Shown here: positions 1-64,000 of the stretch, one piece after another
How the letters are laid out: every line of letters starts with the position of its first letter
How positions within the stretch are numbered: position 1 is the first letter of the stretch
Virus record (IMG/VR): IMGVR_UViG_3300032323_001387
Coordinates: 1-64,000 of that record
Origin: a virus
Length of the DNA stretch: 64,000 bases
Reading direction: 5' to 3' (one strand)
Notes under the pieces: model-generated
Told to the model about the DNA's origin: nothing
The model's database searches: none
What the model saw: only the letters and a program-made list of their open reading frames with translations
Translations under genes and position numbers: made by a program

Positions 1-838
1 AGTTGGAGGTGCGGCGCACTTGGTCAACTTCATGGGCACTGACACTATTACTGGTGTCCTCTTCGCTCGTGAGTATTACAACGCTGGCATTGCCGGTTTT
101 AGTATTCCGGCTGCTGAACACAGCACCATAACATCATGGGGTCGTGACGGAGAAGTAGATGCTTACAGAAATATTCTCAATCAATTCGCTAAACCTGGTA
201 GTATCGTTGCTATTGTTTCTGATAGTTATGATATCTTTAACGCCGCCTCCAAACTGTGGGGCGAAGAACTCCGTGAGCAAGTGGTTCAGTCGGGTGCAAC
301 TGTTGTTATTCGTCCTGACAGTGGTGACCCTGTTGATGTTAACCGTAAGCTGGTAGAAATCCTGGGCGAGAAGTTCGGCTACACAGTAAACGCAAAAGGT
401 TTCAAGGTACTGAACAATGTGCGTCTGATTCAAGGTGACGGCATCAACGAGCTTACTGTTCGCAGTATCCTGGGTGCGTTTATGGCCATGGGCTGGAGTG
501 CCGACAATATTGCGTTTGGTATGGGCGGCGCTCTTCTGCAACAAGTTGATCGCGACACACAAAAATTCGCAATGAAGTGTTCGGCAATCGAAATCGGCGA
601 AGGTAACTGGATCAATGTCCAAAAGGATCCCATTACTGATCCTGGTAAAAAGAGCAAAACAGGCTGTGTTACTCTTTGGCGTTCGGGTGGCGAATTTGTA
701 AGTGCCGTTGACAAACCAATCGGTTGGGCGGACCGTAGCATCGGCGACTTTGCTAATGCACTAGAAACTGTTTACTGCGATGGCAAGTTGATCAAGGATT
801 ACTCTTTTGAAGAAGTTCGAGCTAACGCTCGCAGTTAA
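1..838 (+). CDS. nadV: Nicotinamide phosphoribosyltransferase (NAMPT), 5'-truncated by window edge
   Basis: Frame is open from position 2 (VGGAAHLVNFMGTD). Motifs SIPAAEHS, VSDSYD, VIRPDSGDP, IQGDG, FGMGG, RDTQKFAMKC and KDPITDPGKKSK are typical of NAMPT. Confidence 0.93.
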   Translation, partial: VGGAAHLVNFMGTDTITGVLFAREYYNAGIAGFSIPAAEHSTITSWGRDGEVDAYRNILNQFAKPGSIVAIVSDSYDIFNAASKLWGEELREQVVQSGATVVIRPDSGDPVDVNRKLVEILGEKFGYTVNAKGFKVLNNVRLIQGDGINELTVRSILGAFMAMGWSADNIAFGMGGALLQQVDRDTQKFAMKCSAIEIGEGNWINVQKDPITDPGKKSKTGCVTLWRSGGEFVSAVDKPIGWADRSIGDFANALETVYCDGKLIKDYSFEEVRANARS

Positions 839-854
839 ATTGGTAAAATAGGCG

Positions 855-872
855 GTAGGCAGAAATGCCTAC
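855..872 (+). terminator. Hairpin after NAMPT (possible terminator) overlapping a weak promoter
   Basis: GTAGGCA-GAAA-TGCCTAC perfect 7-bp stem with GNRA loop and a weak U tract. TATAAT at 879-884 with TAGGCA 17 bp upstream. Confidence 0.45.
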
Positions 873-916
873 TTCCTGTATAATAGACATATTAATAACA
901 ACCTAAGGCAACGATT

Positions 917-2023
917 ATGGCATACTTTCTAAAATCTGGCAACACCTTCACAGTCTCTAGCAAAGAGGCAATGGACCTGCATGAGGTTCTGCCAGCAGGT
1001 AACTATGTGGTTAAGCAGAACCCAATGAACAAGCAGTTCTACCTCGAGCAAATCGACAACTTTGAGATCAAAGGCAAGCTCTATGGTAATACAACTCGCC
1101 ACGCAGATCGTATTCTCAACACTTTCAAGGATCGCGGTGCCAGCACTGGTGTCATGCTGACTGGTGAAAAAGGTAGTGGTAAGACTCTCTTGACCAAACA
1201 GATCAGTATCAACGCCGCCACTGAAGGTATTCCTACTATTGTTATCAATGCGCCTTGGTGTGGCGATAACTTCAACAGTTTTATGCAGACAATCGACCAG
1301 TCTTGTGTGATCCTGTTTGACGAGTTTGAAAAGGTCTACGACAAAGAACAGCAAGAGGCTATTCTAACTCTCTTGGACGGTGTGTACCCCAGCAAGAAAT
1401 TGTTCCTGCTGACTTGTAACGACAAGTGGCGTGTGGACCAGCATATGCGTAACCGGCCTGGTCGTATCTTCTACATGATTGACTTTAAAGGCCTGGATAC
1501 AGAGTTCGTGCGCGAGTACTGCGAAGATAACCTCTTGAACAAGGAGCACATCAATGCGGTCTGTAATATCAGCACTATCTTTAACCAGTTCAACTTTGAC
1601 ATGCTAAAGGCCATGGTAGAGGATATGAACCGTTACGGTGAAACTCCGCAGGAAGTTATCAAGCTATTGAACGCCAAGCCCGAGTTCAGCAGTGATGTCA
1701 AGTTCGATGTCGCTCTGCAGGTAAAGGGTCTGGACATCGAACTCACTGACCTCAGCAATAAGGTCTGGAATGGTAACCCACTGACAGACGAAGCTGAAAT
1801 CAGCTGGAAGAACTATGAGTCAGATGACGGCGATGCACCTGAGCCTGCAATCGATGGCGCTAGTGTTACTCGCAACTGGAACTGGGATTATGCTTGTTTT
1901 GGTCCCAAAGACCTGCTCAAGGTCGATGCACAGAACAGCAAATTTATCTTTGTCAACGAAGATGGCGAGCGACTGGTACTTACTCGTGCAAAGGAACGAG
2001 TGTTCCACTACGATGCATTCTGA
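917..2023 (+). CDS. AAA+ ATPase
   Basis: Walker A GEKGSGKT, Walker B ILFDEFEK, sensor LTCN, arginine finger NRPGR. Confidence 0.88.
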   Translation: MAYFLKSGNTFTVSSKEAMDLHEVLPAGNYVVKQNPMNKQFYLEQIDNFEIKGKLYGNTTRHADRILNTFKDRGASTGVMLTGEKGSGKTLLTKQISINAATEGIPTIVINAPWCGDNFNSFMQTIDQSCVILFDEFEKVYDKEQQEAILTLLDGVYPSKKLFLLTCNDKWRVDQHMRNRPGRIFYMIDFKGLDTEFVREYCEDNLLNKEHINAVCNISTIFNQFNFDMLKAMVEDMNRYGETPQEVIKLLNAKPEFSSDVKFDVALQVKGLDIELTDLSNKVWNGNPLTDEAEISWKNYESDDGDAPEPAIDGASVTRNWNWDYACFGPKDLLKVDAQNSKFIFVNEDGERLVLTRAKERVFHYDAF

Positions 2024-2083
2024 TAATTGACACAAATTGGTTTTGGCGTTATAATTGATACATAGCGTAACAAAACAGGAGTT
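2024..2083 (+). repeat. 60-bp promoter+RBS cassette, copy 1
   Basis: 56/60 identical to 2363-2422. Contains TTGACA(2027)-17bp-TATAAT(2050) and AGGAG. Confidence 0.92.
2027..2055 (+). promoter_or_regulatory. Consensus sigma70 early promoter
   Basis: TTGACA-N17-TATAAT. Confidence 0.9.
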
Positions 2084-2086
2084 GAA

Positions 2087-2365
2087 ATGTCGTATGTAAT
2101 CGTTGCTAGAGGTACAGGACTTATCGTAACTGATGGTCCTAATAAAACTAAAGCTTACAAAACTTACAGCGCCGCTCGTGCTACTCGCACTCGTCTCTGC
2201 AACAAAGCAGGTTGGAATGCCGGTGATTTGAGCATTGTTGATTATGCTACATATCGTGCTCCTAAAATCACTGTTAAAAATCTAATGACGGGCAAGGATG
2301 TAGAGATTGATGCTGATACTCCTTGGTCCTGCCGAGTCGACAGCGAATCGTTTTGGTGTAATTAA
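2087..2365 (+). CDS. Hypothetical early protein
   Basis: Own promoter and AGGAG RBS; 92 aa. Confidence 0.85.
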   Translation: MSYVIVARGTGLIVTDGPNKTKAYKTYSAARATRTRLCNKAGWNAGDLSIVDYATYRAPKITVKNLMTGKDVEIDADTPWSCRVDSESFWCN

Positions 2366-2422
2366 TTGACACAAATTGGTTTTGGTGTTATAATATATAC
2401 ATAACGTAACAAAACAGGAGTT
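2363..2422 (+). repeat. 60-bp promoter+RBS cassette, copy 2
   Basis: 56/60 identical to 2024-2083. Confidence 0.92.
2366..2394 (+). promoter_or_regulatory. Consensus sigma70 early promoter
   Basis: TTGACA-N17-TATAAT. Confidence 0.9.
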
Positions 2423-2426
2423 AAAG

Positions 2427-2777
2427 ATGACAGCTACAGCACTCAAGAAGTTTACTGCAATCGCAGAGCAAGCTCAAGCACAAATCGACAAGTTCAAAAC
2501 AGAACTGGACAAAGATCCTGCTTATGCACTTAGCTGGGGCAATGGTGTGTTCCAAAGTGCCGCTCGTCTCAAGGTAGCAAAGATGCTGGTCTATGCGTTT
2601 ACCGAGCGTGAAGGCGACACAGTATGCACCATTGAGCAAGCCCGTGACACTCTCCTGGATCGTGTTATGAACAAGGCTCGTTATCCTGCACAAAGCACCA
2701 GCCCCACCAGCAACCTGATGGAACAGTACGAAGCTGCCGCGTATGCTGAAGCTCTGGACGAACTCAAATACATGTAA
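2427..2777 (+). CDS. Hypothetical early protein (helical)
   Basis: Own promoter and AGGAG RBS; 116 aa. Confidence 0.85.
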   Translation: MTATALKKFTAIAEQAQAQIDKFKTELDKDPAYALSWGNGVFQSAARLKVAKMLVYAFTEREGDTVCTIEQARDTLLDRVMNKARYPAQSTSPTSNLMEQYEAAAYAEALDELKYM

Positions 2778-2790
2778 TCAAGGAATTGAT

Positions 2791-3033
2791 ATGATCAACA
2801 TCGACGGATTGACCCAAGAGCAATGTGATATGTTGGATATCATTTGGAGTTTTAAGACTCACGATGAATATATCAACTGGTTGGAATGCTTGGACGACAG
2901 CGAATTTAACATGGCTCATGGTCTCATGGAACTGTTGGCTTTGGCTATCATCGACGAAGCTTTGGAAGCCAAAAAGGCAGATCCTTACAAAGAAGCAAAA
3001 CAAGTTATCAATCGAATCAAAAAATTGACATAA
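2791..3033 (+). CDS. Hypothetical acidic protein
   Basis: Start moved to ATG 2791, after the AAGGAA RBS. Confidence 0.75.
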   Translation: MINIDGLTQEQCDMLDIIWSFKTHDEYINWLECLDDSEFNMAHGLMELLALAIIDEALEAKKADPYKEAKQVINRIKKLT

Positions 3034-3053
3034 AATAAATAATCCATTATAAT
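3025..3053 (+). promoter_or_regulatory. Consensus sigma70 promoter
   Basis: TTGACA-N17-TATAAT. Confidence 0.85.
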
Positions 3054-3073
3054 ATGGATTGTTAGGAAGAATT

Positions 3074-3238
3074 ATGAAACGAGAAATCATCACTGCTAAA
3101 GTTCCAAAACAGAAGCGCCGTGCTGACTTCTTGTTCCATGATGGGCAGTTCAAACCAAAGAGTGTTCAAAGTAAAATTTTGTATAATCGTAAAAAATTAT
3201 CAAAGTTTGATATTGACACAAATTGGAAGAATTGCTAA
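3074..3238 (+). CDS. Small basic protein, ArfA-like motif (54 aa, not in ORF track)
   Basis: MKREIITAKVPKQKRRADFLFHDGQFKPKSVQSKILYNRKKLSKFDIDTNWKNC. AGGA RBS and a dedicated promoter. Confidence 0.7.
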   Translation: MKREIITAKVPKQKRRADFLFHDGQFKPKSVQSKILYNRKKLSKFDIDTNWKNC

Positions 3239-3241
3239 AAT
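3213..3241 (+). promoter_or_regulatory. sigma70 promoter with extended -10
   Basis: TTGACA-CAAATTGG..-N17-TAAAAT preceded by TGn. Confidence 0.75.
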
Positions 3242-3307
3242 AACGGTATGATGAGCAATGGTGCAAGTCATACATTTTACACACACAGAGAAAAGGTAAA
3301 TTTCAAA

Positions 3308-3565
3308 ATGGCTACTTCTAAAACTTTCAAAGTTATCGGCGTTTCAACTCTTGCAGGCAAAACTAAAGTTCGCTTTGCCAACGATCTCGCCACTCGTATT
3401 AAGAACTTGGTCAAGAACGGCCACACCAATGTTGAGCTGTTTGAGCTCCCAGAGGCTATGACCAAAGAAGCGGGCTTGGCTTATGCTCGCGCAAACTCCT
3501 TGTTTGCAGTCCCAGCAGATACAGATACATCTGCTGAAGATGTTATTGCCGCAGTTAACGAGTGA
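3308..3565 (+). CDS. Hypothetical protein
   Basis: Start moved to ATG 3308 (AAGGT RBS); followed by a terminator. Confidence 0.8.
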   Translation: MATSKTFKVIGVSTLAGKTKVRFANDLATRIKNLVKNGHTNVELFELPEAMTKEAGLAYARANSLFAVPADTDTSAEDVIAAVNE

Positions 3566-3578
3566 TAGCATAATATAT

Positions 3579-3610
3579 GCAGGGGTGTTCTGCCCCTGCC
3601 TTTTAATTTT
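3579..3610 (+). terminator. Rho-independent terminator
   Basis: GCAGGGG-N7-CCCCTGC followed by CTTTTAATTTT. Confidence 0.7.
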
Positions 3611-3623
3611 ATAAGGAAGTGTG

Positions 3624-3851
3624 ATGCTGACTAAACAAGAGATAGAATATATACAGGCTGCGCCTGCTCCTGGCATAGTATTCCAAACATTAAATGATAT
3701 ATTACAGTGGGAAGGTTGGAACAGCCCAACTCACAAAGGCTGGGTCTGCTGGTCTGTAGAACAAAGCCTAATTGCCAAAGGCATACTTGTTAAAGTAAGT
3801 GGCGGCCGTGGCCGTGGCCATAAAAATCATTTCATGTTAAAAGCCTTTTAA
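3624..3851 (+). CDS. Hypothetical protein
   Basis: AAGGAAG RBS. Flanked by the 14-bp direct repeat AAGGAAGTGTGATG (3613-3626, 3851-3864). Confidence 0.7.
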   Translation: MLTKQEIEYIQAAPAPGIVFQTLNDILQWEGWNSPTHKGWVCWSVEQSLIAKGILVKVSGGRGRGHKNHFMLKAF

Positions 3852-3861
3852 AGGAAGTGTG

Positions 3862-4080
3862 ATGAGCAGACTTCAATTGCATGGCCGTCAGTTTGTAGTG
3901 TTTGATGCAAAAAACAGACAACACAGACAATGGTTTGCAGAGTTTAACAAATCCGGAGCATGGGGCAAGTGTCCAGTTCGGTTTGTAGTAAACGATGATC
4001 ATGGCGACTTAATCACCATGATCCAACGTGAATTGATTCAACATTATGTTGACAAAGAATTTAAATCCAACAAAAAATAA
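3862..4080 (+). CDS. Hypothetical protein
   Basis: AAGGAAG RBS; 72 aa. Confidence 0.75.
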   Translation: MSRLQLHGRQFVVFDAKNRQHRQWFAEFNKSGAWGKCPVRFVVNDDHGDLITMIQRELIQHYVDKEFKSNKK

Positions 4081-4081
4081 T

Positions 4082-4195
4082 ATGACCCAACCTGTAGTAA
4101 AACCCAAAGATGGTGACAAAGTTCGTAGTTCAACTGGCGGCACGATCACTTATACAAAGACAGGCTTGATCCATACAATGTCTAAGAATCGTTAA
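4082..4195 (+). CDS. Small hypothetical protein (37 aa, not in ORF track)
   Basis: MTQPVVKPKDGDKVRSSTGGTITYTKTGLIHTMSKNR. Exactly fills the gap between the upstream stop and the next promoter. Confidence 0.6.
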   Translation: MTQPVVKPKDGDKVRSSTGGTITYTKTGLIHTMSKNR

Positions 4196-4224
4196 TTGAC
4201 ACAAATTGCGATTTCAGGTATAAT
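4196..4224 (+). promoter_or_regulatory. Consensus sigma70 early promoter
   Basis: TTGACA-CAAATTG..-N17-TATAAT, followed by a leader similar to the 60-bp cassette (..TAACAAAAGGAGTT). Confidence 0.9.
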
Positions 4225-4254
4225 ATACACATAGTTTAACAAAAGGAGTTAGTA

Positions 4255-5364
4255 ATGGCAAAACGTGAACAAGCAAGTGAAGCCCGTACAGTAAAAATTA
4301 GCGAAGCAAAGCGGTACATCCGCCGCGCTATGAAATCTAAGCGACCCGTATTTCTTTGGGGTCCTCCAGGCGTAGGTAAATCCGACCTTGCCGCACAATT
4401 GGCAGAAGACATGGGCGGCGCTCTTATCGACGTTCGTTTGAACTTGTGGGAACCTACAGACATTAAAGGCATTCCATATTACAATGCCAAAGAGAATGTA
4501 ATGAGCTGGGCTCCTCCAGCAGAACTGCCCACTAAAGAGTTTGCTAAGAAGCATCCTGTGGTTGTGCTGTTCTTGGACGAACTGGCTGGCGCGGCTCCTG
4601 CTGTTCAGGCTGCGGCTTATCAGCTGATTCTGAACCGTAAAGTTGGCACTTACGAACTGCCAGACAATGTCGTTATTATGGCGGCAGGTAACCGAATGTC
4701 AGACAAAGGTGTGACTTATCGTATGCCTACTCCACTGGCTAACCGCTTTGTTCACTTTGAACTGCGAGTTGACTTTGCAGACTGGAACGTATGGGCTCTT
4801 AAGAACCGTATCCATCCAGACGTCGTTGGTTACTTGAACTACCAAAAAGGTGACCTGTACAACTTTGATCCTACAGTTCATGACCGTAGCTTTGCAACTC
4901 CACGTAGCTGGATGTTCGTGTCAGATCTCATCGACGATGAAATGACCGACAACGAGCAGACAGATATGGTCTCAGGTTGTATTGGCGAAGGCTTGGCAAT
5001 TAAGTTTATGGCTCATCGTAAGATCAGCGCAGACTTGCCTAACCCCGCAGACATTCTGTCAGGTAAAGTTAAAGAGCTCAAAGTTAAAGAAGTGTCCGCT
5101 ATGTACTCTTTGACCACTGGTATGTGCTACGAGCTCAAAGACAACTATGAGAATGCTAAGAAGTCTGGCAAGCTGGATACATGGCATACTAACTGCGAAA
5201 ACTTTATCCAGTTTATGATGGATAACTTTGAAGCAGAGATGGTTATTATGGGTGCCCATACTGCCCTTAAGAACTATAACTTGCCATTCGACCATAAGAA
5301 GCTGAAGAACTTCCCAGACTTCTTCAAGCGTTATGCTCACTTGGTAGTTGATGTCAGCAACTGA
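4255..5364 (+). CDS. MoxR-like / dynein-related AAA+ ATPase
   Basis: GPPGVGKS, LFLDEL, AAGN, PLANRF and TPRSW motifs; paired with a vWA protein. Confidence 0.9.
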   Translation: MAKREQASEARTVKISEAKRYIRRAMKSKRPVFLWGPPGVGKSDLAAQLAEDMGGALIDVRLNLWEPTDIKGIPYYNAKENVMSWAPPAELPTKEFAKKHPVVVLFLDELAGAAPAVQAAAYQLILNRKVGTYELPDNVVIMAAGNRMSDKGVTYRMPTPLANRFVHFELRVDFADWNVWALKNRIHPDVVGYLNYQKGDLYNFDPTVHDRSFATPRSWMFVSDLIDDEMTDNEQTDMVSGCIGEGLAIKFMAHRKISADLPNPADILSGKVKELKVKEVSAMYSLTTGMCYELKDNYENAKKSGKLDTWHTNCENFIQFMMDNFEAEMVIMGAHTALKNYNLPFDHKKLKNFPDFFKRYAHLVVDVSN

Positions 5365-5371
5365 TATTGAC

Positions 5372-5432
5372 GTGGGACTCTTGTCCCACTTAACGTCTAA
5401 GACTATAGACAAGGAAAGGGGTGTCCCTTTCC
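5372..5432 (+). other. Three tandem RNA hairpins in intergenic gap
   Basis: GTGGGAC-tctt-GTCCCAC; GTCTA-agacta-TAGAC; GGAAAGGG-gtgt-CCCTTTCC. Confidence 0.55.
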
Positions 5433-5440
5433 GGTCTGAA

Positions 5441-5716
5441 ATGTTGGAGTTGGTCTATGGTGATATGGACTATATGAGAAGTGTGCTTGGTCCAGGTAAA
5501 ATCACTAGAGACCTTATCATTGACTATTTCGACAACGCCACTGTAACTTGGCCTAAAGTAGACTATACTAAAGGCAAAACAAGACTAGAGTTAGTCAGGT
5601 GGTGCAAGTCGATGAATATCAAAGCCTTACATTATTATGCTCCAATGGGTCAAAAGATTATTTGGTTTAAGGAATCTGAAACGGCTTTTCTTTGTCGTTT
5701 AAGATTTGGTCTTTAA
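5441..5716 (+). CDS. Hypothetical protein
   Basis: Probable start ATG 5441 (MLELVYG...) downstream of the hairpins; its stop abuts the next promoter. Confidence 0.65.
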   Translation: MLELVYGDMDYMRSVLGPGKITRDLIIDYFDNATVTWPKVDYTKGKTRLELVRWCKSMNIKALHYYAPMGQKIIWFKESETAFLCRLRFGL

Positions 5717-5745
5717 TTGACACAAATTCAATTTGGCTATATAAT
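5717..5745 (+). promoter_or_regulatory. Consensus sigma70 early promoter
   Basis: TTGACA-CAAATT..-N17-TATAAT. Confidence 0.88.
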
Positions 5746-5768
5746 ATATACATTAGTAAGGAATACAT

Positions 5769-6983
5769 ATGAAACTAGATGTCCGAGACCGTTTAACTAA
5801 AGCTCGTGTTAAGATGCTACTCAAGCATCCTTTCTGGGGTAACTTGGCTACCCGCATGAAAATTGTAGAAGCAGGAGATTGGTGCAAGACTGCGGCAACA
5901 GATGGTCGCCACTTTTACTACTGCGAAGAATTTATTAACTCACTGGACGATGATGAACTAGTGTTTCTATTTGGACACGAAGTTGGACATTGTGTTTATA
6001 ATCACATGGGACGTCGTGGAGACCGTGATCCGCAAATTTGGAACATGGCAGGCGACTTTCTCATCAACGACATGTTGATTCAAAATAACGTGGGTAAGAA
6101 GATTACTAAGGTGCCAATTCTTTGGGATCCTAAATATCGCGACATGACAGCCGAAGAAGTCTACGATGAGCTAGTCAAAAATGCTGTTAAAATCCAAGTT
6201 ACTTTGGACATGCACTTGGATGGTTCAGGCCAAGAAGGCGATGAAGACGGTGAAGGTAAAGCCAAAGGCAAAGGTAGCGATGGCAAGTCTGGTAACTCAG
6301 GCATCAAAATTGATGAAGAGACCATGAAGAAGATCCGAGATGAAGTCAAGGAAGCTGTTCTTCAAAGTGCCCAAGCCGCAGGTGCTGGCAATACTCCAGT
6401 TGGCATCAAACGTTTGATCCAACAATTTACTGCTCCTAAAATGCGTTGGCAGGATCTGTTGCAGATCCAATTGGAATCTAGTTTGAAGAATAACTATTCT
6501 TTTACTAGACCTAGCCGCAAAGCTTGGCATACAGGTGCAGTACTGCCAGGTATGTTGCCAGCGGAACATTTGGATGTTTGCATTGCTATTGACATGTCAG
6601 GTAGTATCAGCGAAAGCATGGCACAAGACTTTTTGTCAGAAGTTAAAGGCATGATGGACATGTACACGACTTATAGTATTCATGTTTTTTGCTTTGACAC
6701 AGAAGTGTACAATCCCGTAACATTTACAGACGACAGCGGTGATGATATTCATGAGTATGAGCCACAGGGTGGCGGTGGTACTGACTTTGATTGTGCATTC
6801 CAGTACATGAAAGACAATGACATTGCCCCTAAGCAATTCGTAATGTTTACAGACGGATATCCGTTCGGTAGTTGGGGTGATAAAGATTACTGCGACACTA
6901 TCTTCATTGTGCATGGCAATGACCAAATTGAAGCCCCATTTGGTGTTACTGCACACTATGAATTGGATAAAGTCACAGCATAA
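5769..6983 (+). CDS. Metallopeptidase-like + vWA domain protein (DUF2201-type), MoxR partner
   Basis: TAATDG, HEVGH (HExxH), MIDAS DMSGS, GGGGT, FTDG. Confidence 0.88.
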   Translation: MKLDVRDRLTKARVKMLLKHPFWGNLATRMKIVEAGDWCKTAATDGRHFYYCEEFINSLDDDELVFLFGHEVGHCVYNHMGRRGDRDPQIWNMAGDFLINDMLIQNNVGKKITKVPILWDPKYRDMTAEEVYDELVKNAVKIQVTLDMHLDGSGQEGDEDGEGKAKGKGSDGKSGNSGIKIDEETMKKIRDEVKEAVLQSAQAAGAGNTPVGIKRLIQQFTAPKMRWQDLLQIQLESSLKNNYSFTRPSRKAWHTGAVLPGMLPAEHLDVCIAIDMSGSISESMAQDFLSEVKGMMDMYTTYSIHVFCFDTEVYNPVTFTDDSGDDIHEYEPQGGGGTDFDCAFQYMKDNDIAPKQFVMFTDGYPFGSWGDKDYCDTIFIVHGNDQIEAPFGVTAHYELDKVTA

Positions 6984-6997
6984 AAAACTAAGTTTTT

Positions 6998-7023
6998 ATA
7001 GACCCTTCGGGGTCTATTTTTTT
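6998..7023 (+). terminator. Rho-independent terminator with cUUCGg loop
   Basis: ATAGACCC-TTCG-GGGTCTAT followed by a T run. Confidence 0.9.
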
Positions 7024-7070
7024 GACTTTGTAATTTAGTTAGTGTATAATAAGACTATGTACTATAAATA
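7022..7070 (+). promoter_or_regulatory. Tandem sigma70 promoter and T4-type late box
   Basis: TTGACT(7022)-N17-TATAAT(7045), plus TATAAATA at 7063-7070. Confidence 0.7.
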
Positions 7071-7103
7071 TTTATGGTATATTATTATAGGAGTTACCAA
7101 AAA

Positions 7104-7322
7104 ATGAATATTCAAGATTTATCTATTTTGCTTGCGGCTGTTGAGTTGGCTGTTAAGCGTGGCACATTCAGCATTTTTGAAATCGGTGCTGTTGGCCAAA
7201 CTGCGGAAAAGCTAGCCGCATTCCTTAAGGATGCTAACGAGCAAGCTGAAGCTGCCAAAGCTGCCGCTGATCAAGCTAGTGCAGAAGGTCAACCTGCTCC
7301 AGAAGCCGGACAAGGCGCCTAA
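7104..7322 (+). CDS. Hypothetical protein, Ala/Glu-rich tail
   Basis: AGGAG RBS before ATG 7104. Confidence 0.8.
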   Translation: MNIQDLSILLAAVELAVKRGTFSIFEIGAVGQTAEKLAAFLKDANEQAEAAKAAADQASAEGQPAPEAGQGA

Positions 7323-7335
7323 TTAGGAGATTACT

Positions 7336-7938
7336 ATGCCCGAATTTATCAAGCATGTTGGGCAGGTAAACGGCACAGGCAAGAAGTGTGTAGTAGTGTT
7401 CAGAGAAATCCCGGGTGCTACTGATTCTTGCCTTGTTGTTGAAACTGAAACATTGCCACAATTATATCATGATGATGTGATTTCTGCTGTTGAAAGTGAC
7501 GCGGCACAGGAAGACATGGATTTCTTTAAGTATGCTACACGTAGCACTCTTCATGATGGTAGAAATATGCTGGAAGCTATGCACCTAAGTGGTTGGATGA
7601 AAAAACTTCCTACCAGCGAAGTCACTATGTTACCAACTAGAGAAATTAAGATTAGCTTACATGATCTTAATAAACAATTATCATCTTTAAGCAACGACGG
7701 CAGAACAACCAGCGGAGATATCTCTGCCGAAGAGCCAAGCACCCCACCAGGTGTACTCGACGATGTAAAGATTGCTAACCAAATGCGTAGTCAAGCGGCA
7801 TACTTCCACAAAGAAGCACAACGTTTACTAGCAGAAGCTGAAGCACTTGATCCAAGTAAAACTAAAACTACTGTTAAAGAAACTGTTACCGCAGAACCAG
7901 AGGTTAAAGTTAAAAGAAAATATACTAAAAAAAAGTAA
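7336..7938 (+). CDS. Hypothetical protein with basic C-terminal tail
   Basis: AGGAG RBS; 200 aa; ends KVKRKYTKKK. Confidence 0.8.
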   Translation: MPEFIKHVGQVNGTGKKCVVVFREIPGATDSCLVVETETLPQLYHDDVISAVESDAAQEDMDFFKYATRSTLHDGRNMLEAMHLSGWMKKLPTSEVTMLPTREIKISLHDLNKQLSSLSNDGRTTSGDISAEEPSTPPGVLDDVKIANQMRSQAAYFHKEAQRLLAEAEALDPSKTKTTVKETVTAEPEVKVKRKYTKKK

Positions 7939-7954
7939 TTAAGGAACCCACGAC

Positions 7955-8254
7955 ATGGCAATTAGGCGAAAGGATCGAAGTTTTGAAGAGATCCTTAAAG
8001 ATGTGGTCATGGAAGAAGTTCCAATAGAATACATCACACACATTCAACTAAAATTGAATGACGGGAATACTTTAGAATTTAGTCAAGAAGAACTGTCGGG
8101 CATGAAAGATGCTCGTGAAGTTTTGAAGGCACAGGGGCTTGAACATTTGAGGGAAAGTGTACAGGACATCGAAGTTTTTATCGATAGTGCTAAGATTAAA
8201 GGCAAGGTTATTCAATATGTGAAAACTTTATTAACAAGCCAATTTGGCGAGTAA
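7955..8254 (+). CDS. Hypothetical protein
   Basis: AAGGA RBS; 99 aa. Confidence 0.8.
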   Translation: MAIRRKDRSFEEILKDVVMEEVPIEYITHIQLKLNDGNTLEFSQEELSGMKDAREVLKAQGLEHLRESVQDIEVFIDSAKIKGKVIQYVKTLLTSQFGE

Positions 8255-8277
8255 TAATCACTAAAGTACTATAATAC

Positions 8278-8311
8278 TAAATATGTATAAACCGAAAGGC
8301 TTATACATATG
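8278..8311 (+). promoter_or_regulatory. RBS/start-sequestering hairpin overlapping a TAAATA late-like box
   Basis: ATATGTATAA (8281-8290) is the exact reverse complement of TTATACATAT (8301-8310). Inner CC-GAAA-GG. ATG 8309 lies in the stem. TAAATA at 8278-8283. Confidence 0.7.
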
Positions 8312-8653
8312 GATATTTTAGATCCTTCTTGTTTTAACAATACTACAGCACCTTTTATAAAAGCTGATGGCACATATCTTCCTTGTTGTTGGGCTAGTAC
8401 CAATCCCGAAATTCGGATCTTTTTAGGTCCGAATTTATATCAACAATTAAATTTAAATAGTTTTGGCCTAGAAGAAATTAAAAATTCAGATGCCACCAGA
8501 TTAATTATTGAGAAAATATCATCCAACGAACCTTTTACAATTTGTAAAAACACCTGTTCGAAGTCATTACCTGGAAAATCGAGACTAGATCATACAGACA
8601 CAACAGGTGGTGAGTTAGCTTACAATGGTTTAACTAATGAGGTATTACTATGA
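8309..8653 (+). CDS. Stand-alone twitch/SPASM-like Fe-S domain protein
   Basis: C..FIKADGTYLPCCW...ICKNTC; paralogue of 29404-29730. Confidence 0.75.
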   Translation: MDILDPSCFNNTTAPFIKADGTYLPCCWASTNPEIRIFLGPNLYQQLNLNSFGLEEIKNSDATRLIIEKISSNEPFTICKNTCSKSLPGKSRLDHTDTTGGELAYNGLTNEVLL

Positions 8654-9318
8654 CATCAGTGTCATACTTAAATGATCCCGATATGTTGGAAATAGAACTT
8701 ACTTCCAAATGCACATTGAGTTGCAGTGAGTGTACCAGAGTCACTGACCCGGACAAAGATAATTGGAACTTTGGAGAAATCAGTGTTGAGGCGATAGAAA
8801 GAATTATATCCGTTACCCCTGCAAAAAGAATTATTTTTTGCGGTGGATATGGTGATCCAATATATCATAGTAAGCTGTTTGATATCATAAAAATATGTCA
8901 CAAATATGATAAAGGTTTACATATAGAAACCTGCGCAAATCTAAGAAAAAAAGAGTGGTGGCAAGAATTAGCGCAGTTACTTAAACCAAATGATGTATTA
9001 AATTTCAGCGTAGACGGCTTGGAGCACAACAATCACTTATACAGAAAAAATGCCGATTGGCAAAGCATTTATACTGCCATGGACGTCATGGGGAAAGAGG
9101 CTAAATGTCTTTTGTTCTGGAAATGGATTGTTTTTAAATACAACGAAAACGATATAGTCGAAGGATACAAACTTTCTAAAAAACTAGGGATACATTATTT
9201 CAGATTGGTAGATAGTACTAGGATGCCACCGGGGTATGCGCCAACAAAAAAACTATCAGATCTGATATTAGAAATACAAGACTACAAAGACTCACAAAAA
9301 ATGTACACCGTTCATTAG
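8650..9318 (+). CDS. Radical SAM core protein
   Basis: CTLSCSEC, GGYGDP, FSVDG; paralogue of 29727-30362. Confidence 0.9.
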   Translation: MTSVSYLNDPDMLEIELTSKCTLSCSECTRVTDPDKDNWNFGEISVEAIERIISVTPAKRIIFCGGYGDPIYHSKLFDIIKICHKYDKGLHIETCANLRKKEWWQELAQLLKPNDVLNFSVDGLEHNNHLYRKNADWQSIYTAMDVMGKEAKCLLFWKWIVFKYNENDIVEGYKLSKKLGIHYFRLVDSTRMPPGYAPTKKLSDLILEIQDYKDSQKMYTVH

Positions 9319-9358
9319 AAAAACAATAAAGAAAATTTCATCAAGATGCTCAATGATC

Positions 9359-9387
9359 TTGACAAGGTATACTAAAACAACTATAAT
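9359..9387 (+). promoter_or_regulatory. Consensus sigma70 promoter, probably giving a leaderless thyX mRNA
   Basis: TTGACA-N17-TATAAT; ATG 6 nt downstream; no SD. Confidence 0.8.
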
Positions 9388-9393
9388 CATAAT

Positions 9394-10278
9394 ATGACAC
9401 TAAAAACTGATATTAATTTCAAACAAGATAAAAACTATGTTCCTGTATTGGATCATGGTTTTGTTGGTCTAGTAGACCATATGGGCAGTGATTCGGCTAT
9501 TGTTCAGGCTGCTCGTGTTAGCTACGGTGCTGGCACAAAACAAGTTCAAGATGACCGTAACTTAATCCGTTACCTAATGCGTCATGAGCATACAACGCCA
9601 TTTGAAATGTGCGAAGTAAAGTTCCACATCAAGCTGCCTATCTTCGTTATGCGACAATTGGTACGACATCGTACTGCTAGCATGAACGAATACAGTGCTC
9701 GTTATAGTGTGCTTACGGATGAGTTTTATATTCCCGAACTAGAACAAATCCAAAAGCAAAGCACATCTAACAAGCAAGGGCGTGAAGAAGCAGAGTGGGG
9801 CTTTGAAGAAAAGCGCGGTGTGCAACATGCCTTCCAACGTAGCTTCTTTAATGCTTATAAGGAATATACTAGTTTGCTAGGCAAAGATGATGATGGGCTT
9901 GCACGTGAGTTGGCTAGAAGTGTGCTTCCAGTAGGCGGATATACAGAATTGTATTGGAAAGCTAACTTGAAGAACTTTCTACACATGGCTCGACTGCGTA
10001 TGGATCCACACGCACAATGGGAGATCCGTGAGTTTGCCGGTGCTATGTATAACTTGGTTAAGCCGTTATTTCCAGAAGCCTGTCAGGCCTTTGAAGACTA
10101 TGCTGTTAATACAGTTAAGTTTAGTGCAGGAGAATTTGACTTATTAAAGAATTTAATAAGTTATGAGAAATGGATTACCTTAGTTGAGAAATACGGCAAA
10201 GACGAAAAAGCCTTGGGCCAGGACGCAGGGCTTGGCATTCGTGAACTTAAAGAGTTCAAAGCTAAGTTAGGTTTGTAA
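9394..10278 (+). CDS. thyX: Flavin-dependent thymidylate synthase
   Basis: AARVSY, HTTPFE, RHRTASMNEYSARY (RHRx7S), RELARSVLP, HAQWEIR. Confidence 0.96.
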   Translation: MTLKTDINFKQDKNYVPVLDHGFVGLVDHMGSDSAIVQAARVSYGAGTKQVQDDRNLIRYLMRHEHTTPFEMCEVKFHIKLPIFVMRQLVRHRTASMNEYSARYSVLTDEFYIPELEQIQKQSTSNKQGREEAEWGFEEKRGVQHAFQRSFFNAYKEYTSLLGKDDDGLARELARSVLPVGGYTELYWKANLKNFLHMARLRMDPHAQWEIREFAGAMYNLVKPLFPEACQAFEDYAVNTVKFSAGEFDLLKNLISYEKWITLVEKYGKDEKALGQDAGLGIRELKEFKAKLGL

Positions 10279-10821
10279 AGGATCGATGCTTATCTCATTT
10301 ACGTGCAGATAAGCAGGTTGTTCTGTTAACCATTTAATATAATTAGCAGCATCCTGGATTGTAATTGTTTTACGTCCAGGATGTTTTGCTTGCATATTAC
10401 TTAAAGTACCAAAGCTAATATAGCTCACTCTTGGTCCTTCATTCCAAACACCATTTAATCCCAGACTATTACAGTAGTCACGCAATGCTTTCTTTTCAGC
10501 ATTGTATAACCAATCTGTGGCTTTCATTACTCTATCAGTTGTGCTACCGATAGCAATGATATATGTCTTCTTCCCAACTGATTTTAATTTCTTATAAGTT
10601 GCCTCAAGCAATAAAGTTTGATTAAATTTCCATAGTGCGCTACATAAAATAATAACATCATAATCAACTGACATATCAGCAAATCGTTGTTGTTGCTCGG
10701 CTTTGGTCAAATCATAACCACAGCTTCTGCTTATAAATGTAACATCATGTTCTGCTAAAGATTCTTTTAATCCTTCGGCTAGACCATAATTACTGTTGCC
10801 CGCTATTAATATCTTCTTCAT
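10267..10821 (-). CDS. Short-chain dehydrogenase/reductase
   Basis: Rossmann start MKKILIAGNSNYGLA (GGAG RBS, start moved to 10821), IGST, YxxxK (YNAEK). Confidence 0.8.
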   Translation of the reverse strand: MKKILIAGNSNYGLAEGLKESLAEHDVTFISRSCGYDLTKAEQQQRFADMSVDYDVIILCSALWKFNQTLLLEATYKKLKSVGKKTYIIAIGSTTDRVMKATDWLYNAEKKALRDYCNSLGLNGVWNEGPRVSYISFGTLSNMQAKHPGRKTITIQDAANYIKWLTEQPAYLHVNEISIDPLQT

Positions 10822-11986
10822 ATGTTTTATCTCCTGGAAATAATGGCAACTTAGTACCTGGTGCTCGTTTAGGTATTTTGCTATCTGCACTGCTTACGCA
10901 ACTTGTTCCGCCACAAGGCATTGGCTTGTCATATAGCTTAAAGCCTGTTTCAATATGTCCCAATGGAACTTCGCTACAACTGTAACTGCGTTTTACAGTG
11001 CCATCTGGTTCACGAATAATAATACTACGGTAGCCACTGCTACACTCCCATTTGTTAAAGTTGTTGAAGTTAAAAGCATTGAAACGTTCAGCTTGATCCA
11101 TAAACCATGGATTACCATCTTTGTCCATAAATTCAATTTGGAAGTGCTGTGGTATACCTTGACCGTAAGTTTGCTTTTGCATTGTTCTAGCATCGTCGAT
11201 TTTAAACGTGGGCTTAGGTCTTTCAACTAATCCTGCTTTGCTGGCTTTTACTTCAGTGAATGCACGTTGTGGCATACCATTGTGTAACTTTTCCAACATA
11301 TCATCAGTGTATCCGTCCACTACACGACTAGCAGTTGGATCACTTTGAGGCTTGAGTGTAACGTTAATACCACGACCATGAAAGTATAATGCCAGATCAT
11401 ATATCTTGTAAAACTGTTCGGGTACCATAACTTGATTGACTGTTATCTGCGTATCATATTCCTGACATAGTACTAACTTGTCAGCAAACTCCTCTACTTT
11501 CTTATCAGTGTCAACGTGTTCCAAATGGCAACTGGCAGTAATACTAGCACGATGGAAATTACGAACTGCGGGTACATACTTTTCTTCAAACCATTTAATA
11601 GGACGACTCATATTACTAGTCATGTGTACGCTGGTATAATTTGTATTACCGGCATCCGTGTTCAAATGGTTAAGAATATCTATGTAAGCAGGATGGAATG
11701 TTGGCTCGCCGCCACTTAGACTGAAGTGGAAACTGTTAAAGCCACGTTCGCGTGCTTGGCGTTTAATCTCATCTACTGTTTTCAACATCAAAGGAGTAGG
11801 GCGGTGATCTTTAGTATCACTACGAGCATAGGGCCAGCAATAGCTACAGCGATAGTTACAGTAACGACCTAATAACCACGACACTGTAAACATGTCTCGA
11901 TATAACATAGTTCGTTGGCCGACTCTTACTAGGTCCTTATAAGGAATCTTAGTAAAGTCATATTCGCTTGTTTTTAAATCACTCAT
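10790..11986 (-). CDS. Radical SAM protein, C-terminal twitch domain
   Basis: CNYRCSYC, SGGEP; C-terminal WECSSG...C...C..C..SAD. Confidence 0.9.
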   Translation of the reverse strand: MSDLKTSEYDFTKIPYKDLVRVGQRTMLYRDMFTVSWLLGRYCNYRCSYCWPYARSDTKDHRPTPLMLKTVDEIKRQARERGFNSFHFSLSGGEPTFHPAYIDILNHLNTDAGNTNYTSVHMTSNMSRPIKWFEEKYVPAVRNFHRASITASCHLEHVDTDKKVEEFADKLVLCQEYDTQITVNQVMVPEQFYKIYDLALYFHGRGINVTLKPQSDPTASRVVDGYTDDMLEKLHNGMPQRAFTEVKASKAGLVERPKPTFKIDDARTMQKQTYGQGIPQHFQIEFMDKDGNPWFMDQAERFNAFNFNNFNKWECSSGYRSIIIREPDGTVKRSYSCSEVPLGHIETGFKLYDKPMPCGGTSCVSSADSKIPKRAPGTKLPLFPGDKTYEEDINSGQQ

Positions 11987-12702
11987 ATAAAATATTTCTT
12001 ATTTTCTTCAATACTTGGTATCACAAAATCTTTTTCATTTAATCCAAATGTTCCACCATTTATCCAATCTAAAATTTTTTCACCTAAAATTTTATTATTT
12101 TCACTGGTTATATGATTATTTCTAATATCAGTAGTATCGCCGGTTAATGTTATACTTAGATCTTTGCCCATAGCTATTGTTTCTTGATAAGCTATTTCAG
12201 ACAAGCTTGTTTGTAAATTTAAAATATTGCAGGCCGATTCAAAACATGGTATAGCTAGTATTTTATTTTTATTGGCTTGTATTACATCCTGTATCATTAG
12301 TCTAGCAATATAAGAATTTTTATCTATATCACAAATGTAATTAAAGTATGACATTGCCGAGGTTAAAGCATCTATAGCAAACTTAGAATTTACATTATTT
12401 GATTTGCTATAATATTCCAAATAAGTTGCCGCATGTTCTGTAGTAGTTATAAACCTATGTATTTTATCATCAAATATGTCGTCTAACATGATTTGAATTC
12501 GATTTTCGTTAGTAACAAACCAAATAATTTTATCAAATTCAAATTGATGTTTTCCTAGCTGTTTAATAGAATAGTATAGATCAGAGCCACCCACTGAAAA
12601 GTTAGTTACACTATGGTATTGCGAAACATATTCCCACCATGACATTGATGGATTTTTCTTATGTTCTTCACCAAAACTGTCTCCAAAAATTCCAATTTTC
12701 AT
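11983..12702 (-). CDS. SGNH/GDSL-like hydrolase or acyltransferase
   Basis: IFGDSF, NFSVGGS, C-terminal NH. Confidence 0.6.
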   Translation of the reverse strand: MKIGIFGDSFGEEHKKNPSMSWWEYVSQYHSVTNFSVGGSDLYYSIKQLGKHQFEFDKIIWFVTNENRIQIMLDDIFDDKIHRFITTTEHAATYLEYYSKSNNVNSKFAIDALTSAMSYFNYICDIDKNSYIARLMIQDVIQANKNKILAIPCFESACNILNLQTSLSEIAYQETIAMGKDLSITLTGDTTDIRNNHITSENNKILGEKILDWINGGTFGLNEKDFVIPSIEENKKYFI

Positions 12703-12929
12703 TTGTCTTGCTCATATACAAACTGAACATCTTTACCAGGGCCCACTTCGCTGGGTAGGCCACCATATTGTTTAACATACCATTCTATAGCAGCCACATA
12801 CCACCCTTGACTATTGTGTCTACTTTCTTTATTAAAAATATAGATGTTATCGTTTGTAGCTGGCATAGTACTAATAACTCTGGCCGCTTCTAATTGTAAT
12901 CTACGTAATGGAAGTTCTTGTATATTCAT
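12699..12929 (-). CDS. Small hypothetical protein in rSAM cluster
   Basis: 76 aa; overlaps both neighbours (translational coupling). Confidence 0.75.
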   Translation of the reverse strand: MNIQELPLRRLQLEAARVISTMPATNDNIYIFNKESRHNSQGWYVAAIEWYVKQYGGLPSEVGPGKDVQFVYEQDK

Positions 12930-13885
12930 TATACGTATTTACTTTTTGTTGCCATTAGATCTGGCATACACCAGCAGGTATTATAAGGGCAGATTACTCC
13001 CGACACTGGTAAATTCATTATGTTTGATTCTTTCCAATTTCCAAAATTTTCATCAGTTCCAATCATACAGCCACTGCCACGTCTTATTGTACCATTGGCA
13101 TCCAATGTTATTTTATCAACACCTATGCCACAACTCCAATCTTTAAACTTGTTTTGCCCATCAACTAAAATCTGTCCCGTTACTTCTTGCAAACGTTGAT
13201 TGTTTATATAAGTGAAACTTGGCTTGTATATGCTCTTTTTAGATTTAGATACTTTTCTATTTTCTTGTATAAAATCCATTTGCTCTTGTGTATAAACTAC
13301 TTTACTGTCAGCAATAGTTTCATATCTATTATCAACTAGCTTTAATTCAAGGCTAGTGAATTCTCTGACATTTTCTATTATATATTTCCTGGCTGCGATT
13401 ACCTGTTCCCAACATGCAGGCCATGCCAACACTAAAATAGTCTTGTATTCATTATCCAGGGCATTGATACTTTCCACAAACTTCTCTACACTTTTTACCT
13501 GTGTGGGATGATAGCTAAACACTGCTGATGTTATCTTACTGCCGATTCTTCTCCAGTAATCCTCTGGCATAATACCGTTGGTGATGAACTTAATATGACT
13601 GTCTGGGCTATTTTTCTTAATAATATCAATTGCGTCTGGAAGTTTTTTCCATATGGCTAACTCACCACCTAGTAATGTATATTCCAGCCTTCTATTTTTT
13701 CCGTAGTGAGCTTGAAGAACCTTAGTTGTATAATCTACACTCTCCAGAGTGGGCCAACCAAAACTACCATCGTGCGTTATACTTGGGCAGTATTCGCAGG
13801 CATAGTTGCAAACATTGGTCATAGTCCAGTCTATAATAACCCAGTCTGGATCAGAATTTATGCGATCAAAGGTCAAAGTTTTCAT
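12929..13885 (-). CDS. Radical SAM protein, C-terminal twitch domain
   Basis: CNYACEYC, GGEL; FKDWSCGIG...C...CPYNTCWC. Start may be 13885 or 13906. Confidence 0.88.
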   Translation of the reverse strand: MKTLTFDRINSDPDWVIIDWTMTNVCNYACEYCPSITHDGSFGWPTLESVDYTTKVLQAHYGKNRRLEYTLLGGELAIWKKLPDAIDIIKKNSPDSHIKFITNGIMPEDYWRRIGSKITSAVFSYHPTQVKSVEKFVESINALDNEYKTILVLAWPACWEQVIAARKYIIENVREFTSLELKLVDNRYETIADSKVVYTQEQMDFIQENRKVSKSKKSIYKPSFTYINNQRLQEVTGQILVDGQNKFKDWSCGIGVDKITLDANGTIRRGSGCMIGTDENFGNWKESNIMNLPVSGVICPYNTCWCMPDLMATKSKYV

Positions 13886-15062
13886 ATAGTTCAGGACATA
13901 CCTCACTGAGGTTTTGGTTGCGTTTTTTATCTAGCACAGATGTAAATTTTTTAAAGTCTTGCCAGTGACTCTGTGGCTTGGTCATCATTAAATTTTTTCT
14001 CATGTTATCAAGGAAAAATTTGTTAGCAGTATTATACTTATTTTCCACATAGTCTAACTGCTCTAGTGCTGCCTGCTTGATACTCTCTGGGGCAATAGCA
14101 ACATGTAGATATTCTGGATGAGTAAGCAGTCTATACTCTATCCATTCTGCAGGACGATTAATCAAAGGCTCTGCCCATTCATAAAAGTCTCGGACATTCA
14201 GCATATTGTATAGTTGATAACTTGAGTTTGGGCTGAATAAAAAGTTTTTATACTCGTTGCGGTATTGACACAGCATATCAATCTTACCTGTGATAGTTTC
14301 CCATGAGCATTGTTCCACGCTACGCATATATTCAAACAGCTTACCTGTGCCATCTATGCTTATATTGATGTTTACAGATTTTGCATTACGCAACCGCAAC
14401 AGATGCTGTTCTGTTAGTAGACTGCCATTTGTTGTTATGCTTAGTCGCACATTTTGCAGTATGCCTGCTTCTGATAGAAGATCAAACACATCTAATAGAT
14501 CATTGTTTATAAACGGTTCACCGCCTGTGACCGTTATCATTCTGAGTTCACCGAGTCTGGGCAATAGTTTTGTGACAAATGACATTAGGTCATTTTTATT
14601 TTTAGTGTAATCAACATAGTCGCTTCTATCAAAGCCATTATCTCTGAGCAGCTGGTCGTCGTTTATCCAACTGTTACTGTACATGCTGTTGCACATCCTG
14701 CATTTAAAATTGCATAGATTGCTAGTGTTTAAGAACAAGTGATAAATTTTATTGCCTGTTATACTCTGTTTAAAATCCTTGGTATCCCAGAGGTCAGCGT
14801 TCCACCATCTCTCATTGGTTTTCCAATTGATGCGTTGACTTACAAGACCCTGTGCTTCTCTGCCATGACAAGTATTGCAACCAGGTAAATTCCATTTATC
14901 GTTTACCATGTCAGAACGTAACTGTGCGAAGTTGCTATTGTCCCAAACATTTTCCTCAGTCATTGAGCCCATAGGTGCAGAACTCATCATACACCTACTT
15001 ACAAAGCCTGCGGGATGAGTTGCTATACTAACGAACGGAATCAAACAAACTTTATCTGCCAT
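13866..15062 (-). CDS. N-terminal-twitch radical SAM protein
   Basis: CLIPF..RC..CNTC, then CNFKCRMC, GGEP, SIDG. Confidence 0.9.
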   Translation of the reverse strand: MADKVCLIPFVSIATHPAGFVSRCMMSSAPMGSMTEENVWDNSNFAQLRSDMVNDKWNLPGCNTCHGREAQGLVSQRINWKTNERWWNADLWDTKDFKQSITGNKIYHLFLNTSNLCNFKCRMCNSMYSNSWINDDQLLRDNGFDRSDYVDYTKNKNDLMSFVTKLLPRLGELRMITVTGGEPFINNDLLDVFDLLSEAGILQNVRLSITTNGSLLTEQHLLRLRNAKSVNINISIDGTGKLFEYMRSVEQCSWETITGKIDMLCQYRNEYKNFLFSPNSSYQLYNMLNVRDFYEWAEPLINRPAEWIEYRLLTHPEYLHVAIAPESIKQAALEQLDYVENKYNTANKFFLDNMRKNLMMTKPQSHWQDFKKFTSVLDKKRNQNLSEVCPELYENFDL

Positions 15063-16224
15063 TGGTTAATTCAGGTACTAATTCTGATAAGTTTTCTTCG
15101 CGACTCTGGTCCAATGAATCTGTATACTTTACAAAATCTCCCCACATATGATTCCAATCCTCTGCGTTCATATAATCAATTAGAGACTGGGCACGTTTTA
15201 TATGCAGATATGGTTGGAGTCTTTCTGCCGCTAACTTTTTTAAATTAGCCGGTAATACCCTAACGTTTAGATAATCCGGATGATCCAAAATGTTAAGATG
15301 TATGTCTTTTACATCCATGGACTCTAAATAGTCAAATAACTTATCTAGCTGCAAGATATTATACATTTGGACAGTACAGTGTACCTGCAGATCTATTTTA
15401 CCCTGTGCGCTCATTTCCACAAATTTAGCTAGATTCTTTTCAACAAGATTCCAGCCTGTGGGATATCTGATATACCTGTTAAGGTCGCCATATGCATCCA
15501 CACTGGCATTTATTTTTATCTTTTTAAAGTGCTGCCAATAGTCCACTAGCTTTTTAGGAAGGTTTGTGCAGTTTGTATTATACTTTAAGGTGATGTTTTT
15601 AGCAAGATCTAATTCGATCAACTTATCAAATAACTTATACTGACTGAGAGCAAGTGTAGGTTCTCCGCCTGTTAGATAAATCTCATCTATAGTGTTAGCG
15701 AGCTTCAACAAATTAACCGCAACTGCATCGTCGTTGGGCCAGTTCATACTACTCAGTCTTTTAACTTCAGTATCAGTTAGCTGCTGTTCAACTAGATGCC
15801 ACTCGTCAACCCATTGGTTACTGGCATATGGATTGCACATACGGCATTTCAAGTTGCACAGGTTACCTAAACGTATATCTATATACTGCACGTTTAATTC
15901 GGGTGTTACCACAGCCTCATAGTCAAACATGTATTTTTCGTTCCAAGCTTGGCGAGCACTGCGAACACCGCTATCCTCTTCTCTAAAGCAGCGTTCACAC
16001 ATCGCGGGTCGTTGATCATTTAACAATTCATGCCTGATGTTCTTCATAGTGTTGCTATGCCAGAAATCCTGCATGTCAGCATCTGTTATCTTATATGGTC
16101 GATTAGTGCCGTTTCTCAAAATAAAATTTTTGCCCGGAGTACTATTACAGCAGACCCTAAGATTACCACTGGCATTAGTGGCAAGGTGCATCCATGGCAG
16201 GATACAAAATGTTTTACTTTGCAT
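15052..16224 (-). CDS. N-terminal-twitch radical SAM protein
   Basis: CILPW..VCC..CERC, CNLKCRMC, GGEP. Confidence 0.92.
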   Translation of the reverse strand: MQSKTFCILPWMHLATNASGNLRVCCNSTPGKNFILRNGTNRPYKITDADMQDFWHSNTMKNIRHELLNDQRPAMCERCFREEDSGVRSARQAWNEKYMFDYEAVVTPELNVQYIDIRLGNLCNLKCRMCNPYASNQWVDEWHLVEQQLTDTEVKRLSSMNWPNDDAVAVNLLKLANTIDEIYLTGGEPTLALSQYKLFDKLIELDLAKNITLKYNTNCTNLPKKLVDYWQHFKKIKINASVDAYGDLNRYIRYPTGWNLVEKNLAKFVEMSAQGKIDLQVHCTVQMYNILQLDKLFDYLESMDVKDIHLNILDHPDYLNVRVLPANLKKLAAERLQPYLHIKRAQSLIDYMNAEDWNHMWGDFVKYTDSLDQSREENLSELVPELTNGR

Positions 16225-16954
16225 TTAATTCTTCTAATAAAAGATCGTAACTTCTACACATGGTCTCTGCATGTTTTTCTCCAGGAGCACCATGTATAAT
16301 CATATGTATACGTGGTTCTGTTCCCAGATGTCTTACACTGTGCTGCCTTCCTATATCAATGGCTCTTGCATCTCCTGCCTTCCAGGGAATCAATCCAGCA
16401 TCTTCCATGACAAATTCAACGCCATCGGGATTGTTAATAGCAACATTATATGCTGCCATTTTACGAACTTCATAATCGGCATGCTGCTTAATATAGCCAC
16501 CGGGCATTAATAGCATAAATCGAACTCTGTCAAAGCGTGTAAAGTTCCAAGTATTTTTTAACCAATTTACAGTAACAGGACAAACATCTGCAATTTCTGT
16601 CCAGGTATATTCTGGTTGTTCTGTGAAGTCATATGCTTTGCTACGCCAATCGTCTGTGGTGTGTTTATTATAGCCATGTAGTACTAGACTATGCCAGCCG
16701 GGATGTTCCTCGCCTCGGTGTTTGACAAACTCATCCATCAAAGCAAGAGCTTCTGCTTCCATTTCTTTCTGTGGCAATGGTAAATCTAATTTAAGACTTG
16801 GACAGTTGCTTTCTTTTTCTATCCAGTTAAAGTAATCTTTCATGACTTGCTTATCTGTTCTCCATGCAGAAAACTTCTCGGGACGAGTATTTAATGAACT
16901 ATAATGAGAAAAATCTTTCCACTGATCAAAAAAATTGTTTACTCGGTTATCCAT
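16214..16954 (-). CDS. Aspartyl/asparaginyl beta-hydroxylase-like 2OG-Fe(II) oxygenase
   Basis: RVRFMLLMPGGYIKQHAD (HxD)...HSV...PRIHMIIHG. Confidence 0.8.
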   Translation of the reverse strand: MDNRVNNFFDQWKDFSHYSSLNTRPEKFSAWRTDKQVMKDYFNWIEKESNCPSLKLDLPLPQKEMEAEALALMDEFVKHRGEEHPGWHSLVLHGYNKHTTDDWRSKAYDFTEQPEYTWTEIADVCPVTVNWLKNTWNFTRFDRVRFMLLMPGGYIKQHADYEVRKMAAYNVAINNPDGVEFVMEDAGLIPWKAGDARAIDIGRQHSVRHLGTEPRIHMIIHGAPGEKHAETMCRSYDLLLEELNAK

Positions 16955-18339
16955 GGCAAGATTCCTAATTCTTTGACTCTGTATAGAAATTTATCCGGAT
17001 TGGCATAGATCTGTCTGGGAGTTTCGTTTCTCCAATTTACTCTGTGACCGGGTCTGTTCTGATATAATTGAAATGTATCCATACCAAAAGCGGCAAATAT
17101 ATCGAGTATATCTCGCTCTAGTCTATATCTAGATGTTGCACTGAATAACCATGCAGTGTTTTGATAGTGTAATATATTAGTTAAATGTATATATGTTTTT
17201 TCGTCCTTGTGTCTGGAAGCAAGTCTATTCTTAACTTGATGCACATCAAACAAATTACAAGACACATATAAAATATCCAAATGTGGCCATACATTTATAA
17301 TAAAATCTTCCAAGCCTTGAGGCATCATTTCATTTATAATCTGTTGCATCCTGTCCAAATTTCTATCAGCTTTGACCATTGGATGAAGTTTCAATTCATC
17401 AAACAAACTATTAAAAGTTGTTTTGAAATCCTTATAATCGCAATTGATTTCTCGCAAGCGTCTTTGTATAGCCAATGACAGTGGACTAAAATCAAAAACA
17501 GTTAGTTTTCCCCCGGGCTTTAGGCCCGCAGTATAAGCAGTTAATAACGGAGTAATTCCGCCAGCAGTACAAATAACTCCTTGTATATCTGTATCTAACA
17601 ATTTATCAGGCGGAGTTTCAGTGTTAGCAGCGAAATGCCCATGACCCTGCAGACTTTCTAGTATGTCTGAAATCTTAGAGTGAAATTCTCCAGTCACTTC
17701 GGGATATATGTAATACTTACTTTCCCGAATTTTTTCATCAAAACTTATTACCTTTGCATTTGACAGTAACGCTGCATTGATTATGTTCCAGCCAAAACGC
17801 CTGCCCGTATAATTCATTGTCTCGACTCCGGGGGCTATCCAATGTGGAGTATAATGATCATGCCAATTTTCTTCACTGCGTATAGGCTTATTTGTGGTCC
17901 AAGCAACGTTGAATTCTTCTTTGCCCATGTCAGGTCTGCCATTGTTGCGCCACCAATCCATATTAATTATAAAACATTGGTGATGTAGTTCATAAAATTT
18001 ATCGCCTTTATCAAGGATGTGACCAGCTACAGCAAAGTCTGGATTCTTTTCTATAAACGCAGGGAGTTCATGATGTAGATTATTACGTTTACTAAGATTA
18101 GTTCCAATTGCCGCCACCATTAGATATTTTAATCCAGCAGTGTCTGCCCAATTCAGTATATCATTGACATTTTTGTTGCAGGTTGTTTTCAAATAAAAAT
18201 TTTCATTTTCTTGCACCCAGTACTCTGTTATATTTTTAGACATTGCTAGCGCCGTAGTGTCTTTGATCTTGTCAGTGATATCTAGCCAAGCAATACCAAA
18301 ACCAATATTAGTCAAATATTTGTAATCATAATAAGCCAT
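16939..18339 (-). CDS. Hypothetical two-domain protein (possible transferase)
   Basis: 466 aa in the operon. C-half has a weak Rossmann-like pattern (ICTAGG..TVFDFS). Confidence 0.55.
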   Translation of the reverse strand: MAYYDYKYLTNIGFGIAWLDITDKIKDTTALAMSKNITEYWVQENENFYLKTTCNKNVNDILNWADTAGLKYLMVAAIGTNLSKRNNLHHELPAFIEKNPDFAVAGHILDKGDKFYELHHQCFIINMDWWRNNGRPDMGKEEFNVAWTTNKPIRSEENWHDHYTPHWIAPGVETMNYTGRRFGWNIINAALLSNAKVISFDEKIRESKYYIYPEVTGEFHSKISDILESLQGHGHFAANTETPPDKLLDTDIQGVICTAGGITPLLTAYTAGLKPGGKLTVFDFSPLSLAIQRRLREINCDYKDFKTTFNSLFDELKLHPMVKADRNLDRMQQIINEMMPQGLEDFIINVWPHLDILYVSCNLFDVHQVKNRLASRHKDEKTYIHLTNILHYQNTAWLFSATSRYRLERDILDIFAAFGMDTFQLYQNRPGHRVNWRNETPRQIYANPDKFLYRVKELGILPWITE

Positions 18340-18342
18340 TAA

Positions 18343-19653
18343 TTATGTTCCTATAAACTTTTCTTTTCTTTTCGCATCCAGTGTATCATTAAACTTTTGA
18401 AACTTTTCGAAATTAACATCATATTTATTAGTAGAAATGCATTCGTCTATCCAATTGATTGCATCCATAATATGGCGTTTGTTATTGATTTCTCGTATAG
18501 TAGTTTCTTCCATTACTCCTAATCTTGCAACTAGTTTTGCTTTTGCTGCTTCTAATCTTTCGACTGGTAGTACGTTGGCGTGTAAAAAACTAGGCCACTG
18601 CAAACGACTGGTATGCCACATAATATCAAAATCACGATCTATAGCATCAAATGTTTCAACTAGATATTCTATGTTAAGCGCAGATATACAAGTACTTGCC
18701 TTTATATAATCTAATTTGTCACCCAAAGATTCTTTGGTTTGTTTTATGTTTTCTTTTATATCTTCCCATACAGACCCGTGCCTAATGTATGCGTTAAGTT
18801 CATCGTAACCATCTATACTGATTGTTAAGCGTATTGCTTTAAACTTCTTCCATAGATCTAATACGTTACGGCCTTTCTTTGCTTCTAAGTCGGTTAAGTT
18901 TGTGCTATACTTCAGAATAACATCACTGGGATCTTTGATGCGATCCAACATATTATAATGCAAAGGATCCATCAATGGTTCGCCGCCGGCAAATTCAAAT
19001 TCCTTAATTTCATCGATTATCTCATATAAATCGCGTACAAACTTATTGTGTGTTTCGTATAAGTTTAATATTGGTTTTCGACGCATGTCGTTACTGTCAA
19101 TGATACCATTGATGTATTCTTGTTCGCCAGGTTCATATATTTCTTTAACATCGTCCCAATCTTTTAGCCACGGCGTACTATCCTTGGGCCAGCACATTCT
19201 ACATTTTAAATTGCAGAGATTGCTTAATTTAAACTCAACAATGGGAATACTCCAAGGCACTAGTTCTGTGCGATTCCATTCATCAACTATATGGGCATAT
19301 TGTTCTGTACGTTCGTAATTCTGACTCTGTCTAAGACTGGTGATACCTTTGTCTTCCATTTTCCAACAAGCGTTGCAGTGTGTATCTCTAACTCCTGTTG
19401 CTAGATTATTTCTGACTGTTTTATATTTTCTATGATTCCATAAATCACGCAATGGAATATTTTTGATATCCCACACCTTGGTACTTCTACAGCACAATCT
19501 GAAGTCGCCATTTGTTGTTGTACTTGTATGTATAAACGGCATTATACAAAATGTTTTATCGTCTACAGTAAAGCCGTACTTCTCTTTAAATAGCTCACTG
19601 GGTTTATAATTTTTCAGGTGCTTTTTACCTAATCCCTCGTTACTCATTGCCAA
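18343..19653 (-). CDS. N-terminal-twitch radical SAM protein
   Basis: CIMPF..LCC..CNAC, CNLKCRMC, GGEP. Confidence 0.92.
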   Translation of the reverse strand: MAMSNEGLGKKHLKNYKPSELFKEKYGFTVDDKTFCIMPFIHTSTTTNGDFRLCCRSTKVWDIKNIPLRDLWNHRKYKTVRNNLATGVRDTHCNACWKMEDKGITSLRQSQNYERTEQYAHIVDEWNRTELVPWSIPIVEFKLSNLCNLKCRMCWPKDSTPWLKDWDDVKEIYEPGEQEYINGIIDSNDMRRKPILNLYETHNKFVRDLYEIIDEIKEFEFAGGEPLMDPLHYNMLDRIKDPSDVILKYSTNLTDLEAKKGRNVLDLWKKFKAIRLTISIDGYDELNAYIRHGSVWEDIKENIKQTKESLGDKLDYIKASTCISALNIEYLVETFDAIDRDFDIMWHTSRLQWPSFLHANVLPVERLEAAKAKLVARLGVMEETTIREINNKRHIMDAINWIDECISTNKYDVNFEKFQKFNDTLDAKRKEKFIGT

Positions 19654-19978
19654 TCCTTAATTTCTTAATATTATTTAATTCTGCTTTACTTAGTTGTATG
19701 TCCGCGGCGCAAGTGCAATTTTCTTTAGTGCAAATAATAGGGTCCGTGGGCACAGAAAATCCAGTGTGTATATCTCCTAACTTGCCGCCTACTTTGCATA
19801 TAGCACGCCATACATTGCCATCATTATCTATGGTTAAATTTTGAACGCCGGCCCAACACATCCAACCTTTGAACTTGTTAGTTTCATTGGCCAGCAAATC
19901 ATTGACATTGCTTTCTTCGCTGGTACCATCTTCATAATGCACCACTATATTTGCCCAATTAGTTACTTTGCTTGTCAT
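19640..19978 (-). CDS. Stand-alone twitch domain (C-terminal half of a split rSAM)
   Basis: FKGWMCWAG...C...CTKENCTCAAD matches the C-terminus of 12929-13885. Confidence 0.8.
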   Translation of the reverse strand: MTSKVTNWANIVVHYEDGTSEESNVNDLLANETNKFKGWMCWAGVQNLTIDNDGNVWRAICKVGGKLGDIHTGFSVPTDPIICTKENCTCAADIQLSKAELNNIKKLRIGNE

Positions 19979-20676
19979 TTTTTCTTGTTTAACATAAAAT
20001 CAAGTTCTTCTTGAGTGTAGTAATCGTCTTTGCATTTGCCATGCGATGTTTTCAATCCACTCAATCCTGGCACTGCCCAAGTTTTTGTTTCGGGATCTAA
20101 TCTAGGTCTGATTCTTCTTATCACCCAGTGTACATCATTTTCATTCATGATGTCAATGATTTCATTGGCCTCTGCCATTTTACCTGGAAGATACATCAAA
20201 TGTGTGTGCAGATTTTGATTCTTACGTTCTTTAACAAGTTTATTTAACTCCACGATAGTGTTAATAATTTTATCATGATATGCAAATTCAAAATGATAAC
20301 TGAATATATAATAGTTAATATATGGCAGACTCTCTATGTATTTTTTAAGAGGCACACTGCCATTGGTTGTCACGCTAATTTTATTAATACCGTTGTCTTT
20401 GATTATTTTAAGGATATCAATGATCTTTGGGTGCACAAATGGTTCACCACCCGTTAGGCTTATCCTGCATTCCTTGCCCTGTGATCTAGCAACATCTGCA
20501 ATCTGTTTTACTGTTTTCTCGATGACATCTAGACTTAGATGTGCACTTTCTCTATCATGAATATCACTGCCGCAATAGCTACAATCATAGTTGCAGCGCC
20601 TGCCTAGATTCCATTCTATGCGTAGCCATTTATCTTTGGGCGCATAGTTATCTTCTACTGCTACAAGTTTATTCAT
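19975..20676 (-). CDS. Radical SAM core (N-terminal half of a split rSAM)
   Basis: WNLGRRCNYDCSYC, TGGEP, TTNG, FSYH. Confidence 0.88.
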   Translation of the reverse strand: MNKLVAVEDNYAPKDKWLRIEWNLGRRCNYDCSYCGSDIHDRESAHLSLDVIEKTVKQIADVARSQGKECRISLTGGEPFVHPKIIDILKIIKDNGINKISVTTNGSVPLKKYIESLPYINYYIFSYHFEFAYHDKIINTIVELNKLVKERKNQNLHTHLMYLPGKMAEANEIIDIMNENDVHWVIRRIRPRLDPETKTWAVPGLSGLKTSHGKCKDDYYTQEELDFMLNKKK

Positions 20677-23218
20677 TCCAGTAGCCCTTGAATTCTGGAA
20701 CTACATCCAATATGCTTTCGCCACGCAACTTATCAACTTCGTCAGTAAAGTGTTTGAAAGTATTCCAATGCGTTTCATGAATTCTATTAGATTCAAGGCT
20801 GCGAATTAATACCGCAAAATCTGGTATTCCATGTAATTGATTAACAGCTTGTGTCCTTAGTGCAGGAGGTAATACCATTGGACTTAGATACATTGGATCA
20901 TTACAAATAGTAGTAAAAGCATCAACATTACTGACGTTTTTATATTTTTTACTCCACTCTGCAAGTTGATTGTATAGCTCTCTAAGGTTTAATAAATTAT
21001 AACCTTGTATAGTAACATTAAATCCGATTTGTATGCCTGGTAGTTCATTATACATAGCCATAGTTTCTTCTAACTGTTCTATTGTATATTTTCCTCCACG
21101 TATATAACTATATAAATTTCCCGTGCCTTCTATACTAAACATCATACGAACTTTATTAAATTTTTGTAATGTTGAAAGAATTTTCGGATTGACTACCGTT
21201 CCATTTGTTGTATACTGTAATGTTACATATCTATTTCTACCCTGTCTAATTAATTCTTCTAAAAATTCTACATGGTTTTTAGCCAACATTGGCTCACCGC
21301 CTTTGAAGTCTATTCTACGTAATTTGGTAGTATGTGGTAATAATTCGATTAGATCATTTAGTTCGTGTTGAACTATCTTTTGTCTTTCTGGATTATTCTC
21401 TTTCTTAAAAGCAGGATTAATCTTAGACAATGCAACATCTTCTTCGAACCATTGATTGCTGGCCCAGGAACCACACATACGGCATTTTAAATTGCATACG
21501 TTACTTAAATTTATATCCATTTGTGTCCAGCCTAAATTTTTCTTAGTTACTGGAAGCGTGTAATCCTTATTTACAGGAAGAAACTCTTCGAATTTTTCCT
21601 TGAACCAAATCCTTCTGCTTTTTCCTATTTGGTTTTCTCTTTCCCAACAGCTACTACAGCCAGCCGGTCTTTCATTTCTTAAAAAGGATTCGCGTAGCTC
21701 TATAATTTTTGGGCTTTCAATATATTGACTTACTATGCTATCTTTAGAAGCAGAGCCAATGGAACCGTGCCACTGGCAGCAAGGTTTGATATTCCCGTTA
21801 GCAGTCACTGCAAGACCGTGCCACGGCATATAACAGAAGTTATCCTGTTTACTTACTGTATATTCATCGAAAAAAGGTTTGAAACTTTGATATATTTCAG
21901 GAGCAACTTGTTTAAGAGTTACTCCTCTTATGTCATCAAGTTCTACAGTGTACTTTACAAACTCCTTAGGGCCTTGTTTGGCATCTCCGACTATACTTAC
22001 GGGTTTTTCTATTAATCCTTCAACTAGCTTTTTAATGTCTTTAAGATATCTATGCTCAGTAATAGGCATAACTCCGTTGACTTCCCTGAAGAAATCATAA
22101 GTGTCGAATAGATAATTGATTTGTTCCAAACATTTTTTTAATGTTGTTTGATCTAACCACTGAACGTGCATAGTTTTGGGACCAACTAAAATTCTATGTT
22201 CTAGACTATGTCTGTTCTTGCTAGTGTTTACCGGACGTTGTTTATCCCATCCATAAAATTTAATTATCCACTCAATAAAGTCTTTGATATTCAGTGCGTT
22301 AATAGACATGAATGTTCCATTCATGTTCATTTTATAAACGCCGGTTCTCGGCTTGTCGCACCAGTCTCTGATCAATTCGGCTTTTTTAGTAATGCCTTGC
22401 CAATCAATGATGCCGGCACTTCTAATGTAACTAAACAAGTCGCCAGTAGCATCTAAACTAAGGTTGATGTTTACATACTTAAAACCTTCAAGGGCTTCTA
22501 AATGTTCTTCTGTAATGACGCTACCATTGGTAGTGATCATTAATTCAATTTGTCTATCTAGGCCAGCTGCTCGTAGCATGCCTAAAAATTCCATGAATTG
22601 AGGAACAAGGAATGGTTCTCCGCCAAGTATCTCTACTCTACGCAAGTCCTTGCCATTGTCTACTAATTCTTGTAATTGCTCTGTGGACAATGTGTGTTTT
22701 GTTCTATCAAACATAGAACTGGTTCTAACATAAGGACTTCCAGCGCCGCCAGCTGCAAAGCCACGTTTTTTAAGTTTTTCCTCGTCGCCAATCCATGCAT
22801 TGCTATATGCACTACTACACATCCTGCATTTGAAGTTGCACAAGTTATTGAATGCAATATCTAAGTGAACTAGTTTGTTGCCTGTTAAATTATTATCCCA
22901 ATCAATGTCAGCCCAGCGATCATCAATTACATCTAAGTTTTGCCAATGAGTACGTTTACTGGTTACATTTCTAGATTCTTTACTTTGACAATTCTGACAA
23001 CCATGTGTCCATTCTCCCGCACGTTGAGCTTTTCTCAGGTCCTGGAATGCCTGATTGTCCCACTGTTTGATAATAGAACCATTATTAACATCTCCCATTT
23101 CTGTTTCGCTCATGTGGCAACGAACCATTTTACCAGTGGCATGTATCGCAATGCTACTAACAGGTAGCATACATATAGTAGGGCTTAGTTGTTTATTTTT
23201 ATCGCCTTGTTCACTCAT
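20669..23218 (-). CDS. Tandem double N-twitch radical SAM protein
   Basis: Two complete units: CMLP..CQNC/CNFKCRMC and CYMPW..CSSC/CNLKCRMC, each with GGEP and a D..R..PE end motif. Confidence 0.9.
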   Translation of the reverse strand: MSEQGDKNKQLSPTICMLPVSSIAIHATGKMVRCHMSETEMGDVNNGSIIKQWDNQAFQDLRKAQRAGEWTHGCQNCQSKESRNVTSKRTHWQNLDVIDDRWADIDWDNNLTGNKLVHLDIAFNNLCNFKCRMCSSAYSNAWIGDEEKLKKRGFAAGGAGSPYVRTSSMFDRTKHTLSTEQLQELVDNGKDLRRVEILGGEPFLVPQFMEFLGMLRAAGLDRQIELMITTNGSVITEEHLEALEGFKYVNINLSLDATGDLFSYIRSAGIIDWQGITKKAELIRDWCDKPRTGVYKMNMNGTFMSINALNIKDFIEWIIKFYGWDKQRPVNTSKNRHSLEHRILVGPKTMHVQWLDQTTLKKCLEQINYLFDTYDFFREVNGVMPITEHRYLKDIKKLVEGLIEKPVSIVGDAKQGPKEFVKYTVELDDIRGVTLKQVAPEIYQSFKPFFDEYTVSKQDNFCYMPWHGLAVTANGNIKPCCQWHGSIGSASKDSIVSQYIESPKIIELRESFLRNERPAGCSSCWERENQIGKSRRIWFKEKFEEFLPVNKDYTLPVTKKNLGWTQMDINLSNVCNLKCRMCGSWASNQWFEEDVALSKINPAFKKENNPERQKIVQHELNDLIELLPHTTKLRRIDFKGGEPMLAKNHVEFLEELIRQGRNRYVTLQYTTNGTVVNPKILSTLQKFNKVRMMFSIEGTGNLYSYIRGGKYTIEQLEETMAMYNELPGIQIGFNVTIQGYNLLNLRELYNQLAEWSKKYKNVSNVDAFTTICNDPMYLSPMVLPPALRTQAVNQLHGIPDFAVLIRSLESNRIHETHWNTFKHFTDEVDKLRGESILDVVPEFKGYWNE

Positions 23219-24497
23219 AATTTAATAGCCTCGCCATCTCTGGGAATGTTTTAACAAAACTTTCATTTCTTTTTCCATCAACGAACATAATCGTGTTTTT
23301 GCGTCTTTCGTCTATGCTTTCGCTCCAGTCGTCGATAAACATCATAAAGTTAATAATATTATCAACTTGCATTTTGAAATTATTATCAATAGTTGATCTG
23401 TTGTTTAATAAAATTTGCTTTATCTGTTCTTTGACGGATATATGCAGGGTTCTGACATTAGAATATCCTGCAGGAGTGGTTACATAATGAGGACTAAAAT
23501 ATTTTTCCAATCCAATTGATGCTAACTCTTTGACAAATTCATGAATAGTCGCAATGTTGTATATGCTTATTGTAGCATCAATCAATGATTCATAGTTGTG
23601 TTTAGAGAAGAAATATGGCAATTTTTCTTTAACATCTGCCCAGTTTGCGCCGCTACGCTGGTAGTTAAACTTATCGCCAAAATCGTCGATGCTTACACTC
23701 CAGAATATCTTTTTAAATCTAGACAGCAACTCTTCTTGTTCCGGAGTAGGAATTATTGTGCCATTGGTATTATACCAAATAATAATCTTGCTAGCATCGA
23801 ACTTTTCATCTAAGGCCTTAAGCATTTCATAGTGCTCTTCTATCATCAGTGGCTCACCGCCCATAAGATGTATTATCTTTATATCATCAAAGCCATCTAT
23901 ATTTTTCCAAAAGTCTACATTGTCTATCCACTTGGCTTGTTGATTATAAGCGAACTCTGGACTCTGTTTGAAATCAGGATAAGACTCTCGTGTAGTTTTT
24001 TGCAGCTCATAGGATTCTTTAAGCCACTTTGCACTATTCCATAAACCGCAAATTCTGCAGGCAAGATTACATCTATTTCCTGCTTTTATTTCCAGCCATA
24101 CTAATTTTTGACTGGGGGCAGCGCCTTCTATAATTTTCTTTACTTCGTGGTATACTTTTAACGATGAAGAATATACATATCTACCACTGAATTTGTCATT
24201 GTGATAATCTCCCCAGCATGGCTTGCAAGAAGGGTGTTGTTCATTGTTCAGAAAGGACTGTCTAAATTTAATATGTGTTGGATGATTTATAATGTCAATA
24301 ATAGGCCGGCCGTTTGAATTAAATGTCGTACCATCATCATTTTTTAATGGGTCGCCTAGACAACAGGGCCTCACGTCACCATTAGATTCTATAGCAACGT
24401 GGTGAAAAGGCATTACACAAAAATTATTTGTGCTTAACCAATCGAATATTTTATTTTTTTCTGCGTCAGTTATAGTAACTGATCTGGAATTACTCAT
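23211..24497 (-). CDS. N-terminal-twitch radical SAM protein
   Basis: CVMPF..PCC..CKPC, CNLACRIC, GGEP. Confidence 0.9.
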   Translation of the reverse strand: MSNSRSVTITDAEKNKIFDWLSTNNFCVMPFHHVAIESNGDVRPCCLGDPLKNDDGTTFNSNGRPIIDIINHPTHIKFRQSFLNNEQHPSCKPCWGDYHNDKFSGRYVYSSSLKVYHEVKKIIEGAAPSQKLVWLEIKAGNRCNLACRICGLWNSAKWLKESYELQKTTRESYPDFKQSPEFAYNQQAKWIDNVDFWKNIDGFDDIKIIHLMGGEPLMIEEHYEMLKALDEKFDASKIIIWYNTNGTIIPTPEQEELLSRFKKIFWSVSIDDFGDKFNYQRSGANWADVKEKLPYFFSKHNYESLIDATISIYNIATIHEFVKELASIGLEKYFSPHYVTTPAGYSNVRTLHISVKEQIKQILLNNRSTIDNNFKMQVDNIINFMMFIDDWSESIDERRKNTIMFVDGKRNESFVKTFPEMARLLNYE

Positions 24498-25977
24498 TGA
24501 ATATATCTTTCATTTCAGGAAATGTTTCATAAAAACTTGTACCCCTGTGTGCATCGATTTTTTCTAAATAATCTTTCATCTCAGGCAGACGTACACTCCA
24601 GTCTTCGCTTTGCATAAATCTAATCAATCCACGCAAACGTTTGATGCCATAATCATTCATAATGAATACATCCCGACTTACTTCTTCGCCTGGACGAACT
24701 CCGTTCATGTAATTATCAGTCCACCATGGGATTAATTCTTCTTCAATTTTACGAGCAACTTCATCTTTAAACTTCTTAGGCAAAACTTTGACATTTAAGA
24801 AAGCAGGCCAGTATACAAAGTGGAAGTTGATACCACCAGCACCTAAAGGCCACATATTAATCTTTTTAAAGTTTTGTGTCATTTTCCATTTAATGAATTC
24901 TGGCAGGTAATAAATGTTCAATGCATTAACTGCACAGGCCACTGTAACTTCTACGTTATCAGTTGTCTGTGTGTCTAGTATATGAAAGACTTCTTCTGTG
25001 CGTTTCCAATCGCTGGGATAACGAATATATTCGTTATGCTTACCAAATGCATCTACGCTATAATGGAAACGAACAAGTTTGAAGTGGCTCCATAGTTCAA
25101 ATAAATCTTCTCTCCACTCTATGCCATTACTATTATAACGTATTTCCATGTCTTTAGCAACACCTTGACGTATACATTCTTCCAATATATCATAGTGTTC
25201 TTCAATGATCAATGCTTCGCCGCCGGCAAAGTATAATTGTTTCATATGCGGGATCTGTTGATAGAATTGCTCCCAGAACACAGGATTGTTCTTATGCCAA
25301 TTATAACTACTACCATTGGTGCTGCCTTTATTTTCCCAGTTCCAAATTTCTTTTACTTTATCATTTTCAATCTTAGGGTAGACTGCTTGCCAGTCTTTGA
25401 TCCAACCGCTGCTGTCATGGGGACTGCACATGATACAAGCAAGTTGACATTTTGTACCAAAACGCAGATCAATGTATCTTAATTTAGGAGGGATACTGCC
25501 ATCTTCATTTGTTTCTTGAATTAATTCGTCGATACTGACACGTTTACTCCAGTATTCAGTTTCCCACTGTCGTTTACTTCTATGGCCGGCTGCTTCTTCT
25601 TTGTAGCATTTTAAACAACTAGAAGGCTTTTCTCCCGCCATCATTTGTTTACGTACATTTTTCATATATGTACTATTCCAGCTTGACTCGAAGTCTGCAA
25701 CGTTTAAGTTATTGGGCCGGCCTTCTTCGTCTTTTAAAATTCCAATATTGCCACCATGTATCTTGTCATTGGTTGCACCTACACTACTGGCATTGGCTGT
25801 ACAACAAACACGCATTTGGCCATCCGGACGAGTGCTCAGGTGGATCCATGGTAATATACACCATGTTTTACTAACATTAAAATAATGCTTGGTTTTAAGG
25901 TTATAGTCTTTGTGCTTATTAATAAACTGTTGACTAATGTCTTTGCCGTTTTCGTCGAGTATAACTTTATCGTTCAT
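24490..25977 (-). CDS. N-terminal-twitch radical SAM protein
   Basis: CILPW..VCC..CLKC, CQLACIMC, AGGE. Confidence 0.9.
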   Translation of the reverse strand: MNDKVILDENGKDISQQFINKHKDYNLKTKHYFNVSKTWCILPWIHLSTRPDGQMRVCCTANASSVGATNDKIHGGNIGILKDEEGRPNNLNVADFESSWNSTYMKNVRKQMMAGEKPSSCLKCYKEEAAGHRSKRQWETEYWSKRVSIDELIQETNEDGSIPPKLRYIDLRFGTKCQLACIMCSPHDSSGWIKDWQAVYPKIENDKVKEIWNWENKGSTNGSSYNWHKNNPVFWEQFYQQIPHMKQLYFAGGEALIIEEHYDILEECIRQGVAKDMEIRYNSNGIEWREDLFELWSHFKLVRFHYSVDAFGKHNEYIRYPSDWKRTEEVFHILDTQTTDNVEVTVACAVNALNIYYLPEFIKWKMTQNFKKINMWPLGAGGINFHFVYWPAFLNVKVLPKKFKDEVARKIEEELIPWWTDNYMNGVRPGEEVSRDVFIMNDYGIKRLRGLIRFMQSEDWSVRLPEMKDYLEKIDAHRGTSFYETFPEMKDIFNE

Positions 25978-27235
25978 TTTTTAGTTTTTCATATAATTGC
26001 GGGAAGGTAGTCTTCCAGTCGGTGTTTCTAATAGAATCCAGTTTTGTCAGTATTTCGACACATTTGTCCACTTTAGCTGCATCACCATCTATATTTGTTT
26101 CCAAATAGTTTACTAGATGTGCCACTTGTTTTTTCTTTTTATCTGTGTCGGCCCAAGTATTGTAAACCTGTAATATGTCCAGCTTTACTTCTTTAGGCAA
26201 TATAGCAACATCAAAATAATCAGGGCTGCTTAATATTCTGACACTGGAATTGTGCTTATTAAATTGTTCAAAGTAGTCTAACAAATTTGGCGTCGTATAG
26301 GCGCTTAAAACTTGCCATGTTACAGTGAAGTCCATTTTAATATTAGACATTTCTTTACTAAGTGTTTCTACGTTCTTACTTATCTGTTGCCATCTAGCCG
26401 GATAGCGAATATATTCAAACTGATCACCGAAATCATCTATACTAATACGTAGCCAAACTTTTTTAAAATGTTTCCACAAATCCAATGCTCTTTTATGTAT
26501 AGCCGTCAAGTTTGTGTCATATTCCAAAGTGACTTCATGGGCTCGGCCGCTGTCAATGACTTTTTGTAAAAAATCGTAATGCGGTTCAATGAGCATAGGC
26601 TCGCCACCGACAAGATATACTTGTTTCAAATAGGGTATCTTTGCTTCTAGTCTGGCCCAAAACTCTGGATTATCCCACCAGTCATATTCACCGGCATCCT
26701 TGTATCTGCCATTGACGTCTTTTAAGTTAATTTTTGTACCACTGTCAGTGAATTTGGTTGTGCCGTTAATTAACACATAATCTTCGTACCATTGACTGCT
26801 GCTGGCAGGATGACACATTACGCATTTTAGATTACACAAATTACCAAAACGTAAATCCCAGTAACTTGGTTGCCAGTCTGTATTACCTTCTGCATCGGTG
26901 TGTTGTCTGGCGATCTCTTCATCAAATTCGCCAGTATACATCTTATTACTGACTGTTCGTCTGCTGCTTGCGCCCATGTCTTCCTTGACCCAACATGTAT
27001 TGCAATCACTATGACGTTCGCCATTTAGCATGGCTAATCTTATTTCTCTGGCCTTGTCTCCATTTTTAATAATGTCAAAATCATCTCGGCCCAAGTTATA
27101 AGGTCGGCCATTGTCATCTCTAATAGTGCCTTGTTGACTATCTTTGCTATTAGTCATCAGGCAACAAACTCTGGCAGTGCCTATAGGCTTTGCTGCCATT
27201 TGTACCCAGGGTATAACGCAGAATGATTTATTCAT
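25967..27235 (-). CDS. N-terminal-twitch radical SAM protein
   Basis: CVIPW..VCC..CNTC, CNLKCVMC, GGEP. Confidence 0.9.
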   Translation of the reverse strand: MNKSFCVIPWVQMAAKPIGTARVCCLMTNSKDSQQGTIRDDNGRPYNLGRDDFDIIKNGDKAREIRLAMLNGERHSDCNTCWVKEDMGASSRRTVSNKMYTGEFDEEIARQHTDAEGNTDWQPSYWDLRFGNLCNLKCVMCHPASSSQWYEDYVLINGTTKFTDSGTKINLKDVNGRYKDAGEYDWWDNPEFWARLEAKIPYLKQVYLVGGEPMLIEPHYDFLQKVIDSGRAHEVTLEYDTNLTAIHKRALDLWKHFKKVWLRISIDDFGDQFEYIRYPARWQQISKNVETLSKEMSNIKMDFTVTWQVLSAYTTPNLLDYFEQFNKHNSSVRILSSPDYFDVAILPKEVKLDILQVYNTWADTDKKKKQVAHLVNYLETNIDGDAAKVDKCVEILTKLDSIRNTDWKTTFPQLYEKLKNER

Positions 27236-28172
27236 TAAAATATTTCTCCGCTAAATGTGTTGCAAAACGCTCATGGACTTCTTTATTAAAATGCAGGCCG
27301 GATGTAAGTGATTTCTCATCTTTGTTTATCATTTTTGCCATAGAATCAATACCCCGGGGAAATAACGACATAATTGTCCTCCCAACGTAAGTATCCGGAT
27401 CAGGATTGTATAAAAAATCAAAAACATTTTTAGAATTATGCATTTTAGCCCGTTCCAGTTCTACTTCAGTGAAAATAGAATCTACCATAATCGGTTCAAT
27501 GCCAGTCTCTCCATATATTGCATCTTTATACATTTTAAGTTTACTAAAATAGTTAAGCCATCTTGTTTTCAGTTTCATGTCCATTTCAAGTACAGACAAT
27601 GTATCTTTTTCTAAAAAATATCTTTCTGCATCTGTATATGGTTTATGTTTCATACCTGCGTGATTCAATGACCTACAAAAAAACTCATCATCTAACTTAT
27701 TATAATTTAACTGAGTTGATTCTATATCATCGCTAATTTCTTTTATGTATGAATAACGTGTTCTGCATGTGAACTGAAATATAATTTTCTTAACGTTATA
27801 ACCCTGTTTCTTTAAATTATAAATGTCATTACATGTTCTCAGGTAAATGCTATGATTATCGCTGCCGGGTGCCGATTTGTTGATTACCTGTATACCTGTC
27901 AGGTTTTCTAATTTAGAACTGTATCTAACTTCTCGCATACTTCGATTAGATAAACCTGCATAGTCAAGGCCTGGGTTATTTGGTACCATTTTTTCATATT
28001 GTTCATCACGCCATTGATTATATGCGATCATATGTTCGGAATATAATTCTGAATCAGTTAACGTTATATAATCGTCGACGCTTAGTTCATTGGGATAGCC
28101 AGGTAGTAAATAGTCACCTATATCTATTCCAGTCGTAAAACTACAGCCATTGACATATATTACGTCATTCAT
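27228..28172 (-). CDS. SGNH-like protein
   Basis: YVNGCSFT, NKSAPGSDN, GLHF; paralogue of 28165-29055. Confidence 0.6.
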   Translation of the reverse strand: MNDVIYVNGCSFTTGIDIGDYLLPGYPNELSVDDYITLTDSELYSEHMIAYNQWRDEQYEKMVPNNPGLDYAGLSNRSMREVRYSSKLENLTGIQVINKSAPGSDNHSIYLRTCNDIYNLKKQGYNVKKIIFQFTCRTRYSYIKEISDDIESTQLNYNKLDDEFFCRSLNHAGMKHKPYTDAERYFLEKDTLSVLEMDMKLKTRWLNYFSKLKMYKDAIYGETGIEPIMVDSIFTEVELERAKMHNSKNVFDFLYNPDPDTYVGRTIMSLFPRGIDSMAKMINKDEKSLTSGLHFNKEVHERFATHLAEKYFNE

Positions 28173-29055
28173 TGAAATATCTTTCTGCTATTTTTTTGGC
28201 AAATATATCATGCACTTTGGCTGTGAAATGCAGTCCAGTAGTCATAGTATCGGGCTCATCTGGGTCTACGCACTCCATCATATTTAATTCAATTTCGTCA
28301 TCTAACTGCTTTTTAAATTCTAAGACATGGTTATCTTCTGGCAATTCGCAGTTATCAAATGTAAATAATTTATGTCCCACAGTTTTCTTAAAGAATACAC
28401 TGTCTACAAAAATAACCCTTGCTCCGGTCAAAGAAATTAGTGCATGTTTGAACATTAACAAGTCATGCAATAATCTATATTCACTGTATTCGAATGTTTC
28501 ATTCATGACAATGCCTTCTATCATACGCTGGTATTCTTTAACACTTGTGCCTACTGTAAAGGATACCATATTGTATTTTTTAATCATTGTTTTTTGTTGA
28601 TCGTATATTGGTTCTTCAAAATCCAGGGTATTTTTAAAAAAACTAAATCGGCCGGCACTAGTGATTTGAATGATGATATCTGTTATGTTATATCCGGCTT
28701 TCTTTAAAGCAATAACGTCAGCAATAGTTCTGTAAGAAATAGCATACATACTACTCCCGCCCTGCGATGATATATTAAACACTGGCCTATTTAATATCTT
28801 TTCTAGTCTGGAACTCCATCGCATTTCTTTTTGATATTCTAATAATTTTTTATGTTCTGTTGGATTATTTTTATTCCATTGAGCATGTTCTGCCATAACA
28901 GCTTTTTGATCATCTACAGCTTGTTTGAATGGCATCGACAGTATTTCATTTATGCTAAAATTTTTTTTAAAATCAGGGCGCAAATGGTATTCAACGTCGC
29001 AGCCTTGTGTAAAGCTGTCTCCATTAACATAGATAATATTTTTATCTTGGGTCAT
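28165..29055 (-). CDS. SGNH-like protein
   Basis: YVNGDSFT, NISSQGGSS, GLHF. Confidence 0.62.
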   Translation of the reverse strand: MTQDKNIIYVNGDSFTQGCDVEYHLRPDFKKNFSINEILSMPFKQAVDDQKAVMAEHAQWNKNNPTEHKKLLEYQKEMRWSSRLEKILNRPVFNISSQGGSSMYAISYRTIADVIALKKAGYNITDIIIQITSAGRFSFFKNTLDFEEPIYDQQKTMIKKYNMVSFTVGTSVKEYQRMIEGIVMNETFEYSEYRLLHDLLMFKHALISLTGARVIFVDSVFFKKTVGHKLFTFDNCELPEDNHVLEFKKQLDDEIELNMMECVDPDEPDTMTTGLHFTAKVHDIFAKKIAERYFNE

Positions 29056-29395
29056 ATTCGTCCCATTTGACAGGATTAGTCATTTGAAAATTATAGTCGT
29101 TGATCAGTTTCTCAAATTCGTCTATGGTAAATCTAAGATTAAAATTGCCACCATGTGTATTAATTGTAAAACGAACAGCAGATATGTTGCGCTTAATAAC
29201 CACATACATTTTTATGCCGCACTTCAAATGTAGATTAATACCTTCTTTGGTGCTAGCACCTTCAAACATTTGTTTGATTTCATCATGTGTTAATCTATAA
29301 GTCAATACAAAATTATCATTTACTCTGAGGCTCAGATCATTGATGTCGTATTTCTTATACGCATATAGTTTAAAGTGTTCGTTGAATAGTTTCAT
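29042..29395 (-). CDS. Hypothetical protein
   Basis: 117 aa in the operon. Confidence 0.7.
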   Translation of the reverse strand: MKLFNEHFKLYAYKKYDINDLSLRVNDNFVLTYRLTHDEIKQMFEGASTKEGINLHLKCGIKMYVVIKRNISAVRFTINTHGGNFNLRFTIDEFEKLINDYNFQMTNPVKWDEYDPR

Positions 29396-29403
29396 TTGTT
29401 GTC

Positions 29404-29730
29404 TTAGTTAATATCTTTTTCAATAAAATTGACCCTAATATTGTTAATCATATCTGCTCGGTCATCACTTTTCTCGGATTTAGAACATAATGTCTGGCAA
29501 ATATTTAAGGGATTTTCTGATTCAATCATTGATCGAATCTTCTGCCAAGCATCCGAATTTATTATTTCGTCATAGGTATAATTAGTCAAATTTAATTGCT
29601 GATATAATTCTTGGCCGAGGAAGTTCTCTAGCTGTGGATTAGTACTAACATAACAACAAGGTACATACATGCCGTTTGGCCGTATAAAAAATAAATTTTT
29701 AGTTTTATAGCATTCGGGATCTAATTTCAT
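29404..29730 (-). CDS. Stand-alone twitch/SPASM-like domain protein
   Basis: C..FIRPNGMYVPCCY...ICQTLC; paralogue of 8309-8653. Confidence 0.78.
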   Translation of the reverse strand: MKLDPECYKTKNLFFIRPNGMYVPCCYVSTNPQLENFLGQELYQQLNLTNYTYDEIINSDAWQKIRSMIESENPLNICQTLCSKSEKSDDRADMINNIRVNFIEKDIN

Positions 29731-30362
29731 TTTTGCTGGTATTCCTTTAATTCTGAAATGATGTCTTCAAAATTTCTACTAGGTTCCATTCCAGCTGGAT
29801 ATTGTCGGCCACTGTTAACAATTTCAAAATGTTGTATGCCTAGTTGTTTACTTAATTTATATCCTTCGATGACGTCATTTTCATTATATTTAAAAATTAT
29901 CCATTTCCACTGTACCCGAGCAGCAGATTTAGCAATCATTGATTTAATACCCGTTTCGATACTAGGCCAATCCGAATTCACTCTATATAGATTATTTTCA
30001 GGTAATCCATCTATGCTAAACACAAAGGTATCTGATTTAGTAAACATAGGCGCAAGCTGTTCCCACCATTCTTTGCTTCTATAACTACCATTGGTATTAA
30101 TAGTGATTTTTTTATTGTGTTTCTTCACCAGGGATATAATGTCATGAAACTTAGTATGATAAATAGGATCTCCGTATGCACCAGAAAATACCACGCCCTC
30201 AAGCGATGGTACTTTCAATATTTTTTCAATAGCAGAAACATCGACCTCCCCGTATTTCCACTTATGAAGTTTTTCATCAGGATCTTTCGTTCTGGCACAA
30301 TCCGGGCAATAGAGCGTGCACTTGCTGGTTATTTCTAATTCTATTGTTACAGGATCAATCAT
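29727..30362 (-). CDS. Radical SAM core protein
   Basis: CTLYCPDC, GAYGDP, NTNG, FSIDG. Confidence 0.9.
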   Translation of the reverse strand: MIDPVTIELEITSKCTLYCPDCARTKDPDEKLHKWKYGEVDVSAIEKILKVPSLEGVVFSGAYGDPIYHTKFHDIISLVKKHNKKITINTNGSYRSKEWWEQLAPMFTKSDTFVFSIDGLPENNLYRVNSDWPSIETGIKSMIAKSAARVQWKWIIFKYNENDVIEGYKLSKQLGIQHFEIVNSGRQYPAGMEPSRNFEDIISELKEYQQK

Positions 30363-31692
30363 AATATTTTAAAACCGAATTTAGTTCTGGTAAAAAATCT
30401 TTAAGAGTTTGTTTACGTATTCTATCCAGCCCCATTATTCTATATTTACGCTTGTCTTCAGTCTCCTGATTCCAAGAGTCTTTGGCCATCATATGAGCTA
30501 TCATATTTTCTACAACAATCTCTGCACGTTCCATCATACGCGGAGTTAGATTACTTTTACGTAGTAATTCTAAATCACTGGTCATTTTGTTCTTAAAGTA
30601 TTCTTTTTGTTCTGGCTTTAAACTCTGTGGACAATAATGAGGACCAAAGTAATAATGACCGTCAAAGTCAAACTGCTTATCGCTTAGATTGAATTTGCGC
30701 TTAAACTTATCTGCCCACAGGAACAATTCCGCCATGTCCAGCATATTCAATACACTCCAGCCAGGATCTATTTTAGCTTCAATGTTTTTAACATTTGTAA
30801 CCCAAGTCGCCATATTAGCTTCTGCTTCGGCCCAGTCGCCGGGGAAACGTTGATAGTGAAACTTATCACCTATGCCATCAATGCTGAATGCAACCCTGGT
30901 ATAGTAAAATTTATCATATACAGTTTTTAAAACATCTTCTGGTGGTAGAGTACTGGCATTGGTATTATATGACATACGCACCTGAGCAGCGTCGGGTCGT
31001 TGTGCTAGCTTGGCTAAAAACTTAAAGTGAGCGTTAATCAACATGGGTTCGCCGCCCATGAAGTGAAACTTCTTGCCATTGAACATTACTTCACTGTTCC
31101 ATAGTTCACTATCTAGTGCCCAATGCCCTAACTTTGTTGCTCGAGCAGCTTCTTCTTGGCTTGTTCCATACAATTCTCGTTGATCGCTGATCCAACTGCT
31201 GCTGGCATGTGGGCCACAAAAGTGACATTTAAAATTGCAGGTCGTCCCGGGTTCTATTTCTAAATCAAATGGCTCTTTAATTTTATCTAGTTCAATTACA
31301 ACGTCTTGCCAATCTGTTTTATCATTGAAGAAACTTTCCAACTTTTTATATAATTCAGTCTCGCCGCCTTCCCAGCTTTTATTCATAAAGAAAGTCATTA
31401 TACGCTTGCGATGACTTTCTCCATTGTGATCATCGACTTTCCAACATCTGTGACATATGTCTGGCCGTTCATTGCGTTTAAATGATTCCTTAAAATCATT
31501 ATTCTCTTTTGATTTGATAAATGTATCAAAGTCTATAAAGTTAATATTTGCTGTTTTACCATCATCAAGTTTATGCGGATCTGCAATACAACAGGGATTT
31601 ATATCTCCATTTCCATCAATGGCCTTGTGCAGAAATGGCACCAGGCAAAAGTTTTTTGGTACTTTGTTATATTTGTCAAAATCTTTATTCAT
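30355..31692 (-). CDS. N-terminal-twitch radical SAM protein
   Basis: CLVPF..PCC..CHRC, CNFKCHFC, GGEP. Confidence 0.9.
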   Translation of the reverse strand: MNKDFDKYNKVPKNFCLVPFLHKAIDGNGDINPCCIADPHKLDDGKTANINFIDFDTFIKSKENNDFKESFKRNERPDICHRCWKVDDHNGESHRKRIMTFFMNKSWEGGETELYKKLESFFNDKTDWQDVVIELDKIKEPFDLEIEPGTTCNFKCHFCGPHASSSWISDQRELYGTSQEEAARATKLGHWALDSELWNSEVMFNGKKFHFMGGEPMLINAHFKFLAKLAQRPDAAQVRMSYNTNASTLPPEDVLKTVYDKFYYTRVAFSIDGIGDKFHYQRFPGDWAEAEANMATWVTNVKNIEAKIDPGWSVLNMLDMAELFLWADKFKRKFNLSDKQFDFDGHYYFGPHYCPQSLKPEQKEYFKNKMTSDLELLRKSNLTPRMMERAEIVVENMIAHMMAKDSWNQETEDKRKYRIMGLDRIRKQTLKDFLPELNSVLKYYD

Positions 31693-32437
31693 TGATTGTT
31701 CTGATATTTTCTATGGGATTCAATTGATGTTTTTTAATATTTGTATAATAGCCATCTTTATACGGTAATCCTTCTAAATCTGCTTTGGATACTCTAGTCA
31801 TCGGATTGGCGATAGGAATTGCTTTTCCTATACACACTGCATAACCAGGAGATAAATTATGCCTATTGGCCATTTCATTAGTAATACCATATTCATTATA
31901 TATAGAATATAGATGAGCTTTCAATTCAGGTGTTTCCATGACAGTTCTAACTCCTCTGGTACAGCCATTAAAACCAACGTCTAGTCCCATTAAATACGCT
32001 TGCTGTGCTAGAAAAGCCATGCTCATTCCTATATTGATATTTCTTATATCTATGTCTCCGGCTTTTGGCTCTTTTAAATAGGAACCATCTGCATCAAGAT
32101 GGCTGGGATGATTTACTATAGGAAGATTCTTTGATGCTTCCAAATATATAATCACTGTTGGCGCTGTCAATATACCAAGTTGATATTCTTTGGGCATCAC
32201 TTTGCCCAGTGATTCGCTGTATTTAGATACCATAAAAAATATGTTATCTTGCAGCCACTCTTTATATTCTTGTTTTTCAACAAGGATTGGTATAAAATTT
32301 CTATTAGAATTTTGTGCAGGGGCATAATTAACTGCATCAATGAGCAGACGACGTTGTTCTGCTGTTAATTTTTCATCTTTGAAAACTTTCGACGTGCGTC
32401 TTGTTTTTAAAAAATTATTATACTCTTGTGGTGTCAT
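31685..32437 (-). CDS. Nitroreductase-family flavoprotein
   Basis: RRTSKVF, APAQNSN, AYLMGLDVGF, VCIG. Confidence 0.75.
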   Translation of the reverse strand: MTPQEYNNFLKTRRTSKVFKDEKLTAEQRRLLIDAVNYAPAQNSNRNFIPILVEKQEYKEWLQDNIFFMVSKYSESLGKVMPKEYQLGILTAPTVIIYLEASKNLPIVNHPSHLDADGSYLKEPKAGDIDIRNINIGMSMAFLAQQAYLMGLDVGFNGCTRGVRTVMETPELKAHLYSIYNEYGITNEMANRHNLSPGYAVCIGKAIPIANPMTRVSKADLEGLPYKDGYYTNIKKHQLNPIENIRTINE

Positions 32438-33606
32438 TTAAATTGCTCCTTGAATGCATCATATTTAGTTCCACACGTCTTAGCGCATACTGCCAACTTT
32501 CCTTCTGCACAGCTGGGTTTATTCCAACTGTTGGGAATTATCTCCTGCATAAATTTACCTTCGACAACATCTTTAAGACTATGTTGTTTTAAATTGAGAG
32601 AGTCCAAGCCTGCTTCATTTATAGCATTCCAAATTTGGCCGCCTTGTTCTTTCCAATACCATACATACATCTGTCCGGCGGTCCAACAACATGGTTGTAA
32701 GTATCCTTCCGCTGTTACATAAATGCTTTTCTCTTCGGCAACCTTACATTTAATAGGCACAGTATCCCAATACTTTTCCATGGGCTTTTTTAATTCAGGA
32801 TCAGTGGTAAATTTTTGACTGCCAACTTTTTCTTTAAGAACTTCTACTGTGGTTATTAATTCATAAGGGTCCGACTTTTGTCCTTTTGTTATATTTTCTA
32901 AATTCTTAATAGCTGCGTTATGATATTTGGGATCATTAGGCATTGCCAATAAAGTCGTTGCAGATCCTTTGCGATTGCCTGCTTGATGCTCTTGCTTAAC
33001 TTCGCCACGAGTATTGCTAAAGAAACGATTGCTCTTTTTGATATTGAACTTTTCAAAGCCCATTTTAGCGGCCAATGCTTCTGCTTCTTCTACTTGATGT
33101 TCGTTGTGTGCAAATACAATATAGTCCCAACGTGCTCTGCCGCCGGCATCTATAAATGCCTGTGCGTTTTCCATTATCTTTTTCCAAACAGTGCCTTGGC
33201 GATACAAGTGATTAGTATCCTCTAGTCCGTCTACGCCAAAAATAACATAACCTCTTTTACCTATTACGCCGGCAAGTTCTGCCCACCACTCTGGCTTTTT
33301 CATACTGCCATTTGTATGCATACTAAGATTTAATTTTTCGTTATGTTCTCTAAAGTAAGCAAATGCTTCGAGTGTATCAGATGCCACGGCAGGATCACCA
33401 TAGTTGCCACACATGTACAATCGGTTTAGTTGTTTAATGAAGTCTACGGGAAATATCTTTTCAATGTCAGTGATACTGAGTTCGGCACCATGCAACAATG
33501 GGCTGACTTCTCCACCATTTAAATTCCTAGCGCACATAGGACAAGAAGCATTACAAGCTTCTGTCATTTCTAAATGCACAGTGGTAATATCACTGTAGTT
33601 ATACAT
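32434..33606 (-). CDS. Radical SAM protein with C-terminal twitch domain
   Basis: CNASCPMC, GNYGDP; C-terminal IYVTAEGYLQPCCW...CAKTC. Confidence 0.9.
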   Translation of the reverse strand: MYNYSDITTVHLEMTEACNASCPMCARNLNGGEVSPLLHGAELSITDIEKIFPVDFIKQLNRLYMCGNYGDPAVASDTLEAFAYFREHNEKLNLSMHTNGSMKKPEWWAELAGVIGKRGYVIFGVDGLEDTNHLYRQGTVWKKIMENAQAFIDAGGRARWDYIVFAHNEHQVEEAEALAAKMGFEKFNIKKSNRFFSNTRGEVKQEHQAGNRKGSATTLLAMPNDPKYHNAAIKNLENITKGQKSDPYELITTVEVLKEKVGSQKFTTDPELKKPMEKYWDTVPIKCKVAEEKSIYVTAEGYLQPCCWTAGQMYVWYWKEQGGQIWNAINEAGLDSLNLKQHSLKDVVEGKFMQEIIPNSWNKPSCAEGKLAVCAKTCGTKYDAFKEQFK

Positions 33607-34463
33607 TATTTTACTCCATAAAGCGCATACCTTTTATATTTAGGAAATGTAATTTCTCCGCGATAGTATGTAGTTGTCACTGGGTACTTTCTTAAAAAGT
33701 CAGGCAGTGTCTCGGAGTAATTAATATGTTCTTCAATAGGGTCGCTGTTATTTTCAATGAACACAGTTGTTCCTGGTTTAAGTTTATTAAACCATTCTGT
33801 GTCCATATGTTCACTGCTTGTGTTAATAACTAGATCAGGAACAAGAATTTTATCATAAAATGTTAAATTGTTATCATCGTCAAAACATTCATTGATAGGC
33901 TTATTTTCTACGTATGCATCTGGGTTAATGATGGCTATTAATTCATTGACATTAGAATCGGGATCAATGCTAAACAATTTATTGTAATTAATGTCTTTAA
34001 GGTATAGGCTATGATGAGTTAGCCAGCCCCCTATTAGCAACACGTTACTAAAGTTTAGATTAAATTTAGATAAAATTTCTGCCATCCATATTTTACTAAG
34101 AACCTGGCTCTTGGAAAAAATAGTGGGCAATACATCTTCGTAGCCTTCATCGACGATTTGAAATAACTTGTGAATAAATTCATCTTCTGGCCAAATAGAA
34201 TGTAATGTACCCACAATATCTCGTGTGGTAATCTCATCCTTAGAACAAACGTTTGTATAAAAATTCAAACGATCTTCTCTAAATGCCACTGGATATTTGT
34301 CGTAATCGTCGGATATTAAATTTTTAAGAGACCATGGCTTTGATTGCTGGTCTGCATATTTTAAATTTATAATATTTCGTATAAACTGTTTTTTTCTCAC
34401 GTCTTGAATGAAATGAAAATATTTTTCTATTCCAAAGAGCCATGTAATTTTATCTGTTTCCAT
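33606..34463 (-). CDS. Class I SAM methyltransferase-like protein
   Basis: VLLIGGW, FSIDPD, DLVINTSSEH. Confidence 0.55.
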   Translation of the reverse strand: METDKITWLFGIEKYFHFIQDVRKKQFIRNIINLKYADQQSKPWSLKNLISDDYDKYPVAFREDRLNFYTNVCSKDEITTRDIVGTLHSIWPEDEFIHKLFQIVDEGYEDVLPTIFSKSQVLSKIWMAEILSKFNLNFSNVLLIGGWLTHHSLYLKDINYNKLFSIDPDSNVNELIAIINPDAYVENKPINECFDDDNNLTFYDKILVPDLVINTSSEHMDTEWFNKLKPGTTVFIENNSDPIEEHINYSETLPDFLRKYPVTTTYYRGEITFPKYKRYALYGVK

Positions 34464-35139
34464 CTAATCCTACCCATTTACAAAATTTGTTATACAACCA
34501 ATCAAAATCATTTACTATCGTAAAGTCTGCATCTTTTGATCTTGCATATTGTTCGCCTTGCCTTGCACCATGTACAGCAAAATAACCGTACTGCGATTCT
34601 AATCCTGCATTCATCCACATATTAAGCCTATCGAGACTTTCTTGATCGTTGTTGTTTTTATTAATGCCTGTGCTTAATTTAACTGCTTCCCGAAATGCTG
34701 TACGCCAAGTACTGTATGGCGTATAGTTAAATCTATGTTCGCTGGCCAATATGTTTAACTTGATATATCCGTCTGCTAGACTAGTGGTCATGTCAGGTTT
34801 ATCTAATCTTTCTGCACTAAAGCAATCTTTGCTAAACAACTTGATGCCACCATGTCCATATACCAATCCGTTAATAGGATTCTTTGCGCGAAACACTGCT
34901 ACATATTTTGGTTTGAGTTCTATTTGCTTGTCAAAAGTAAACCCATCTACAATCCAGCAATCTGCGTCAACTACATAAAATCTATCACTGTTGCACAAAC
35001 TGGCAATGTTTTTATGGCTTTCAAATATTGTACCTATGCTAGCAACTGCTTCGGCCCATGGTGCAACTTTGAGTAGTCTTTGCCAGTTCTCATTGAGGTT
35101 AGCTTCGTCCGTGTAAAGAAAATATACAGGTGTTTCCAT
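34450..35139 (-). CDS. Putative GT-A glycosyltransferase (paralogue family 1)
   Basis: YVVDAD (DxD), NPINGLVYGHGGIKL, WRTAFRE. Start moved to METP (35139). Confidence 0.62.
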   Translation of the reverse strand: METPVYFLYTDEANLNENWQRLLKVAPWAEAVASIGTIFESHKNIASLCNSDRFYVVDADCWIVDGFTFDKQIELKPKYVAVFRAKNPINGLVYGHGGIKLFSKDCFSAERLDKPDMTTSLADGYIKLNILASEHRFNYTPYSTWRTAFREAVKLSTGINKNNNDQESLDRLNMWMNAGLESQYGYFAVHGARQGEQYARSKDADFTIVNDFDWLYNKFCKWVGLDGNR

Positions 35140-35140
35140 A

Positions 35141-36172
35141 TTAGTATTTAGGTAATGTGAAGCCATATAATGGCAAAGCACTTTGATTTAGCAGTGCAGG
35201 CCAGCCTAAGCCTTTACCTGGACTAATATGAACATGTTTAAACCAAATGCTTTGTTCAGCATCTAGTTCTGCCAACGGTAAACCCAGGCCATCTCTTAGA
35301 TCTGTTAACAATTTACGATTGTGACTTTCTAAATATTCGCCGTGTTCGAGAATCTGCGATTGTTGTTCCCAGAACTTATGAAACCAGTCATAGTCTGCAA
35401 TAACAGTATGGTCAAAATTTTCTATGTATAACTTATATGCAGCCAGTCTTGCGCCGTATATAACCCATGCACCGTTTTCAATGTCACGGCCAACAGTCAT
35501 CCATATTAGCCAACGAGCATAGTTAGCCGGATACATTTTATGTTTAAAATCATGTAACGGGACTTTGTTGCCTTGGTCCAAGCCCATTTTAATGCCTTCT
35601 CTAAAGCCTGCTCTAAACGCTTGCTTGGCACTAGAGTTATTGTGAACGACACCATAGGTATTATTCATTTGTTTATAGTTTTCGGGATCCCAACAAAAGT
35701 CTACATTATTTGTGCCATCTTCTGGATCTGCTGCTTCATGACTTCGCATGTTCATGACATGTTTAGTATACCACAGCTTAACGCCGCCATTGCCATAGAC
35801 TAGGCCGTTGACGACATTGCGACTACTCCAGCTTAGTGTAGCTTCGGCAATATCCGGAGTAAGCTCTACGCTTTTTGTCCATATACTTTTATCTATTTTA
35901 CAGTCTGCATCTACTGTAAAGAATCTAGGAGCATTGGCGATTCGACCAGCTTCTTTGTGTGCTGCATCAAAGCCTTTAACACCATGTACTCTATATACTT
36001 TTTCTGCGTTGGGATGATGGTCTAATAGAAACTGATAGTTTTCATCTGCGTTTGGTTCGTCGTAGCTTAAAAAGACCACAGGAATATCTTTTAATTTTAA
36101 TATAGCGTTTTGCTGTGTTTCTTTCTTAACAGCAGTTTTAATTTTATTATCCAGTGAATTTAGTAAACTCAT
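35141..36172 (-). CDS. Putative GT-A glycosyltransferase (family 1)
   Basis: FLSYDEP, GVKGFDAAH, TVDAD, NGLVYGNGGVKL, RAGFRE. Confidence 0.65.
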   Translation of the reverse strand: MSLLNSLDNKIKTAVKKETQQNAILKLKDIPVVFLSYDEPNADENYQFLLDHHPNAEKVYRVHGVKGFDAAHKEAGRIANAPRFFTVDADCKIDKSIWTKSVELTPDIAEATLSWSSRNVVNGLVYGNGGVKLWYTKHVMNMRSHEAADPEDGTNNVDFCWDPENYKQMNNTYGVVHNNSSAKQAFRAGFREGIKMGLDQGNKVPLHDFKHKMYPANYARWLIWMTVGRDIENGAWVIYGARLAAYKLYIENFDHTVIADYDWFHKFWEQQSQILEHGEYLESHNRKLLTDLRDGLGLPLAELDAEQSIWFKHVHISPGKGLGWPALLNQSALPLYGFTLPKY

Positions 36173-36893
36173 TTTTCATCCATTCTAAATCATTAATAAC
36201 ACGCAAAGCTTCTGGATTCTCTGCATTTTGCAATCCATAATCTCGCCCTTGTTTTGCACCTGCTATTGCGTATTTGCCAAAAGGGCGTTTTGCACCTTTA
36301 GTAGTCCAAATTTTCAATCGCTGATTGCTTTCTTCTACAACACGATCTATAGCTTCGTCGTCATAGTTTAATTTATGACGCAATTCTTCATTAGTTAAGT
36401 TAGTGGCAAGTTTAACACATTCGCGAAAGGCACTGCGCCATGTACTGAACTCGTCGTAGTTAAATTTAGTGACGTTGCTTATTTGATCGAATACTTTGAT
36501 ACTTAATCCAAATCCAGTTGTGAAGTCAACAGTATCTGGATTCTTAGACAATAAAGAGTGCTTAGGTAGCAGTTTAACACCACCATGCCCATATGTCAAA
36601 TCGTTTATTGGATTAACGCTGTTCCATAAACAAAGGCATTCACTTTCAGGTATCCCCCACCAAGTATTGTACTTACTGGGAGTAAAGAAAAATTCAAAGT
36701 CTCTTACTATAATAGCATCGCTGTCTACTACATAAAAATTATTGGTAAGACTACGACGGGCACATTCTTGATGTGCCGCCGTAAAACCTTTTATACCATT
36801 TACACGCCTTGCATGTGGAACTTTCTCTAATAGAAGTTCGTAATTTTCATCAGCGTAGGGTTCATTATAACTTAAAAAGAAAACATCTAGCAT
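36147..36893 (-). CDS. Putative GT-A glycosyltransferase (family 1)
   Basis: FLSYNEP, VVDSD, YGHGGVKL, RSAFRE. Confidence 0.65.
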   Translation of the reverse strand: MLDVFFLSYNEPYADENYELLLEKVPHARRVNGIKGFTAAHQECARRSLTNNFYVVDSDAIIVRDFEFFFTPSKYNTWWGIPESECLCLWNSVNPINDLTYGHGGVKLLPKHSLLSKNPDTVDFTTGFGLSIKVFDQISNVTKFNYDEFSTWRSAFRECVKLATNLTNEELRHKLNYDDEAIDRVVEESNQRLKIWTTKGAKRPFGKYAIAGAKQGRDYGLQNAENPEALRVINDLEWMKNEFTKFTG

Positions 36894-36917
36894 TATACGA
36901 GTATTTAATATTTTTAC

Positions 36918-38390
36918 TCATGATAATACAGGCACATTGTATTTCTTATAAAAGTCTTTGGCATGCTTTATATTATTGACCATTGGCTGGCCTTTGATGT
37001 TTAAGCTAGTGTTCAATAACATTGGACAGCCAGTTTCACTGTACCAATTTTCTAATAGCTTACGGAAGCCAGGGCTATCATTTTTACTCACTGTTTGCAC
37101 ACGACTTGTTCCGTCTTTGTGTATAATAGCAGGGAATTCATCGGGGCGAGTACAGCGAGCAACGAATTGCATATACGGACTAGTATCAATATTTTTAGGC
37201 ATATCGAAATAGTCATGCACATGTTCTTCTAAGATTGCTGGTGCAAAGGGTCTGAACTTTTGTCTACGTTTGATTGCGTTGACTGTGTCTTTGATTTCCG
37301 GTCCGCGGGGGTCAGCTAATAAACTGCGATGACCTAAAGCCCTGGGACCAAATTCTGCTCGGCCACTAGCCACGCCCACAATCTTGTTTGTTTTAAGCAT
37401 GTCAATAGTTTGGTCAACTGGATATTTCCTTCCCATGTTAGTGCCTAGGTAAGCGCCAGGCCATTTAACTTGTTCCCCAAAGTAAGCAGCCACTGCGCCT
37501 ACACTACTACCCGCATCTCCTGGATTTGGCATAATCCACACATTGTCCCAGTCTCCTGTGATCTCACTGTTAGCAACACAATTAAGAGCACAGCCTCCCA
37601 TTAGTATAAGATTGTTACTGGGTAGTTTGGAATTAGCCCACATACTCAACTGTTGTAACAGTTCTGTGTATATCTGTTGTGTGGCGGCAGCGATATCATA
37701 TGTATCTTGTAAGCTGACTAAATCCAAGCGCCAGTCTGGACAACCCCTATGTAGATTACGTTTGAATTTGATTTCGGGTGCACGAATAGTTTTAAAGAAA
37801 TCATTGTAGATGTCTGCTTTGTATTTGTCGGGGTCACCATAAGCAGCCATGCCCATCAAAATGTATTCTTCTTCGTTGGGTTTCAATCCACAACGTTGTG
37901 TCATAGCAGAGAACCATATACCAATACTATTGGGATAACTTTGACTGTAAACTTTCTTTAAGTCATTGCCTTCACCCTGCCATATTGTTAGACATTCAAA
38001 TTCACCGATGCTATCAATAACGATAACAGTGGCATCTTTATAGCCACTGGTATAATATCCTGCAGCTGCATGACTTTCATGATGCTTACCAAATACAACA
38101 GGCTTGTCTAAATTGTATTTAGATAGGTACTGTTTGATGTTGTTTTCTTTACCACGATAGCCTTGGCCAGCATATAGCTGACGCACGGTTTTAAGCCACG
38201 GCTTTTCATACCAAACAATTAAATCTGGTTCTCCGTACTTTTTTGCGTCTGCTATAATGCCTTCACATAAATCGCCATCGTTTTTAATTCCCGAATAGCG
38301 TTCACTGTGTCCAGCAAATTGTAGTTCTTTATCGTGCCAAACACTTATGGCAGCATCATGGCTGTTGGCACTAATTCCCCAAATGTTCAT
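36918..38390 (-). CDS. Carbamoyltransferase (NodU/CmcH/TobZ family)
   Basis: HDAA, ERYSGIKND, HHESHAA, GGCALN, GDAG, EFGPRALGHRS, FRPFAP, LLNTSLN. Confidence 0.95.
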   Translation of the reverse strand: MNIWGISANSHDAAISVWHDKELQFAGHSERYSGIKNDGDLCEGIIADAKKYGEPDLIVWYEKPWLKTVRQLYAGQGYRGKENNIKQYLSKYNLDKPVVFGKHHESHAAAGYYTSGYKDATVIVIDSIGEFECLTIWQGEGNDLKKVYSQSYPNSIGIWFSAMTQRCGLKPNEEEYILMGMAAYGDPDKYKADIYNDFFKTIRAPEIKFKRNLHRGCPDWRLDLVSLQDTYDIAAATQQIYTELLQQLSMWANSKLPSNNLILMGGCALNCVANSEITGDWDNVWIMPNPGDAGSSVGAVAAYFGEQVKWPGAYLGTNMGRKYPVDQTIDMLKTNKIVGVASGRAEFGPRALGHRSLLADPRGPEIKDTVNAIKRRQKFRPFAPAILEEHVHDYFDMPKNIDTSPYMQFVARCTRPDEFPAIIHKDGTSRVQTVSKNDSPGFRKLLENWYSETGCPMLLNTSLNIKGQPMVNNIKHAKDFYKKYNVPVLS

Positions 38391-38524
38391 TTGTAAATAA
38401 AAGGATCTCGTTTGCGTAGTTCTTCTAAACGCTTTTTAAGTTGTTCTTCGTAGTCTAACTCTTCCTGTGTTTTTTGTTTTTCTTCTTCTACAGGTTGTTG
38501 TGGTTGTTGATCGTTGTTTTCCAT
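38387..38524 (-). CDS. 45-aa peptide ending RDPFIYK (not in ORF track)
   Basis: MENNDQQPQQPVEEEKQKTQEELDYEEQLKKRLEELRKRDPFIYK; ATGA overlap with the carbamoyltransferase. Confidence 0.8.
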   Translation of the reverse strand: MENNDQQPQQPVEEEKQKTQEELDYEEQLKKRLEELRKRDPFIYK

Positions 38525-38529
38525 AATGA

Positions 38530-38537
38530 TATTTATA
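38530..38537 (-). promoter_or_regulatory. T4-type late promoter box TATAAATA
   Basis: Exact octamer in a 15-bp intergenic gap, 5 nt before ATG 38524. Confidence 0.6.
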
Positions 38538-38539
38538 AC

Positions 38540-39082
38540 TTAGTTAATGTAATATAGCTCAGGATACTCCACTAATACATGAATACCTTTTTCTTCTGTA
38601 GCTGTTTTATAAGCATTAGCAATATCAGCAGGCGTTTTTAAATCATAAAATTTGGTGTGCGGGCATAGGCTTTTGAATTCTTCAAAATAGCTACCTTTGT
38701 GTTGATGGCCGGGGTCTAAAGGTTTGTCGCTGCCTTTACCCAAACGTATTAAAACATGTGCTTGTTTGCCTGTCATTGCTTGGAATTTATCTAAGTGATT
38801 GACCAATTGATTAGTTGCACTGATAACAAAATCCCATCTTGGATAAAAACTAACAACAGTTTTACCAGCCATAGCCATTCCCAGACTCATACCCATTTGT
38901 GTTTCTTCCATGACGGGAAGTTCAATCATTTTATCCTTAGGCACATTACCCAATGTAGTGCTCATTGGATTACCCGAGTAAACAATTTGTTGTCCAATGA
39001 AAAGTATATCGTCCTTAGCTGCCAATACCGTCATTGCATCAGTTAGTGCATCTTTGTATGGGCTCATTTGTGGTGCTGTCAT
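38540..39082 (-). CDS. TPP enzyme beta subunit (pyrimidine-binding domain only; E1-beta/transketolase-like)
   Basis: ELPVMEETQMGMSLGMA, NQLVN, GHQH; no C-terminal domain. Confidence 0.8.
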   Translation of the reverse strand: MTAPQMSPYKDALTDAMTVLAAKDDILFIGQQIVYSGNPMSTTLGNVPKDKMIELPVMEETQMGMSLGMAMAGKTVVSFYPRWDFVISATNQLVNHLDKFQAMTGKQAHVLIRLGKGSDKPLDPGHQHKGSYFEEFKSLCPHTKFYDLKTPADIANAYKTATEEKGIHVLVEYPELYYIN

Positions 39083-39083
39083 T

Positions 39084-39938
39084 TTAAATTTCTCTTTCTA
39101 AATGTTGTATTATGTTATCTGCTATTACGCGATGACATAATTTTGAAGGATGCATATCTTGCGGAGTTACATCAAACTCGTCGGTATCTCTGTATATAGT
39201 AAGTTCGGGATTTACTATTTTTTGATCTATTTTAGTTTCCATCATATGTTCCATACTAGGATACTGAATACCTTTATAGTCAAATTTAATCATTCTATTT
39301 CTTAGCCAATCATCTTGTTCTATGTAATCTACAAGATCTGCTGGCCAAGTCATTACATAAACTTTAATGCCTTTGTCTGTAAATGTTTTTAAAAACTCTT
39401 TGACCTCTTGCAGCTCTTTTCTTATGGCTTGCTCAATATATTGATCCACAGTTAAATTGTTTTCAATCAACCATTTTGCAATTTCATGATTAGCTAGGAT
39501 ATCGGAGTGAGTAGAGGGATATGGTTTGCCTAGTCGAGTTGGACTATGTGCTCTATGCCATTGAGTGAATTGATAAAAAACATGACTTATATCTTCGTAG
39601 TTAAACGTAGGCGGAGTCACGGGATGATTGCCTTTGTTTTTTTCGGGATTGTCTTTGCTCATAAAGCATCTCTGCCACCAATCATGTATGCTGTAACTGG
39701 CTCCACCGTTCCAAGGTTGGCAAAGTTCATATGTATTAAAATGATTTGCTACAAGCCTTGGAAATCTCAGAGACTTCATATACTCGATATGTGTATCTTT
39801 AACATAATCTGCTTGATAGTGATTAGCTGGTGGTTCTACAAGTGTGGGCATGTTTGAATAATAATACAAACCTTGCCCCCACGTAAAACTACATCCAGCA
39901 AAGATCATTCCCCTAGTAACGGGACTTTGACTTTTCAT
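39084..39938 (-). CDS. SGNH-like protein
   Basis: FAGCSFTWG, NGGAS, DMHP. Confidence 0.6.
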   Translation of the reverse strand: MKSQSPVTRGMIFAGCSFTWGQGLYYYSNMPTLVEPPANHYQADYVKDTHIEYMKSLRFPRLVANHFNTYELCQPWNGGASYSIHDWWQRCFMSKDNPEKNKGNHPVTPPTFNYEDISHVFYQFTQWHRAHSPTRLGKPYPSTHSDILANHEIAKWLIENNLTVDQYIEQAIRKELQEVKEFLKTFTDKGIKVYVMTWPADLVDYIEQDDWLRNRMIKFDYKGIQYPSMEHMMETKIDQKIVNPELTIYRDTDEFDVTPQDMHPSKLCHRVIADNIIQHLEREI

Positions 39939-40354
39939 TTATTTTTATTAGGCCAACTAATTTCCCAGTCTTTAAAGTCTGCTGCCAAGCAGTCTACTTT
40001 ATAGTCTTTACGTCCGCCAACACTTTCTTGAATTACGTTCTTAGCAGTATTACGAATACCATTTAAGCCGTGTGTAAGCTCTAGGTTGTTGCCATCTTTA
40101 ATACCACGACGATAATTACTTTCATTGTGCCAAATATGTAAATTCATTTGACTGACCACAACAATAGCACGGATAACATCTGCTGTAACTACTACATCTT
40201 TTTCTTCTAGTATTAGTTGAATATCATGTACAATGGCAGCAATTTCTTCACTGTATTCTTGTTTATGTTCGGGAATAAAAACTTCCTTGAGTTGAACAAT
40301 GCTCAAACGATCAACCAAATCACCTAGTGTATGCAAGTATTTTCTCTCAGTCAT
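39935..40354 (-). CDS. Hypothetical helical protein in sugar locus
   Basis: LGDLVDRLSIVQLK...NLHIWHNE; 139 aa. Confidence 0.7.
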   Translation of the reverse strand: MTERKYLHTLGDLVDRLSIVQLKEVFIPEHKQEYSEEIAAIVHDIQLILEEKDVVVTADVIRAIVVVSQMNLHIWHNESNYRRGIKDGNNLELTHGLNGIRNTAKNVIQESVGGRKDYKVDCLAADFKDWEISWPNKNK

Positions 40355-41286
40355 AAATTTGTAAAATTTCTATTGTTAAAAGGGATAGTCATTTGGTACG
40401 CAGATATCAATTGCTTAATACCATAGTCCAAATCAAACATTGGCTTCCATCCCAAACTTTCTAACTTAGCGTTAGAAACTATGTAATTGCGTTTGTCGAA
40501 GTCTTGTTTAAATTCGTCTTGCTTAATTACCAATGCAGGAATTTGTTCTTTGATCTTTTCAGCTAGTTCTAACTTACTTAGATTAGCAGAACTTAAACCA
40601 ACATTATAAACTTGGCCGCGGCACTTGTCATAATTATCAATCATGAATTCAAATGTTCTAGCAATGTCCTGTACGTGAATGTAATTGCGTTTGAAGTTTG
40701 CTTCAAACAATACCATGTATCCATCTACTACTGCTTTGTAAACAAAATCGTTGACCAACAAGTCCTGCCTCATTCTTGGACTTACTCCGAATACAGTAGC
40801 AAGTCTTAGAATAACACCATTGCCTTTTTTAAGCACATAATCTTCGGCATCGCATTTAGTCTGTGCGTACAAGCTTAATGGCTTAAACGGACTTTCTTCT
40901 GTGATAATCTCTTCACTACTGCCATATTGACTGTTAGTATTAGGCAATATCAGCTTTTGGTCATCTCGCAATACATCAACTACATTTTTAATTTGTTCGT
41001 AGTTTACTTGTACTGTCAGATCTGGATTTGCTTTACACGCTGGCATGCCAACAATAGCAGCCAATGGAATAACAACATCAGCTAAGCCGACTTGCTCAGT
41101 AAGTAAATCCTTATCCCTAACATCGCCTGCAATGAAGTGAAATTTAGGCTGTTTGAAAAGATGCAGCAAACTTGTTTGCTTGTACATAAGGTTATCTAAT
41201 ACAGTAACCTCATGTCCTTTAAACAATAAATGTTCTGCTAGTGTGCTGCCAAGATAACCAGCTCCGCCTGTGATTAAAATTTTCAT
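40351..41286 (-). CDS. NAD-dependent NDP-sugar epimerase/dehydratase (extended SDR)
   Basis: TGGAGYLG, LAAIVG, YAQTK, RLATVFG. Confidence 0.9.
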   Translation of the reverse strand: MKILITGGAGYLGSTLAEHLLFKGHEVTVLDNLMYKQTSLLHLFKQPKFHFIAGDVRDKDLLTEQVGLADVVIPLAAIVGMPACKANPDLTVQVNYEQIKNVVDVLRDDQKLILPNTNSQYGSSEEIITEESPFKPLSLYAQTKCDAEDYVLKKGNGVILRLATVFGVSPRMRQDLLVNDFVYKAVVDGYMVLFEANFKRNYIHVQDIARTFEFMIDNYDKCRGQVYNVGLSSANLSKLELAEKIKEQIPALVIKQDEFKQDFDKRNYIVSNAKLESLGWKPMFDLDYGIKQLISAYQMTIPFNNRNFTNL

Positions 41287-42275
41287 GGTTTGCTATTTGG
41301 ATCGTATTGGTCTTTGTTCATTTTGTACCAGCGAAGTGTGTTCTTCAATGCTTCACGTAGTTCATATTTTGGCTTCCAGCCTAGAGCATTGATCTTTTCA
41401 GAACTTAATAGTCTAACTGAAATCATAAACGCTTTGTTGTTAACGTACTCGATTGGATTTTCATTGTCATCAATCTCTTTAAGCATTTGTAGAACTTCAT
41501 TGACAGTAAAGCCATAGCCATAGCATACATTATATACATCATACTTGTTGACATTTTCTGCAACGAACACAATACCTTCTGCCATGTCTTCAACGTGCAA
41601 CAAGTCGCGGACGTCATTACCGTCACCCCACACAGGAATAGGATTTAAGCCATCTGCAATCTTACGAATGCTTGCAGGAGTAACGTGACACTTTTCATAG
41701 TCAAATTTATCATTTGGACCAAATGCATTACTAGGACGAATGATAACACATTGCATTGGATTGTGAATTTGGTTACTGAAGAAGTCACACAATGCTTCGC
41801 TGTAACGCTTCATTCCGCCCACTGCTTTGTACACAGGGATTAGAGGACTTGCGTTAATATCGATACCTTCATGGCAATAGTCGTTGCCCATGTCAGGATA
41901 CACTGTATTAGAGCTAATGAAGATAAACTTCTTAACACCATTACGCCAGCTTTGTTCCATCAAATTGGTATTCATTTCAATGTTTGGTGTTACGTGTAGT
42001 AATGGATTAAACTTAGTGTCTAAGGCATTACTTGTGTTGGCCGCACAGTGAATAACAACATCAACATCTTTGCTTACTTTTTCGCAGAACGCTGCTGTGC
42101 GTAAATCGCCATGGTGATTCTCTACTGTTTCCCATCCGTAAAAGTCTTTACGTAGGGTTCTGCTATAAGTTGTACTGCGTACATTCTTATAGCCTTTTTC
42201 AAATAAGGTTCTTAAAATATGACTGCCAATAAATCCAGAGGCGCCAGTAACTAAAATTCTGTCTGTTTTTTGCAT
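41283..42275 (-). CDS. GDP-fucose-synthase-like NDP-sugar epimerase/reductase
   Basis: TGASGFIG, RPSNAFGPNDKF...HV, VWGDG..RDLLHVED. Start moved to 42275. Confidence 0.8.
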   Translation of the reverse strand: MQKTDRILVTGASGFIGSHILRTLFEKGYKNVRSTTYSRTLRKDFYGWETVENHHGDLRTAAFCEKVSKDVDVVIHCAANTSNALDTKFNPLLHVTPNIEMNTNLMEQSWRNGVKKFIFISSNTVYPDMGNDYCHEGIDINASPLIPVYKAVGGMKRYSEALCDFFSNQIHNPMQCVIIRPSNAFGPNDKFDYEKCHVTPASIRKIADGLNPIPVWGDGNDVRDLLHVEDMAEGIVFVAENVNKYDVYNVCYGYGFTVNEVLQMLKEIDDNENPIEYVNNKAFMISVRLLSSEKINALGWKPKYELREALKNTLRWYKMNKDQYDPNSKP

Positions 42276-42276
42276 T

Positions 42277-43251
42277 TTATTTTCCAATGTAATTTTCGAT
42301 AGTTTTCTTAATACCATCTCTTAGTGTAGTTCTAGGTAACATATCATATTTACGTTGCTTGTCCGCACTTAGACAGCGAACTGGGTCGCCATTTGTCTTT
42401 GTTTCGTCCCAAATGATTTGTTTTTCTTCGCCACTGATTTCTTTGTATACGTCAATGATAGTTTCAATTGTTTCTTTAATGCTAACTGCTGTGCCGCAGC
42501 CAAAGTTAACAATGTCTTTGACTTCTTTAGTAACTGCATCGATGCTGGCTTGTGCAACATCGTCGCCAAACACAAAGTCTCTGCGAGCACTACCATTGCC
42601 CCAACATGTAATGCTGTTGCCCGGAACGTTCTTTAGCTTCCAAATGTTAGAACTGATAACTGTGGCATCTTCTGCAAAGTTATCATTGATACCATAGATA
42701 TTACTTGGACGAATTACTGTCCAATTATCCCACCCATACTGTACTGTCAGAGATTCCAATGTTGCTTCGCCCATGCGCTTGGTCCAGCCTGGATACCAAT
42801 CATTGCGACTTGGTGTTGTTTTCCAAACATCGTCTTCGTTCATTAGCTCTGCTGGCTGGTAAACGCCTACACTACTCAAATACACAAACCAATCTACCTT
42901 AGCATCAAATGCTGCCTTAATCATGTTAGTGTTAAACATCAACATAGGGAACAAATAATCGCAGGGCTGTTTACTGCTACGAGCAGGACTGCCTTTGACT
43001 CCGGCAATGTGTAGCACAATGTTAATCTTGTTTTTAAACAACTCTTCGCAGTTATGCAAATAAGTCAAATCACAGTTAACAAATTCTACCACGTTGGGAT
43101 ATTTGTCGCAGACTTCTTTTAGCTTGGGGCTTTGTCTGATATCCACAGCATAGACTTTACTTGCGCCTTCATGAACGCTTTTTTCAACTGCTGGTACACC
43201 CACTAAACCACTGGCGCCTGTTACCAATACTACTTTGTTTTCAAATTTCAT
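42277..43251 (-). CDS. GDP-fucose-synthase-like NDP-sugar epimerase/reductase
   Basis: TGASGLVG, RPSNIYGINDNF, WGNGSARRDFV. Confidence 0.8.
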   Translation of the reverse strand: MKFENKVVLVTGASGLVGVPAVEKSVHEGASKVYAVDIRQSPKLKEVCDKYPNVVEFVNCDLTYLHNCEELFKNKINIVLHIAGVKGSPARSSKQPCDYLFPMLMFNTNMIKAAFDAKVDWFVYLSSVGVYQPAELMNEDDVWKTTPSRNDWYPGWTKRMGEATLESLTVQYGWDNWTVIRPSNIYGINDNFAEDATVISSNIWKLKNVPGNSITCWGNGSARRDFVFGDDVAQASIDAVTKEVKDIVNFGCGTAVSIKETIETIIDVYKEISGEEKQIIWDETKTNGDPVRCLSADKQRKYDMLPRTTLRDGIKKTIENYIGK

Positions 43252-44693
43252 TTTAAATACCACTTTCTTATATCGTTAAAGGTTTTATTAAATGGGTTAT
43301 ACTTACCAAACGTCTTTGCATGATTTTGATTGTGTATTAACACATCTGTTAGCTGATAATATATATCATGTATTTCACTTAGTGATAACGCTGATAGCCT
43401 ATAAATCTCAGCATTAATCAATTCAAATCTATTTCTAAAATCTGTACATTCATCATATGTTTCATCTATAAATGGACTAAATGTTTTAAATCCTAACTCC
43501 CGCAATGTTTTTAATGTATAAGGATTACCCATTACTATAAATGGCTGTAGATTAATTATAGGATGATGAAACGTTTTTTCACTGATAAAAGGAAACTTGC
43601 CTCCACCAAATTCAAATGACGTTTCATTTACAATATTAATATAAGACTCAGCAAACAATGCTTTATTGTTGTTATTAAGATTAAAGCTGTGTTTCTGATC
43701 TAAGGGCAAGTGTGCAGTATCAACTTCCATGGGAATATTGTTAACAATATCATCAACAATTAACTCTACTTCCTCAGATTCCCCTGTAAAATGGGATATT
43801 GCATTATAGATTCTATGTTTATTGGTATAATCGTGTAATGCTACAAAACTAAAAATGCTGTCATTTAATAGTCGATGCTTAAACGCCATATAAGCACTTA
43901 GCCAGCGATGCGGCCTGTGCATATTCCTATTCATACAAATAAACTTCTTACTGCGAATATGATTAAGGTCTAAGTCTTCTGGTTTAATATAATCCGATTT
44001 ATATCCCAATGATCCTACTCTGGGATATTCTTGGAATTTATCTGCTAACTGATTTAAAACAATATATCCATTTGTTATTTTTATTTTACTATTAGGATAT
44101 AAATCGTAATGACTGTCAAAGGTATTACCGCCTATGACAATGATATTTTCTCCAGCAATGCCGTGATTATTAAAATACTTTTCTATCTCTACTAAGTTTT
44201 CAGAATGCTCCAATGGATCGTGTATTACATTCAATACTAGTTTGATATTACCCGTCTGTAATCCCAGCAACACCTTAGGATCTAAAGTATCGATAAATTC
44301 GTACTCGTAATCTGTGCCATTCAATTTAATTGAATACTTGCCGTAAATTGAGTTTAAAGTGAAACAAATCTCAACGGGATAAAGATATACGTCGCCGTCA
44401 TATACTAGTTCGTCAACAGTTACTATATTATCAGTGCCATAATGAAGTTTGTAATAGTTATAAAAGTTTTTATGGGCTACATGTGCTAACCACGTAGATG
44501 ATTCATTTTCTGCTTGTAATTCAGAGATAATCGTACTTTGAAACGCAAACTCGTTATCCTTAAGTCTATCCAATATATACGCATTTACCTGCGGAGGTAA
44601 GCCGTTTAAAAGAAACTCCTTGCCCTGATAATTGACAAAAGAACCGCTGTAAACTAATTTTATATCTCGATTATAATTGTTGAATAAACTCAT
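43248..44693 (-). CDS. Putative GT-B glycosyltransferase (family 2, GT10-like C-terminus)
   Basis: KKFICMNR..RPHR; IVNETS..FISEKT..P..QPF..GFKTF..IDETYD. Confidence 0.5.
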   Translation of the reverse strand: MSLFNNYNRDIKLVYSGSFVNYQGKEFLLNGLPPQVNAYILDRLKDNEFAFQSTIISELQAENESSTWLAHVAHKNFYNYYKLHYGTDNIVTVDELVYDGDVYLYPVEICFTLNSIYGKYSIKLNGTDYEYEFIDTLDPKVLLGLQTGNIKLVLNVIHDPLEHSENLVEIEKYFNNHGIAGENIIVIGGNTFDSHYDLYPNSKIKITNGYIVLNQLADKFQEYPRVGSLGYKSDYIKPEDLDLNHIRSKKFICMNRNMHRPHRWLSAYMAFKHRLLNDSIFSFVALHDYTNKHRIYNAISHFTGESEEVELIVDDIVNNIPMEVDTAHLPLDQKHSFNLNNNNKALFAESYINIVNETSFEFGGGKFPFISEKTFHHPIINLQPFIVMGNPYTLKTLRELGFKTFSPFIDETYDECTDFRNRFELINAEIYRLSALSLSEIHDIYYQLTDVLIHNQNHAKTFGKYNPFNKTFNDIRKWYLK

Positions 44694-46080
44694 AAGATAT
44701 CTTGTATGGGTCAGTATCTTTAAAAGATGCGAAATGGTCTCTATTATAAATTAAAATATCTTTCATTGAATAATATAAGTCGTGTAATTCTTTATGACTC
44801 AGTGCATTTAATTTTAATATTTCTTTTTGAATCATTTGCATTCTTGTTGCATAGTCGGGCTCTAGATCATAACTCTCGTCTATAAATGGGCTAAATGTTT
44901 TAAAGCCTAGTTTTCTTAACTGACGTAATGATCCGAAATCGCCAACCATTATAAATGGCTGTAAGTTAATAATAGGCCTATATGTTTTCTCCGAGAAGAA
45001 TGGACTATTATCTATAGGTCCATGGAAACTTGTTTCTGATATAATATGGAAATACGTATCAGTATACCATTCCTTTTTATTATTATCAGTTACAAAGCCT
45101 CTTTTTTCATTAGCAGTTAAATGATTAGTGTCTATTTCATAGGGCAATAGGGCCATTAGATTATTAAAATCTTCGTCTGTAATAGGGCCAGGTAACAAAT
45201 CCTCTACATCGCGTCTAATATGATTTGGGTCATGTGGGATACTAACAAAACTAAAGATACTATTATCTAAAAGACTGTACTTCATTGCCATATAAGCCAG
45301 ATAATATCTGTGTGAACGCATAGACCTATTAAAACAAAGAAACTTTTTTGGTCGTATTTTAGTAATATCTAAATCGCTGTCTCTGACAATGTCAGATATA
45401 TAACCCATTGATGTGGGTCTAGGAAAATCAAACATACAGCGGGCTTGCTGTTGTAATGCTAGATTACCATAAGTGAAATTCGTTAAACTATCCGGAAAAT
45501 CTTTGGTATGATTAAAAAACTTATTGCCAAATATAAACACTAAATTAGATTCACTAACGCCTAATTTACGTAATACTAATTCCAATTCTCGTATACCAGG
45601 CGCAAAATGACAAGGATCTTGTATATTACAAATAACTATTTTGATTCTATTTGCTTTTAAATGATTAATAATAGGTTCAATAATTTCTTCTATAGAATAT
45701 TCAACACTGGTACCGTCTAAGTCGACTTTTACTTTGGCATTCAGCGAATCAATCGAGGTTGCAATTTCAATGGGAAAGATATACGTTGTATCTACGTCAT
45801 TGACATCTATATCATATATTGGAATTATATGCTGTTCGCCAATATTTTTTATAAAATAGTAATGAAAATTACCTAGGTTGTGCATTAAATTCCAACCAAT
45901 GGTTGAATTATTTTTTACTTGCTCTACACATTCATGCGGATTAAATTCATCATGCCCTTGAATATATTTTTTCTCAATATGATTCATTACAACCTGAGGT
46001 ATACCGTTGCTAAAATATACCTTTTCGCCGCGAACATTAGAGTAAATGTGCGAGTATACTGCTTTTAGAATACGACCCAT
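44671..46080 (-). CDS. Putative GT-B glycosyltransferase (family 2)
   Basis: KKFLCFNR..RSHR; IISETS..FSEKT..QPF..GFKTF..IDESYD. Confidence 0.5.
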   Translation of the reverse strand: MGRILKAVYSHIYSNVRGEKVYFSNGIPQVVMNHIEKKYIQGHDEFNPHECVEQVKNNSTIGWNLMHNLGNFHYYFIKNIGEQHIIPIYDIDVNDVDTTYIFPIEIATSIDSLNAKVKVDLDGTSVEYSIEEIIEPIINHLKANRIKIVICNIQDPCHFAPGIRELELVLRKLGVSESNLVFIFGNKFFNHTKDFPDSLTNFTYGNLALQQQARCMFDFPRPTSMGYISDIVRDSDLDITKIRPKKFLCFNRSMRSHRYYLAYMAMKYSLLDNSIFSFVSIPHDPNHIRRDVEDLLPGPITDEDFNNLMALLPYEIDTNHLTANEKRGFVTDNNKKEWYTDTYFHIISETSFHGPIDNSPFFSEKTYRPIINLQPFIMVGDFGSLRQLRKLGFKTFSPFIDESYDLEPDYATRMQMIQKEILKLNALSHKELHDLYYSMKDILIYNRDHFASFKDTDPYKISYEFIQQL

Positions 46081-46694
46081 TTGCCTGTTCCATAATGAGG
46101 AAATTTAGATTTATATTCATACCATATAACATCTTCGGGAATATCACGTTTGTGATTCCATGTTGCTACAGTAGGAGTATTAGTAGATACTGCATTATCT
46201 TCTACAATAAAATACAACGGCAAATTAAAGTTTCTAGCATATTTGTGCACTTCATAAAAGATACCGCTTTCAAAACTCATATCACCAATGAAACACCAAA
46301 CTTTTTCATCGCTGCCATTATCTTTAATTGCTTGTGCAACGCCCAATGCAATTGATAATGTACCGCCAACAATAGCACTGGAATAAAATTTATTATCTAA
46401 ATTACATATAGTAATACTTTTTCCAGCTAATATATCTTGTTCAATAGTTGCGGGATCAATGCCTTTAAGCAGTGCATGATAATGACTGCGCCATGTAGAA
46501 AATACCCAATCAGTTGTTTTAATTCTTTTAAAGATTTCAATCAGTTGTTCTTCGTTGCCGTTAGACAAGTGCACTGGGCCACGGATTTTGGCATTTTCCC
46601 AGTGGTTTACAATCTTATCTTCAAATGCTATTAACTCTTCTTTAGTCAAGTCAATTGGCCTTACAATTTCATATTTGTCAATGTTTTTAATCAT
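46065..46694 (-). CDS. TPP enzyme alpha subunit (E1-alpha-like, minimal)
   Basis: HLSNGNEE, WRSHYH, SAIVGG, TPP motif GD...EDN. Confidence 0.85.
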   Translation of the reverse strand: MIKNIDKYEIVRPIDLTKEELIAFEDKIVNHWENAKIRGPVHLSNGNEEQLIEIFKRIKTTDWVFSTWRSHYHALLKGIDPATIEQDILAGKSITICNLDNKFYSSAIVGGTLSIALGVAQAIKDNGSDEKVWCFIGDMSFESGIFYEVHKYARNFNLPLYFIVEDNAVSTNTPTVATWNHKRDIPEDVIWYEYKSKFPHYGTGKWVVF

Positions 46695-46703
46695 AATAAT
46701 CTT

Positions 46704-47249
46704 TCATCTATCTCTTGCTTGCAACACTGGCTTATCTGTAGGCCATTCTATGTTAAATCTACTATCATTCCACTTAATCACTCCTTGCGCTTTTTCATCA
46801 ACGTAATCGCCTTGATAAAATAAGTTATAATGGAATATGCAATCTGTTAGTGCAAAGTGTCCATTAGCAAAGCCCGGTGGTACTAAGACTTGATCTCTAG
46901 TTTTTTCTGAGATTATATAGCTTTCCCATTTGCCATAGTTAACACTGTGTTCTCTAACATCCATTACTACAAGGTATATGTCGCCTACTAAGGCTTGTAC
47001 TAATTTCCAAGTCTTATTGTCGTAGTGTAAGCCACGCAATACTCCTTGATATGACTTACTAAACCTTCCATGTATATTAACGTCTGTGGGCAGTAATTTC
47101 ACAACTGGATGAGTTTCACTATGGAACGTTGTAAAAATTTCACCACGATATTCTCTGTATACACTGGGGCTATACACAGGAACTTCTGTGCCAAATTTTG
47201 ACAAATAAGATATATCAACATTATCCCATTGGGGCAATTTATAATTCAT
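46704..47249 (-). CDS. rmlC: dTDP-4-dehydrorhamnose 3,5-epimerase-like cupin
   Basis: RGEI, VLRGLHY, KLV, VPPGFANG, IKWND..IEWP. Confidence 0.85.
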   Translation of the reverse strand: MNYKLPQWDNVDISYLSKFGTEVPVYSPSVYREYRGEIFTTFHSETHPVVKLLPTDVNIHGRFSKSYQGVLRGLHYDNKTWKLVQALVGDIYLVVMDVREHSVNYGKWESYIISEKTRDQVLVPPGFANGHFALTDCIFHYNLFYQGDYVDEKAQGVIKWNDSRFNIEWPTDKPVLQARDR

Positions 47250-48676
47250 TCTCTTGTTCCTTTAATTCTTTCATCGAGGAATTTAATAAAATTTTCAGTT
47301 GTTGTATCTGTTTTATACAACGTTAATAAATGCTCCCTGTTATGTAATAGTATATCTTCCATTCTCCAATACCAATTATGTAGTTGTTTCTTATTCATTT
47401 TACATAACTTTTTAATTTCTTCATAGACCATTGCCACTCGCTTGCCAGTATCTTGTTCTAAATCATAACTTTCGTCAATAAAGCCGTTAAATGTTTTAAA
47501 ACCCATATCACGTAATAACTGCAATGCTCCGGGAAATGATAAAAATACAAATGGCATATAATTGGCAATGGGTTTGCAAATCTTTTCAGTTACTGATTTG
47601 TATGGACCTTCTGTGTATGTTTCTGTGCAGATATAAAAGTATGCATTGTTATACGAATTAACCTGATTATCTGTCCAAGAACTCACACTGTGATATGTAT
47701 CGTTTGGCTCATCTTTAAGTGACTTAGGTAGTCTACTGAATAGCTTATCCATTTTTGCCTTTGTCAATTTAAAGCCATAGCGTTGATTATATTCATCTAC
47801 TAACGTATCATATGGATCGAAATTTGCTAACCAACTCCAATCCCCAAGGTCTAATAGATTATCTTCGTTCATTGCAAAAGCTAAGGCAATTCTATGGTCA
47901 CGGGCTCTGCGGATTTTAAACAAAAAAGAATGTGGTCGAATACGCTTTTTAGACTCCAAGAATCTTTCTGGCTCAGTTCTGCCTTCTCTAGTCTGCATAT
48001 AGAAATAACTAGTATTACTAATGACAAATGGCCAGCTTTTAACTATCAACATTTGCTCCTCTTCGGGGAACCAAGAATTATAAACTTCTTCAGCATTGAA
48101 GGTGTTAAATGCCATTATTACTTGATTTTTTGGAATACCGCTATATTCAAGTGCCGTATGTAAATTTTCATACGTAGACTTTGAAACAAAGTTTTCCTGT
48201 GCATAGTCCAATACGATAGTTGCGCGGCCTTTTCTTATATCATCTAACGCTTCAGCGGAAATATATTTCCAAAAGAAATTACCTGCTATTTTTGTGCCAT
48301 TAAATGCGGCACCGCAAAATTGATCAATATGCGGGCTAACCTTTATAGGATATAGGTATTTGTCGAATTTGCGTTTGCCAAAATATAAACTTTCTTCTTT
48401 GGCGTCAACAAGTTCCATGCATGGCCCGGCAGTTAAATGTGTACCTGGGCCAGTGTTAGGCCAAGTACCAAATGATTTGCCTAATATGAATGACATTGTT
48501 GTGTCATTGTCGGATCCCGTATGCACTTGCTGTTCAAATAAACCACAATCCCGTACTGTAGTTGTATTCATGCTGTGCAAATAATTAACCATTCCTAATT
48601 CAGTTTGTAGTGCATTAGCTAATACTGAATTGGGAAATACGTAATCATATAATAAGGGTAGTGTTGCTTTATCCAT
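47246..48676 (-). CDS. Putative GT-B glycosyltransferase (family 2)
   Basis: RDHR; ICTET..VTEKI.KP..PF..GFKTF..IDESYD. Confidence 0.5.
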   Translation of the reverse strand: MDKATLPLLYDYVFPNSVLANALQTELGMVNYLHSMNTTTVRDCGLFEQQVHTGSDNDTTMSFILGKSFGTWPNTGPGTHLTAGPCMELVDAKEESLYFGKRKFDKYLYPIKVSPHIDQFCGAAFNGTKIAGNFFWKYISAEALDDIRKGRATIVLDYAQENFVSKSTYENLHTALEYSGIPKNQVIMAFNTFNAEEVYNSWFPEEEQMLIVKSWPFVISNTSYFYMQTREGRTEPERFLESKKRIRPHSFLFKIRRARDHRIALAFAMNEDNLLDLGDWSWLANFDPYDTLVDEYNQRYGFKLTKAKMDKLFSRLPKSLKDEPNDTYHSVSSWTDNQVNSYNNAYFYICTETYTEGPYKSVTEKICKPIANYMPFVFLSFPGALQLLRDMGFKTFNGFIDESYDLEQDTGKRVAMVYEEIKKLCKMNKKQLHNWYWRMEDILLHNREHLLTLYKTDTTTENFIKFLDERIKGTRE

Positions 48677-49451
48677 TTAATAAACTGTTATTGTGAGCTC
48701 GATCGAATGTTCCTCTAAATTCTCTGTTAAATTTGATTTCCATGTTATATTGACTTGTATAATCAAAGTCTATATTCCATTTGTTGACAAATTTTCTTGT
48801 TTTAGTTGTATTAAATCTAGGGAGAAATTCTTCAATGTATTTAAGATATACATTCGTACTCGGATGCCCATCTCTGCGATTTTCTTCTGTCCAAAATGGA
48901 CTATCTGTGTATTGATTTTTTTCTTTCCATTTATCTAACGTAATATCAACATCTAGCATTGCGTATATTTCGTCGGCCATTGGTTTCATATAATTACTGA
49001 CGCTGGCCGTGCCGTCTAAGTAAGCAGAATTGTCTATGCCCATGACTATATTATGTTTAACATTTTTTAGTGTTTGCTTAATTACTTTGGCTGCGATCCA
49101 AGACTGATATACTGCCCAGTCATCACTCCACATATTTTTTGTAAATTCTACAGTAACAGGATCGTTGGTGTTATAATTATACGAATATAAATCACCCTTT
49201 GTTTGCCAATTGGCATTGGGTGGCAAATAACTAAATCTACCAAAGCCGGTTAACATCACAATGACAAAATCAGTATCTGGATTAAATTTATATATGTGAT
49301 CGGCTTCAACGATCCTGTTCATTATGTAAGTGTTAGAGCAGCCTGCTCTGCCATAATTATAATACTCTTCAAAATTTATACCAATTAAGTCTGCCCATGT
49401 AGCATAAGCATACCTAGTATAACTACAACCAAATGCAAAAAATCTTTTCAT
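48669..49451 (-). CDS. SGNH-like protein
   Basis: AFGCSYT, NYGRAGCSN, DGHP. Confidence 0.62.
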   Translation of the reverse strand: MKRFFAFGCSYTRYAYATWADLIGINFEEYYNYGRAGCSNTYIMNRIVEADHIYKFNPDTDFVIVMLTGFGRFSYLPPNANWQTKGDLYSYNYNTNDPVTVEFTKNMWSDDWAVYQSWIAAKVIKQTLKNVKHNIVMGIDNSAYLDGTASVSNYMKPMADEIYAMLDVDITLDKWKEKNQYTDSPFWTEENRRDGHPSTNVYLKYIEEFLPRFNTTKTRKFVNKWNIDFDYTSQYNMEIKFNREFRGTFDRAHNNSLLNG

Positions 49452-50335
49452 AATAATTTCTTTACCAACGGGAATAATATATCTTCACACCATATGTCGT
49501 GTCCTTGCTGGCTAGGGTGAAAGCCGTCTTGTGCAAAGTATTCTAGATTGTATTTATTTTGCAAACTTTTCCTATCATCGTGTGATAATAATATTGCGTC
49601 ATCTTCAGTGACACCAATAAACTTGTGCAAATATTCAAACATACCCTGTGTTATCGTATGAGTATGATCAAACTGTTTGTACAAATAATTTACTATTTCG
49701 TGATCTTTATGTTTAATAATATCTTCATATACGTGCTTCATGAAAAATTGATTGATCAATTTTACGTTATGTAGCTTACAAAAATTTTGAAGCATAATGA
49801 TATTTTCCAAACTCGAATGTGTCTTGCCTACTCCGTTGACTTCTTTATCTAAGAGATAATGTTGTTGCACAAAGTCCAATGTAGAGTCGCTGCCATTGAC
49901 AGTTAAGTACCAGCCGCCGTTCTTGTTGTACTTGAATTCTGATCCGTTCTTGGTATAAAATACACCATCACCGTCTATGTTATCATCAGTGAGATTTAAA
50001 AACTGATGTGTCATTCCGCCATGGAAGTTGGGCCAGTCATTGACCATGCGTTCTATTATTGTAGGATTATCAATGAACCAAGACTTTCTGCTGGTGCCGC
50101 TCCACATAACGGCAACTAAGATTTCATTATTGTCAATGCCCGATTCAATGGCAGATAATATTGCAGACATTACACGTTTTTGTATAAGTTCTTGTCCGCT
50201 GCTATTTCTGCCTGTGTGATTTGTAGTTAGATTGGGATTATATTCTAGCAGAAATCCTGTAAGGCTTCCTACCCAGCCATTATCATTGTCACCAGTACTA
50301 AAGCTACACCCTCCGGTGACTAGATGTCGAATCAT
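49448..50335 (-). CDS. SGNH-like protein
   Basis: TGGCSFS, VMWSG, DGFHP. Confidence 0.6.
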   Translation of the reverse strand: MIRHLVTGGCSFSTGDNDNGWVGSLTGFLLEYNPNLTTNHTGRNSSGQELIQKRVMSAILSAIESGIDNNEILVAVMWSGTSRKSWFIDNPTIIERMVNDWPNFHGGMTHQFLNLTDDNIDGDGVFYTKNGSEFKYNKNGGWYLTVNGSDSTLDFVQQHYLLDKEVNGVGKTHSSLENIIMLQNFCKLHNVKLINQFFMKHVYEDIIKHKDHEIVNYLYKQFDHTHTITQGMFEYLHKFIGVTEDDAILLSHDDRKSLQNKYNLEYFAQDGFHPSQQGHDIWCEDILFPLVKKLL

Positions 50336-50997
50336 ATCAATCGTATATCTCTAAGAAACAATTTTATTTTCTTTGCCAACTCTGCGTGTGCTTCCTCGTT
50401 GGGATGATATCCATCACTGCACTTCAAGCCTTTATTTAAACAATAAACTTCGTAGATAGATGTGTCGTAGCCTAGTACAAATTTCTTTGTTGGCAATAAC
50501 TTAACCATATTTTTATATTGGTTTTCAAAAGGTTCTTTATCTATATAACCTTCTAAAAAAGAATTTATAAAAGCATACTGTATGTTTCTAGCCTCCAGAA
50601 AAGATGCTACAAATATCTGTTGCATGTAATATTCCATCAGGCCTTCGTAGTCACTATAGAAATGCTCGTACCAAATATCTTTCATTTTTTTCAGATATTC
50701 TTCATATGGATCATGCCCCAGCAGTATGTTTTCCCATTGTTTCTTTTCTGGAAAATATACTGCTGTGCGTGATATGCCAGTCCAAGAAAATACCACCAAT
50801 GCCCTGGCTGGATGCTCTATGTCTGCAAAGTCATTTAACAAATTAATTATACTAAGCTTGTTAGAACCTCCTGGCACGCCTCTATTAACAACAGGGGTCT
50901 TCATTAAGTCTCCCAATTTAGCAGGCCATGCATCTTTGGACTTTATACCGTCTCCAGCAGTAAAGCTATCTCCGTATGCATAAATTTTATCAATCAT
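50332..50997 (-). CDS. SGNH/GDSL hydrolase-like protein
   Basis: YGDSFTAG, NRGVPGGSN, DGYHPNEEAH. Start moved to MIDK (50997). Confidence 0.78.
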   Translation of the reverse strand: MIDKIYAYGDSFTAGDGIKSKDAWPAKLGDLMKTPVVNRGVPGGSNKLSIINLLNDFADIEHPARALVVFSWTGISRTAVYFPEKKQWENILLGHDPYEEYLKKMKDIWYEHFYSDYEGLMEYYMQQIFVASFLEARNIQYAFINSFLEGYIDKEPFENQYKNMVKLLPTKKFVLGYDTSIYEVYCLNKGLKCSDGYHPNEEAHAELAKKIKLFLRDIRLI

Positions 50998-52435
50998 TTT
51001 CCTTATATACCCCTGTTTCGGCAAAAGTTATTCCTGATTGTTCTACTAGCTTAACTATCTCATAATTTTTATTAAGTTCTATGCTTTCGTACCAATTGGC
51101 TATTTCCGGAAATGTATTAACTATGTTTTTGTTTCTTCTAGCATCATACTGTGAATAGAAACTCTTAAAGTCGTGGAACAATGCAGACTTATCGTGAGTA
51201 GTAGATACGTGACCTGTTTGGACAACTTCTAAATAATCAATTAATCGTTTGATGCTGGCTTTTTCACCTGCTTCTAAATACCGACTATCTTTGTGCAGAT
51301 CATACCATGCTGATAGTTTCGAATGTACTTCATCTTTGAGATCGTTGGGCAACGTAACTGGGCTCATGTATGCAGGCCAGCGCAATATGTTTAGATCCAA
51401 ATAAGGTCTATTGTTTCCATATTTTTGTTTAAGTTCTAACATATCGTCCATGAATTCTGTTATACTAAACAAACATAGATTAGATATAGTCATCATGATG
51501 GTGACATTTCTAAACTTGGCATTTTCAATGAAGTTGACTAAGTTACTGCGCCATACTTTATAGTCCATACCATCACGCAGATACTCGGCATGTAAGCCAA
51601 AGCTTTCGTTGCTGGTAAACAAATCAAACTCTTTAACTGGCAGCGTTTTAGTTACTTCAATTAGTCTTTCCAAAGCTCTGGGGCTTGAACCTAGATTACT
51701 GTTAACCGCAAAGCGCATGTCCAAGTATTCATTCTTTTCGTTTATAATATCAATAAAGCGCCAAAAGTTTTGACTAACTGTACATTCGCCGCCAGTAATA
51801 CGTAGCTCTTGCAAGCTCTTAGATAATTCAGGCCACCATTCAAAGAACGCTTCCACATAGGGATTGTCATCCAAATGGCGCCCATATGCTGTGCTCCACG
51901 CTCCATCAGTCTGGTATGCACCCCCGCCACCGCCTTCAGCAATGAAGTTTTGATATGGGCCATTCTTGGCAATGTCATAGCTCCATGTTGTACTGTAACC
52001 TGCGTTACAATAGCTACAGGCAAAGTTACACTGTCTATCAAAACTGATCTCTAATGTTTTAAGATTAACATCGTCAGCCCAGTTCATGTCCTTGATTTTT
52101 TTAATATCTTCTGCGCTATATATAATACTTTTATTAATACGGTCGCTGATATTATTTCTACCAATGCCTTCCACTTTCCAACAATAGCCGCACTCTGCTG
52201 GCTTTTTGCCTTCCAGCATCATTTTACGCATACGCTTTTTGTGATCAGTGTTGTGCAAGCCGCTGGGGTTATAACTAATTTCGCTGACATCAATTGGATG
52301 CGGCAAAGGTAAGTGACAGCTACCAGTATAGCCAGATCCTAAAAAGATACTGGCGTTGTACCATTTAGCCGCACAGAAGCTGGGACTAATTGAATTTAGA
52401 TTTTCATCTCTCCATTTAATTAGATCATCAGACAT
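50990..52435 (-). CDS. N-terminal-twitch radical SAM protein
   Basis: CAAKW..SCH..CGYC, CNFACSYC, TGGE. Confidence 0.9.
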   Translation of the reverse strand: MSDDLIKWRDENLNSISPSFCAAKWYNASIFLGSGYTGSCHLPLPHPIDVSEISYNPSGLHNTDHKKRMRKMMLEGKKPAECGYCWKVEGIGRNNISDRINKSIIYSAEDIKKIKDMNWADDVNLKTLEISFDRQCNFACSYCNAGYSTTWSYDIAKNGPYQNFIAEGGGGGAYQTDGAWSTAYGRHLDDNPYVEAFFEWWPELSKSLQELRITGGECTVSQNFWRFIDIINEKNEYLDMRFAVNSNLGSSPRALERLIEVTKTLPVKEFDLFTSNESFGLHAEYLRDGMDYKVWRSNLVNFIENAKFRNVTIMMTISNLCLFSITEFMDDMLELKQKYGNNRPYLDLNILRWPAYMSPVTLPNDLKDEVHSKLSAWYDLHKDSRYLEAGEKASIKRLIDYLEVVQTGHVSTTHDKSALFHDFKSFYSQYDARRNKNIVNTFPEIANWYESIELNKNYEIVKLVEQSGITFAETGVYKEND

Positions 52436-54005
52436 CTTTGTTAATTACCTTTTGTTTCATTGCTTTACAAATATTATAAAACTCTGTGTACTCTGGATAT
52501 ACTTCTAAAAAGTTTGTACCATAACGACGATCCAAGTCATTGACAAAGTCATAGAACTTGGCACGATTTAGTGTAAAGTCTTTGTTGCCTTCTACATCAT
52601 TTTTAGAATTATAAGCAATATTCAAACACACACGTTTGAATTTTTCAAGCTCAAACTCTTCAAAGGCATGGTGCATTTTCCAAGTCTTAGTCTGTGTTGT
52701 ATGATCCGCCATATAGTTAATACTTGGCAGCAAATATTCTTGAATAAGATCTTTACTGGCCCACTGTGCATCCAAGAACGTTGGATTACGCAAGTAAGGC
52801 AAATCAATACCATTGATACTAGGATGACTTGTAGTCTTTTTACTTCTGTCTGTATATGACTCTCCAGGGAAAGCAAAGTTAAAGCCTGTGTCCTTTTCCC
52901 ACATGTTAGCGACAACGGGGTTAGGATTATATTTCTTTCTAAGTTCGAGCTGCCATTCAAACAATTTCTGTATGCTGGAAATACTTAGAATGTTAAACGT
53001 AACCATTGTGGTAATTCTAATATTACCCATTTGCATGATTTGTTCGTAACGCTTGCAGAACTTTTCAAAGTCCAGTCCTGGACGCAGATATTCCGCACGT
53101 TCACCCCAACCATCTACGCTGGTAAAGATAGTTAGCTTCTTGATATAGTTGCCACGACTTAGAATTTCTGCACGTTCGATAAACTTGTCCCACAGCTTGT
53201 CAGGTACACCCATATTAGTATTAATACTAAATTCAAGATCGGGGTTTGGATTGTCGATGAACCAGTCCATACTTCTATATGTTTCTTTGCTTAACAGCGG
53301 CTCGCCGCCTGTGATACGGAATACATGTAAGTGTTTGTAAGCTTCAGGCCACCATTTCCAAAATGCATCAATGTAAGGATTGAATTCACTGTTCTTATAA
53401 CTTAGACTGTCTAAGTCAGGTTGCCAGCCCTGTGCCCATACAGTGTGATCTGTATTTTCCAACAACTTAACTGGGCCGTTTTGTTTTAGTTCTTCTACCC
53501 ACTTACTACTATACTCGGGACCGCAGTACACGCATTTGAAGTTACATACGTTACTAAAGTCTACTTCTAAATAACTTGGATAAAAGTCTTTGTTAGGGTC
53601 GCTGGCTTGAATCTCGTCATGCTTTTCCAATGCCCATGGCTCTAAACTCTTATAGAATCTATCACTGGGACTTTTGTTATCTTCAACACGCCAGCAGTAA
53701 TCACATTCCTTTGGACGCTGTCCTTCCAGCATTTCTTTTCTAGCTTTTTTAAGCACACTAGTATTAAACAATGCGCCCGAATTCTTTTGAATTTCTTCTA
53801 AGGGGATTTTATGTGGCACTGGGTGGTGACAACTATGTGTCATTCCTGTGCCTAAGTGCATAGTAACTTGTGTAAACTTAGCAAGGCAAAAACCAGGCCC
53901 AGTGCTATCTAACAGTTCTTTTGTCTTATCAATATTTGGCCCGGTGCGAGCTACTTTATTGTCATAACCGATATCCCAATTGATATCACTGAGTTTCTTT
54001 TTCAT
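52428..54005 (-). CDS. N-terminal-twitch radical SAM protein
   Basis: CLAKF..SCHH..CDYC, CNFKCVYC, TGGEP. Confidence 0.9.
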   Translation of the reverse strand: MKKKLSDINWDIGYDNKVARTGPNIDKTKELLDSTGPGFCLAKFTQVTMHLGTGMTHSCHHPVPHKIPLEEIQKNSGALFNTSVLKKARKEMLEGQRPKECDYCWRVEDNKSPSDRFYKSLEPWALEKHDEIQASDPNKDFYPSYLEVDFSNVCNFKCVYCGPEYSSKWVEELKQNGPVKLLENTDHTVWAQGWQPDLDSLSYKNSEFNPYIDAFWKWWPEAYKHLHVFRITGGEPLLSKETYRSMDWFIDNPNPDLEFSINTNMGVPDKLWDKFIERAEILSRGNYIKKLTIFTSVDGWGERAEYLRPGLDFEKFCKRYEQIMQMGNIRITTMVTFNILSISSIQKLFEWQLELRKKYNPNPVVANMWEKDTGFNFAFPGESYTDRSKKTTSHPSINGIDLPYLRNPTFLDAQWASKDLIQEYLLPSINYMADHTTQTKTWKMHHAFEEFELEKFKRVCLNIAYNSKNDVEGNKDFTLNRAKFYDFVNDLDRRYGTNFLEVYPEYTEFYNICKAMKQKVINKDV

Positions 54006-54014
54006 TTTGTGCCT

Positions 54015-54986
54015 TTAATTTATGCTATTATCTACTTGACTCTCTTTGACTAGAGCGCCTAACCTAGGTGGGTTAATAAAACTTTCTTTGAACATGCGAC
54101 TACCATTGACGTCCAATTCTGCAATCTCAAGATTTAAATTTGTTCTTAGTTCTTGACCAAATTTGTAAATTTCTTTTTTCAACTTGTCGGCGTCATAGTT
54201 CCAGCCTGTGGCATTACATCTGCCAGTGTCGCCCTCGAATTGAGGTTGAACACTTTCTTTCCAGAAATTATCATGCCAATCAAAATCCCTGCAGGCTGTA
54301 AAATCAAAACTATCTTTAGCAAGGTTAGTCAAGTATGCACCAAGTCTGGTGCCAAACATAGCCCATAGTCCATTTTCAACATCCGCTCCAACACTGCTCC
54401 ATACTAGGAAACGTTTGTAATTGCGTTCATGCACTTGTTCTTTTAAACGCCTAGGATCAACAGTTACGCCACCATTGAGCAATAGCTTGACACCTTCTCT
54501 AAAGCCTGCTCTATATGCTTGATATGCGCTGGCATTGTTGTGTACATCGCAGTAGATATTATTCATTTGGAAATAATAAATGTCCCAACAGAAGTCAACT
54601 TTGGCTTTTGGATCTTCTGCATTTTCATGTGTACGCATTTGTTCTACTACATGCTTAGGCCACATCTTAATACCACCATTGCCATAGACTAATCCGTTCA
54701 TGACGTTTTTTCCTGCCCAGCTAACAATGTCGTGCTTGCCTATTTTACTCATATCCAATTCTAGACTAAAGAATTCTTCGCGAACAATATTATCTGCGTC
54801 CACAGTAATAAAACGATCAGTCTCTGCTACTCTTGCTGCTTCTTTATGTGCATTATCGAAACCTTTAACGCCGTGTACTCGTTTTGCCCATGGTGCTTTT
54901 TCTAAGAGGTTTGCATAATTCTTATCTGCATTAGGTTCATCGTAGCTTAAAAATACGATATCAAAATTTGTAATAGGTACTGACAT
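54015..54986 (-). CDS. Putative GT-A glycosyltransferase (family 1)
   Basis: FLSYDEP, GVKGFDNAH, TVDAD, YGNGGIK, RAGFRE. Confidence 0.65.
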   Translation of the reverse strand: MSVPITNFDIVFLSYDEPNADKNYANLLEKAPWAKRVHGVKGFDNAHKEAARVAETDRFITVDADNIVREEFFSLELDMSKIGKHDIVSWAGKNVMNGLVYGNGGIKMWPKHVVEQMRTHENAEDPKAKVDFCWDIYYFQMNNIYCDVHNNASAYQAYRAGFREGVKLLLNGGVTVDPRRLKEQVHERNYKRFLVWSSVGADVENGLWAMFGTRLGAYLTNLAKDSFDFTACRDFDWHDNFWKESVQPQFEGDTGRCNATGWNYDADKLKKEIYKFGQELRTNLNLEIAELDVNGSRMFKESFINPPRLGALVKESQVDNSIN

Positions 54987-55926
54987 TTGCGTCCTCGATA
55001 TGTAAATGGTGATAATTTGAAATTATCTTAACTGGTGTCTTAGATTTTAATTTTAATTCGACTAGTTTAAAATCATCCAATTCTTGAGTATTTAAAGTCA
55101 AAGTATCTAAAATTTGACCAGGATCGTTGCTACTAAAAACATAAAACGTTATTTCTTTATCCAAATTAAAATTTTGAGTTTCACTCATGATACTTTGGAT
55201 TTGCAGTATGTTGCCTATTTGTTTATATACTAGTGTAGGTTTTAAACTCGCAGAAGCAATAGGAACGAAATAAGGTTCCTTATCTATACTGATTTTAAAA
55301 TTATGATTATAATGCAAAAAACCCAGACTGTCAAATTTTATATGTTCATTGGGCAACCATTTGCAGGAAAATATTTGCTCGTGATTGGAAAATAATTCTT
55401 TGATGTTTAGCGTGAGTTTGTCATACAACTTGCTAGGCTCTTCTTTGTCTATACAAAAAATTTCCATCTGATCGGGCATGTTTGCTAATTGAAATTCTGT
55501 TGTACGTTCTTTGGTGTATTCTTGTTTAAAATTATCGTAGATAAAATTAGCATTGATTTTTTTACTAACTAGATCACAATGCAAGTGGATGAAATTATTG
55601 CTATCGTTTTCGCCATATACGTAATCAAATTCCCAACGTCTGTGTTCGCGATGCTTGTATAAGATTCTTGACCCCGACTCATGATCATATCTTATTCTTA
55701 ATTTATGCAAAGGAGATTTGTTATAAAATATTTCCTTAATAAGGTCATTTTCTTCAACTTCCAATGTAGTGCGTCGACTGTCGGTGCTAGGCACATTATA
55801 AGGCGATACGCTTAATACTTGATATGTTAATTTGTCATACTCAACATAAAACTTACTATCCTTAACTTTTTTCTTTTTAAGAATAGTCTTTTGTATGTCA
55901 AATTCATCATCATTGATATTACGCAT
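54961..55926 (-). CDS. Hypothetical protein
   Basis: 321 aa in the operon; no motif recognised. Confidence 0.7.
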   Translation of the reverse strand: MRNINDDEFDIQKTILKKKKVKDSKFYVEYDKLTYQVLSVSPYNVPSTDSRRTTLEVEENDLIKEIFYNKSPLHKLRIRYDHESGSRILYKHREHRRWEFDYVYGENDSNNFIHLHCDLVSKKINANFIYDNFKQEYTKERTTEFQLANMPDQMEIFCIDKEEPSKLYDKLTLNIKELFSNHEQIFSCKWLPNEHIKFDSLGFLHYNHNFKISIDKEPYFVPIASASLKPTLVYKQIGNILQIQSIMSETQNFNLDKEITFYVFSSNDPGQILDTLTLNTQELDDFKLVELKLKSKTPVKIISNYHHLHIEDANVSTYYKF

Positions 55927-56766
55927 TTAAATAAATTTTTTTCTTAGGTTAGTCAATGTTTCGGCGGTTAGCCATGCACTGGTATTATATTTAACTAAAC
56001 CCAATTGAACATAATTTTCAATTTTTATATCGCCCTGATCGTTTACCCAGTATGACAAAAATTCTGTCCATGGCTTTTTCGACCATTGGTCATTGACATA
56101 GCTGTTTTCCCTTAAACTTAAATCAATCAAATTAACAAAGTCAAACTTCGTTATTTTAAGTCCTAATATCTTATGCATCATTGACATTAACCATTCGGGC
56201 CATAGATATTTGGGGAATGGGGGCATTGCATTATTTTCTTTATCTGCAAAAAAATCAATGAATTCATTTTGATTATATTGCGACGCGATCAATACTGCCA
56301 TACCAAATACGTAATCGCAGCCTTTATCTCTGTTAAAATATATTGCATCAATAATTGATCCCTCTCCAAAACTTTTTTGTTCAGTGGATCCTTCTGTGTA
56401 CAATGAGTAATCAAGTAACTCGCCATTAAAACTAGATCTAGTTTTTGGCATAACAATGCTGTTCATACCCCTTAAATTTTCCCATACATCAATATTGAAG
56501 TTAGTTAAAATTTGATCAGGATTAAACGCAATGGTTTTTGTATAAGGACTTGCTAATAATGAGTGAAAATATGTTGCCGACAGGATGTTACTCGGCTCTA
56601 TATAAATTTCTCGATCAATGTATAGCAAATATTTTTTTAAGTTGTCTTCATGTGCAATGATGCTGATAGGCCGTTCTTTGTCAAACAGCCTAATACTCTT
56701 GATCAACAGTTCAACCTGTGTCAAGTTTTTCATTTTACAATCAACTATTAAATAACCTTCAGTCAT
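55927..56766 (-). CDS. GT-A-like protein (family 3), degenerate DxD
   Basis: GYLIV..LIKSIR..SPYTKTIAFNPD; paralogous pattern to 56759-57655. Confidence 0.5.
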   Translation of the reverse strand: MTEGYLIVDCKMKNLTQVELLIKSIRLFDKERPISIIAHEDNLKKYLLYIDREIYIEPSNILSATYFHSLLASPYTKTIAFNPDQILTNFNIDVWENLRGMNSIVMPKTRSSFNGELLDYSLYTEGSTEQKSFGEGSIIDAIYFNRDKGCDYVFGMAVLIASQYNQNEFIDFFADKENNAMPPFPKYLWPEWLMSMMHKILGLKITKFDFVNLIDLSLRENSYVNDQWSKKPWTEFLSYWVNDQGDIKIENYVQLGLVKYNTSAWLTAETLTNLRKKFI

Positions 56767-57655
56767 ATATCATTTGTTTTATTTTGTCATAATGTCTAAG
56801 AATAGCCATCTTATTCATTACGTGAACATTTTCGTTTTTAACTCTACTGGCAATATTTTTCCATAATTCTTTTGGGTCTGGGCAAATTAATAACATGTCA
56901 TTGATTTCTTTGAAATCTGCTATGTCGTCAATCTGTTCACTGAACCGCATAACTTTTCCGGGCAGTTCATGTATTAAGTTGCCTTGTCTATGGCCATTTA
57001 AAATATGCACTGCTATGCTTACTGCATAGTCTGTTCTAAACAACACTCCAGGAAACTTATATAACCATTTGTAGTAGTTGTAATTTTCCTTGACATGTTC
57101 CCATACTCCAAAGAACAGTTTGGCTAATTCGCTGTCGCTTCTCCAGTATACAGCAGTTGACCACCACATGTCAATGCCATCTGGGTGTAATTTTTGTTCC
57201 CAAATACGTGGTTTATAATTACGAACACTTAATGCATGTTTGTACATAGCGACTTCACTGTCGGTATCAAATATAGCATCTAATGTGTCGTTGCCAATCA
57301 AGTAGTCAACGTCTATCATTAACGTTTTATTATAAGGACTCTTGTTAAAAATACTATGCTTATTTTTATTGTTGAATTGCGTAGTAAACTCGTTCCATGG
57401 ACTGTCACGATGTGTTCTTGTATTACGTTCGTGCGTTACATTGTCAATGATAATATGATCAAATGTCTGAGCAGCGAGACTTGGCGTTAGTTCTAATTGT
57501 AATGCGTCAAACGTGGGTTGATCTGTTAACAGAGTTACATGATTATTCGTCATGTGTAGTTTTACACATCTAGCTGCCACTAATGCTAGTTTTTCATAAT
57601 CAATTTTACCGTTGTTGTAGGCAATAAGCAATATACCAGAATCAAATTTACTCAT
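56759..57655 (-). CDS. Putative GT-A glycosyltransferase (family 3, GT8/GT71-like)
   Basis: GILLIA, SPYNKTLMIDVDY (DxD), RTDYAVSIA, HVMNK. Confidence 0.6.
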   Translation of the reverse strand: MSKFDSGILLIAYNNGKIDYEKLALVAARCVKLHMTNNHVTLLTDQPTFDALQLELTPSLAAQTFDHIIIDNVTHERNTRTHRDSPWNEFTTQFNNKNKHSIFNKSPYNKTLMIDVDYLIGNDTLDAIFDTDSEVAMYKHALSVRNYKPRIWEQKLHPDGIDMWWSTAVYWRSDSELAKLFFGVWEHVKENYNYYKWLYKFPGVLFRTDYAVSIAVHILNGHRQGNLIHELPGKVMRFSEQIDDIADFKEINDMLLICPDPKELWKNIASRVKNENVHVMNKMAILRHYDKIKQMIYD

Positions 57656-58013
57656 TTAAACCAACCAACCCTTTTGTGTCACGTTGTTTTTTAAGTTTTT
57701 CATTTTCCACATAGTATTCATTTAATGCTTCTGTGTATGCACTAAAAAGTTTTTCGTGGAATTCTTTGATGTTAGTAACCAGTACTGGATTTTCGTTGTC
57801 GTCTAAGAATATATAACGCTCGACATCTAAGTCAATTAGTTGTTTGACAAAATTAAGTAATTCTAGTTTTGCTGTAAAAAGTGAACTCATGTAACCAATA
57901 GTTAACATAGTGTTCATACGTTGTTTGAGATTTAGCTTTTGGTTGTTCAGTGTTAACCTATAGTTACTGAACTCCAAAGCCGCTTTGAGTTTTTCATCCA
58001 TCCAGAGCTCCAT
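57648..58013 (-). CDS. Hypothetical protein
   Basis: 121 aa; first gene after the TATAAATA box. Confidence 0.75.
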   Translation of the reverse strand: MELWMDEKLKAALEFSNYRLTLNNQKLNLKQRMNTMLTIGYMSSLFTAKLELLNFVKQLIDLDVERYIFLDDNENPVLVTNIKEFHEKLFSAYTEALNEYYVENEKLKKQRDTKGLVGLNE

Positions 58014-58030
58014 TATGTGCTATTTTAATT

Positions 58031-58058
58031 TATTTATATCACAAAACAGCAATTTGTG
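58031..58058 (-). promoter_or_regulatory. Late box TATAAATA with upstream CACAAATTG motif, heading the enzyme cluster
   Basis: Minus strand reads CACAAATTGctgttttgtgaTATAAATA. Confidence 0.6.
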
Positions 58059-58064
58059 GACGGT

Positions 58065-59306
58065 TCAAACAGGTTGTTCGGTGTAATCATATAGATTAAC
58101 AGGATCATTAACACTATTCAGAAGGTTGACTAGTAACTGCATTATAACTATTATAATATTTTTTATTTGGGTACGTTCGGCAGAAGTAACTGGTATGCCA
58201 TTGTTATTAAGAGAATTTACTAAAGCAGTTGTTATGTCATCGGAACTAATATTAACATCTAATACATTAGCAAAACCAAAATCGACAGCACTATATTTTA
58301 ATGTGGTTCTTGTATAAATTTTTCCGCCATTAGTAAAAGAAGTTTGATTTGTTTGTTTTGGTGTTGCTGTCAGAAGATAAATTACATTGGTATTATTTCC
58401 AAGAGCATCATTTATTATAGAGTTAAAAGAATCGATTCCTGCATTTAATTCTGCATCTATAGACGATTCGCTAATAGTTGCACCGAATTGGCTTTGTACA
58501 TAAGAAATCAATTCACTTATTTTTTGTCTCATTAACGAATCATAAACTATAGAATTTCTTTCCGAGCTACTTACTTGAAGATTGGATTTTGTTACATCAC
58601 CCATCCATCCTGTAAAATTTCTATTAGCAATAAATAATCCTAGGCTACCATTTGAAGGAGACCAATTTACTGTTCGTGTGATTACATTTGGTGTAACACT
58701 GATACTAGTATCATTAATTGTAACAGTAGTATTTGCCTGACCGTTATTCAAACTAATAGCAAATGTTTCTGTTCCTTCTGTAGTAGTATCTGCAGTAACG
58801 TTAAATGTTAAAACTTGCCCGTTGGACACTGAACCAGACAGAGACGCTCCTCCAATATCTGCCGATGATACTCCGGTGATAGTATAAGGAAAACTACCTG
58901 ACTGATTGGTATTAAATGTAATATTAAAACTGGATCCTTCATTTGCATTATTGACTGATCTTGTAAATGAATATGATGGATTAGCAGGAGCAACATACCC
59001 GCACGTCACACTGTTTGGCGTGTCTTCGTTGTATGTCCCGCCGTTGCCATTTGCCTTTGTTACTCTGTATGTATAAGTGCCGGGAACACAACCTTGACTT
59101 ACAATGGTTCCTGCTGGAGTAAATGATGTATCATTAATTGTAATAGGAGCACTTAAATTACCAATAACTTGGCCACGAACAGAGTCTCTGCGAATTTGAA
59201 CTGACATTGTTTTTTGTCCGTCAGTTAGTTGATCTGCATCAACATTTACAGTAAAACTGCCAGTATTGTTATTAACAATAAAAGATCCGCTTTTAGATTC
59301 TGCCAT
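58065..59306 (-). CDS. Virion structural protein with Ig/Calx-beta-like repeats
   Basis: NEG...ADTTTEGTETF...TINDTS repeat; Thr/Ser/Asn-rich; AAGGAAG RBS. Confidence 0.7.
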   Translation of the reverse strand: MAESKSGSFIVNNNTGSFTVNVDADQLTDGQKTMSVQIRRDSVRGQVIGNLSAPITINDTSFTPAGTIVSQGCVPGTYTYRVTKANGNGGTYNEDTPNSVTCGYVAPANPSYSFTRSVNNANEGSSFNITFNTNQSGSFPYTITGVSSADIGGASLSGSVSNGQVLTFNVTADTTTEGTETFAISLNNGQANTTVTINDTSISVTPNVITRTVNWSPSNGSLGLFIANRNFTGWMGDVTKSNLQVSSSERNSIVYDSLMRQKISELISYVQSQFGATISESSIDAELNAGIDSFNSIINDALGNNTNVIYLLTATPKQTNQTSFTNGGKIYTRTTLKYSAVDFGFANVLDVNISSDDITTALVNSLNNNGIPVTSAERTQIKNIIIVIMQLLVNLLNSVNDPVNLYDYTEQPV

Positions 59307-59314
59307 GTACTTCC

Positions 59315-60511
59315 TTAACTTATGTTAGACGTCCAATATAAAGTTGTTCCATCGGGTATGTTTGTAGTATTGACTGTAACTGTAACATTGCCGCCTTCAT
59401 TCACACTAGAACTACTTGCTACTGGGCTAGCTGTCGGCACAGGTGGTGTATACGACGAACCTGAATATGTAGGACCGGTAATATTAAATGATGCGGATCC
59501 GCTTGTTTTTGGAATCGCTTTATTAGTTTCAACGTGCAGGGTATGTGTTCCTGTAACTGCTGAAGTATTGGCACAGCTTAATTGAACAGTCAATACTAAT
59601 CTTACTGGGCCATCTACGTAATTTGAACCAACCGGAACTATTCTACCGTAAATTCGAATTTTCTGGCTTCCAGCGCCGCCGTTGCCGTAACCATAAGATC
59701 CATAACCATAGCCGTATCCATACCCGTAGCCATAGCCGTATCCGTCGTAACAGTTGCCATAGCCGTATCCATAACCATAGCCGTATCCATAACCATAGCC
59801 GTATCCATAACCACCACCGCTGCCACTACGGCAATTAACTGTTAATAATAATTGATCAGTTCCATTTAAATCCTCGAAGCCTTTGCCTTCGCTGATAATG
59901 TTAGCAGTAGTGGATAATGTATTATCTAAGTTAAAGCTAACTGTGCCCAGACGTTGGTAAACATAGGCCCAGCTTGCTGCTAAATTATTGCCGCCGACTG
60001 ATGATAAGTTTAATCTAATAGAGCTACCGCTGTTAAAATAATGTCTAGCCTTTTGATAATTAGCAAAACCCAAGTTAACTGTATAAGTCAATGTACCAGA
60101 AAATCCACTGGTATGTGCAATATTTCCCAATATGCCAATGGCAGTCTGACCCATTGCGGCTGTATTTTTCTTAGGGTCGATGTCTAATAGTACTGTATCC
60201 AAATCTTGCCAAATACTGGCTGTGATTTTTTGACCAGAAATAACTCTATCTAATTCATATTGGCCACCTACGTGCTCAGAACTTAAATTAAGACGATCAA
60301 CAACTTGATTAACTAATGCGGCACTAACTTTGGTTCCAACGTTTACTGAATTCGCTTCTGTATTTCCCCAGCCATATGCTTGTAATGCACGTCTAACTAA
60401 ATTTGCAGTAGGAGTGCTTGTAGGATAATTGTCAGCAAAAATTTTGTTGGTTCTACTAACCAACGCATTATAATCATTTGCCGTGATCTTTTTGCCGACT
60501 GCTACTGTCAT
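59315..60511 (-). CDS. Virion structural (tail/baseplate-associated) protein with (GY)n tract
   Basis: KITANDYNAL/KITASIW repeats, ARHYFNSG, internal Gly-Tyr tract, C-terminal half of an Ig-like repeat unit (its first strands). Confidence 0.7.
   Translation of the reverse strand: MTVAVGKKITANDYNALVSRTNKIFADNYPTSTPTANLVRRALQAYGWGNTEANSVNVGTKVSAALVNQVVDRLNLSSEHVGGQYELDRVISGQKITASIWQDLDTVLLDIDPKKNTAAMGQTAIGILGNIAHTSGFSGTLTYTVNLGFANYQKARHYFNSGSSIRLNLSSVGGNNLAASWAYVYQRLGTVSFNLDNTLSTTANIISEGKGFEDLNGTDQLLLTVNCRSGSGGGYGYGYGYGYGYGYGYGYGNCYDGYGYGYGYGYGYGYGSYGYGNGGAGSQKIRIYGRIVPVGSNYVDGPVRLVLTVQLSCANTSAVTGTHTLHVETNKAIPKTSGSASFNITGPTYSGSSYTPPVPTASPVASSSSVNEGGNVTVTVNTTNIPDGTTLYWTSNIS
59684..59812 (-). 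repeat. Gly-Tyr dipeptide tandem repeat (19 Tyr in 43 codons)
   Basis: (GY)9-G-NCYD-(GY)7-G-SYGYG. The 18-bp unit GGTTATGGATACGGCTAT occurs three times in perfect tandem. Confidence 0.95.
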
Positions 60512-61473
60512 TATTTAACGCCCACCGCGGCTTCAACTAAGCCAACTTCTTCTGTTTCTTTATGCCCTATTGCTCGGCCAATTATCGCCATAGTATCATT
60601 TAAATGATCTGTGGCCATGCCAACACCATCTATGTCACTAGGGACAATACGCTGGCCTGCTCTAATAGGTCCTTTTACTAAACAAGGCACACGACCTTTT
60701 AGTGCAACAGGGTATGCATGTTCTTGCATTTTCATTCTGCTATTCAACAAGAAGCCAGGGGCTGTACTGATAACACCAAATACTTGATCATCCCATGCTC
60801 TAACTGTTTTTGTAATTTCTGCGGCACCGCCTAAACGTACTAAGTTGCCAGGTAGCAAAGGAGTATCGGCACGATAAATTTCAGCCATATCCGCAAATTC
60901 TGCTTCAACTGTTCTGCCGCGCAACTTAAAGTTACCCCAAGTTTCTTCGCCTACGTCTGCTGTACCGCTTTGATTTAAGTTAATACCTTGTCCTATTATT
61001 GGAAATGGATTCGCTAACGCGGCATCGGGGCCGCCCGGTGTATATGTGCCAGCATCGCTGCTCATAATAGCAACTACAACCTTGTTAACGACAAACTGCA
61101 TAGCAGGATGCACACCACCTGTTGTATCTGTTATGTTGCCAATTTTAATACCAGTTTTCTTACCGCCGATTAAATCTCTTCCGCCTAATGGACTCCAGCC
61201 GCCTGCTGTATAAATGTTGATAACTTCGTTAACGCTGTCATACCACAATTGGCCAATGATTGGATTTACTAATTTAGAATCTAATGGTTGGTATGTAGTA
61301 AGGCTACCTGGGCTAGAAAAATGTTCTAACATTTGAACTAGGTTTTCGGCCATAATTTCGCCATAGCCTGCGTAATTCTTACCTATAAGCTTTATAGGTG
61401 TAGTTATGTCAACTGTTCTATCTGCTAGAATAGTTAATCTAGTTCCGTCTGTTTTGGTTACATCATATGCCAT
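60511..61473 (-). CDS. Tail fibre/appendage-like protein with C-terminal peptidase G2-like autocleaving chaperone domain
   Basis: N-terminal LIGKNYAGYGE..ENL..MLEHF..GQLWYD; C-terminal ADMAE..GVIST.P..VALKGRVP..IIGRA. Confidence 0.7.
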   Translation of the reverse strand: MAYDVTKTDGTRLTILADRTVDITTPIKLIGKNYAGYGEIMAENLVQMLEHFSSPGSLTTYQPLDSKLVNPIIGQLWYDSVNEVINIYTAGGWSPLGGRDLIGGKKTGIKIGNITDTTGGVHPAMQFVVNKVVVAIMSSDAGTYTPGGPDAALANPFPIIGQGINLNQSGTADVGEETWGNFKLRGRTVEAEFADMAEIYRADTPLLPGNLVRLGGAAEITKTVRAWDDQVFGVISTAPGFLLNSRMKMQEHAYPVALKGRVPCLVKGPIRAGQRIVPSDIDGVGMATDHLNDTMAIIGRAIGHKETEEVGLVEAAVGVK

Positions 61474-61507
61474 CTATCGAAATTCCTTTAATATAATATT
61501 TATCTAA

Positions 61508-62080
61508 TTACATTCTGATGCGTAAAGTATAGATTACTTGTATTACGCGATTTGCTGATTTTGTCACTGGGCTAAATGCCACATGAGATAGTAAGAATCC
61601 TGTGTTTAAACCGCTTGTACCTTTGCTTTTTAGTCCTATTTCATTGAAAATCAATTCCCCCGAATTAGCAGTTGGTTGATTTTCTTCTAACGTACAAGTT
61701 ACTATTAAATCAGTATAAGTCAAACCTTCGCTATGCTCAATTGATATATTATTTCGTGTTACATCATCGTTGTTAGTCTCGTCTAAATCGTCAATGACTT
61801 TGTAATATATTGGATTATACAAGTCTGCCAACAAGCCTAGTTCCAAATTTTGTTCTACATCTTTAACAGTAGTACTACCAGTTTCATCAATGACAACGCC
61901 GCCGTTGCCCATGTGTAATTCATAGATATACTGACTGTTATTTCCCTGTAACATTCTAGCCACTATCAAGCTCATTGTTTCAGAATTTATAGCATTGTGG
62001 ACGTCCAGCAGTAGATCTCCTGTGGCAAGATCTACTATCTTAACAAATCCTTCGATGTTTAATTTTATTTGGCTCAGCAT
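61508..62080 (-). CDS. Putative baseplate/tail-associated structural protein
   Basis: HNAI..FNEIGL..LLSHVAF.PV.KS.NR.IQVIYTLRI pattern; lies between structural genes. Confidence 0.55.
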   Translation of the reverse strand: MLSQIKLNIEGFVKIVDLATGDLLLDVHNAINSETMSLIVARMLQGNNSQYIYELHMGNGGVVIDETGSTTVKDVEQNLELGLLADLYNPIYYKVIDDLDETNNDDVTRNNISIEHSEGLTYTDLIVTCTLEENQPTANSGELIFNEIGLKSKGTSGLNTGFLLSHVAFSPVTKSANRVIQVIYTLRIRM

Positions 62081-62115
62081 ATGTTTTCCTTACATTTATT
62101 TAATCTTATATTTAA

Positions 62116-64000
62116 CTACGCATTTAATATTAATTGGCCATTTTCGTAGATTAGCAGTTCCTCACCGATTTCCAATTCTACTGGTTCAATCACAGTTCTA
62201 TTGACTGTTCCGCCGCGAATTTTATCTCGATATGATTTTACTGTATTATAAAAATTAGTAAGTACCGTGATTTGATCTCGCTGCAAGTAGTCATCAGTTT
62301 TCAATGTAGAGCTAATCAAGTTAACCGGTTCCACTGTGCTAGACTTTGCTAACCAATCTACACCAATCTGCTCACGCATTACATAGCGGAACATTGTACA
62401 TACAATTTTACTGTAATATTTAGAATATTGACCTGTGAATATTTCATAGCGCAATGAATCTAATATAGCATTATAAACACTGTTTAGATCATAATCCCAT
62501 GGCAACTTATCCCACCCAACAGTATCATATGAACTTAGACTCCAAGGAGCATATAAATCGCTGGAGAATTCAATGGCTCCTTTTGTTTTATACACCGGGC
62601 CAAAACTACCGTCGACATTCTTTTCATATATTGTATAATCACGTATACCTGTATTAACTTTGATATACGAACCGGAAGTTACTGTAGTTGTGTAAATATC
62701 AGCGGCTGATTCTAACACCAATGATATTTCTTTAGTCGGGTCAAATGTTTCACTTCGGTAATCAGTGTAGCTCCAAAATCTAGGCACATTGATGATTTCG
62801 TCACCGACGACATAAAACTCGTTATTGAGTCTAGTATTGCCCCAGGTGTCAATATTGGAAATATTAACACTAATCATAATCTCATTTAATTTCTTAATAA
62901 ATGTTCGTCTTGCTTCGATAGTATCATCAAACCAACTTTGAACATATGGGCGCACTAAGTTACCTAATCTACTGTATGGATGTAGATTGAAGATATCAGG
63001 CACATTTTTTGTTATATTGAAATCTAATGTGTTACGTACAGGATCTATATCTCTTACACTTAAACTTCCAGGTGGTAACACCTGCCACTTACTTGGATTC
63101 CAAGCTCCAGTGGTTGTATCTTTGCACACATAGATATTGTCATTGTAAATTACAATATCTAGGTAGCCGTAAGTTACGGACTGTTTATAGCCTTGTATTG
63201 GAAGTTTTTGCCAAGCATCTTCATTGAATGTTCCTGTAGTTGTATAACGACAAACGAAAAAGTATCCATTATACTTGACAAGGTCATCCTGAGTATATGT
63301 ATTATTATTATTGTAATGTACATACTCTGCTCTCTTTCTATAGAATATATGTGCACTTAAACTATCACGCAGTCTGACATGTAACCATTCAGGAATAGTT
63401 TCGACAGTGTTATTTTCAGATATGAAAATCCATTGCTGGTGTTTTTCATTGCCTTTGATTTTTTTCTTAATCTGTACAACTGTACTTGTATTATTCAAGT
63501 ATGGCTGAATTCCTTTGAGTACAATAGCATTATTGCTAATAGGTGCCCACCATGGAATCCCGGCTGCACTAGGATTTAATAAGACTTTGCTTAACTGTTC
63601 AGTGGTATATACTCTAGATTGTTTACTTTGTTCGGCAATAACATTTTTATTTTTAACCCAGAAATAGTAAACAGTATATGTTTCGCCGTTGATGTAATCT
63701 TCCTCTTCCACCCAATGATAATTATCAGTGTCAAGGGAGCGGTCGACATAAACTTCGCCAGAGGCTACTTGGTCAAAGGCCACTAATCCTTTTTCTACCA
63801 TTTTATTCCATTGGCTAGGAGGTACAGGGCTCTTTGTCCATTCATAGACATCGGGCAATTTACCGTTAACTGTAGTTCCCCAATATTTTTCCTTAGTTGA
63901 TTCGTCACCACTTTCGTAGTCACTGAATTGAACTGTGCTAAGATCCCACCAACGGCGGCCGATAAATTCTTCGTGCCATCCCAAACTGGTATATACTGAT
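62116..64000 (-). CDS. Large virion structural protein (baseplate-wedge-like), 5'-truncated; two CBM5/12-like repeats
   Basis: Frame is open to the window edge. Repeats Y..D.V.YN...VC...T.G..N...WQ.L. Confidence 0.65.
   Translation of the reverse strand, partial: SVYTSLGWHEEFIGRRWWDLSTVQFSDYESGDESTKEKYWGTTVNGKLPDVYEWTKSPVPPSQWNKMVEKGLVAFDQVASGEVYVDRSLDTDNYHWVEEEDYINGETYTVYYFWVKNKNVIAEQSKQSRVYTTEQLSKVLLNPSAAGIPWWAPISNNAIVLKGIQPYLNNTSTVVQIKKKIKGNEKHQQWIFISENNTVETIPEWLHVRLRDSLSAHIFYRKRAEYVHYNNNNTYTQDDLVKYNGYFFVCRYTTTGTFNEDAWQKLPIQGYKQSVTYGYLDIVIYNDNIYVCKDTTTGAWNPSKWQVLPPGSLSVRDIDPVRNTLDFNITKNVPDIFNLHPYSRLGNLVRPYVQSWFDDTIEARRTFIKKLNEIMISVNISNIDTWGNTRLNNEFYVVGDEIINVPRFWSYTDYRSETFDPTKEISLVLESAADIYTTTVTSGSYIKVNTGIRDYTIYEKNVDGSFGPVYKTKGAIEFSSDLYAPWSLSSYDTVGWDKLPWDYDLNSVYNAILDSLRYEIFTGQYSKYYSKIVCTMFRYVMREQIGVDWLAKSSTVEPVNLISSTLKTDDYLQRDQITVLTNFYNTVKSYRDKIRGGTVNRTVIEPVELEIGEELLIYENGQLILNA

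Follow-up and report, generated by a model that had tools for sequence, protein, structure and literature searches.

Organization of the gene cluster

The window, i.e. the whole 64-kb stretch of DNA that was analysed, comes from an uncultured giant phage and belongs to a larger 172-kb record covering about 48% of the phage genome. Within it 51 co-oriented ORFs on the minus strand fill 47,747 bp (10267-58013; Table 1), and about 48 kb are therefore given to a cluster lying directly behind the tail-fibre genes. Of its 50 junctions 43 overlap or abut and the widest gap is 24 nt, which bears out the single overlapping run of ~47 kb proposed in the preliminary description. All of the cluster products are soluble, as none of the 51 proteins contains a transmembrane-grade hydrophobic stretch. 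As had been claimed, no flippase or polymerase was found among the 51 genes, and neither was an initiating phosphoglycosyltransferase, a transporter or a sugar-activating nucleotidyltransferase. We found no paper describing such an array.

Table 1. Features of the cluster and its upstream flank in descending coordinate order (gene labels, gN, give the leftmost window coordinate, e.g. g20669 is 20669-23218)
Coordinates	Strand	Feature	Basis
62116-64000 (runs to 70671)	-	virion structural protein, 3' part of 2851-aa gene	phrog_10938, E 5e-46
60511-61473	-	fibre-like protein, 320 aa	N-terminus phrog_15511; C-terminus phrog_6427, phrog_22593, phrog_19602 (tail fibre)
59315-60511	-	fibre-type protein, (Gly-Tyr)n tract at 59684-59812	translation
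58065-59306	-	Asn/Ser/Thr-rich repeat protein, 413 aa	translation
58031-58038	-	TATAAATA box, 18 nt ahead of g57648	motif search
57648-58013	-	conserved first gene of module, 121 aa	RsoM2USA ORF354 homology
56759-57655	-	GT8-like (glycogenin-like) glycosyltransferase candidate, DxD motif	family profile
55927-56766	-	279-aa protein, possibly degenerate g56759 paralogue	hhalign
54961-55926	-	321-aa protein, uncharacterised; contains perfect TTGACA-17-TATAAT	
54015-54986	-	family E, predicted GT-A fold	44% identity to g35141; 45% to RsoM2USA ORF350
52428-54005	-	N_Twi_rSAM	Pfam Radical_SAM; family A alignment; 34% identity to RsoM2USA ORF349
50990-52435	-	N_Twi_rSAM	NF033640 283 bits
50332-51024	-	GDSL/SGNH protein	Lipase_GDSL 27.5 bits, DUF6071 34.6 bits
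49448-50335	-	SGNH-like (motif level)	GCS block I, DGFH block V; weak DUF6071 match
48669-49451	-	SGNH-like, weakest of seven (motif level)	
47246-48676	-	family G protein (possibly GT10-like)	paralogy
46704-47249	-	RmlC-like dTDP-4-dehydrorhamnose 3,5-epimerase (dTDP_sugar_isom)	PF00908, E 7e-32
46065-46694	-	split TPP enzyme, TPP-binding (E1 alpha-like) half	E1_dh, DXP_synthase_N, TPP_enzyme_C
44671-46080	-	family G protein	paralogy
43248-44693	-	family G protein	paralogy
42277-43263	-	NDP-sugar epimerase/dehydratase-type SDR	PF01370, E 3e-35
41283-42317	-	NDP-sugar epimerase/dehydratase-type SDR	PF01370, E 6e-46
40351-41286	-	NDP-sugar epimerase/dehydratase-type SDR	PF01370, E 8e-35; GDP_Man_Dehyd; RmlD_sub_bind
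39935-40354	-	139-aa protein, no family match	family search
39084-39938	-	SGNH-like (motif level)	
38540-39082	-	split TPP enzyme, transketolase-type pyrimidine-binding half (Transket_pyr)	PF02779, E 3e-9
38530-38537	-	TATAAATA box, 5 nt ahead of 45-aa ORF's ATG	motif search
38387-38524	-	45-aa acidic ORF; stop overlaps carbamoyltransferase ATG	sequence
36918-38390	-	NodU/CmcH/TobZ-type carbamoyltransferase	Carbam_trans_C E 4e-54, Carbam_trans_N E 3e-36
36147-36893	-	family E, predicted GT-A fold	paralogy
35141-36172	-	family E, predicted GT-A fold (modelled)	model pLDDT 82.7
34450-35181	-	family E, predicted GT-A fold	paralogy
33606-34463	-	methyltransferase-like by motif only	core family, function unassigned
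32434-33606	-	class C rSAM, C-terminal SPASM domain, normal order	Pfam; <=67% identity in other phages
31685-32437	-	nitroreductase-family flavoprotein	PF00881
30355-31692	-	N_Twi_rSAM	Pfam; family A alignment
29404-30362	-	class C rSAM as two genes: core 29727-30362, SPASM-only 29404-29730	
29042-29395	-	117-aa protein, uncharacterised	
27228-29055	-	two SGNH-like paralogues, 27228-28172 and 28165-29055	29% mutual identity; GCS/GDS block I
25967-27235	-	N_Twi_rSAM	Pfam; family A alignment; tree
24490-25977	-	N_Twi_rSAM, near-universal orthogroup	<=77% identity to other phages' copies
23211-24497	-	N_Twi_rSAM	NF033640 273 bits
20669-23218	-	tandem double N_Twi_rSAM, 849 aa	two CxxxCxxC motifs
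19640-20676	-	class B rSAM as two genes: core 19975-20676, C-terminal-domain 19640-19978	
18343-19653	-	N_Twi_rSAM	Pfam; family A alignment
16939-18339	-	466-aa uncharacterised protein	fusion proteins link to AspH-like g16214
16214-16954	-	AspH-like 2OG oxygenase (Asp_Arg_Hydrox)	PF05118
15052-16224	-	N_Twi_rSAM (modelled)	NF033640 384 bits; model pLDDT 90
13866-15062	-	N_Twi_rSAM	Pfam; family A alignment
12929-13906	-	class B rSAM	Pfam; paralogy
12699-12929	-	ORF of about 76 aa, fills sole apparent gap	ORF inspection
11983-12702	-	SGNH-like (motif level)	
10790-11986	-	class B rSAM, highly conserved	identity to relatives
10267-10890	-	last gene, Rossmann/SDR-like by motif only	

Radical SAM enzymes

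Fifteen cluster genes matched Pfam Radical_SAM and carry an intact CxxxCxxC motif, giving 16 domains because g20669 holds two; an additional gene on the plus strand (8650-9318) lies outside the cluster, and the earlier counts of 15 in the run and 16 in the window were therefore correct. Ten of the cluster genes belong to NCBIfam NF033640 (N_Twi_rSAM; cut-off 170 bits), a curated family without a known reaction in which an auxiliary Fe-S domain precedes the core. This domain occupies the N-terminus of the class A enzymes, and in classes B and C the motif starts within 15-45 residues of the N-terminus. The sequence comparisons indicate that the paralogues are ancient and each conserved on its own: 81% of within-array paralogue copies fall in different, separately conserved clades, a pattern that fits a multistep pathway, and the g24490 clade (80 leaves, 77 loci, support 0.99) has about one member per locus. 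Many phage contigs encode counterparts of g10790 with 70-74% identity; in Bdellovibrionota the figure is 60-68%.

The solved folds closest to the N_Twi core were anSME (Z 11.8), CteB (11.6) and SkfB (11.0). This would suit rSAMs that act directly on the side chains or backbone of proteins, e.g. the fibre proteins, in the style of RiPP or anSME maturases; the changes could be cross-links, epimerisation or C-beta oxidation, with the AspH-like enzyme hydroxylating Asp/Asn and the sugar genes acting separately or afterwards. Hydroxylation of protein residues is established for the AspH family, and the AspH-like gene is also found at 20 viral and 7 bacterial loci. Nitroreductase folds are dehydrogenases in some RiPP pathways, and such a protein is encoded in the cluster; an odd (GY)n tract also lies two genes upstream, and was absent from all of the other loci compared. 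However, the sugar- or nucleotide-acting enzymes BlsE, viperin and DesII matched at nearly equal Z to the peptide enzymes, i.e. the modelled fold does not appear to discriminate between the two kinds of substrate. We regard direct protein modification as quite unlikely, since a search of the cluster proteins for PqqD/RRE domains gave none and the rSAM motif (classes B and C) or the Fe-S domain (class A) already lies at the N-terminus, neither a conserved precursor-like small gene nor a conserved acceptor protein was found across the loci, and sugar enzymes constantly accompany the arrays.

Glycosyltransferase-like and tailoring enzymes

About nine GT-like genes in three families had been proposed. 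The assignment of family E (four genes) to the GT-A fold is upheld by the model of g35141, which resembles GT-A transferases (VIA Z 10.6-8.3) including the capsid-glycan enzyme PBCV-1 A64R, and the Asp residues of the DxD motif are invariant or near-invariant. The others gave weaker matches: glycogenin-1/2 (GT8) was the sole hit of the g56759 family profile (E 0.003; D115 and D117 invariant), g55927, which aligned to g56759 with an hhalign E of 0.009 and a probability of 4.5%, would at best be its degenerate paralogue, and the three family G genes yielded a weak GT10 lead (Atlas 0.78) and no match in a PDB profile search.

Pfam confirmed the three NDP-sugar SDRs, RmlC, the split TPP enzyme, the carbamoyltransferase, the AspH-like oxygenase and the nitroreductase. 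The genes described as a methyltransferase (g33606) and an SDR (g10267) are present, but both identities are motif-based. The g33606 family occurs in 41 of 80 viral loci and has >1800 homologues, almost none carrying a Pfam domain, and g33606 had no PDB match; g10267, which probably begins at its codon-24 ATG, has counterparts at 24 viral and 3 bacterial loci. The seven SGNH-like proteins have an N-terminal G-[DC]-S block in common and a C-terminal His block is present in six of them, although only g50332 passes Pfam. Elsewhere the 466-aa protein and the AspH-like oxygenase form a single fused protein, and 7 viral and 3 bacterial loci contain a distinct nitroreductase-family neighbour that is not similar in sequence to g31685.

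Promoters and upstream genes

The two TATAAATA boxes noted previously are both present, intergenic and co-oriented with the genes. The window contains 3 copies of TATAAATA against 10 expected by chance; the 172-kb record contains 12, and nine of these lie 4-30 nt ahead of a co-oriented gene or ORF, in the non-coding DNA that makes up 4% of the record. With this placement TATAAATA behaves as a genuine promoter element of the phage. The boxes are of late type, but expression confined to the late phase is not assured, since g54961 contains a perfect sigma-70-type promoter (TTGACA-17-TATAAT, 55334-55306).

ThyX adjoins the cluster end, and virus-encoded glycosyltransferases are reported to be able to attach a variety of glycans to DNA (Pyle et al., bioRxiv 10.1101/2023.12.21.572611). 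The phage DNA could thus be hypermodified with a tailored sugar, cf. glucosyl-/arabinosyl-hmC phages and glycan-hypermodified 5hmC viruses. We consider this highly improbable: ThyX is on the opposite strand with its own sigma-70-type promoter, ThyA-type hydroxymethylase, TET/JBP oxygenase and TGT/DpdA genes are absent from the 172 kb (about 48% of the genome), and the late-type promoters and fibre-gene position do not match a replication-coupled role.

As described before, the cluster directly follows virion- or fibre-like genes, and at two further loci (L044 and L071) the ORFs ahead of the module contain the phrog families of g60511. However, the vicinity of tail-fibre genes is a common site for accessory genes and the position alone is therefore weak evidence. 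The NxS/T density of g58065 is the highest in the record, but as a signal of an acceptor this richness was accounted for by composition (z 0.9).

Relatives in phages and bacteria

Hundreds of phage contigs share a core comprising the three rSAM classes, family E and an uncharacterised 230-aa family, and this core often follows tail genes; 8 of 10 large upstream ORFs in other phage contigs encode tail sheath, fibre or other virion proteins. Depending on the cut-off, 5-7 viral loci carry a homologue of g57648. The cultured Ralstonia phage RsoM2USA has a collinear mini-module (ORF354-347; ORF354 is 32% identical to g57648) with one rSAM, compared with 15 rSAM genes here, and this mini-module sits behind ORF361, ORF359 and ORF356, which are virion proteins by mass spectrometry (PMC8504454). 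Neighbours of the rSAM arrays include carbamoyltransferases (15 viral and 7 bacterial loci), QueC/AsnB-like PP-loop proteins (25 viral and 3 bacterial) and UDP-Glc/GDP-Man dehydrogenases (14 viral). Sugar genes thus recur independently beside the same rSAM families, and the carbohydrate context inferred originally is well supported.

Among cellular genomes the rSAM family is concentrated in predatory Bdellovibrionota. Their arrays are chromosomal, lie between housekeeping genes and away from any phage structural gene, and are accompanied by GT2, GT1/28, two DegT aminotransferases, AsnB and GDSL-like proteins. The tie to structural genes therefore holds in the phages but not in these bacteria, a result that the preliminary description had named as refuting. 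It shows that the pathway as such is not virion-specific, and the product need not be tied to the virion.

With this gene content the bacterial arrays resemble O-antigen or capsule loci and could tailor cell-surface polysaccharide. The phage might likewise make a free, lipid-linked or host-envelope glycan instead of decorating its virion. Modified LPS or capsule units could, for instance, be assembled in the cytoplasm and carried out by the host's machinery, or a soluble product could be freed at lysis; the all-soluble enzyme set is compatible with ABC-transporter-type pathways, which complete the polymer in the cytoplasm. This is unlikely in our view, given a cluster that lacks an initiating phosphoglycosyltransferase, flippase, polymerase, transporter or any membrane protein, late-type promoters ahead of it in a lytic-type giant phage, and phage arrays that consistently adjoin tail genes.

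The concentration in predators, and the sugar aminotransferases added in the bacterial arrays, would also suit a diffusible aminoglycoside-, pseudo-oligosaccharide- or nucleoside-type molecule directed against host, prey or competitors. Twitch-type rSAMs, a TobZ-like carbamoyltransferase, glycosyltransferases and SDRs recall aminoglycoside and nucleoside antibiotic clusters, and here too the soluble enzymes would fit. Such a product is nevertheless improbable: we saw neither a cyclitol or scaffold synthase nor a resistance gene or an exporter in the cluster, nine glycosyltransferase-like genes suggest a longer glycan, and the tail-gene link and late-type promoters would be left unexplained.

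Predicted pathway

The reading we favour, and to which we give slightly less than an even chance, is a membrane-independent pathway in the cytoplasm that assembles a glycan destined for fibre-associated virion proteins and edits it by radical chemistry. We infer its reactions, their order and the acceptor, which would most likely be one or more of the proteins encoded just upstream. Precursors would be made by the three NDP-sugar SDRs, RmlC, the SDR-like g10267 and the two-gene TPP enzyme acting on sugar nucleotides; the latter may attach a two-carbon branch, as has been proposed for AviB1/AviB2. The GT8-like g56759, the four family E and the three family G proteins would then attach these activated unusual sugars. 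In a decoration step the carbamoyltransferase would add O-carbamoyl groups, the seven SGNH-like proteins would acylate or de-acylate, and the g33606 family may methylate. Finally, the 16 rSAM domains of the three classes, the AspH-like oxygenase and the nitroreductase-type flavoprotein would edit unactivated C-H positions of the sugars, probably by oxidation, epimerisation, deoxygenation or C-C bond formation, with one step per ancient rSAM paralogue. Phage-encoded virion glycosylation has been reported in mycobacteriophages (Freeman 2023, as cited in PMC12619734). If the proposed pathway is correct, a giant phage would be spending about 48 kb on an unusual sugar coat made with unstudied rSAM families.

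Organization and gene content of the cluster

The IMG/VR virus record is 172,208 bp long, the window being its first 64 kb, and its CheckV completeness of 48% implies a phage genome of ~350 kb. The genes of the first 10.3 kb are on the plus strand, and from the start of the cluster to the end of the window all genes are on the minus strand. The cluster holds 51 ORFs within 47,747 bp (genes are designated by g and their lower window coordinate) and is tightly packed: 43 of its 50 junctions are overlapping or abutting, no gap is longer than 24 nt, and each of the two apparent gaps is filled by a small ORF (45 aa in one, about 76 aa in the other), neither of them Cys-rich.

Pfam identified Radical_SAM in 15 cluster genes, with the CxxxCxxC motif intact in all 15; the 849-aa product of g20669 consists of two complete radical SAM (rSAM) units, giving a cluster total of 16 domains. 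Pfam also recognized RmlC, three SDRs of the Epimerase family, a TPP-binding protein of the E1 type together with a transketolase-type PYR domain in a protein of its own, one GDSL protein, a nitroreductase-family protein, an AspH-like oxygenase and a two-domain carbamoyltransferase, which is of the NodU/CmcH/TobZ type (Carbam_trans_N 126 bits, Carbam_trans_C 183 bits). None of the cluster products contains a transmembrane-grade hydrophobic stretch, and the window has no match to any Rfam family. The gene inventory of the preliminary description, i.e. a single gene run with 15 rSAM genes and with sugar enzymes now confirmed by Pfam, was correct; its weaker entries, which stand at the level of a motif or a weak lead, are the glycosyltransferase reading of family G, all but one of the seven SGNH-like proteins, the 'SDR' g10267 and the 'methyltransferase'.

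Some features were sought across the 172 kb of the record, which is about half of the genome. The helper genes flavodoxin and IscA were not found there, and neither were ThyA-type hydroxymethylase, TET/JBP or TGT/DpdA genes. Hypermodification of the phage DNA is a very remote prospect as the function of the pathway.

At the far end of the cluster, ThyX and the last cluster gene converge and overlap, with no terminator-like site between them. Adjoining ThyX, an ORF with a Cys motif lies directly 5' of a short rSAM gene. The two may be a split auxiliary-domain/core pair; as candidate members of family A, the N_Twi_rSAM paralogues of the cluster, they were rejected because neither matches the family A profile.

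Coordinates of features in the window
Feature	Position	Strand	Remarks
NAPRTase, AAA ATPases, DUF2201/VWA protein, rSAM, ThyX	1-10.3 kb	plus	
Seven sigma-70-type promoter copies	2-9.4 kb	plus	six perfect, one single-mismatch
114-aa ORF	8309-8653	plus	G-x-x-x-P-C-C type Cys motif
222-aa rSAM gene	8650-9318	plus	pair with 114-aa ORF spans 8309-9318
Promoter of ThyX	9359-9387		perfect, sigma-70-type
Overlap of ThyX and last cluster gene	10267-10278	plus/minus	convergent, 12 nt
Cluster	10267-58013	minus	
45-aa ORF	38387-38524	minus	acidic, probably helical
TATAAATA box	38530		
TTGACA-17-TATAAT	55334-55306	minus	perfect; coding strand, in frame within g54961
TATAAATA box	58031		
(Gly-Tyr)n tract	59684-59812	minus	in fibre-type protein

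Radical SAM enzymes

By BLASTP the cluster rSAMs fall into three classes. Class A is a single paralogue family of ten genes and 11 domains, including the tandem double enzyme, and belongs to N_Twi_rSAM (NF033640), a curated family name with no reaction assigned; a literature search found no paper on N_Twi_rSAM or NF033640 and no relevant paper on rSAM arrays in phages. Three class A members were scored against NF033640 and matched it end-to-end (model positions 1-398) with 384 (g15052), 273 (g23211) and 283 (g50990) bits against a cut-off of 170, while the other seven were placed as paralogues by BLASTP and alignment. C7, C25, C76 and C79, followed by C123, C127 and C130, are invariant in the 11 domains and in 14 outside homologues, and in Pfam the SPASM match covers residues 7-79 and the Radical_SAM match residues 119-270. 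The four invariant Cys residues before CxxxCxxC therefore put the auxiliary Fe-S domain of class A N-terminal to the core, which is the reverse of the order in canonical SPASM/twitch rSAMs (anSME, BtrN type). The members of class C, g32434 and a second enzyme split into g29727 and g29404, have the canonical order, core then SPASM. Class B consists of g10790, g12929 and the split pair g19975 + g19640. When six rSAMs covering all three classes were compared with the NCBIfam equivalogs, the best scores were 20-45 bits against cut-offs of 180-650, and single-sequence searches of the PDB with classes B and C gave generic rSAM matches only, with E above 0.005.

In the predicted structure of g15052 (pLDDT 90), solved structures align to the core only (residues about 107-358), and none covers the N-terminal domain (residues 1-105). 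The neighbours of the core are anSME, CteB, BlsE, SkfB and viperin (Z 10.9-11.8; BlsE 11.2), with DesII at Z 9.0 and AprD4 at Z 8.3. Since peptide-acting and sugar- or nucleotide-acting enzymes score alike, the fold is silent on the type of substrate. The full-length structural relatives of the model belong to uncultured tailed phages. In BFVD, two cultured phages of Vibrio, KVP40 and phi-pp2, have 'MoaA/nifB/pqqE family' proteins that are distantly related over the full length of the structure (TM 0.58-0.60), and these could serve as further laboratory models.

The rSAMs might act on proteins directly, a reading that we consider distinctly unlikely. The N_Twi core is structurally closest to RiPP and protein maturases (anSME, CteB, SkfB, SuiB; Z 11-11.8), which likewise have auxiliary Fe-S clusters; unlike them, however, the enzymes studied here have a permuted domain order and sugar-enzyme neighbours, in a cluster in which neither an RRE nor a precursor gene was detected. 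RiPP systems without an RRE do exist. PqqD gave no match among the cluster proteins at E 0.01 or below.

Glycosyltransferase-like, SGNH-like and other families

The four paralogues of family E (g54015, g36147, g35141 and g34450; model of g35141, pLDDT 82.7) have a GT-A fold, with VIA Z scores of 10.6 for B4GALNT1, 9.8 for a Leptospira glycosyltransferase (6p61), 9.6 for WrtF and STIV A197, 9.2 for SpsA and 8.3 for A64R; nucleotidyltransferases with the same fold follow close behind (Z 8-9). In the V-D-A-D-N block of 16 sequences D88 is nearly invariant and D90 invariant, which provides the DxD motif. The Atlas neighbours of family E are viral, and one carries the automatic name GT2-like. A second family, that of g56759, is unrelated to family E by sequence; its profile matched glycogenin (GT8) in 19 of 19 PDB matches, with a best E of 0.003 over profile positions 16-119, a span that covers the nucleotide-binding and DxD region; D115 and D117 are invariant in the family. 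For family G there is a weak GT10 lead only (Atlas feature 0.77-0.78), and its PDB profile search gave no GT10 match.

The seven SGNH-like proteins all have the invariant G and S of SGNH-type block I, and the block V His is aligned in six, but g50332 alone passes Pfam. The g33606 family, methyltransferase-like by motif, has >1800 homologues, of which hardly any has a Pfam domain; a kinship with family E suggested by single-linkage clustering was ruled out by hhalign. PDB profile searches with family E, family G, the g33606 family and the seven SGNH-like proteins returned nothing useful by sequence, and PHROGs gave no name for any unannotated cluster protein.

Association with virion genes

Genes upstream of the cluster in the window encode a virion structural protein of 2851 aa, one fibre-like protein and two Asn/Ser/Thr-rich fibre-type proteins. 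At eight other viral loci, 8 of the 10 large (450 aa or more) co-oriented upstream ORFs encode tail sheath, fibre, baseplate or other virion proteins, a proportion that is an upper estimate because choice by size favours structural proteins. The link between cluster and virion consists of such synteny with genes for fibre, sheath and other virion proteins. At five loci where a g57648-like and a GT8-like gene begin the module, the gene or two genes directly upstream encode variable proteins 300-350 aa long, and in three of the five a fibre-like gene lies farther upstream.

The cultured Ralstonia phage RsoM2USA (343.8 kb) carries a small version of the module, ORF354-347, in which a g57648-like gene is followed by the GT8-like ORF353, the family E member ORF350, the N_Twi_rSAM ORF349, a second family E member, ORF348, and a g33606-like gene. 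In the cluster the collinear counterparts are g57648, g56759, g54015, g52428, one of the family E genes and g33606. The RsoM2USA module has one rSAM gene compared with 15 here, lacks the RmlC, TPP-enzyme and carbamoyltransferase parts, has its sole SDR-type similarity outside the module, and every gene in it is annotated as hypothetical. The module stands immediately behind virion protein genes and follows ORF361, ORF359 and ORF356, whose products were found in virions by mass spectrometry (PMC8504454).

Two possible signs of the acceptor in the fibre-type proteins were rejected. A (Gly-Tyr)n tract in one of them occurs neither at 160 other loci nor in RsoM2USA, and so is not a general acceptor; the N-glycosylation sequons of g58065 are the densest in the record, yet are explained by composition (z 0.9). 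Glycogenin is a tyrosine-glucosylating GT8 enzyme, but as the first conserved enzyme of the module resembles it at E 0.003 only, we treat Tyr O-glycosylation as a lead and nothing firmer.

The reading that we favour, tentatively and at a little less than an even chance, is that the cluster encodes a soluble pathway in which NDP-sugars would be diversified by the cluster enzymes, then transferred, carbamoylated, acylated and edited by the radical chemistry of the rSAMs, the likely acceptor being fibre-associated virion proteins. The carbohydrate context of the cluster is well supported; the acceptor and every rSAM reaction we infer.

Putative promoters and expression timing

The TATAAATA box occurs three times in the window, compared with 10 occurrences expected by chance, and 12 times in the 172-kb record, where 9 of the 12 lie in the 4% of DNA that is non-coding, 4-30 nt before a co-oriented gene or ORF. 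Two of the boxes head the cluster (see table), and the boxes are consistent with T4-type late promoters. The second is followed after 5 nt by the start of the 45-aa ORF, which has no Shine-Dalgarno sequence and whose stop overlaps the ATG of the carbamoyltransferase gene.

Perfect copies of TTGACA-17-TATAAT number 22 in the record compared with about 0.3 expected. They stand ahead of several plus-strand genes in the first 10.3 kb, ThyX having its own, and one lies within g54961, where it may drive most of the cluster as an internal promoter of the early type. The TATAAATA boxes are placed in front of genes and avoided elsewhere, but late-only expression is not established, because the sigma-70-type box inside the cluster could also allow early transcription.

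Distribution and age of the arrays

One N_Twi member matched >4000 homologous protein clusters, and a scan of viral contigs for N_Twi arrays found at least 593 stretches. We kept 80 viral loci for comparison, with up to nine N_Twi copies in 17 kb, and compared their called proteins other than rSAMs by all-against-all BLAST. Four companions were constant across the 80 loci: class B at 40-49 of them, class C at 51-52, family E at about 40 and the g33606 family at 41. Those found less regularly were AspH and g16939, its partner in fusion proteins, a PP-loop protein of the QueC/AsnB-like kind, family G, the g10267 family, a carbamoyltransferase, a UDP-Glc/GDP-Man dehydrogenase and a nitroreductase-family protein. 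An abundant marine phage lineage, present in many samples and represented by a 244.6-kb ENA contig and 23 similar ones, encodes in its array a 605-aa protein in which an rSAM is fused to a class I methyltransferase.

In a tree of 439 N_Twi domains, 7 of the 11 window domains fall into clades of their own with 11-80 leaves from many loci (for g24490, 80 leaves from 77 loci with support 0.99), and where a locus has at least three copies, 81% of these are in different clades. The N_Twi paralogues are therefore old and individually conserved, as a multistep pathway predicts and recent duplication does not.

With one genome considered per prokaryote species, the cellular matches were overwhelmingly from Bdellovibrionota (Bdellovibrionales, Bacteriovoracaceae, Halobacteriovorax, Oligoflexia), in which the same rSAM classes co-occur (60-68% identity for g10790, about 60% for g24490). 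These loci are truly chromosomal, with flanking genes that include Mfd, NuoL, PhoH, EF-G and dCTP deaminase. In a 1.89-Mb Bdellovibrionales chromosome (OZ220490.1), positions 4941-16530 hold eight tandem rSAM genes on one strand, at least seven of them N_Twi_rSAM, followed by an AsnB-type amidotransferase gene. The neighbours of the Bdellovibrionota arrays, i.e. AsnB-type amidotransferase, two DegT sugar aminotransferases, GT2, GT1/28, a methyltransferase and GDSL-like proteins, give independent support for a carbohydrate context.

The presence of the arrays in bacterial chromosomes indicates that the pathway is not in itself tied to virions, and homologous clusters unlinked to structural genes, which the preliminary description had named as a refuting result, do exist, with these housekeeping-type flanks. 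The product could accordingly be a free, lipid-linked or host-envelope glycan rather than a virion coat; with soluble products throughout and fibre genes upstream in the window, we judge this unlikely.

Comparison with known systems

BtrN, HygY, DesII, AprD4 and BlsE carry out radical oxidation, epimerization, deamination or deoxygenation of sugars in glycoside pathways. They have the rSAM core in common with the cluster enzymes, and several have an auxiliary cluster, but in these known enzymes the auxiliary domain comes after the core whereas in class A it comes before. We presume a likeness of the cluster rSAMs to BtrN and HygY, and both are absent from the structural neighbour lists of the g15052 model. 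That the cluster makes a diffusible glycosidic natural product seems improbable.

For glycosylation of virion proteins, as in the favoured reading, two kinds of viral system offer parallels. PBCV-1 and mimivirus have host-independent cytoplasmic rare-sugar pathways that glycosylate capsid or fibril proteins. These machineries (PBCV-1 A064R/A64R, mimivirus fibril clusters) belong to eukaryotic viruses and are not known to have rSAM arrays, and the likeness of A64R to family E (Foldseek probability 1.0) is at the level of the fold only. In mycobacteriophages, phage glycosyltransferases decorate virion proteins (Freeman et al. 2023, PMC10527164, as cited in PMC12619734). Those systems resemble the present cluster in having soluble glycosyltransferases encoded near structural genes, but comprise few glycosyltransferase genes and no known rSAM, compared with the 51 genes and 16 rSAM domains here.

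Implications

If the favoured reading is true, this pathway would far exceed in size any other sugar-tailoring pathway known from a phage, occupying ~14% of the genome, with about a third of its genes encoding radical enzymes of never-assayed families. A broader proposal, possible but doubtful, is that the N-terminal-twitch rSAM arrays are a new kind of glycan-editing assembly line, shared by gene transfer, which would rewrite a protein-bound glycan during or after glycosyl transfer, on the fibres of aquatic giant phages and on the surface of predatory Bdellovibrionota. A dozen or so separately conserved radical enzymes would then alter stereocentres, strip hydroxyls or form C-C bonds, and the resulting coat would be enzyme-resistant and hard to recognize.

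The core of the pathway is widespread, with thousands of protein clusters matching one member (>4000), arrays in hundreds of viral contigs and further arrays in predatory bacteria. For assigning reactions to the three orphan rSAM families, the finding supplies a defined context and substrates that can be tested, with RsoM2USA as the entry point in culture; in one of these families the domain order is permuted and has no solved structure. The finding also raises the question of what giant aquatic phages show on their fibres, and why this chemistry is common to phages and bacterial predators.

Follow-up and report, generated by a model that had tools for sequence, protein, structure and literature searches.

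A length-variable Gly/Tyr loop in a putative tail-module protein encoded beside a glycosyltransferase-like and radical SAM gene module

The G/Y-loop gene and its surroundings

The window, a stretch of 64,000 nt from the 172,208-bp genome of a large, uncultured phage from a lake, carries on its minus strand a gene for a protein, P0001, with a long glycine–tyrosine tract (Table 1). Read with its flanks, the tract is VNC(227)-R-SGSGG-(GY)9-GNC(254)YD-(GY)7-GSYGYG-NGGAGS, and its 43 residues are 19 Tyr, 20 Gly and one each of Asn, Cys, Asp and Ser; the (GY)9/(GY)7 arrangement and the tyrosine count given in an initial annotation of this DNA are correct on re-reading the open reading frame. The codons are mixed (GGT, GGA, GGC and GGG for Gly; TAT and TAC for Tyr) and an 18-bp unit occurs in three exact copies, both as first described. 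Tandem Repeats Finder assigns the tract DNA a period of 18, with 6.6 copies and 76% matches. Since the six frames of the whole genome contain no other run of at least three GY dipeptides, the tract is not a product of chance.

The AF2 model of P0001 (pLDDT 81, pTM 0.76) comprises a helical N-terminal domain (residues 1–115), a galectin-like or jelly-roll-like β-sandwich (residues ~123–357) and a 43-residue C-terminal half-domain. The tract is placed as a loop joining two strands of the sandwich. Residues 231–281 have pLDDT values below 50, and the tract itself (pLDDT 31–40) is given no structure. P0001 and the five genes downstream of it matched no family in Pfam, PHROGs or NCBIfam (Pfam-A hmmscan of P0001 at E ≤ 0.01), and Foldseek found no PDB match to the model at E ≤ 0.001. 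VIA-align relates the model to jelly-roll and galectin domains and some tail-fibre domains with Z-scores of only 5–7, too weak to name a fold family, and the BFVD matches are solely uncharacterised proteins of uncultured phages. Neither positions 56000–64000 of the window (megablast) nor P0001 (tblastn) found a match among 50,697 phage records; the homologue in the cultured Ralstonia jumbo phage RsoM2USA was reached only through its radical SAM gene and synteny.

A conserved order of fibre gene, P0001-type gene, 121-aa gene, GT8-like gene, candidate GT2-like gene and N-terminal-twitch radical SAM gene is found in ~75 uncultured phage loci and in RsoM2USA. The synteny also extends upstream, where genes for a giant virion protein, a 190-aa protein and a fibre-like protein lie ahead of the P0001-type gene. 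The positional counterpart of the giant protein in RsoM2USA, ORF361, has been detected in virions by mass spectrometry (PMC8504454). Judged by synteny, P0001, which has no PHROGs match, would be a virion-type protein of the tail module; this agrees with its initial description, as the gene sits between those for the fibre-like protein and the giant virion protein. P0001 diverges much faster than the genes around it; at locus L044 its identity is 27%, compared with 58% for the 323-aa gene.

The arrangement in RsoM2USA (ORF355 with ORF354–347; MG752970; PMC8504454) is similar: the β-sandwich of ORF355 is homologous to that of P0001 (E 1e-5), and the downstream module matches in its 121-aa homologue, GT8-like (ORF353), 323-aa homologue and N_Twi_rSAM (ORF349) genes and in two more genes. 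ORF355 differs in having a short SEGSGT turn instead of the G/Y tract and in fusing the sandwich to a P0027-type N-terminal adaptor domain, whereas in our phage the adaptor is a separate gene, P0027.

On the other side of P0001, a Calx-beta/Ig-like domain begins at its C-terminus and is completed by the N-terminus of P0026. A programmed –1 frameshift between the two genes was considered and rejected, because a TAA stands in the –1 frame ten bases ahead of the stop, so that a slip would have to fall within ~3 codons, and a slippery heptamer is lacking. As noted initially, P0001 lies just upstream of an enzyme cluster, which stands behind a predicted late promoter. The first identifiable enzyme, the GT8-like protein, is three genes away rather than the two originally stated, past the 413-aa and 121-aa genes. 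The late-promoter consensus occurs three times in the window, against ~10 copies expected, and every copy is intergenic and co-oriented with the genes. Three paralogues of the 323-aa candidate GT2-like protein are found in the downstream cluster (~47 kb, sugar-tailoring), which includes RmlC, three SDRs, a split ThDP enzyme and a carbamoyltransferase.

Table 1. Features of the G/Y-loop locus, in window coordinates
Feature	Position	Strand	Remarks
Giant virion structural protein gene, 3' part, 2851 aa	62116..64000	-	phrog_10938; ORF reaches genome position 70671
190-aa module protein	61508..62080	-	phrog_11259; in 78/86 loci
P0027, fibre-like, 320 aa, upstream of P0001	60511..61473	-	phrog_15511, phrog_6427, phrog_19602 (tail fiber)
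P0001 gene, 398 aa, G/Y-loop protein	59315..60511	-	AF2 model; 24 homologues
G/Y tract	59684..59812	-	P0001 residues 234–276; loop between strands 221–227 and 284–293, disordered in AF2 model
Arm 1, (GY)9	59759..59812	-	three exact copies of 18-bp unit GGTTATGGATACGGCTAT
Central break GNCYD, residues 252–256, midpoint Cys254	59744..59758	-	kept in four closest relatives and P0002
Arm 2, (GY)7	59702..59743	-	codons diverged
P0026, 413 aa	58065..59306	-	only in this phage, L007 and L010
T4-type late-promoter consensus TATAAATA	58031..58038	-	in 51-nt gap ahead of 121-aa gene
Conserved 121-aa protein	57648..58013	-	directly after G/Y-protein family in 76 loci
GT8-like glycosyltransferase, GT-A fold, 298 aa	56759..57655	-	invariant DxD (D115, D117)
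Candidate GT2-like, 323 aa (a lead only)	54015..54986	-	language-model look-alikes only; in 66 loci
Two adjacent N-terminal-twitch radical SAM genes (NF033640)	50990..54005	-	first of 11 such paralogues in genome

Conservation and variation of the loop

The P0001 family, which bears no Pfam or PHROG name, comprises 179 cluster representatives at E ≤ 1e-3. Its motifs, (near-)invariant alignment columns that P0001 shares, are NK[VI]F[AS]D and GWGN in the N-terminal domain and AR[YH][YF]FNS[GA] in the β-sandwich; used as search patterns, they identified 286 viral-contig stretches, confirmed by tblastn. The G/Y tract occupies the same β-sandwich loop in 23 of the 24 close homologues and is kept in relatives as low as 30% identity. 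The initial annotation had described the tract as an insertion in P0001. The tract itself stands, but it is not an insertion private to this phage, since the loop is found family-wide and is variable in length. Among distant relatives the loop ranges from a turn of ~10 residues up to 61 residues, and the same site can hold other repeats of Tyr and small residues (GGY, GYS, YGS and SY). Length differs even between near-identical phages.

Composition is conserved in the tract, while the sequence register is free. In relatives whose N-terminal domains are 88–91% identical, tract codons show 13–25 synonymous and 0–2 non-synonymous differences, in addition to in-frame indels. By this codon comparison the tract is under strong purifying selection and is maintained at the protein level, as had been suspected from the mixed codons. 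The two-armed layout also recurs: a Cys lies at relative position 0.42–0.55 in 18 of the 53 distinct tracts, independent lineages show a midpoint Cys that may or may not be accompanied by a basal one, and tracts with more Tyr in one arm tend to have more in the other (r = 0.75, uncorrected for shared ancestry).

The tract, the neighbouring enzymes and competing explanations

The initial annotation put the tract forward as a candidate substrate for the downstream enzymes and proposed co-occurrence of GY tracts with the radical SAM/glycosyltransferase cluster as a check. Radical SAM genes adjoin the module in 55 of the 60 scorable loci of the family, whether or not the tract is there: 28 loci have both, 27 have radical SAM genes and no tract, three have the tract alone and two have neither. 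No independent pair across the family co-varies. The (GGY)n clade (L034, L036 and L041) lacks N_Twi_rSAM, the search covering two of its contigs, of 63 and 81 kb, over their whole length, and in RsoM2USA the enzyme module is present with a tract-less P0001 homologue. Among 80 (GY)7-bearing ORFs sampled in IMG/VR, 15 are matched by P0001-domain HMMs and 65 are missed, most of the sampled tracts belonging to small proteins unrelated to P0001; none of ten sampled contigs with GY tracts in unrelated proteins carries a radical SAM (PF04055) gene. These counts show no association between tract and cluster, and a specific relationship between the tract and enzymes that are equally present with tract-less homologues is not supported. 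The loop has been gained and lost without regard to the neighbouring radical SAM and sugar genes, which makes a sticky surface loop likelier than a dedicated enzyme substrate, and the evidence favours what was first offered as a fallback, an unmodified sticky or self-assembling loop. The hunt for the substrate of the cluster should accordingly not anchor on the loop.

These counts bear directly on the two enzymatic alternatives. It is very unlikely that the N-terminal-twitch radical SAM paralogues cross-link the tyrosines (C–C or C–O), splice at XYG or otherwise modify G-Y-G. Eleven such paralogues are encoded downstream, and the tract G-Y-G is formally an XYG motif, the site of the radical SAM spliceases PlpX/PlpY, so that a likeness exists to the spliceotide precursors PlpA/PlpX/PlpY, which also have radical SAM genes nearby. 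Spliceases, however, have a SPASM motif and a separate RRE partner and act on Nif11-type peptides (PMC10849128), whereas here the NF033640 enzymes have an N-terminal twitch/SPASM domain and the tract lies inside a folded virion-type protein. In this respect, a Pfam and NCBIfam scan of the cluster ORFs listed Radical_SAM, SPASM, Fer4_12 and NF033640 only, with no PqqD or RRE and several ORFs without any match. A search for homologues of the radical SAM enzymes gave 2825 proteins, none informatively named, and a literature search found no paper on NF033640 and no phage paper with GYGYGY. The NDP-sugar enzymes that surround the radical SAM genes favour sugar chemistry instead. In that direction, the GT8-like enzyme might start sugar chains on loop tyrosines in the manner of glycogenin, with the other glycosyltransferases and the NDP-sugar cluster elaborating them into a glycan brush on the fibre and the tract multiplying a single ancestral acceptor Tyr; we consider this rather unlikely. 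The GT8-like gene immediately follows the P0001 family in 74 of 86 loci and in RsoM2USA, the late-promoter consensus stands ahead of the enzyme block, and the cluster holds the sugar enzymes listed above. All 37 aligned sequences keep D115 and D117, and Foldseek places the confident AF2 model (pLDDT 94) closest to glycogenin, GlyE, LgtC and the UGGT catalytic domain (E ~1e-6). Glycogenin, the first of these, shares the GT-A, GT8-like fold with DxD, and its type of acceptor, Tyr hydroxyls in a flexible loop, would be offered by the tract; identity is ~15%, with TM-scores of 0.3–0.5, and glycogenin is indistinguishable in score from the LPS enzyme LgtC, with UGGT scoring alike. Glycogenin also modifies itself, unlike the putative GT8-like/P0001 pair. 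A single Tyr appears to be retained in the short loop of tract-less relatives, in an uncertain alignment, but RsoM2USA has Phe at that position, and the enzymes are as frequent beside tract-less homologues. The acceptor may be any virion protein, or none. Virion glycosylation has a precedent in mycobacteriophages (Freeman 2023, as cited in PMC12619734); conversely, glycosyltransferases in pelagimyophage host-recognition clusters have been interpreted as host O-antigen modifiers (PMC7029224), which counts against a Tyr-linked glycan. With a conserved glycogenin-like GT8 encoded next door, Tyr O-glycosylation may occur, although nothing links that enzyme to the tract. We hold it decidedly unlikely that the module as a whole (121-aa, GT8, candidate GT2-like and N-terminal-twitch radical SAM proteins and, in this phage, the ~47-kb sugar cluster) serves solely to build an unusual Tyr-linked glycan on the tail-fibre protein, the (GY)n tract having multiplied a single ancestral acceptor; if it did, the phage would encode its own system for glycosylating virions through Tyr.

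Explanations that need no enzyme were weighed in the same way. The arms could zip with neighbouring subunits or another fibre protein through silk- or amyloid-like Gly/Tyr packing, midpoint-Cys disulfides or dityrosine, stiffening or anchoring the structure with no host contact. GYGYGYG peptides form fibrils by self-assembly (PMC8163036), and both the recurrent midpoint Cys and the conserved composition with free register would suit such an element. An essential assembly role is unlikely, however, because many relatives, including cultured RsoM2USA, lack the tract, and tract length varies among near-identical phages; we hold a structural role of this kind to be unlikely overall. That the tract is merely slippage-prone low-complexity DNA of no function is barely credible: the exact 18-bp copies in arm 1 and the frequent in-frame indels are what slippage would leave, but synonymous differences are many and non-synonymous ones almost none, and the tract persists in distant homologues.

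Two other types of chemistry were also rejected. For the DOPA-like hydroxylation suggested initially, and a DOPA-type adhesive with it, the Pfam-scanned cluster ORFs, many of which are unannotated, yielded no family that hydroxylates Tyr, such as tyrosinase or P450. An Asp/Asn β-hydroxylase (PF05118) gene is present at 16214–16954, but the central N-C-Y-D of the tract lacks an EGF-like context. PF05118 enzymes act on lipid A too.

A possible adhesive loop and its parallels

We give about an even chance to the reading that P0001 carries an expandable, two-armed, Tyr-presenting adhesive loop on a lectin-like receptor-binding domain. On this reading a hypervariable surface loop, part of the lectin-like β-sandwich of a tail-fibre-module protein in large myophages of water and soil, would have expanded in one lineage to give the tract. 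Slippage during replication, in units of 6 to 18 bp, would stretch and shrink the loop, while selection would hold the composition of Tyr and small residues and the two arms around a central polar/Cys break. The arms may pair with one another. As (GY)n has the period of a β-strand and (GGY)n that of a polyglycine-II helix, either could put the Tyr rings on one face. The projection, probably exposed on the virion surface, may then serve as a multivalent, low-specificity adhesive for glycans or proteins of the host envelope, much like Tyr/Gly/Ser-rich CDRs and gp38 tips. Modification by the neighbouring enzymes would be unnecessary, and these enzymes are part of a conserved fibre-adjacent module regardless of loop expansion.

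Hardly any receptor-binding proteins of large uncultured aquatic phages are annotated, and the P0001 family is a recognisable marker: its lectin-like domain has, at a constant site, an expandable loop of Tyr and small residues, and a conserved glycosyltransferase/radical SAM module lies beside it. Should the loop prove to be a general surface for binding sugars, it would represent a minimal binding loop of natural origin and could help to predict adsorption proteins from metagenomic data. Cultured RsoM2USA shares the module and therefore offers a route to testing module function.

Like P0001, the gp38 adhesins of T-even-like phages (Straboviridae; Dunne et al. 2018; PMC12032242) are tail-fibre-associated and place Gly-rich repeats at their working end; in both, some segments vary and the repeats promote recombination or slippage. 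A three-residue period, that of the polyglycine-II helix seen in gp38, is found in the (GGY)n members of the P0001 family as well. There is no sequence relationship, P0001 having no Pfam or PHROGs family, and no gp38 chain is among the fold matches listed for the P0001 model. Whereas gp38 is a β-helix with a three-layer polyglycine-II sandwich, P0001 is modelled as a helical domain with a galectin-like β-sandwich, the tract being unmodelled. The Gly motifs of gp38 form a conserved scaffold; in P0001 the repeat itself is the variable, Tyr-rich part.

In antibodies built on the Tyr/Ser 'binary code', most of the binding energy can come from Tyr alone. Tyr/Gly/Ser-rich CDRs, including the bovine ultralong CDR-H3 with its germline GYG/Cys repeats (PMC7366855), are likewise β-sandwich loops of variable length, composed of Tyr and small residues with interspersed Cys. 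The comparison goes no further than analogy: the loops are not homologous, P0001 undergoes no somatic diversification, and its binding is hypothetical.

Two further observations concern the adhesive reading. As a counterpoint to it, receptor-binding loops usually diversify in sequence and the P0001 tract is compositionally monotonous, a trait equally fitting for an array of acceptors, a site of cross-linking or an elastic spacer. Another counterpoint is that a GT8-like enzyme, with glycogenin among its best solved matches, is encoded three genes off.

Finally, small phage proteins made of (Gly-X)n repeats of G, Y, S and D likewise contain long (GY)n runs derived from hexamer repeats and change rapidly in length. 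They differ in being unrelated, whole-protein repeats of 20–70 kb phages, the ten sampled contigs above being free of radical SAM genes, whereas the P0001 tract accounts for 43 of 398 residues and lies within a folded domain.

The Gly-Tyr tract and its protein family

The tract lies in P0001, a 398-aa protein whose gene sits within a long minus-strand run. It occupies residues 234–276 and reads (GY)9-GNCYD-(GY)7-GSYGYG, with 19 Tyr and 20 Gly in 43 residues, flanked by SGSGG before and NGGAGS after and with Cys227 just upstream. The tract draws on all four codons for Gly and both for Tyr, and its first arm consists of an 18-bp unit in three exact copies (period 18, 6.6 copies by Tandem Repeats Finder). 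The tract is thus recovered as initially annotated in sequence, position, composition, mixed codons and three 18-bp copies; in all frames of the 172,208-bp genome it is the sole instance of a run of at least three GY dipeptides.

P0001 matches nothing in Pfam, PHROGs or NCBIfam, nor any cultured-phage record by tblastn. A word-indexed search with residues 1–228 as query identified 24 homologues of 303–362 aa (30–81% identity). Because 23 of these 24, once aligned, carry a G/Y tract at the same place, constant in position and variable in length, the tract is a family feature and not the insertion it had been taken for. A phmmer search run exhaustively over 1.84 billion cluster representatives yielded 179 relatives at E ≤ 1e-3, of which 37 reached E ≤ 1e-10. 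Only 8 of 134 full-length representatives have a tract with at least 6 Tyr, always after the N-terminal domain (protein residues 225–337) and with repeat units that include GY, GGY, GYS, YGS and SY. In a hand-picked alignment, the G/Y-rich stretches of distant members share one block, ranging from a turn of about 10 residues with a single Tyr up to 61 residues. Proteins far larger than P0001, up to 2829 aa in length, can also carry a fused P0001-type domain at one terminus or the other (L027/L122, 989 aa; L028, 604 aa; L029, 957 aa; P0155, P0211, P0251, P0280 and P0283), and the domain therefore appears to be a mobile module of large tail proteins.

An AlphaFold2 model based on the alignment of the 24 homologues (pLDDT 81, pTM 0.76) has a helical N-terminal domain (1–115) and a beta-sandwich (about 123–357), with the tract region (231–281) as a low-confidence loop joining strands 221–227 and 284–293. 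Foldseek gave no significant match in the PDB, and matches in BFVD were confined to uncharacterised proteins of uncultured phages. Fold neighbours are all weak: the Csp-protease jelly-roll (Z 7), galectins (Z 5–5.6) and, among phage proteins, the tail fibres gp42 of Klebsiella phage Kp9 (Z 5.3) and of HFTV1 (Z 4.5).

Locations of features discussed in the text
Feature	Location	Strand	Remark
P0001 ORF	59315-60511	-	398 aa
G/Y tract	59684-59812	-	P0001 residues 234–276
Split Calx-beta/Ig-like domain	59120-59445	-	also L007:11040-11360, L010:10960-11280
GT8-like gene	56759-57655	-	298 aa
N_Twi_rSAM paralogue	24490-25977	-	
Asp/Asn beta-hydroxylase-like gene	16214-16954	-	PF05118, E 5e-11
TATAAATA	58031-58038	-	gap before 121-aa gene, start of enzyme block
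TATAAATA	38530-38537	-	intergenic
TATAAATA	7063-7070	+	intergenic
RsoM2USA module (L087)	MG752970, 215949-223553		all ORFs annotated hypothetical

Selection and layout of the tract

The phage and its closest relatives (L007, L008 and L009) are 88–91% identical in the N-terminal domain. Among these four, tract codon changes comprise 13–25 synonymous and 0–2 non-synonymous substitutions plus in-frame indels, and the central GNCYD is invariant; the synonymous excess and the in-frame indels therefore indicate, at the codon level, a composition under purifying selection and a length that drifts. Across 53 distinct tract-bearing proteins, the tract spans 16–61 residues (median 38) with 7–23 Tyr, and a central polar break divides nearly all of them. 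Of the 53, 18 have a Cys near the midpoint (relative position 0.42–0.55), in both (GY)n and (GGY)n lineages, and nine tracts with a midpoint Cys also have a terminal one. Tyr counts of the two arms correlate (r = 0.75, n = 18, uncorrected for shared ancestry). We infer a two-armed, hairpin-like projection, for or against which the AlphaFold model does not speak.

The tract and the enzyme cluster

Gene order runs from a giant 2851-aa virion protein (phrog_10938) through a 190-aa gene (phrog_11259), the 320-aa fibre-like P0027 and P0001 to the 413-aa P0026, followed by 121-, 298-, 279-, 321- and 323-aa genes, two genes for N_Twi_rSAM (N-terminal-twitch radical SAM enzymes, NF033640) and the remaining cluster. 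The genome encodes 11 NF033640 paralogues above the curated cut-off; other cluster members are RmlC, three SDRs, a split ThDP enzyme, a carbamoyltransferase, a nitroreductase and SGNH/DUF6071 proteins. An Asp/Asn beta-hydroxylase-like gene lies within the radical SAM part. The N_Twi_rSAM paralogue listed in the table shares 70–96% identity with over 120 protein clusters, and 2825 proteins match it at E ≤ 1e-20, a degree of conservation that is very high for an accessory gene of a phage.

The 298-aa protein, whose DxD motif is invariant, is modelled with high confidence as a GT-A fold (pLDDT 94); among solved structures it comes closest to the GT8 enzymes glycogenin, GlyE, LgtC and the UGGT catalytic domain, each at about E 1e-6. 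It also has an invariant Tyr199, 84 residues past the DxD. The self-glucosylated Tyr of glycogenin follows the DxD of that enzyme by about 93 residues, a resemblance that may be coincidence. The 323-aa protein is a candidate GT2-like enzyme, solely from language-model look-alikes. The motif TATAAATA, the T4 late-promoter consensus, is depleted in the window (3 copies, about 10 expected). Each copy lies between genes and has the orientation of those downstream, and one precedes the 121-aa gene, which suggests that the enzyme block is expressed late. The layout fits the ‘host recognition cluster’ described in pelagimyophages and cyanomyophages, which brings tail fibres together with glycosyltransferases and rSAM cassettes (PMC7029224). 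Environmental T4-like genomes carrying 12 rSAM genes have been reported (PMC5332604).

The tract had been proposed as a substrate of these enzymes, with co-occurrence as the check. An IMG/VR pattern scan with the family alignment gave 80 loci (26–91% identity). When every window protein was searched by tblastn over 86 loci to see how far the module is conserved, 76 had the 121-aa gene, 74 the GT8-like gene, 66 the 323-aa gene and 53 N_Twi_rSAM. We scored a tract as present when the best 30-residue stretch had at least 8 Tyr and at least 20 G+Y, and the rSAM as present at tblastn E < 1e-10 and absent only with at least 9 kb available downstream (L078 was assigned from a whole-contig search). 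Among the 60 scorable loci, many of them close kin, the rSAM was present in 28 and absent in 3 with a tract, and present in 27 and absent in 2 without one. The N-terminal-domain tree has four tract and three rSAM state changes, with no independent co-varying pair. N_Twi_rSAM was not found in the (GGY)n clade L034/L036/L041, for which the search covered two contigs (63 and 81 kb) end to end.

An exact DNA pattern for (GY)7 matched at least 118 viral-contig stretches, and 15 of 80 sampled belong to the P0001 family. The other 65 (within L088–L167) lie in small proteins of about 20–300 aa, mostly G/Y/D/S repeats, on unrelated phage contigs of about 4–360 kb; some (e.g. L092, L096 and L129) have a conserved C-terminal domain after the repeat. 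To judge by sequence, these constitute a separate, widespread repeat-protein family. None of the 65 has cluster homologues in its flanks, and PF04055 genes occur in 0 of 10 sampled contigs, six of them at least 90% complete.

Among cultured phages, the rSAM occurs solely in Ralstonia jumbo phage RsoM2USA, which carries the complete module. There, ORF355 combines a P0027-type adaptor (E 1e-9) and a P0001-type beta-sandwich (E 1e-5) in one fusion protein and has no tract; homologues of the 121-aa (ORF354), GT8-like (ORF353), 323-aa (ORF350) and rSAM (ORF349) genes and of two more genes (ORF348 and ORF347) follow. The giant ORF361 nearby was detected in virions by mass spectrometry (PMC8504454). 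Given the locus counts, the tract-less RsoM2USA module and the rSAM-free (GY)7 contigs, there is no specific association between tract and cluster, and the proposal of a specific enzyme substrate is not supported. The conserved glycosyltransferase and rSAM module beside the fibre gene raises the more interesting question, one that can be put to the test in RsoM2USA.

Possible roles of the tract

P0001 evolves much faster than the adjacent enzymes (in L044, 27% identity vs 58% for the 323-aa gene; compare also the N_Twi_rSAM paralogue with its 70–96% identity). This, together with the lectin-like fold, the place after the fibre gene and the RsoM2USA fusion, points to a receptor-binding or distal tail component. 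Repeated loop expansion into repeats of Tyr and small residues with differing periods argues, at the sequence level, for a function that depends on composition. In antibodies, Tyr-rich loops spaced by Gly/Ser are sufficient for binding, and in lectins aromatic rings usually stack on sugars. By these analogies we favour an adhesive, multivalent contact loop, to which we give about an even chance. Bovine ultralong CDR-H3 germline segments are likewise GYG/Cys repeats (PMC7366855). A period-2 repeat in a beta-strand would align its tyrosines along one face, as in silk GAGAGY, as would a period-3 repeat in a polyglycine-II helix, the period-3 structure of gp38 (PMC12032242). The tract might instead form an assembly or cross-linking zipper, which we consider unlikely.

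The missing association with the cluster bears on two further readings. An array of Tyr O-glycan acceptors served by the glycogenin-like GT8 would have an enzyme close at hand and is nonetheless rather improbable; that the tract is a radical SAM substrate, splicease-like XYG chemistry (PMC10849128) included, is very improbable. Neutral slippage might produce the exact 18-bp copies, but beside the codon pattern it is scarcely credible. We found no paper on G/Y loops in phage tail proteins or on NF033640 enzymes. The G/Y loop is real and selected, and adds a further form to the glycine-rich, variable adhesin tips already known.

The C-terminal 43 residues of P0001 and the N-terminal ~60 of P0026 together make up a single Calx-beta/Ig-like domain. 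The ORFs are separated by 8 nt (2 nt in L010), with P0026 in the -1 frame and an AAGGAAG ribosome-binding site. The same split is preserved in phages at 91% and 57% identity and is therefore not an error; its sequence suggests that trans-complementation of the domain may dock P0001 onto P0026.
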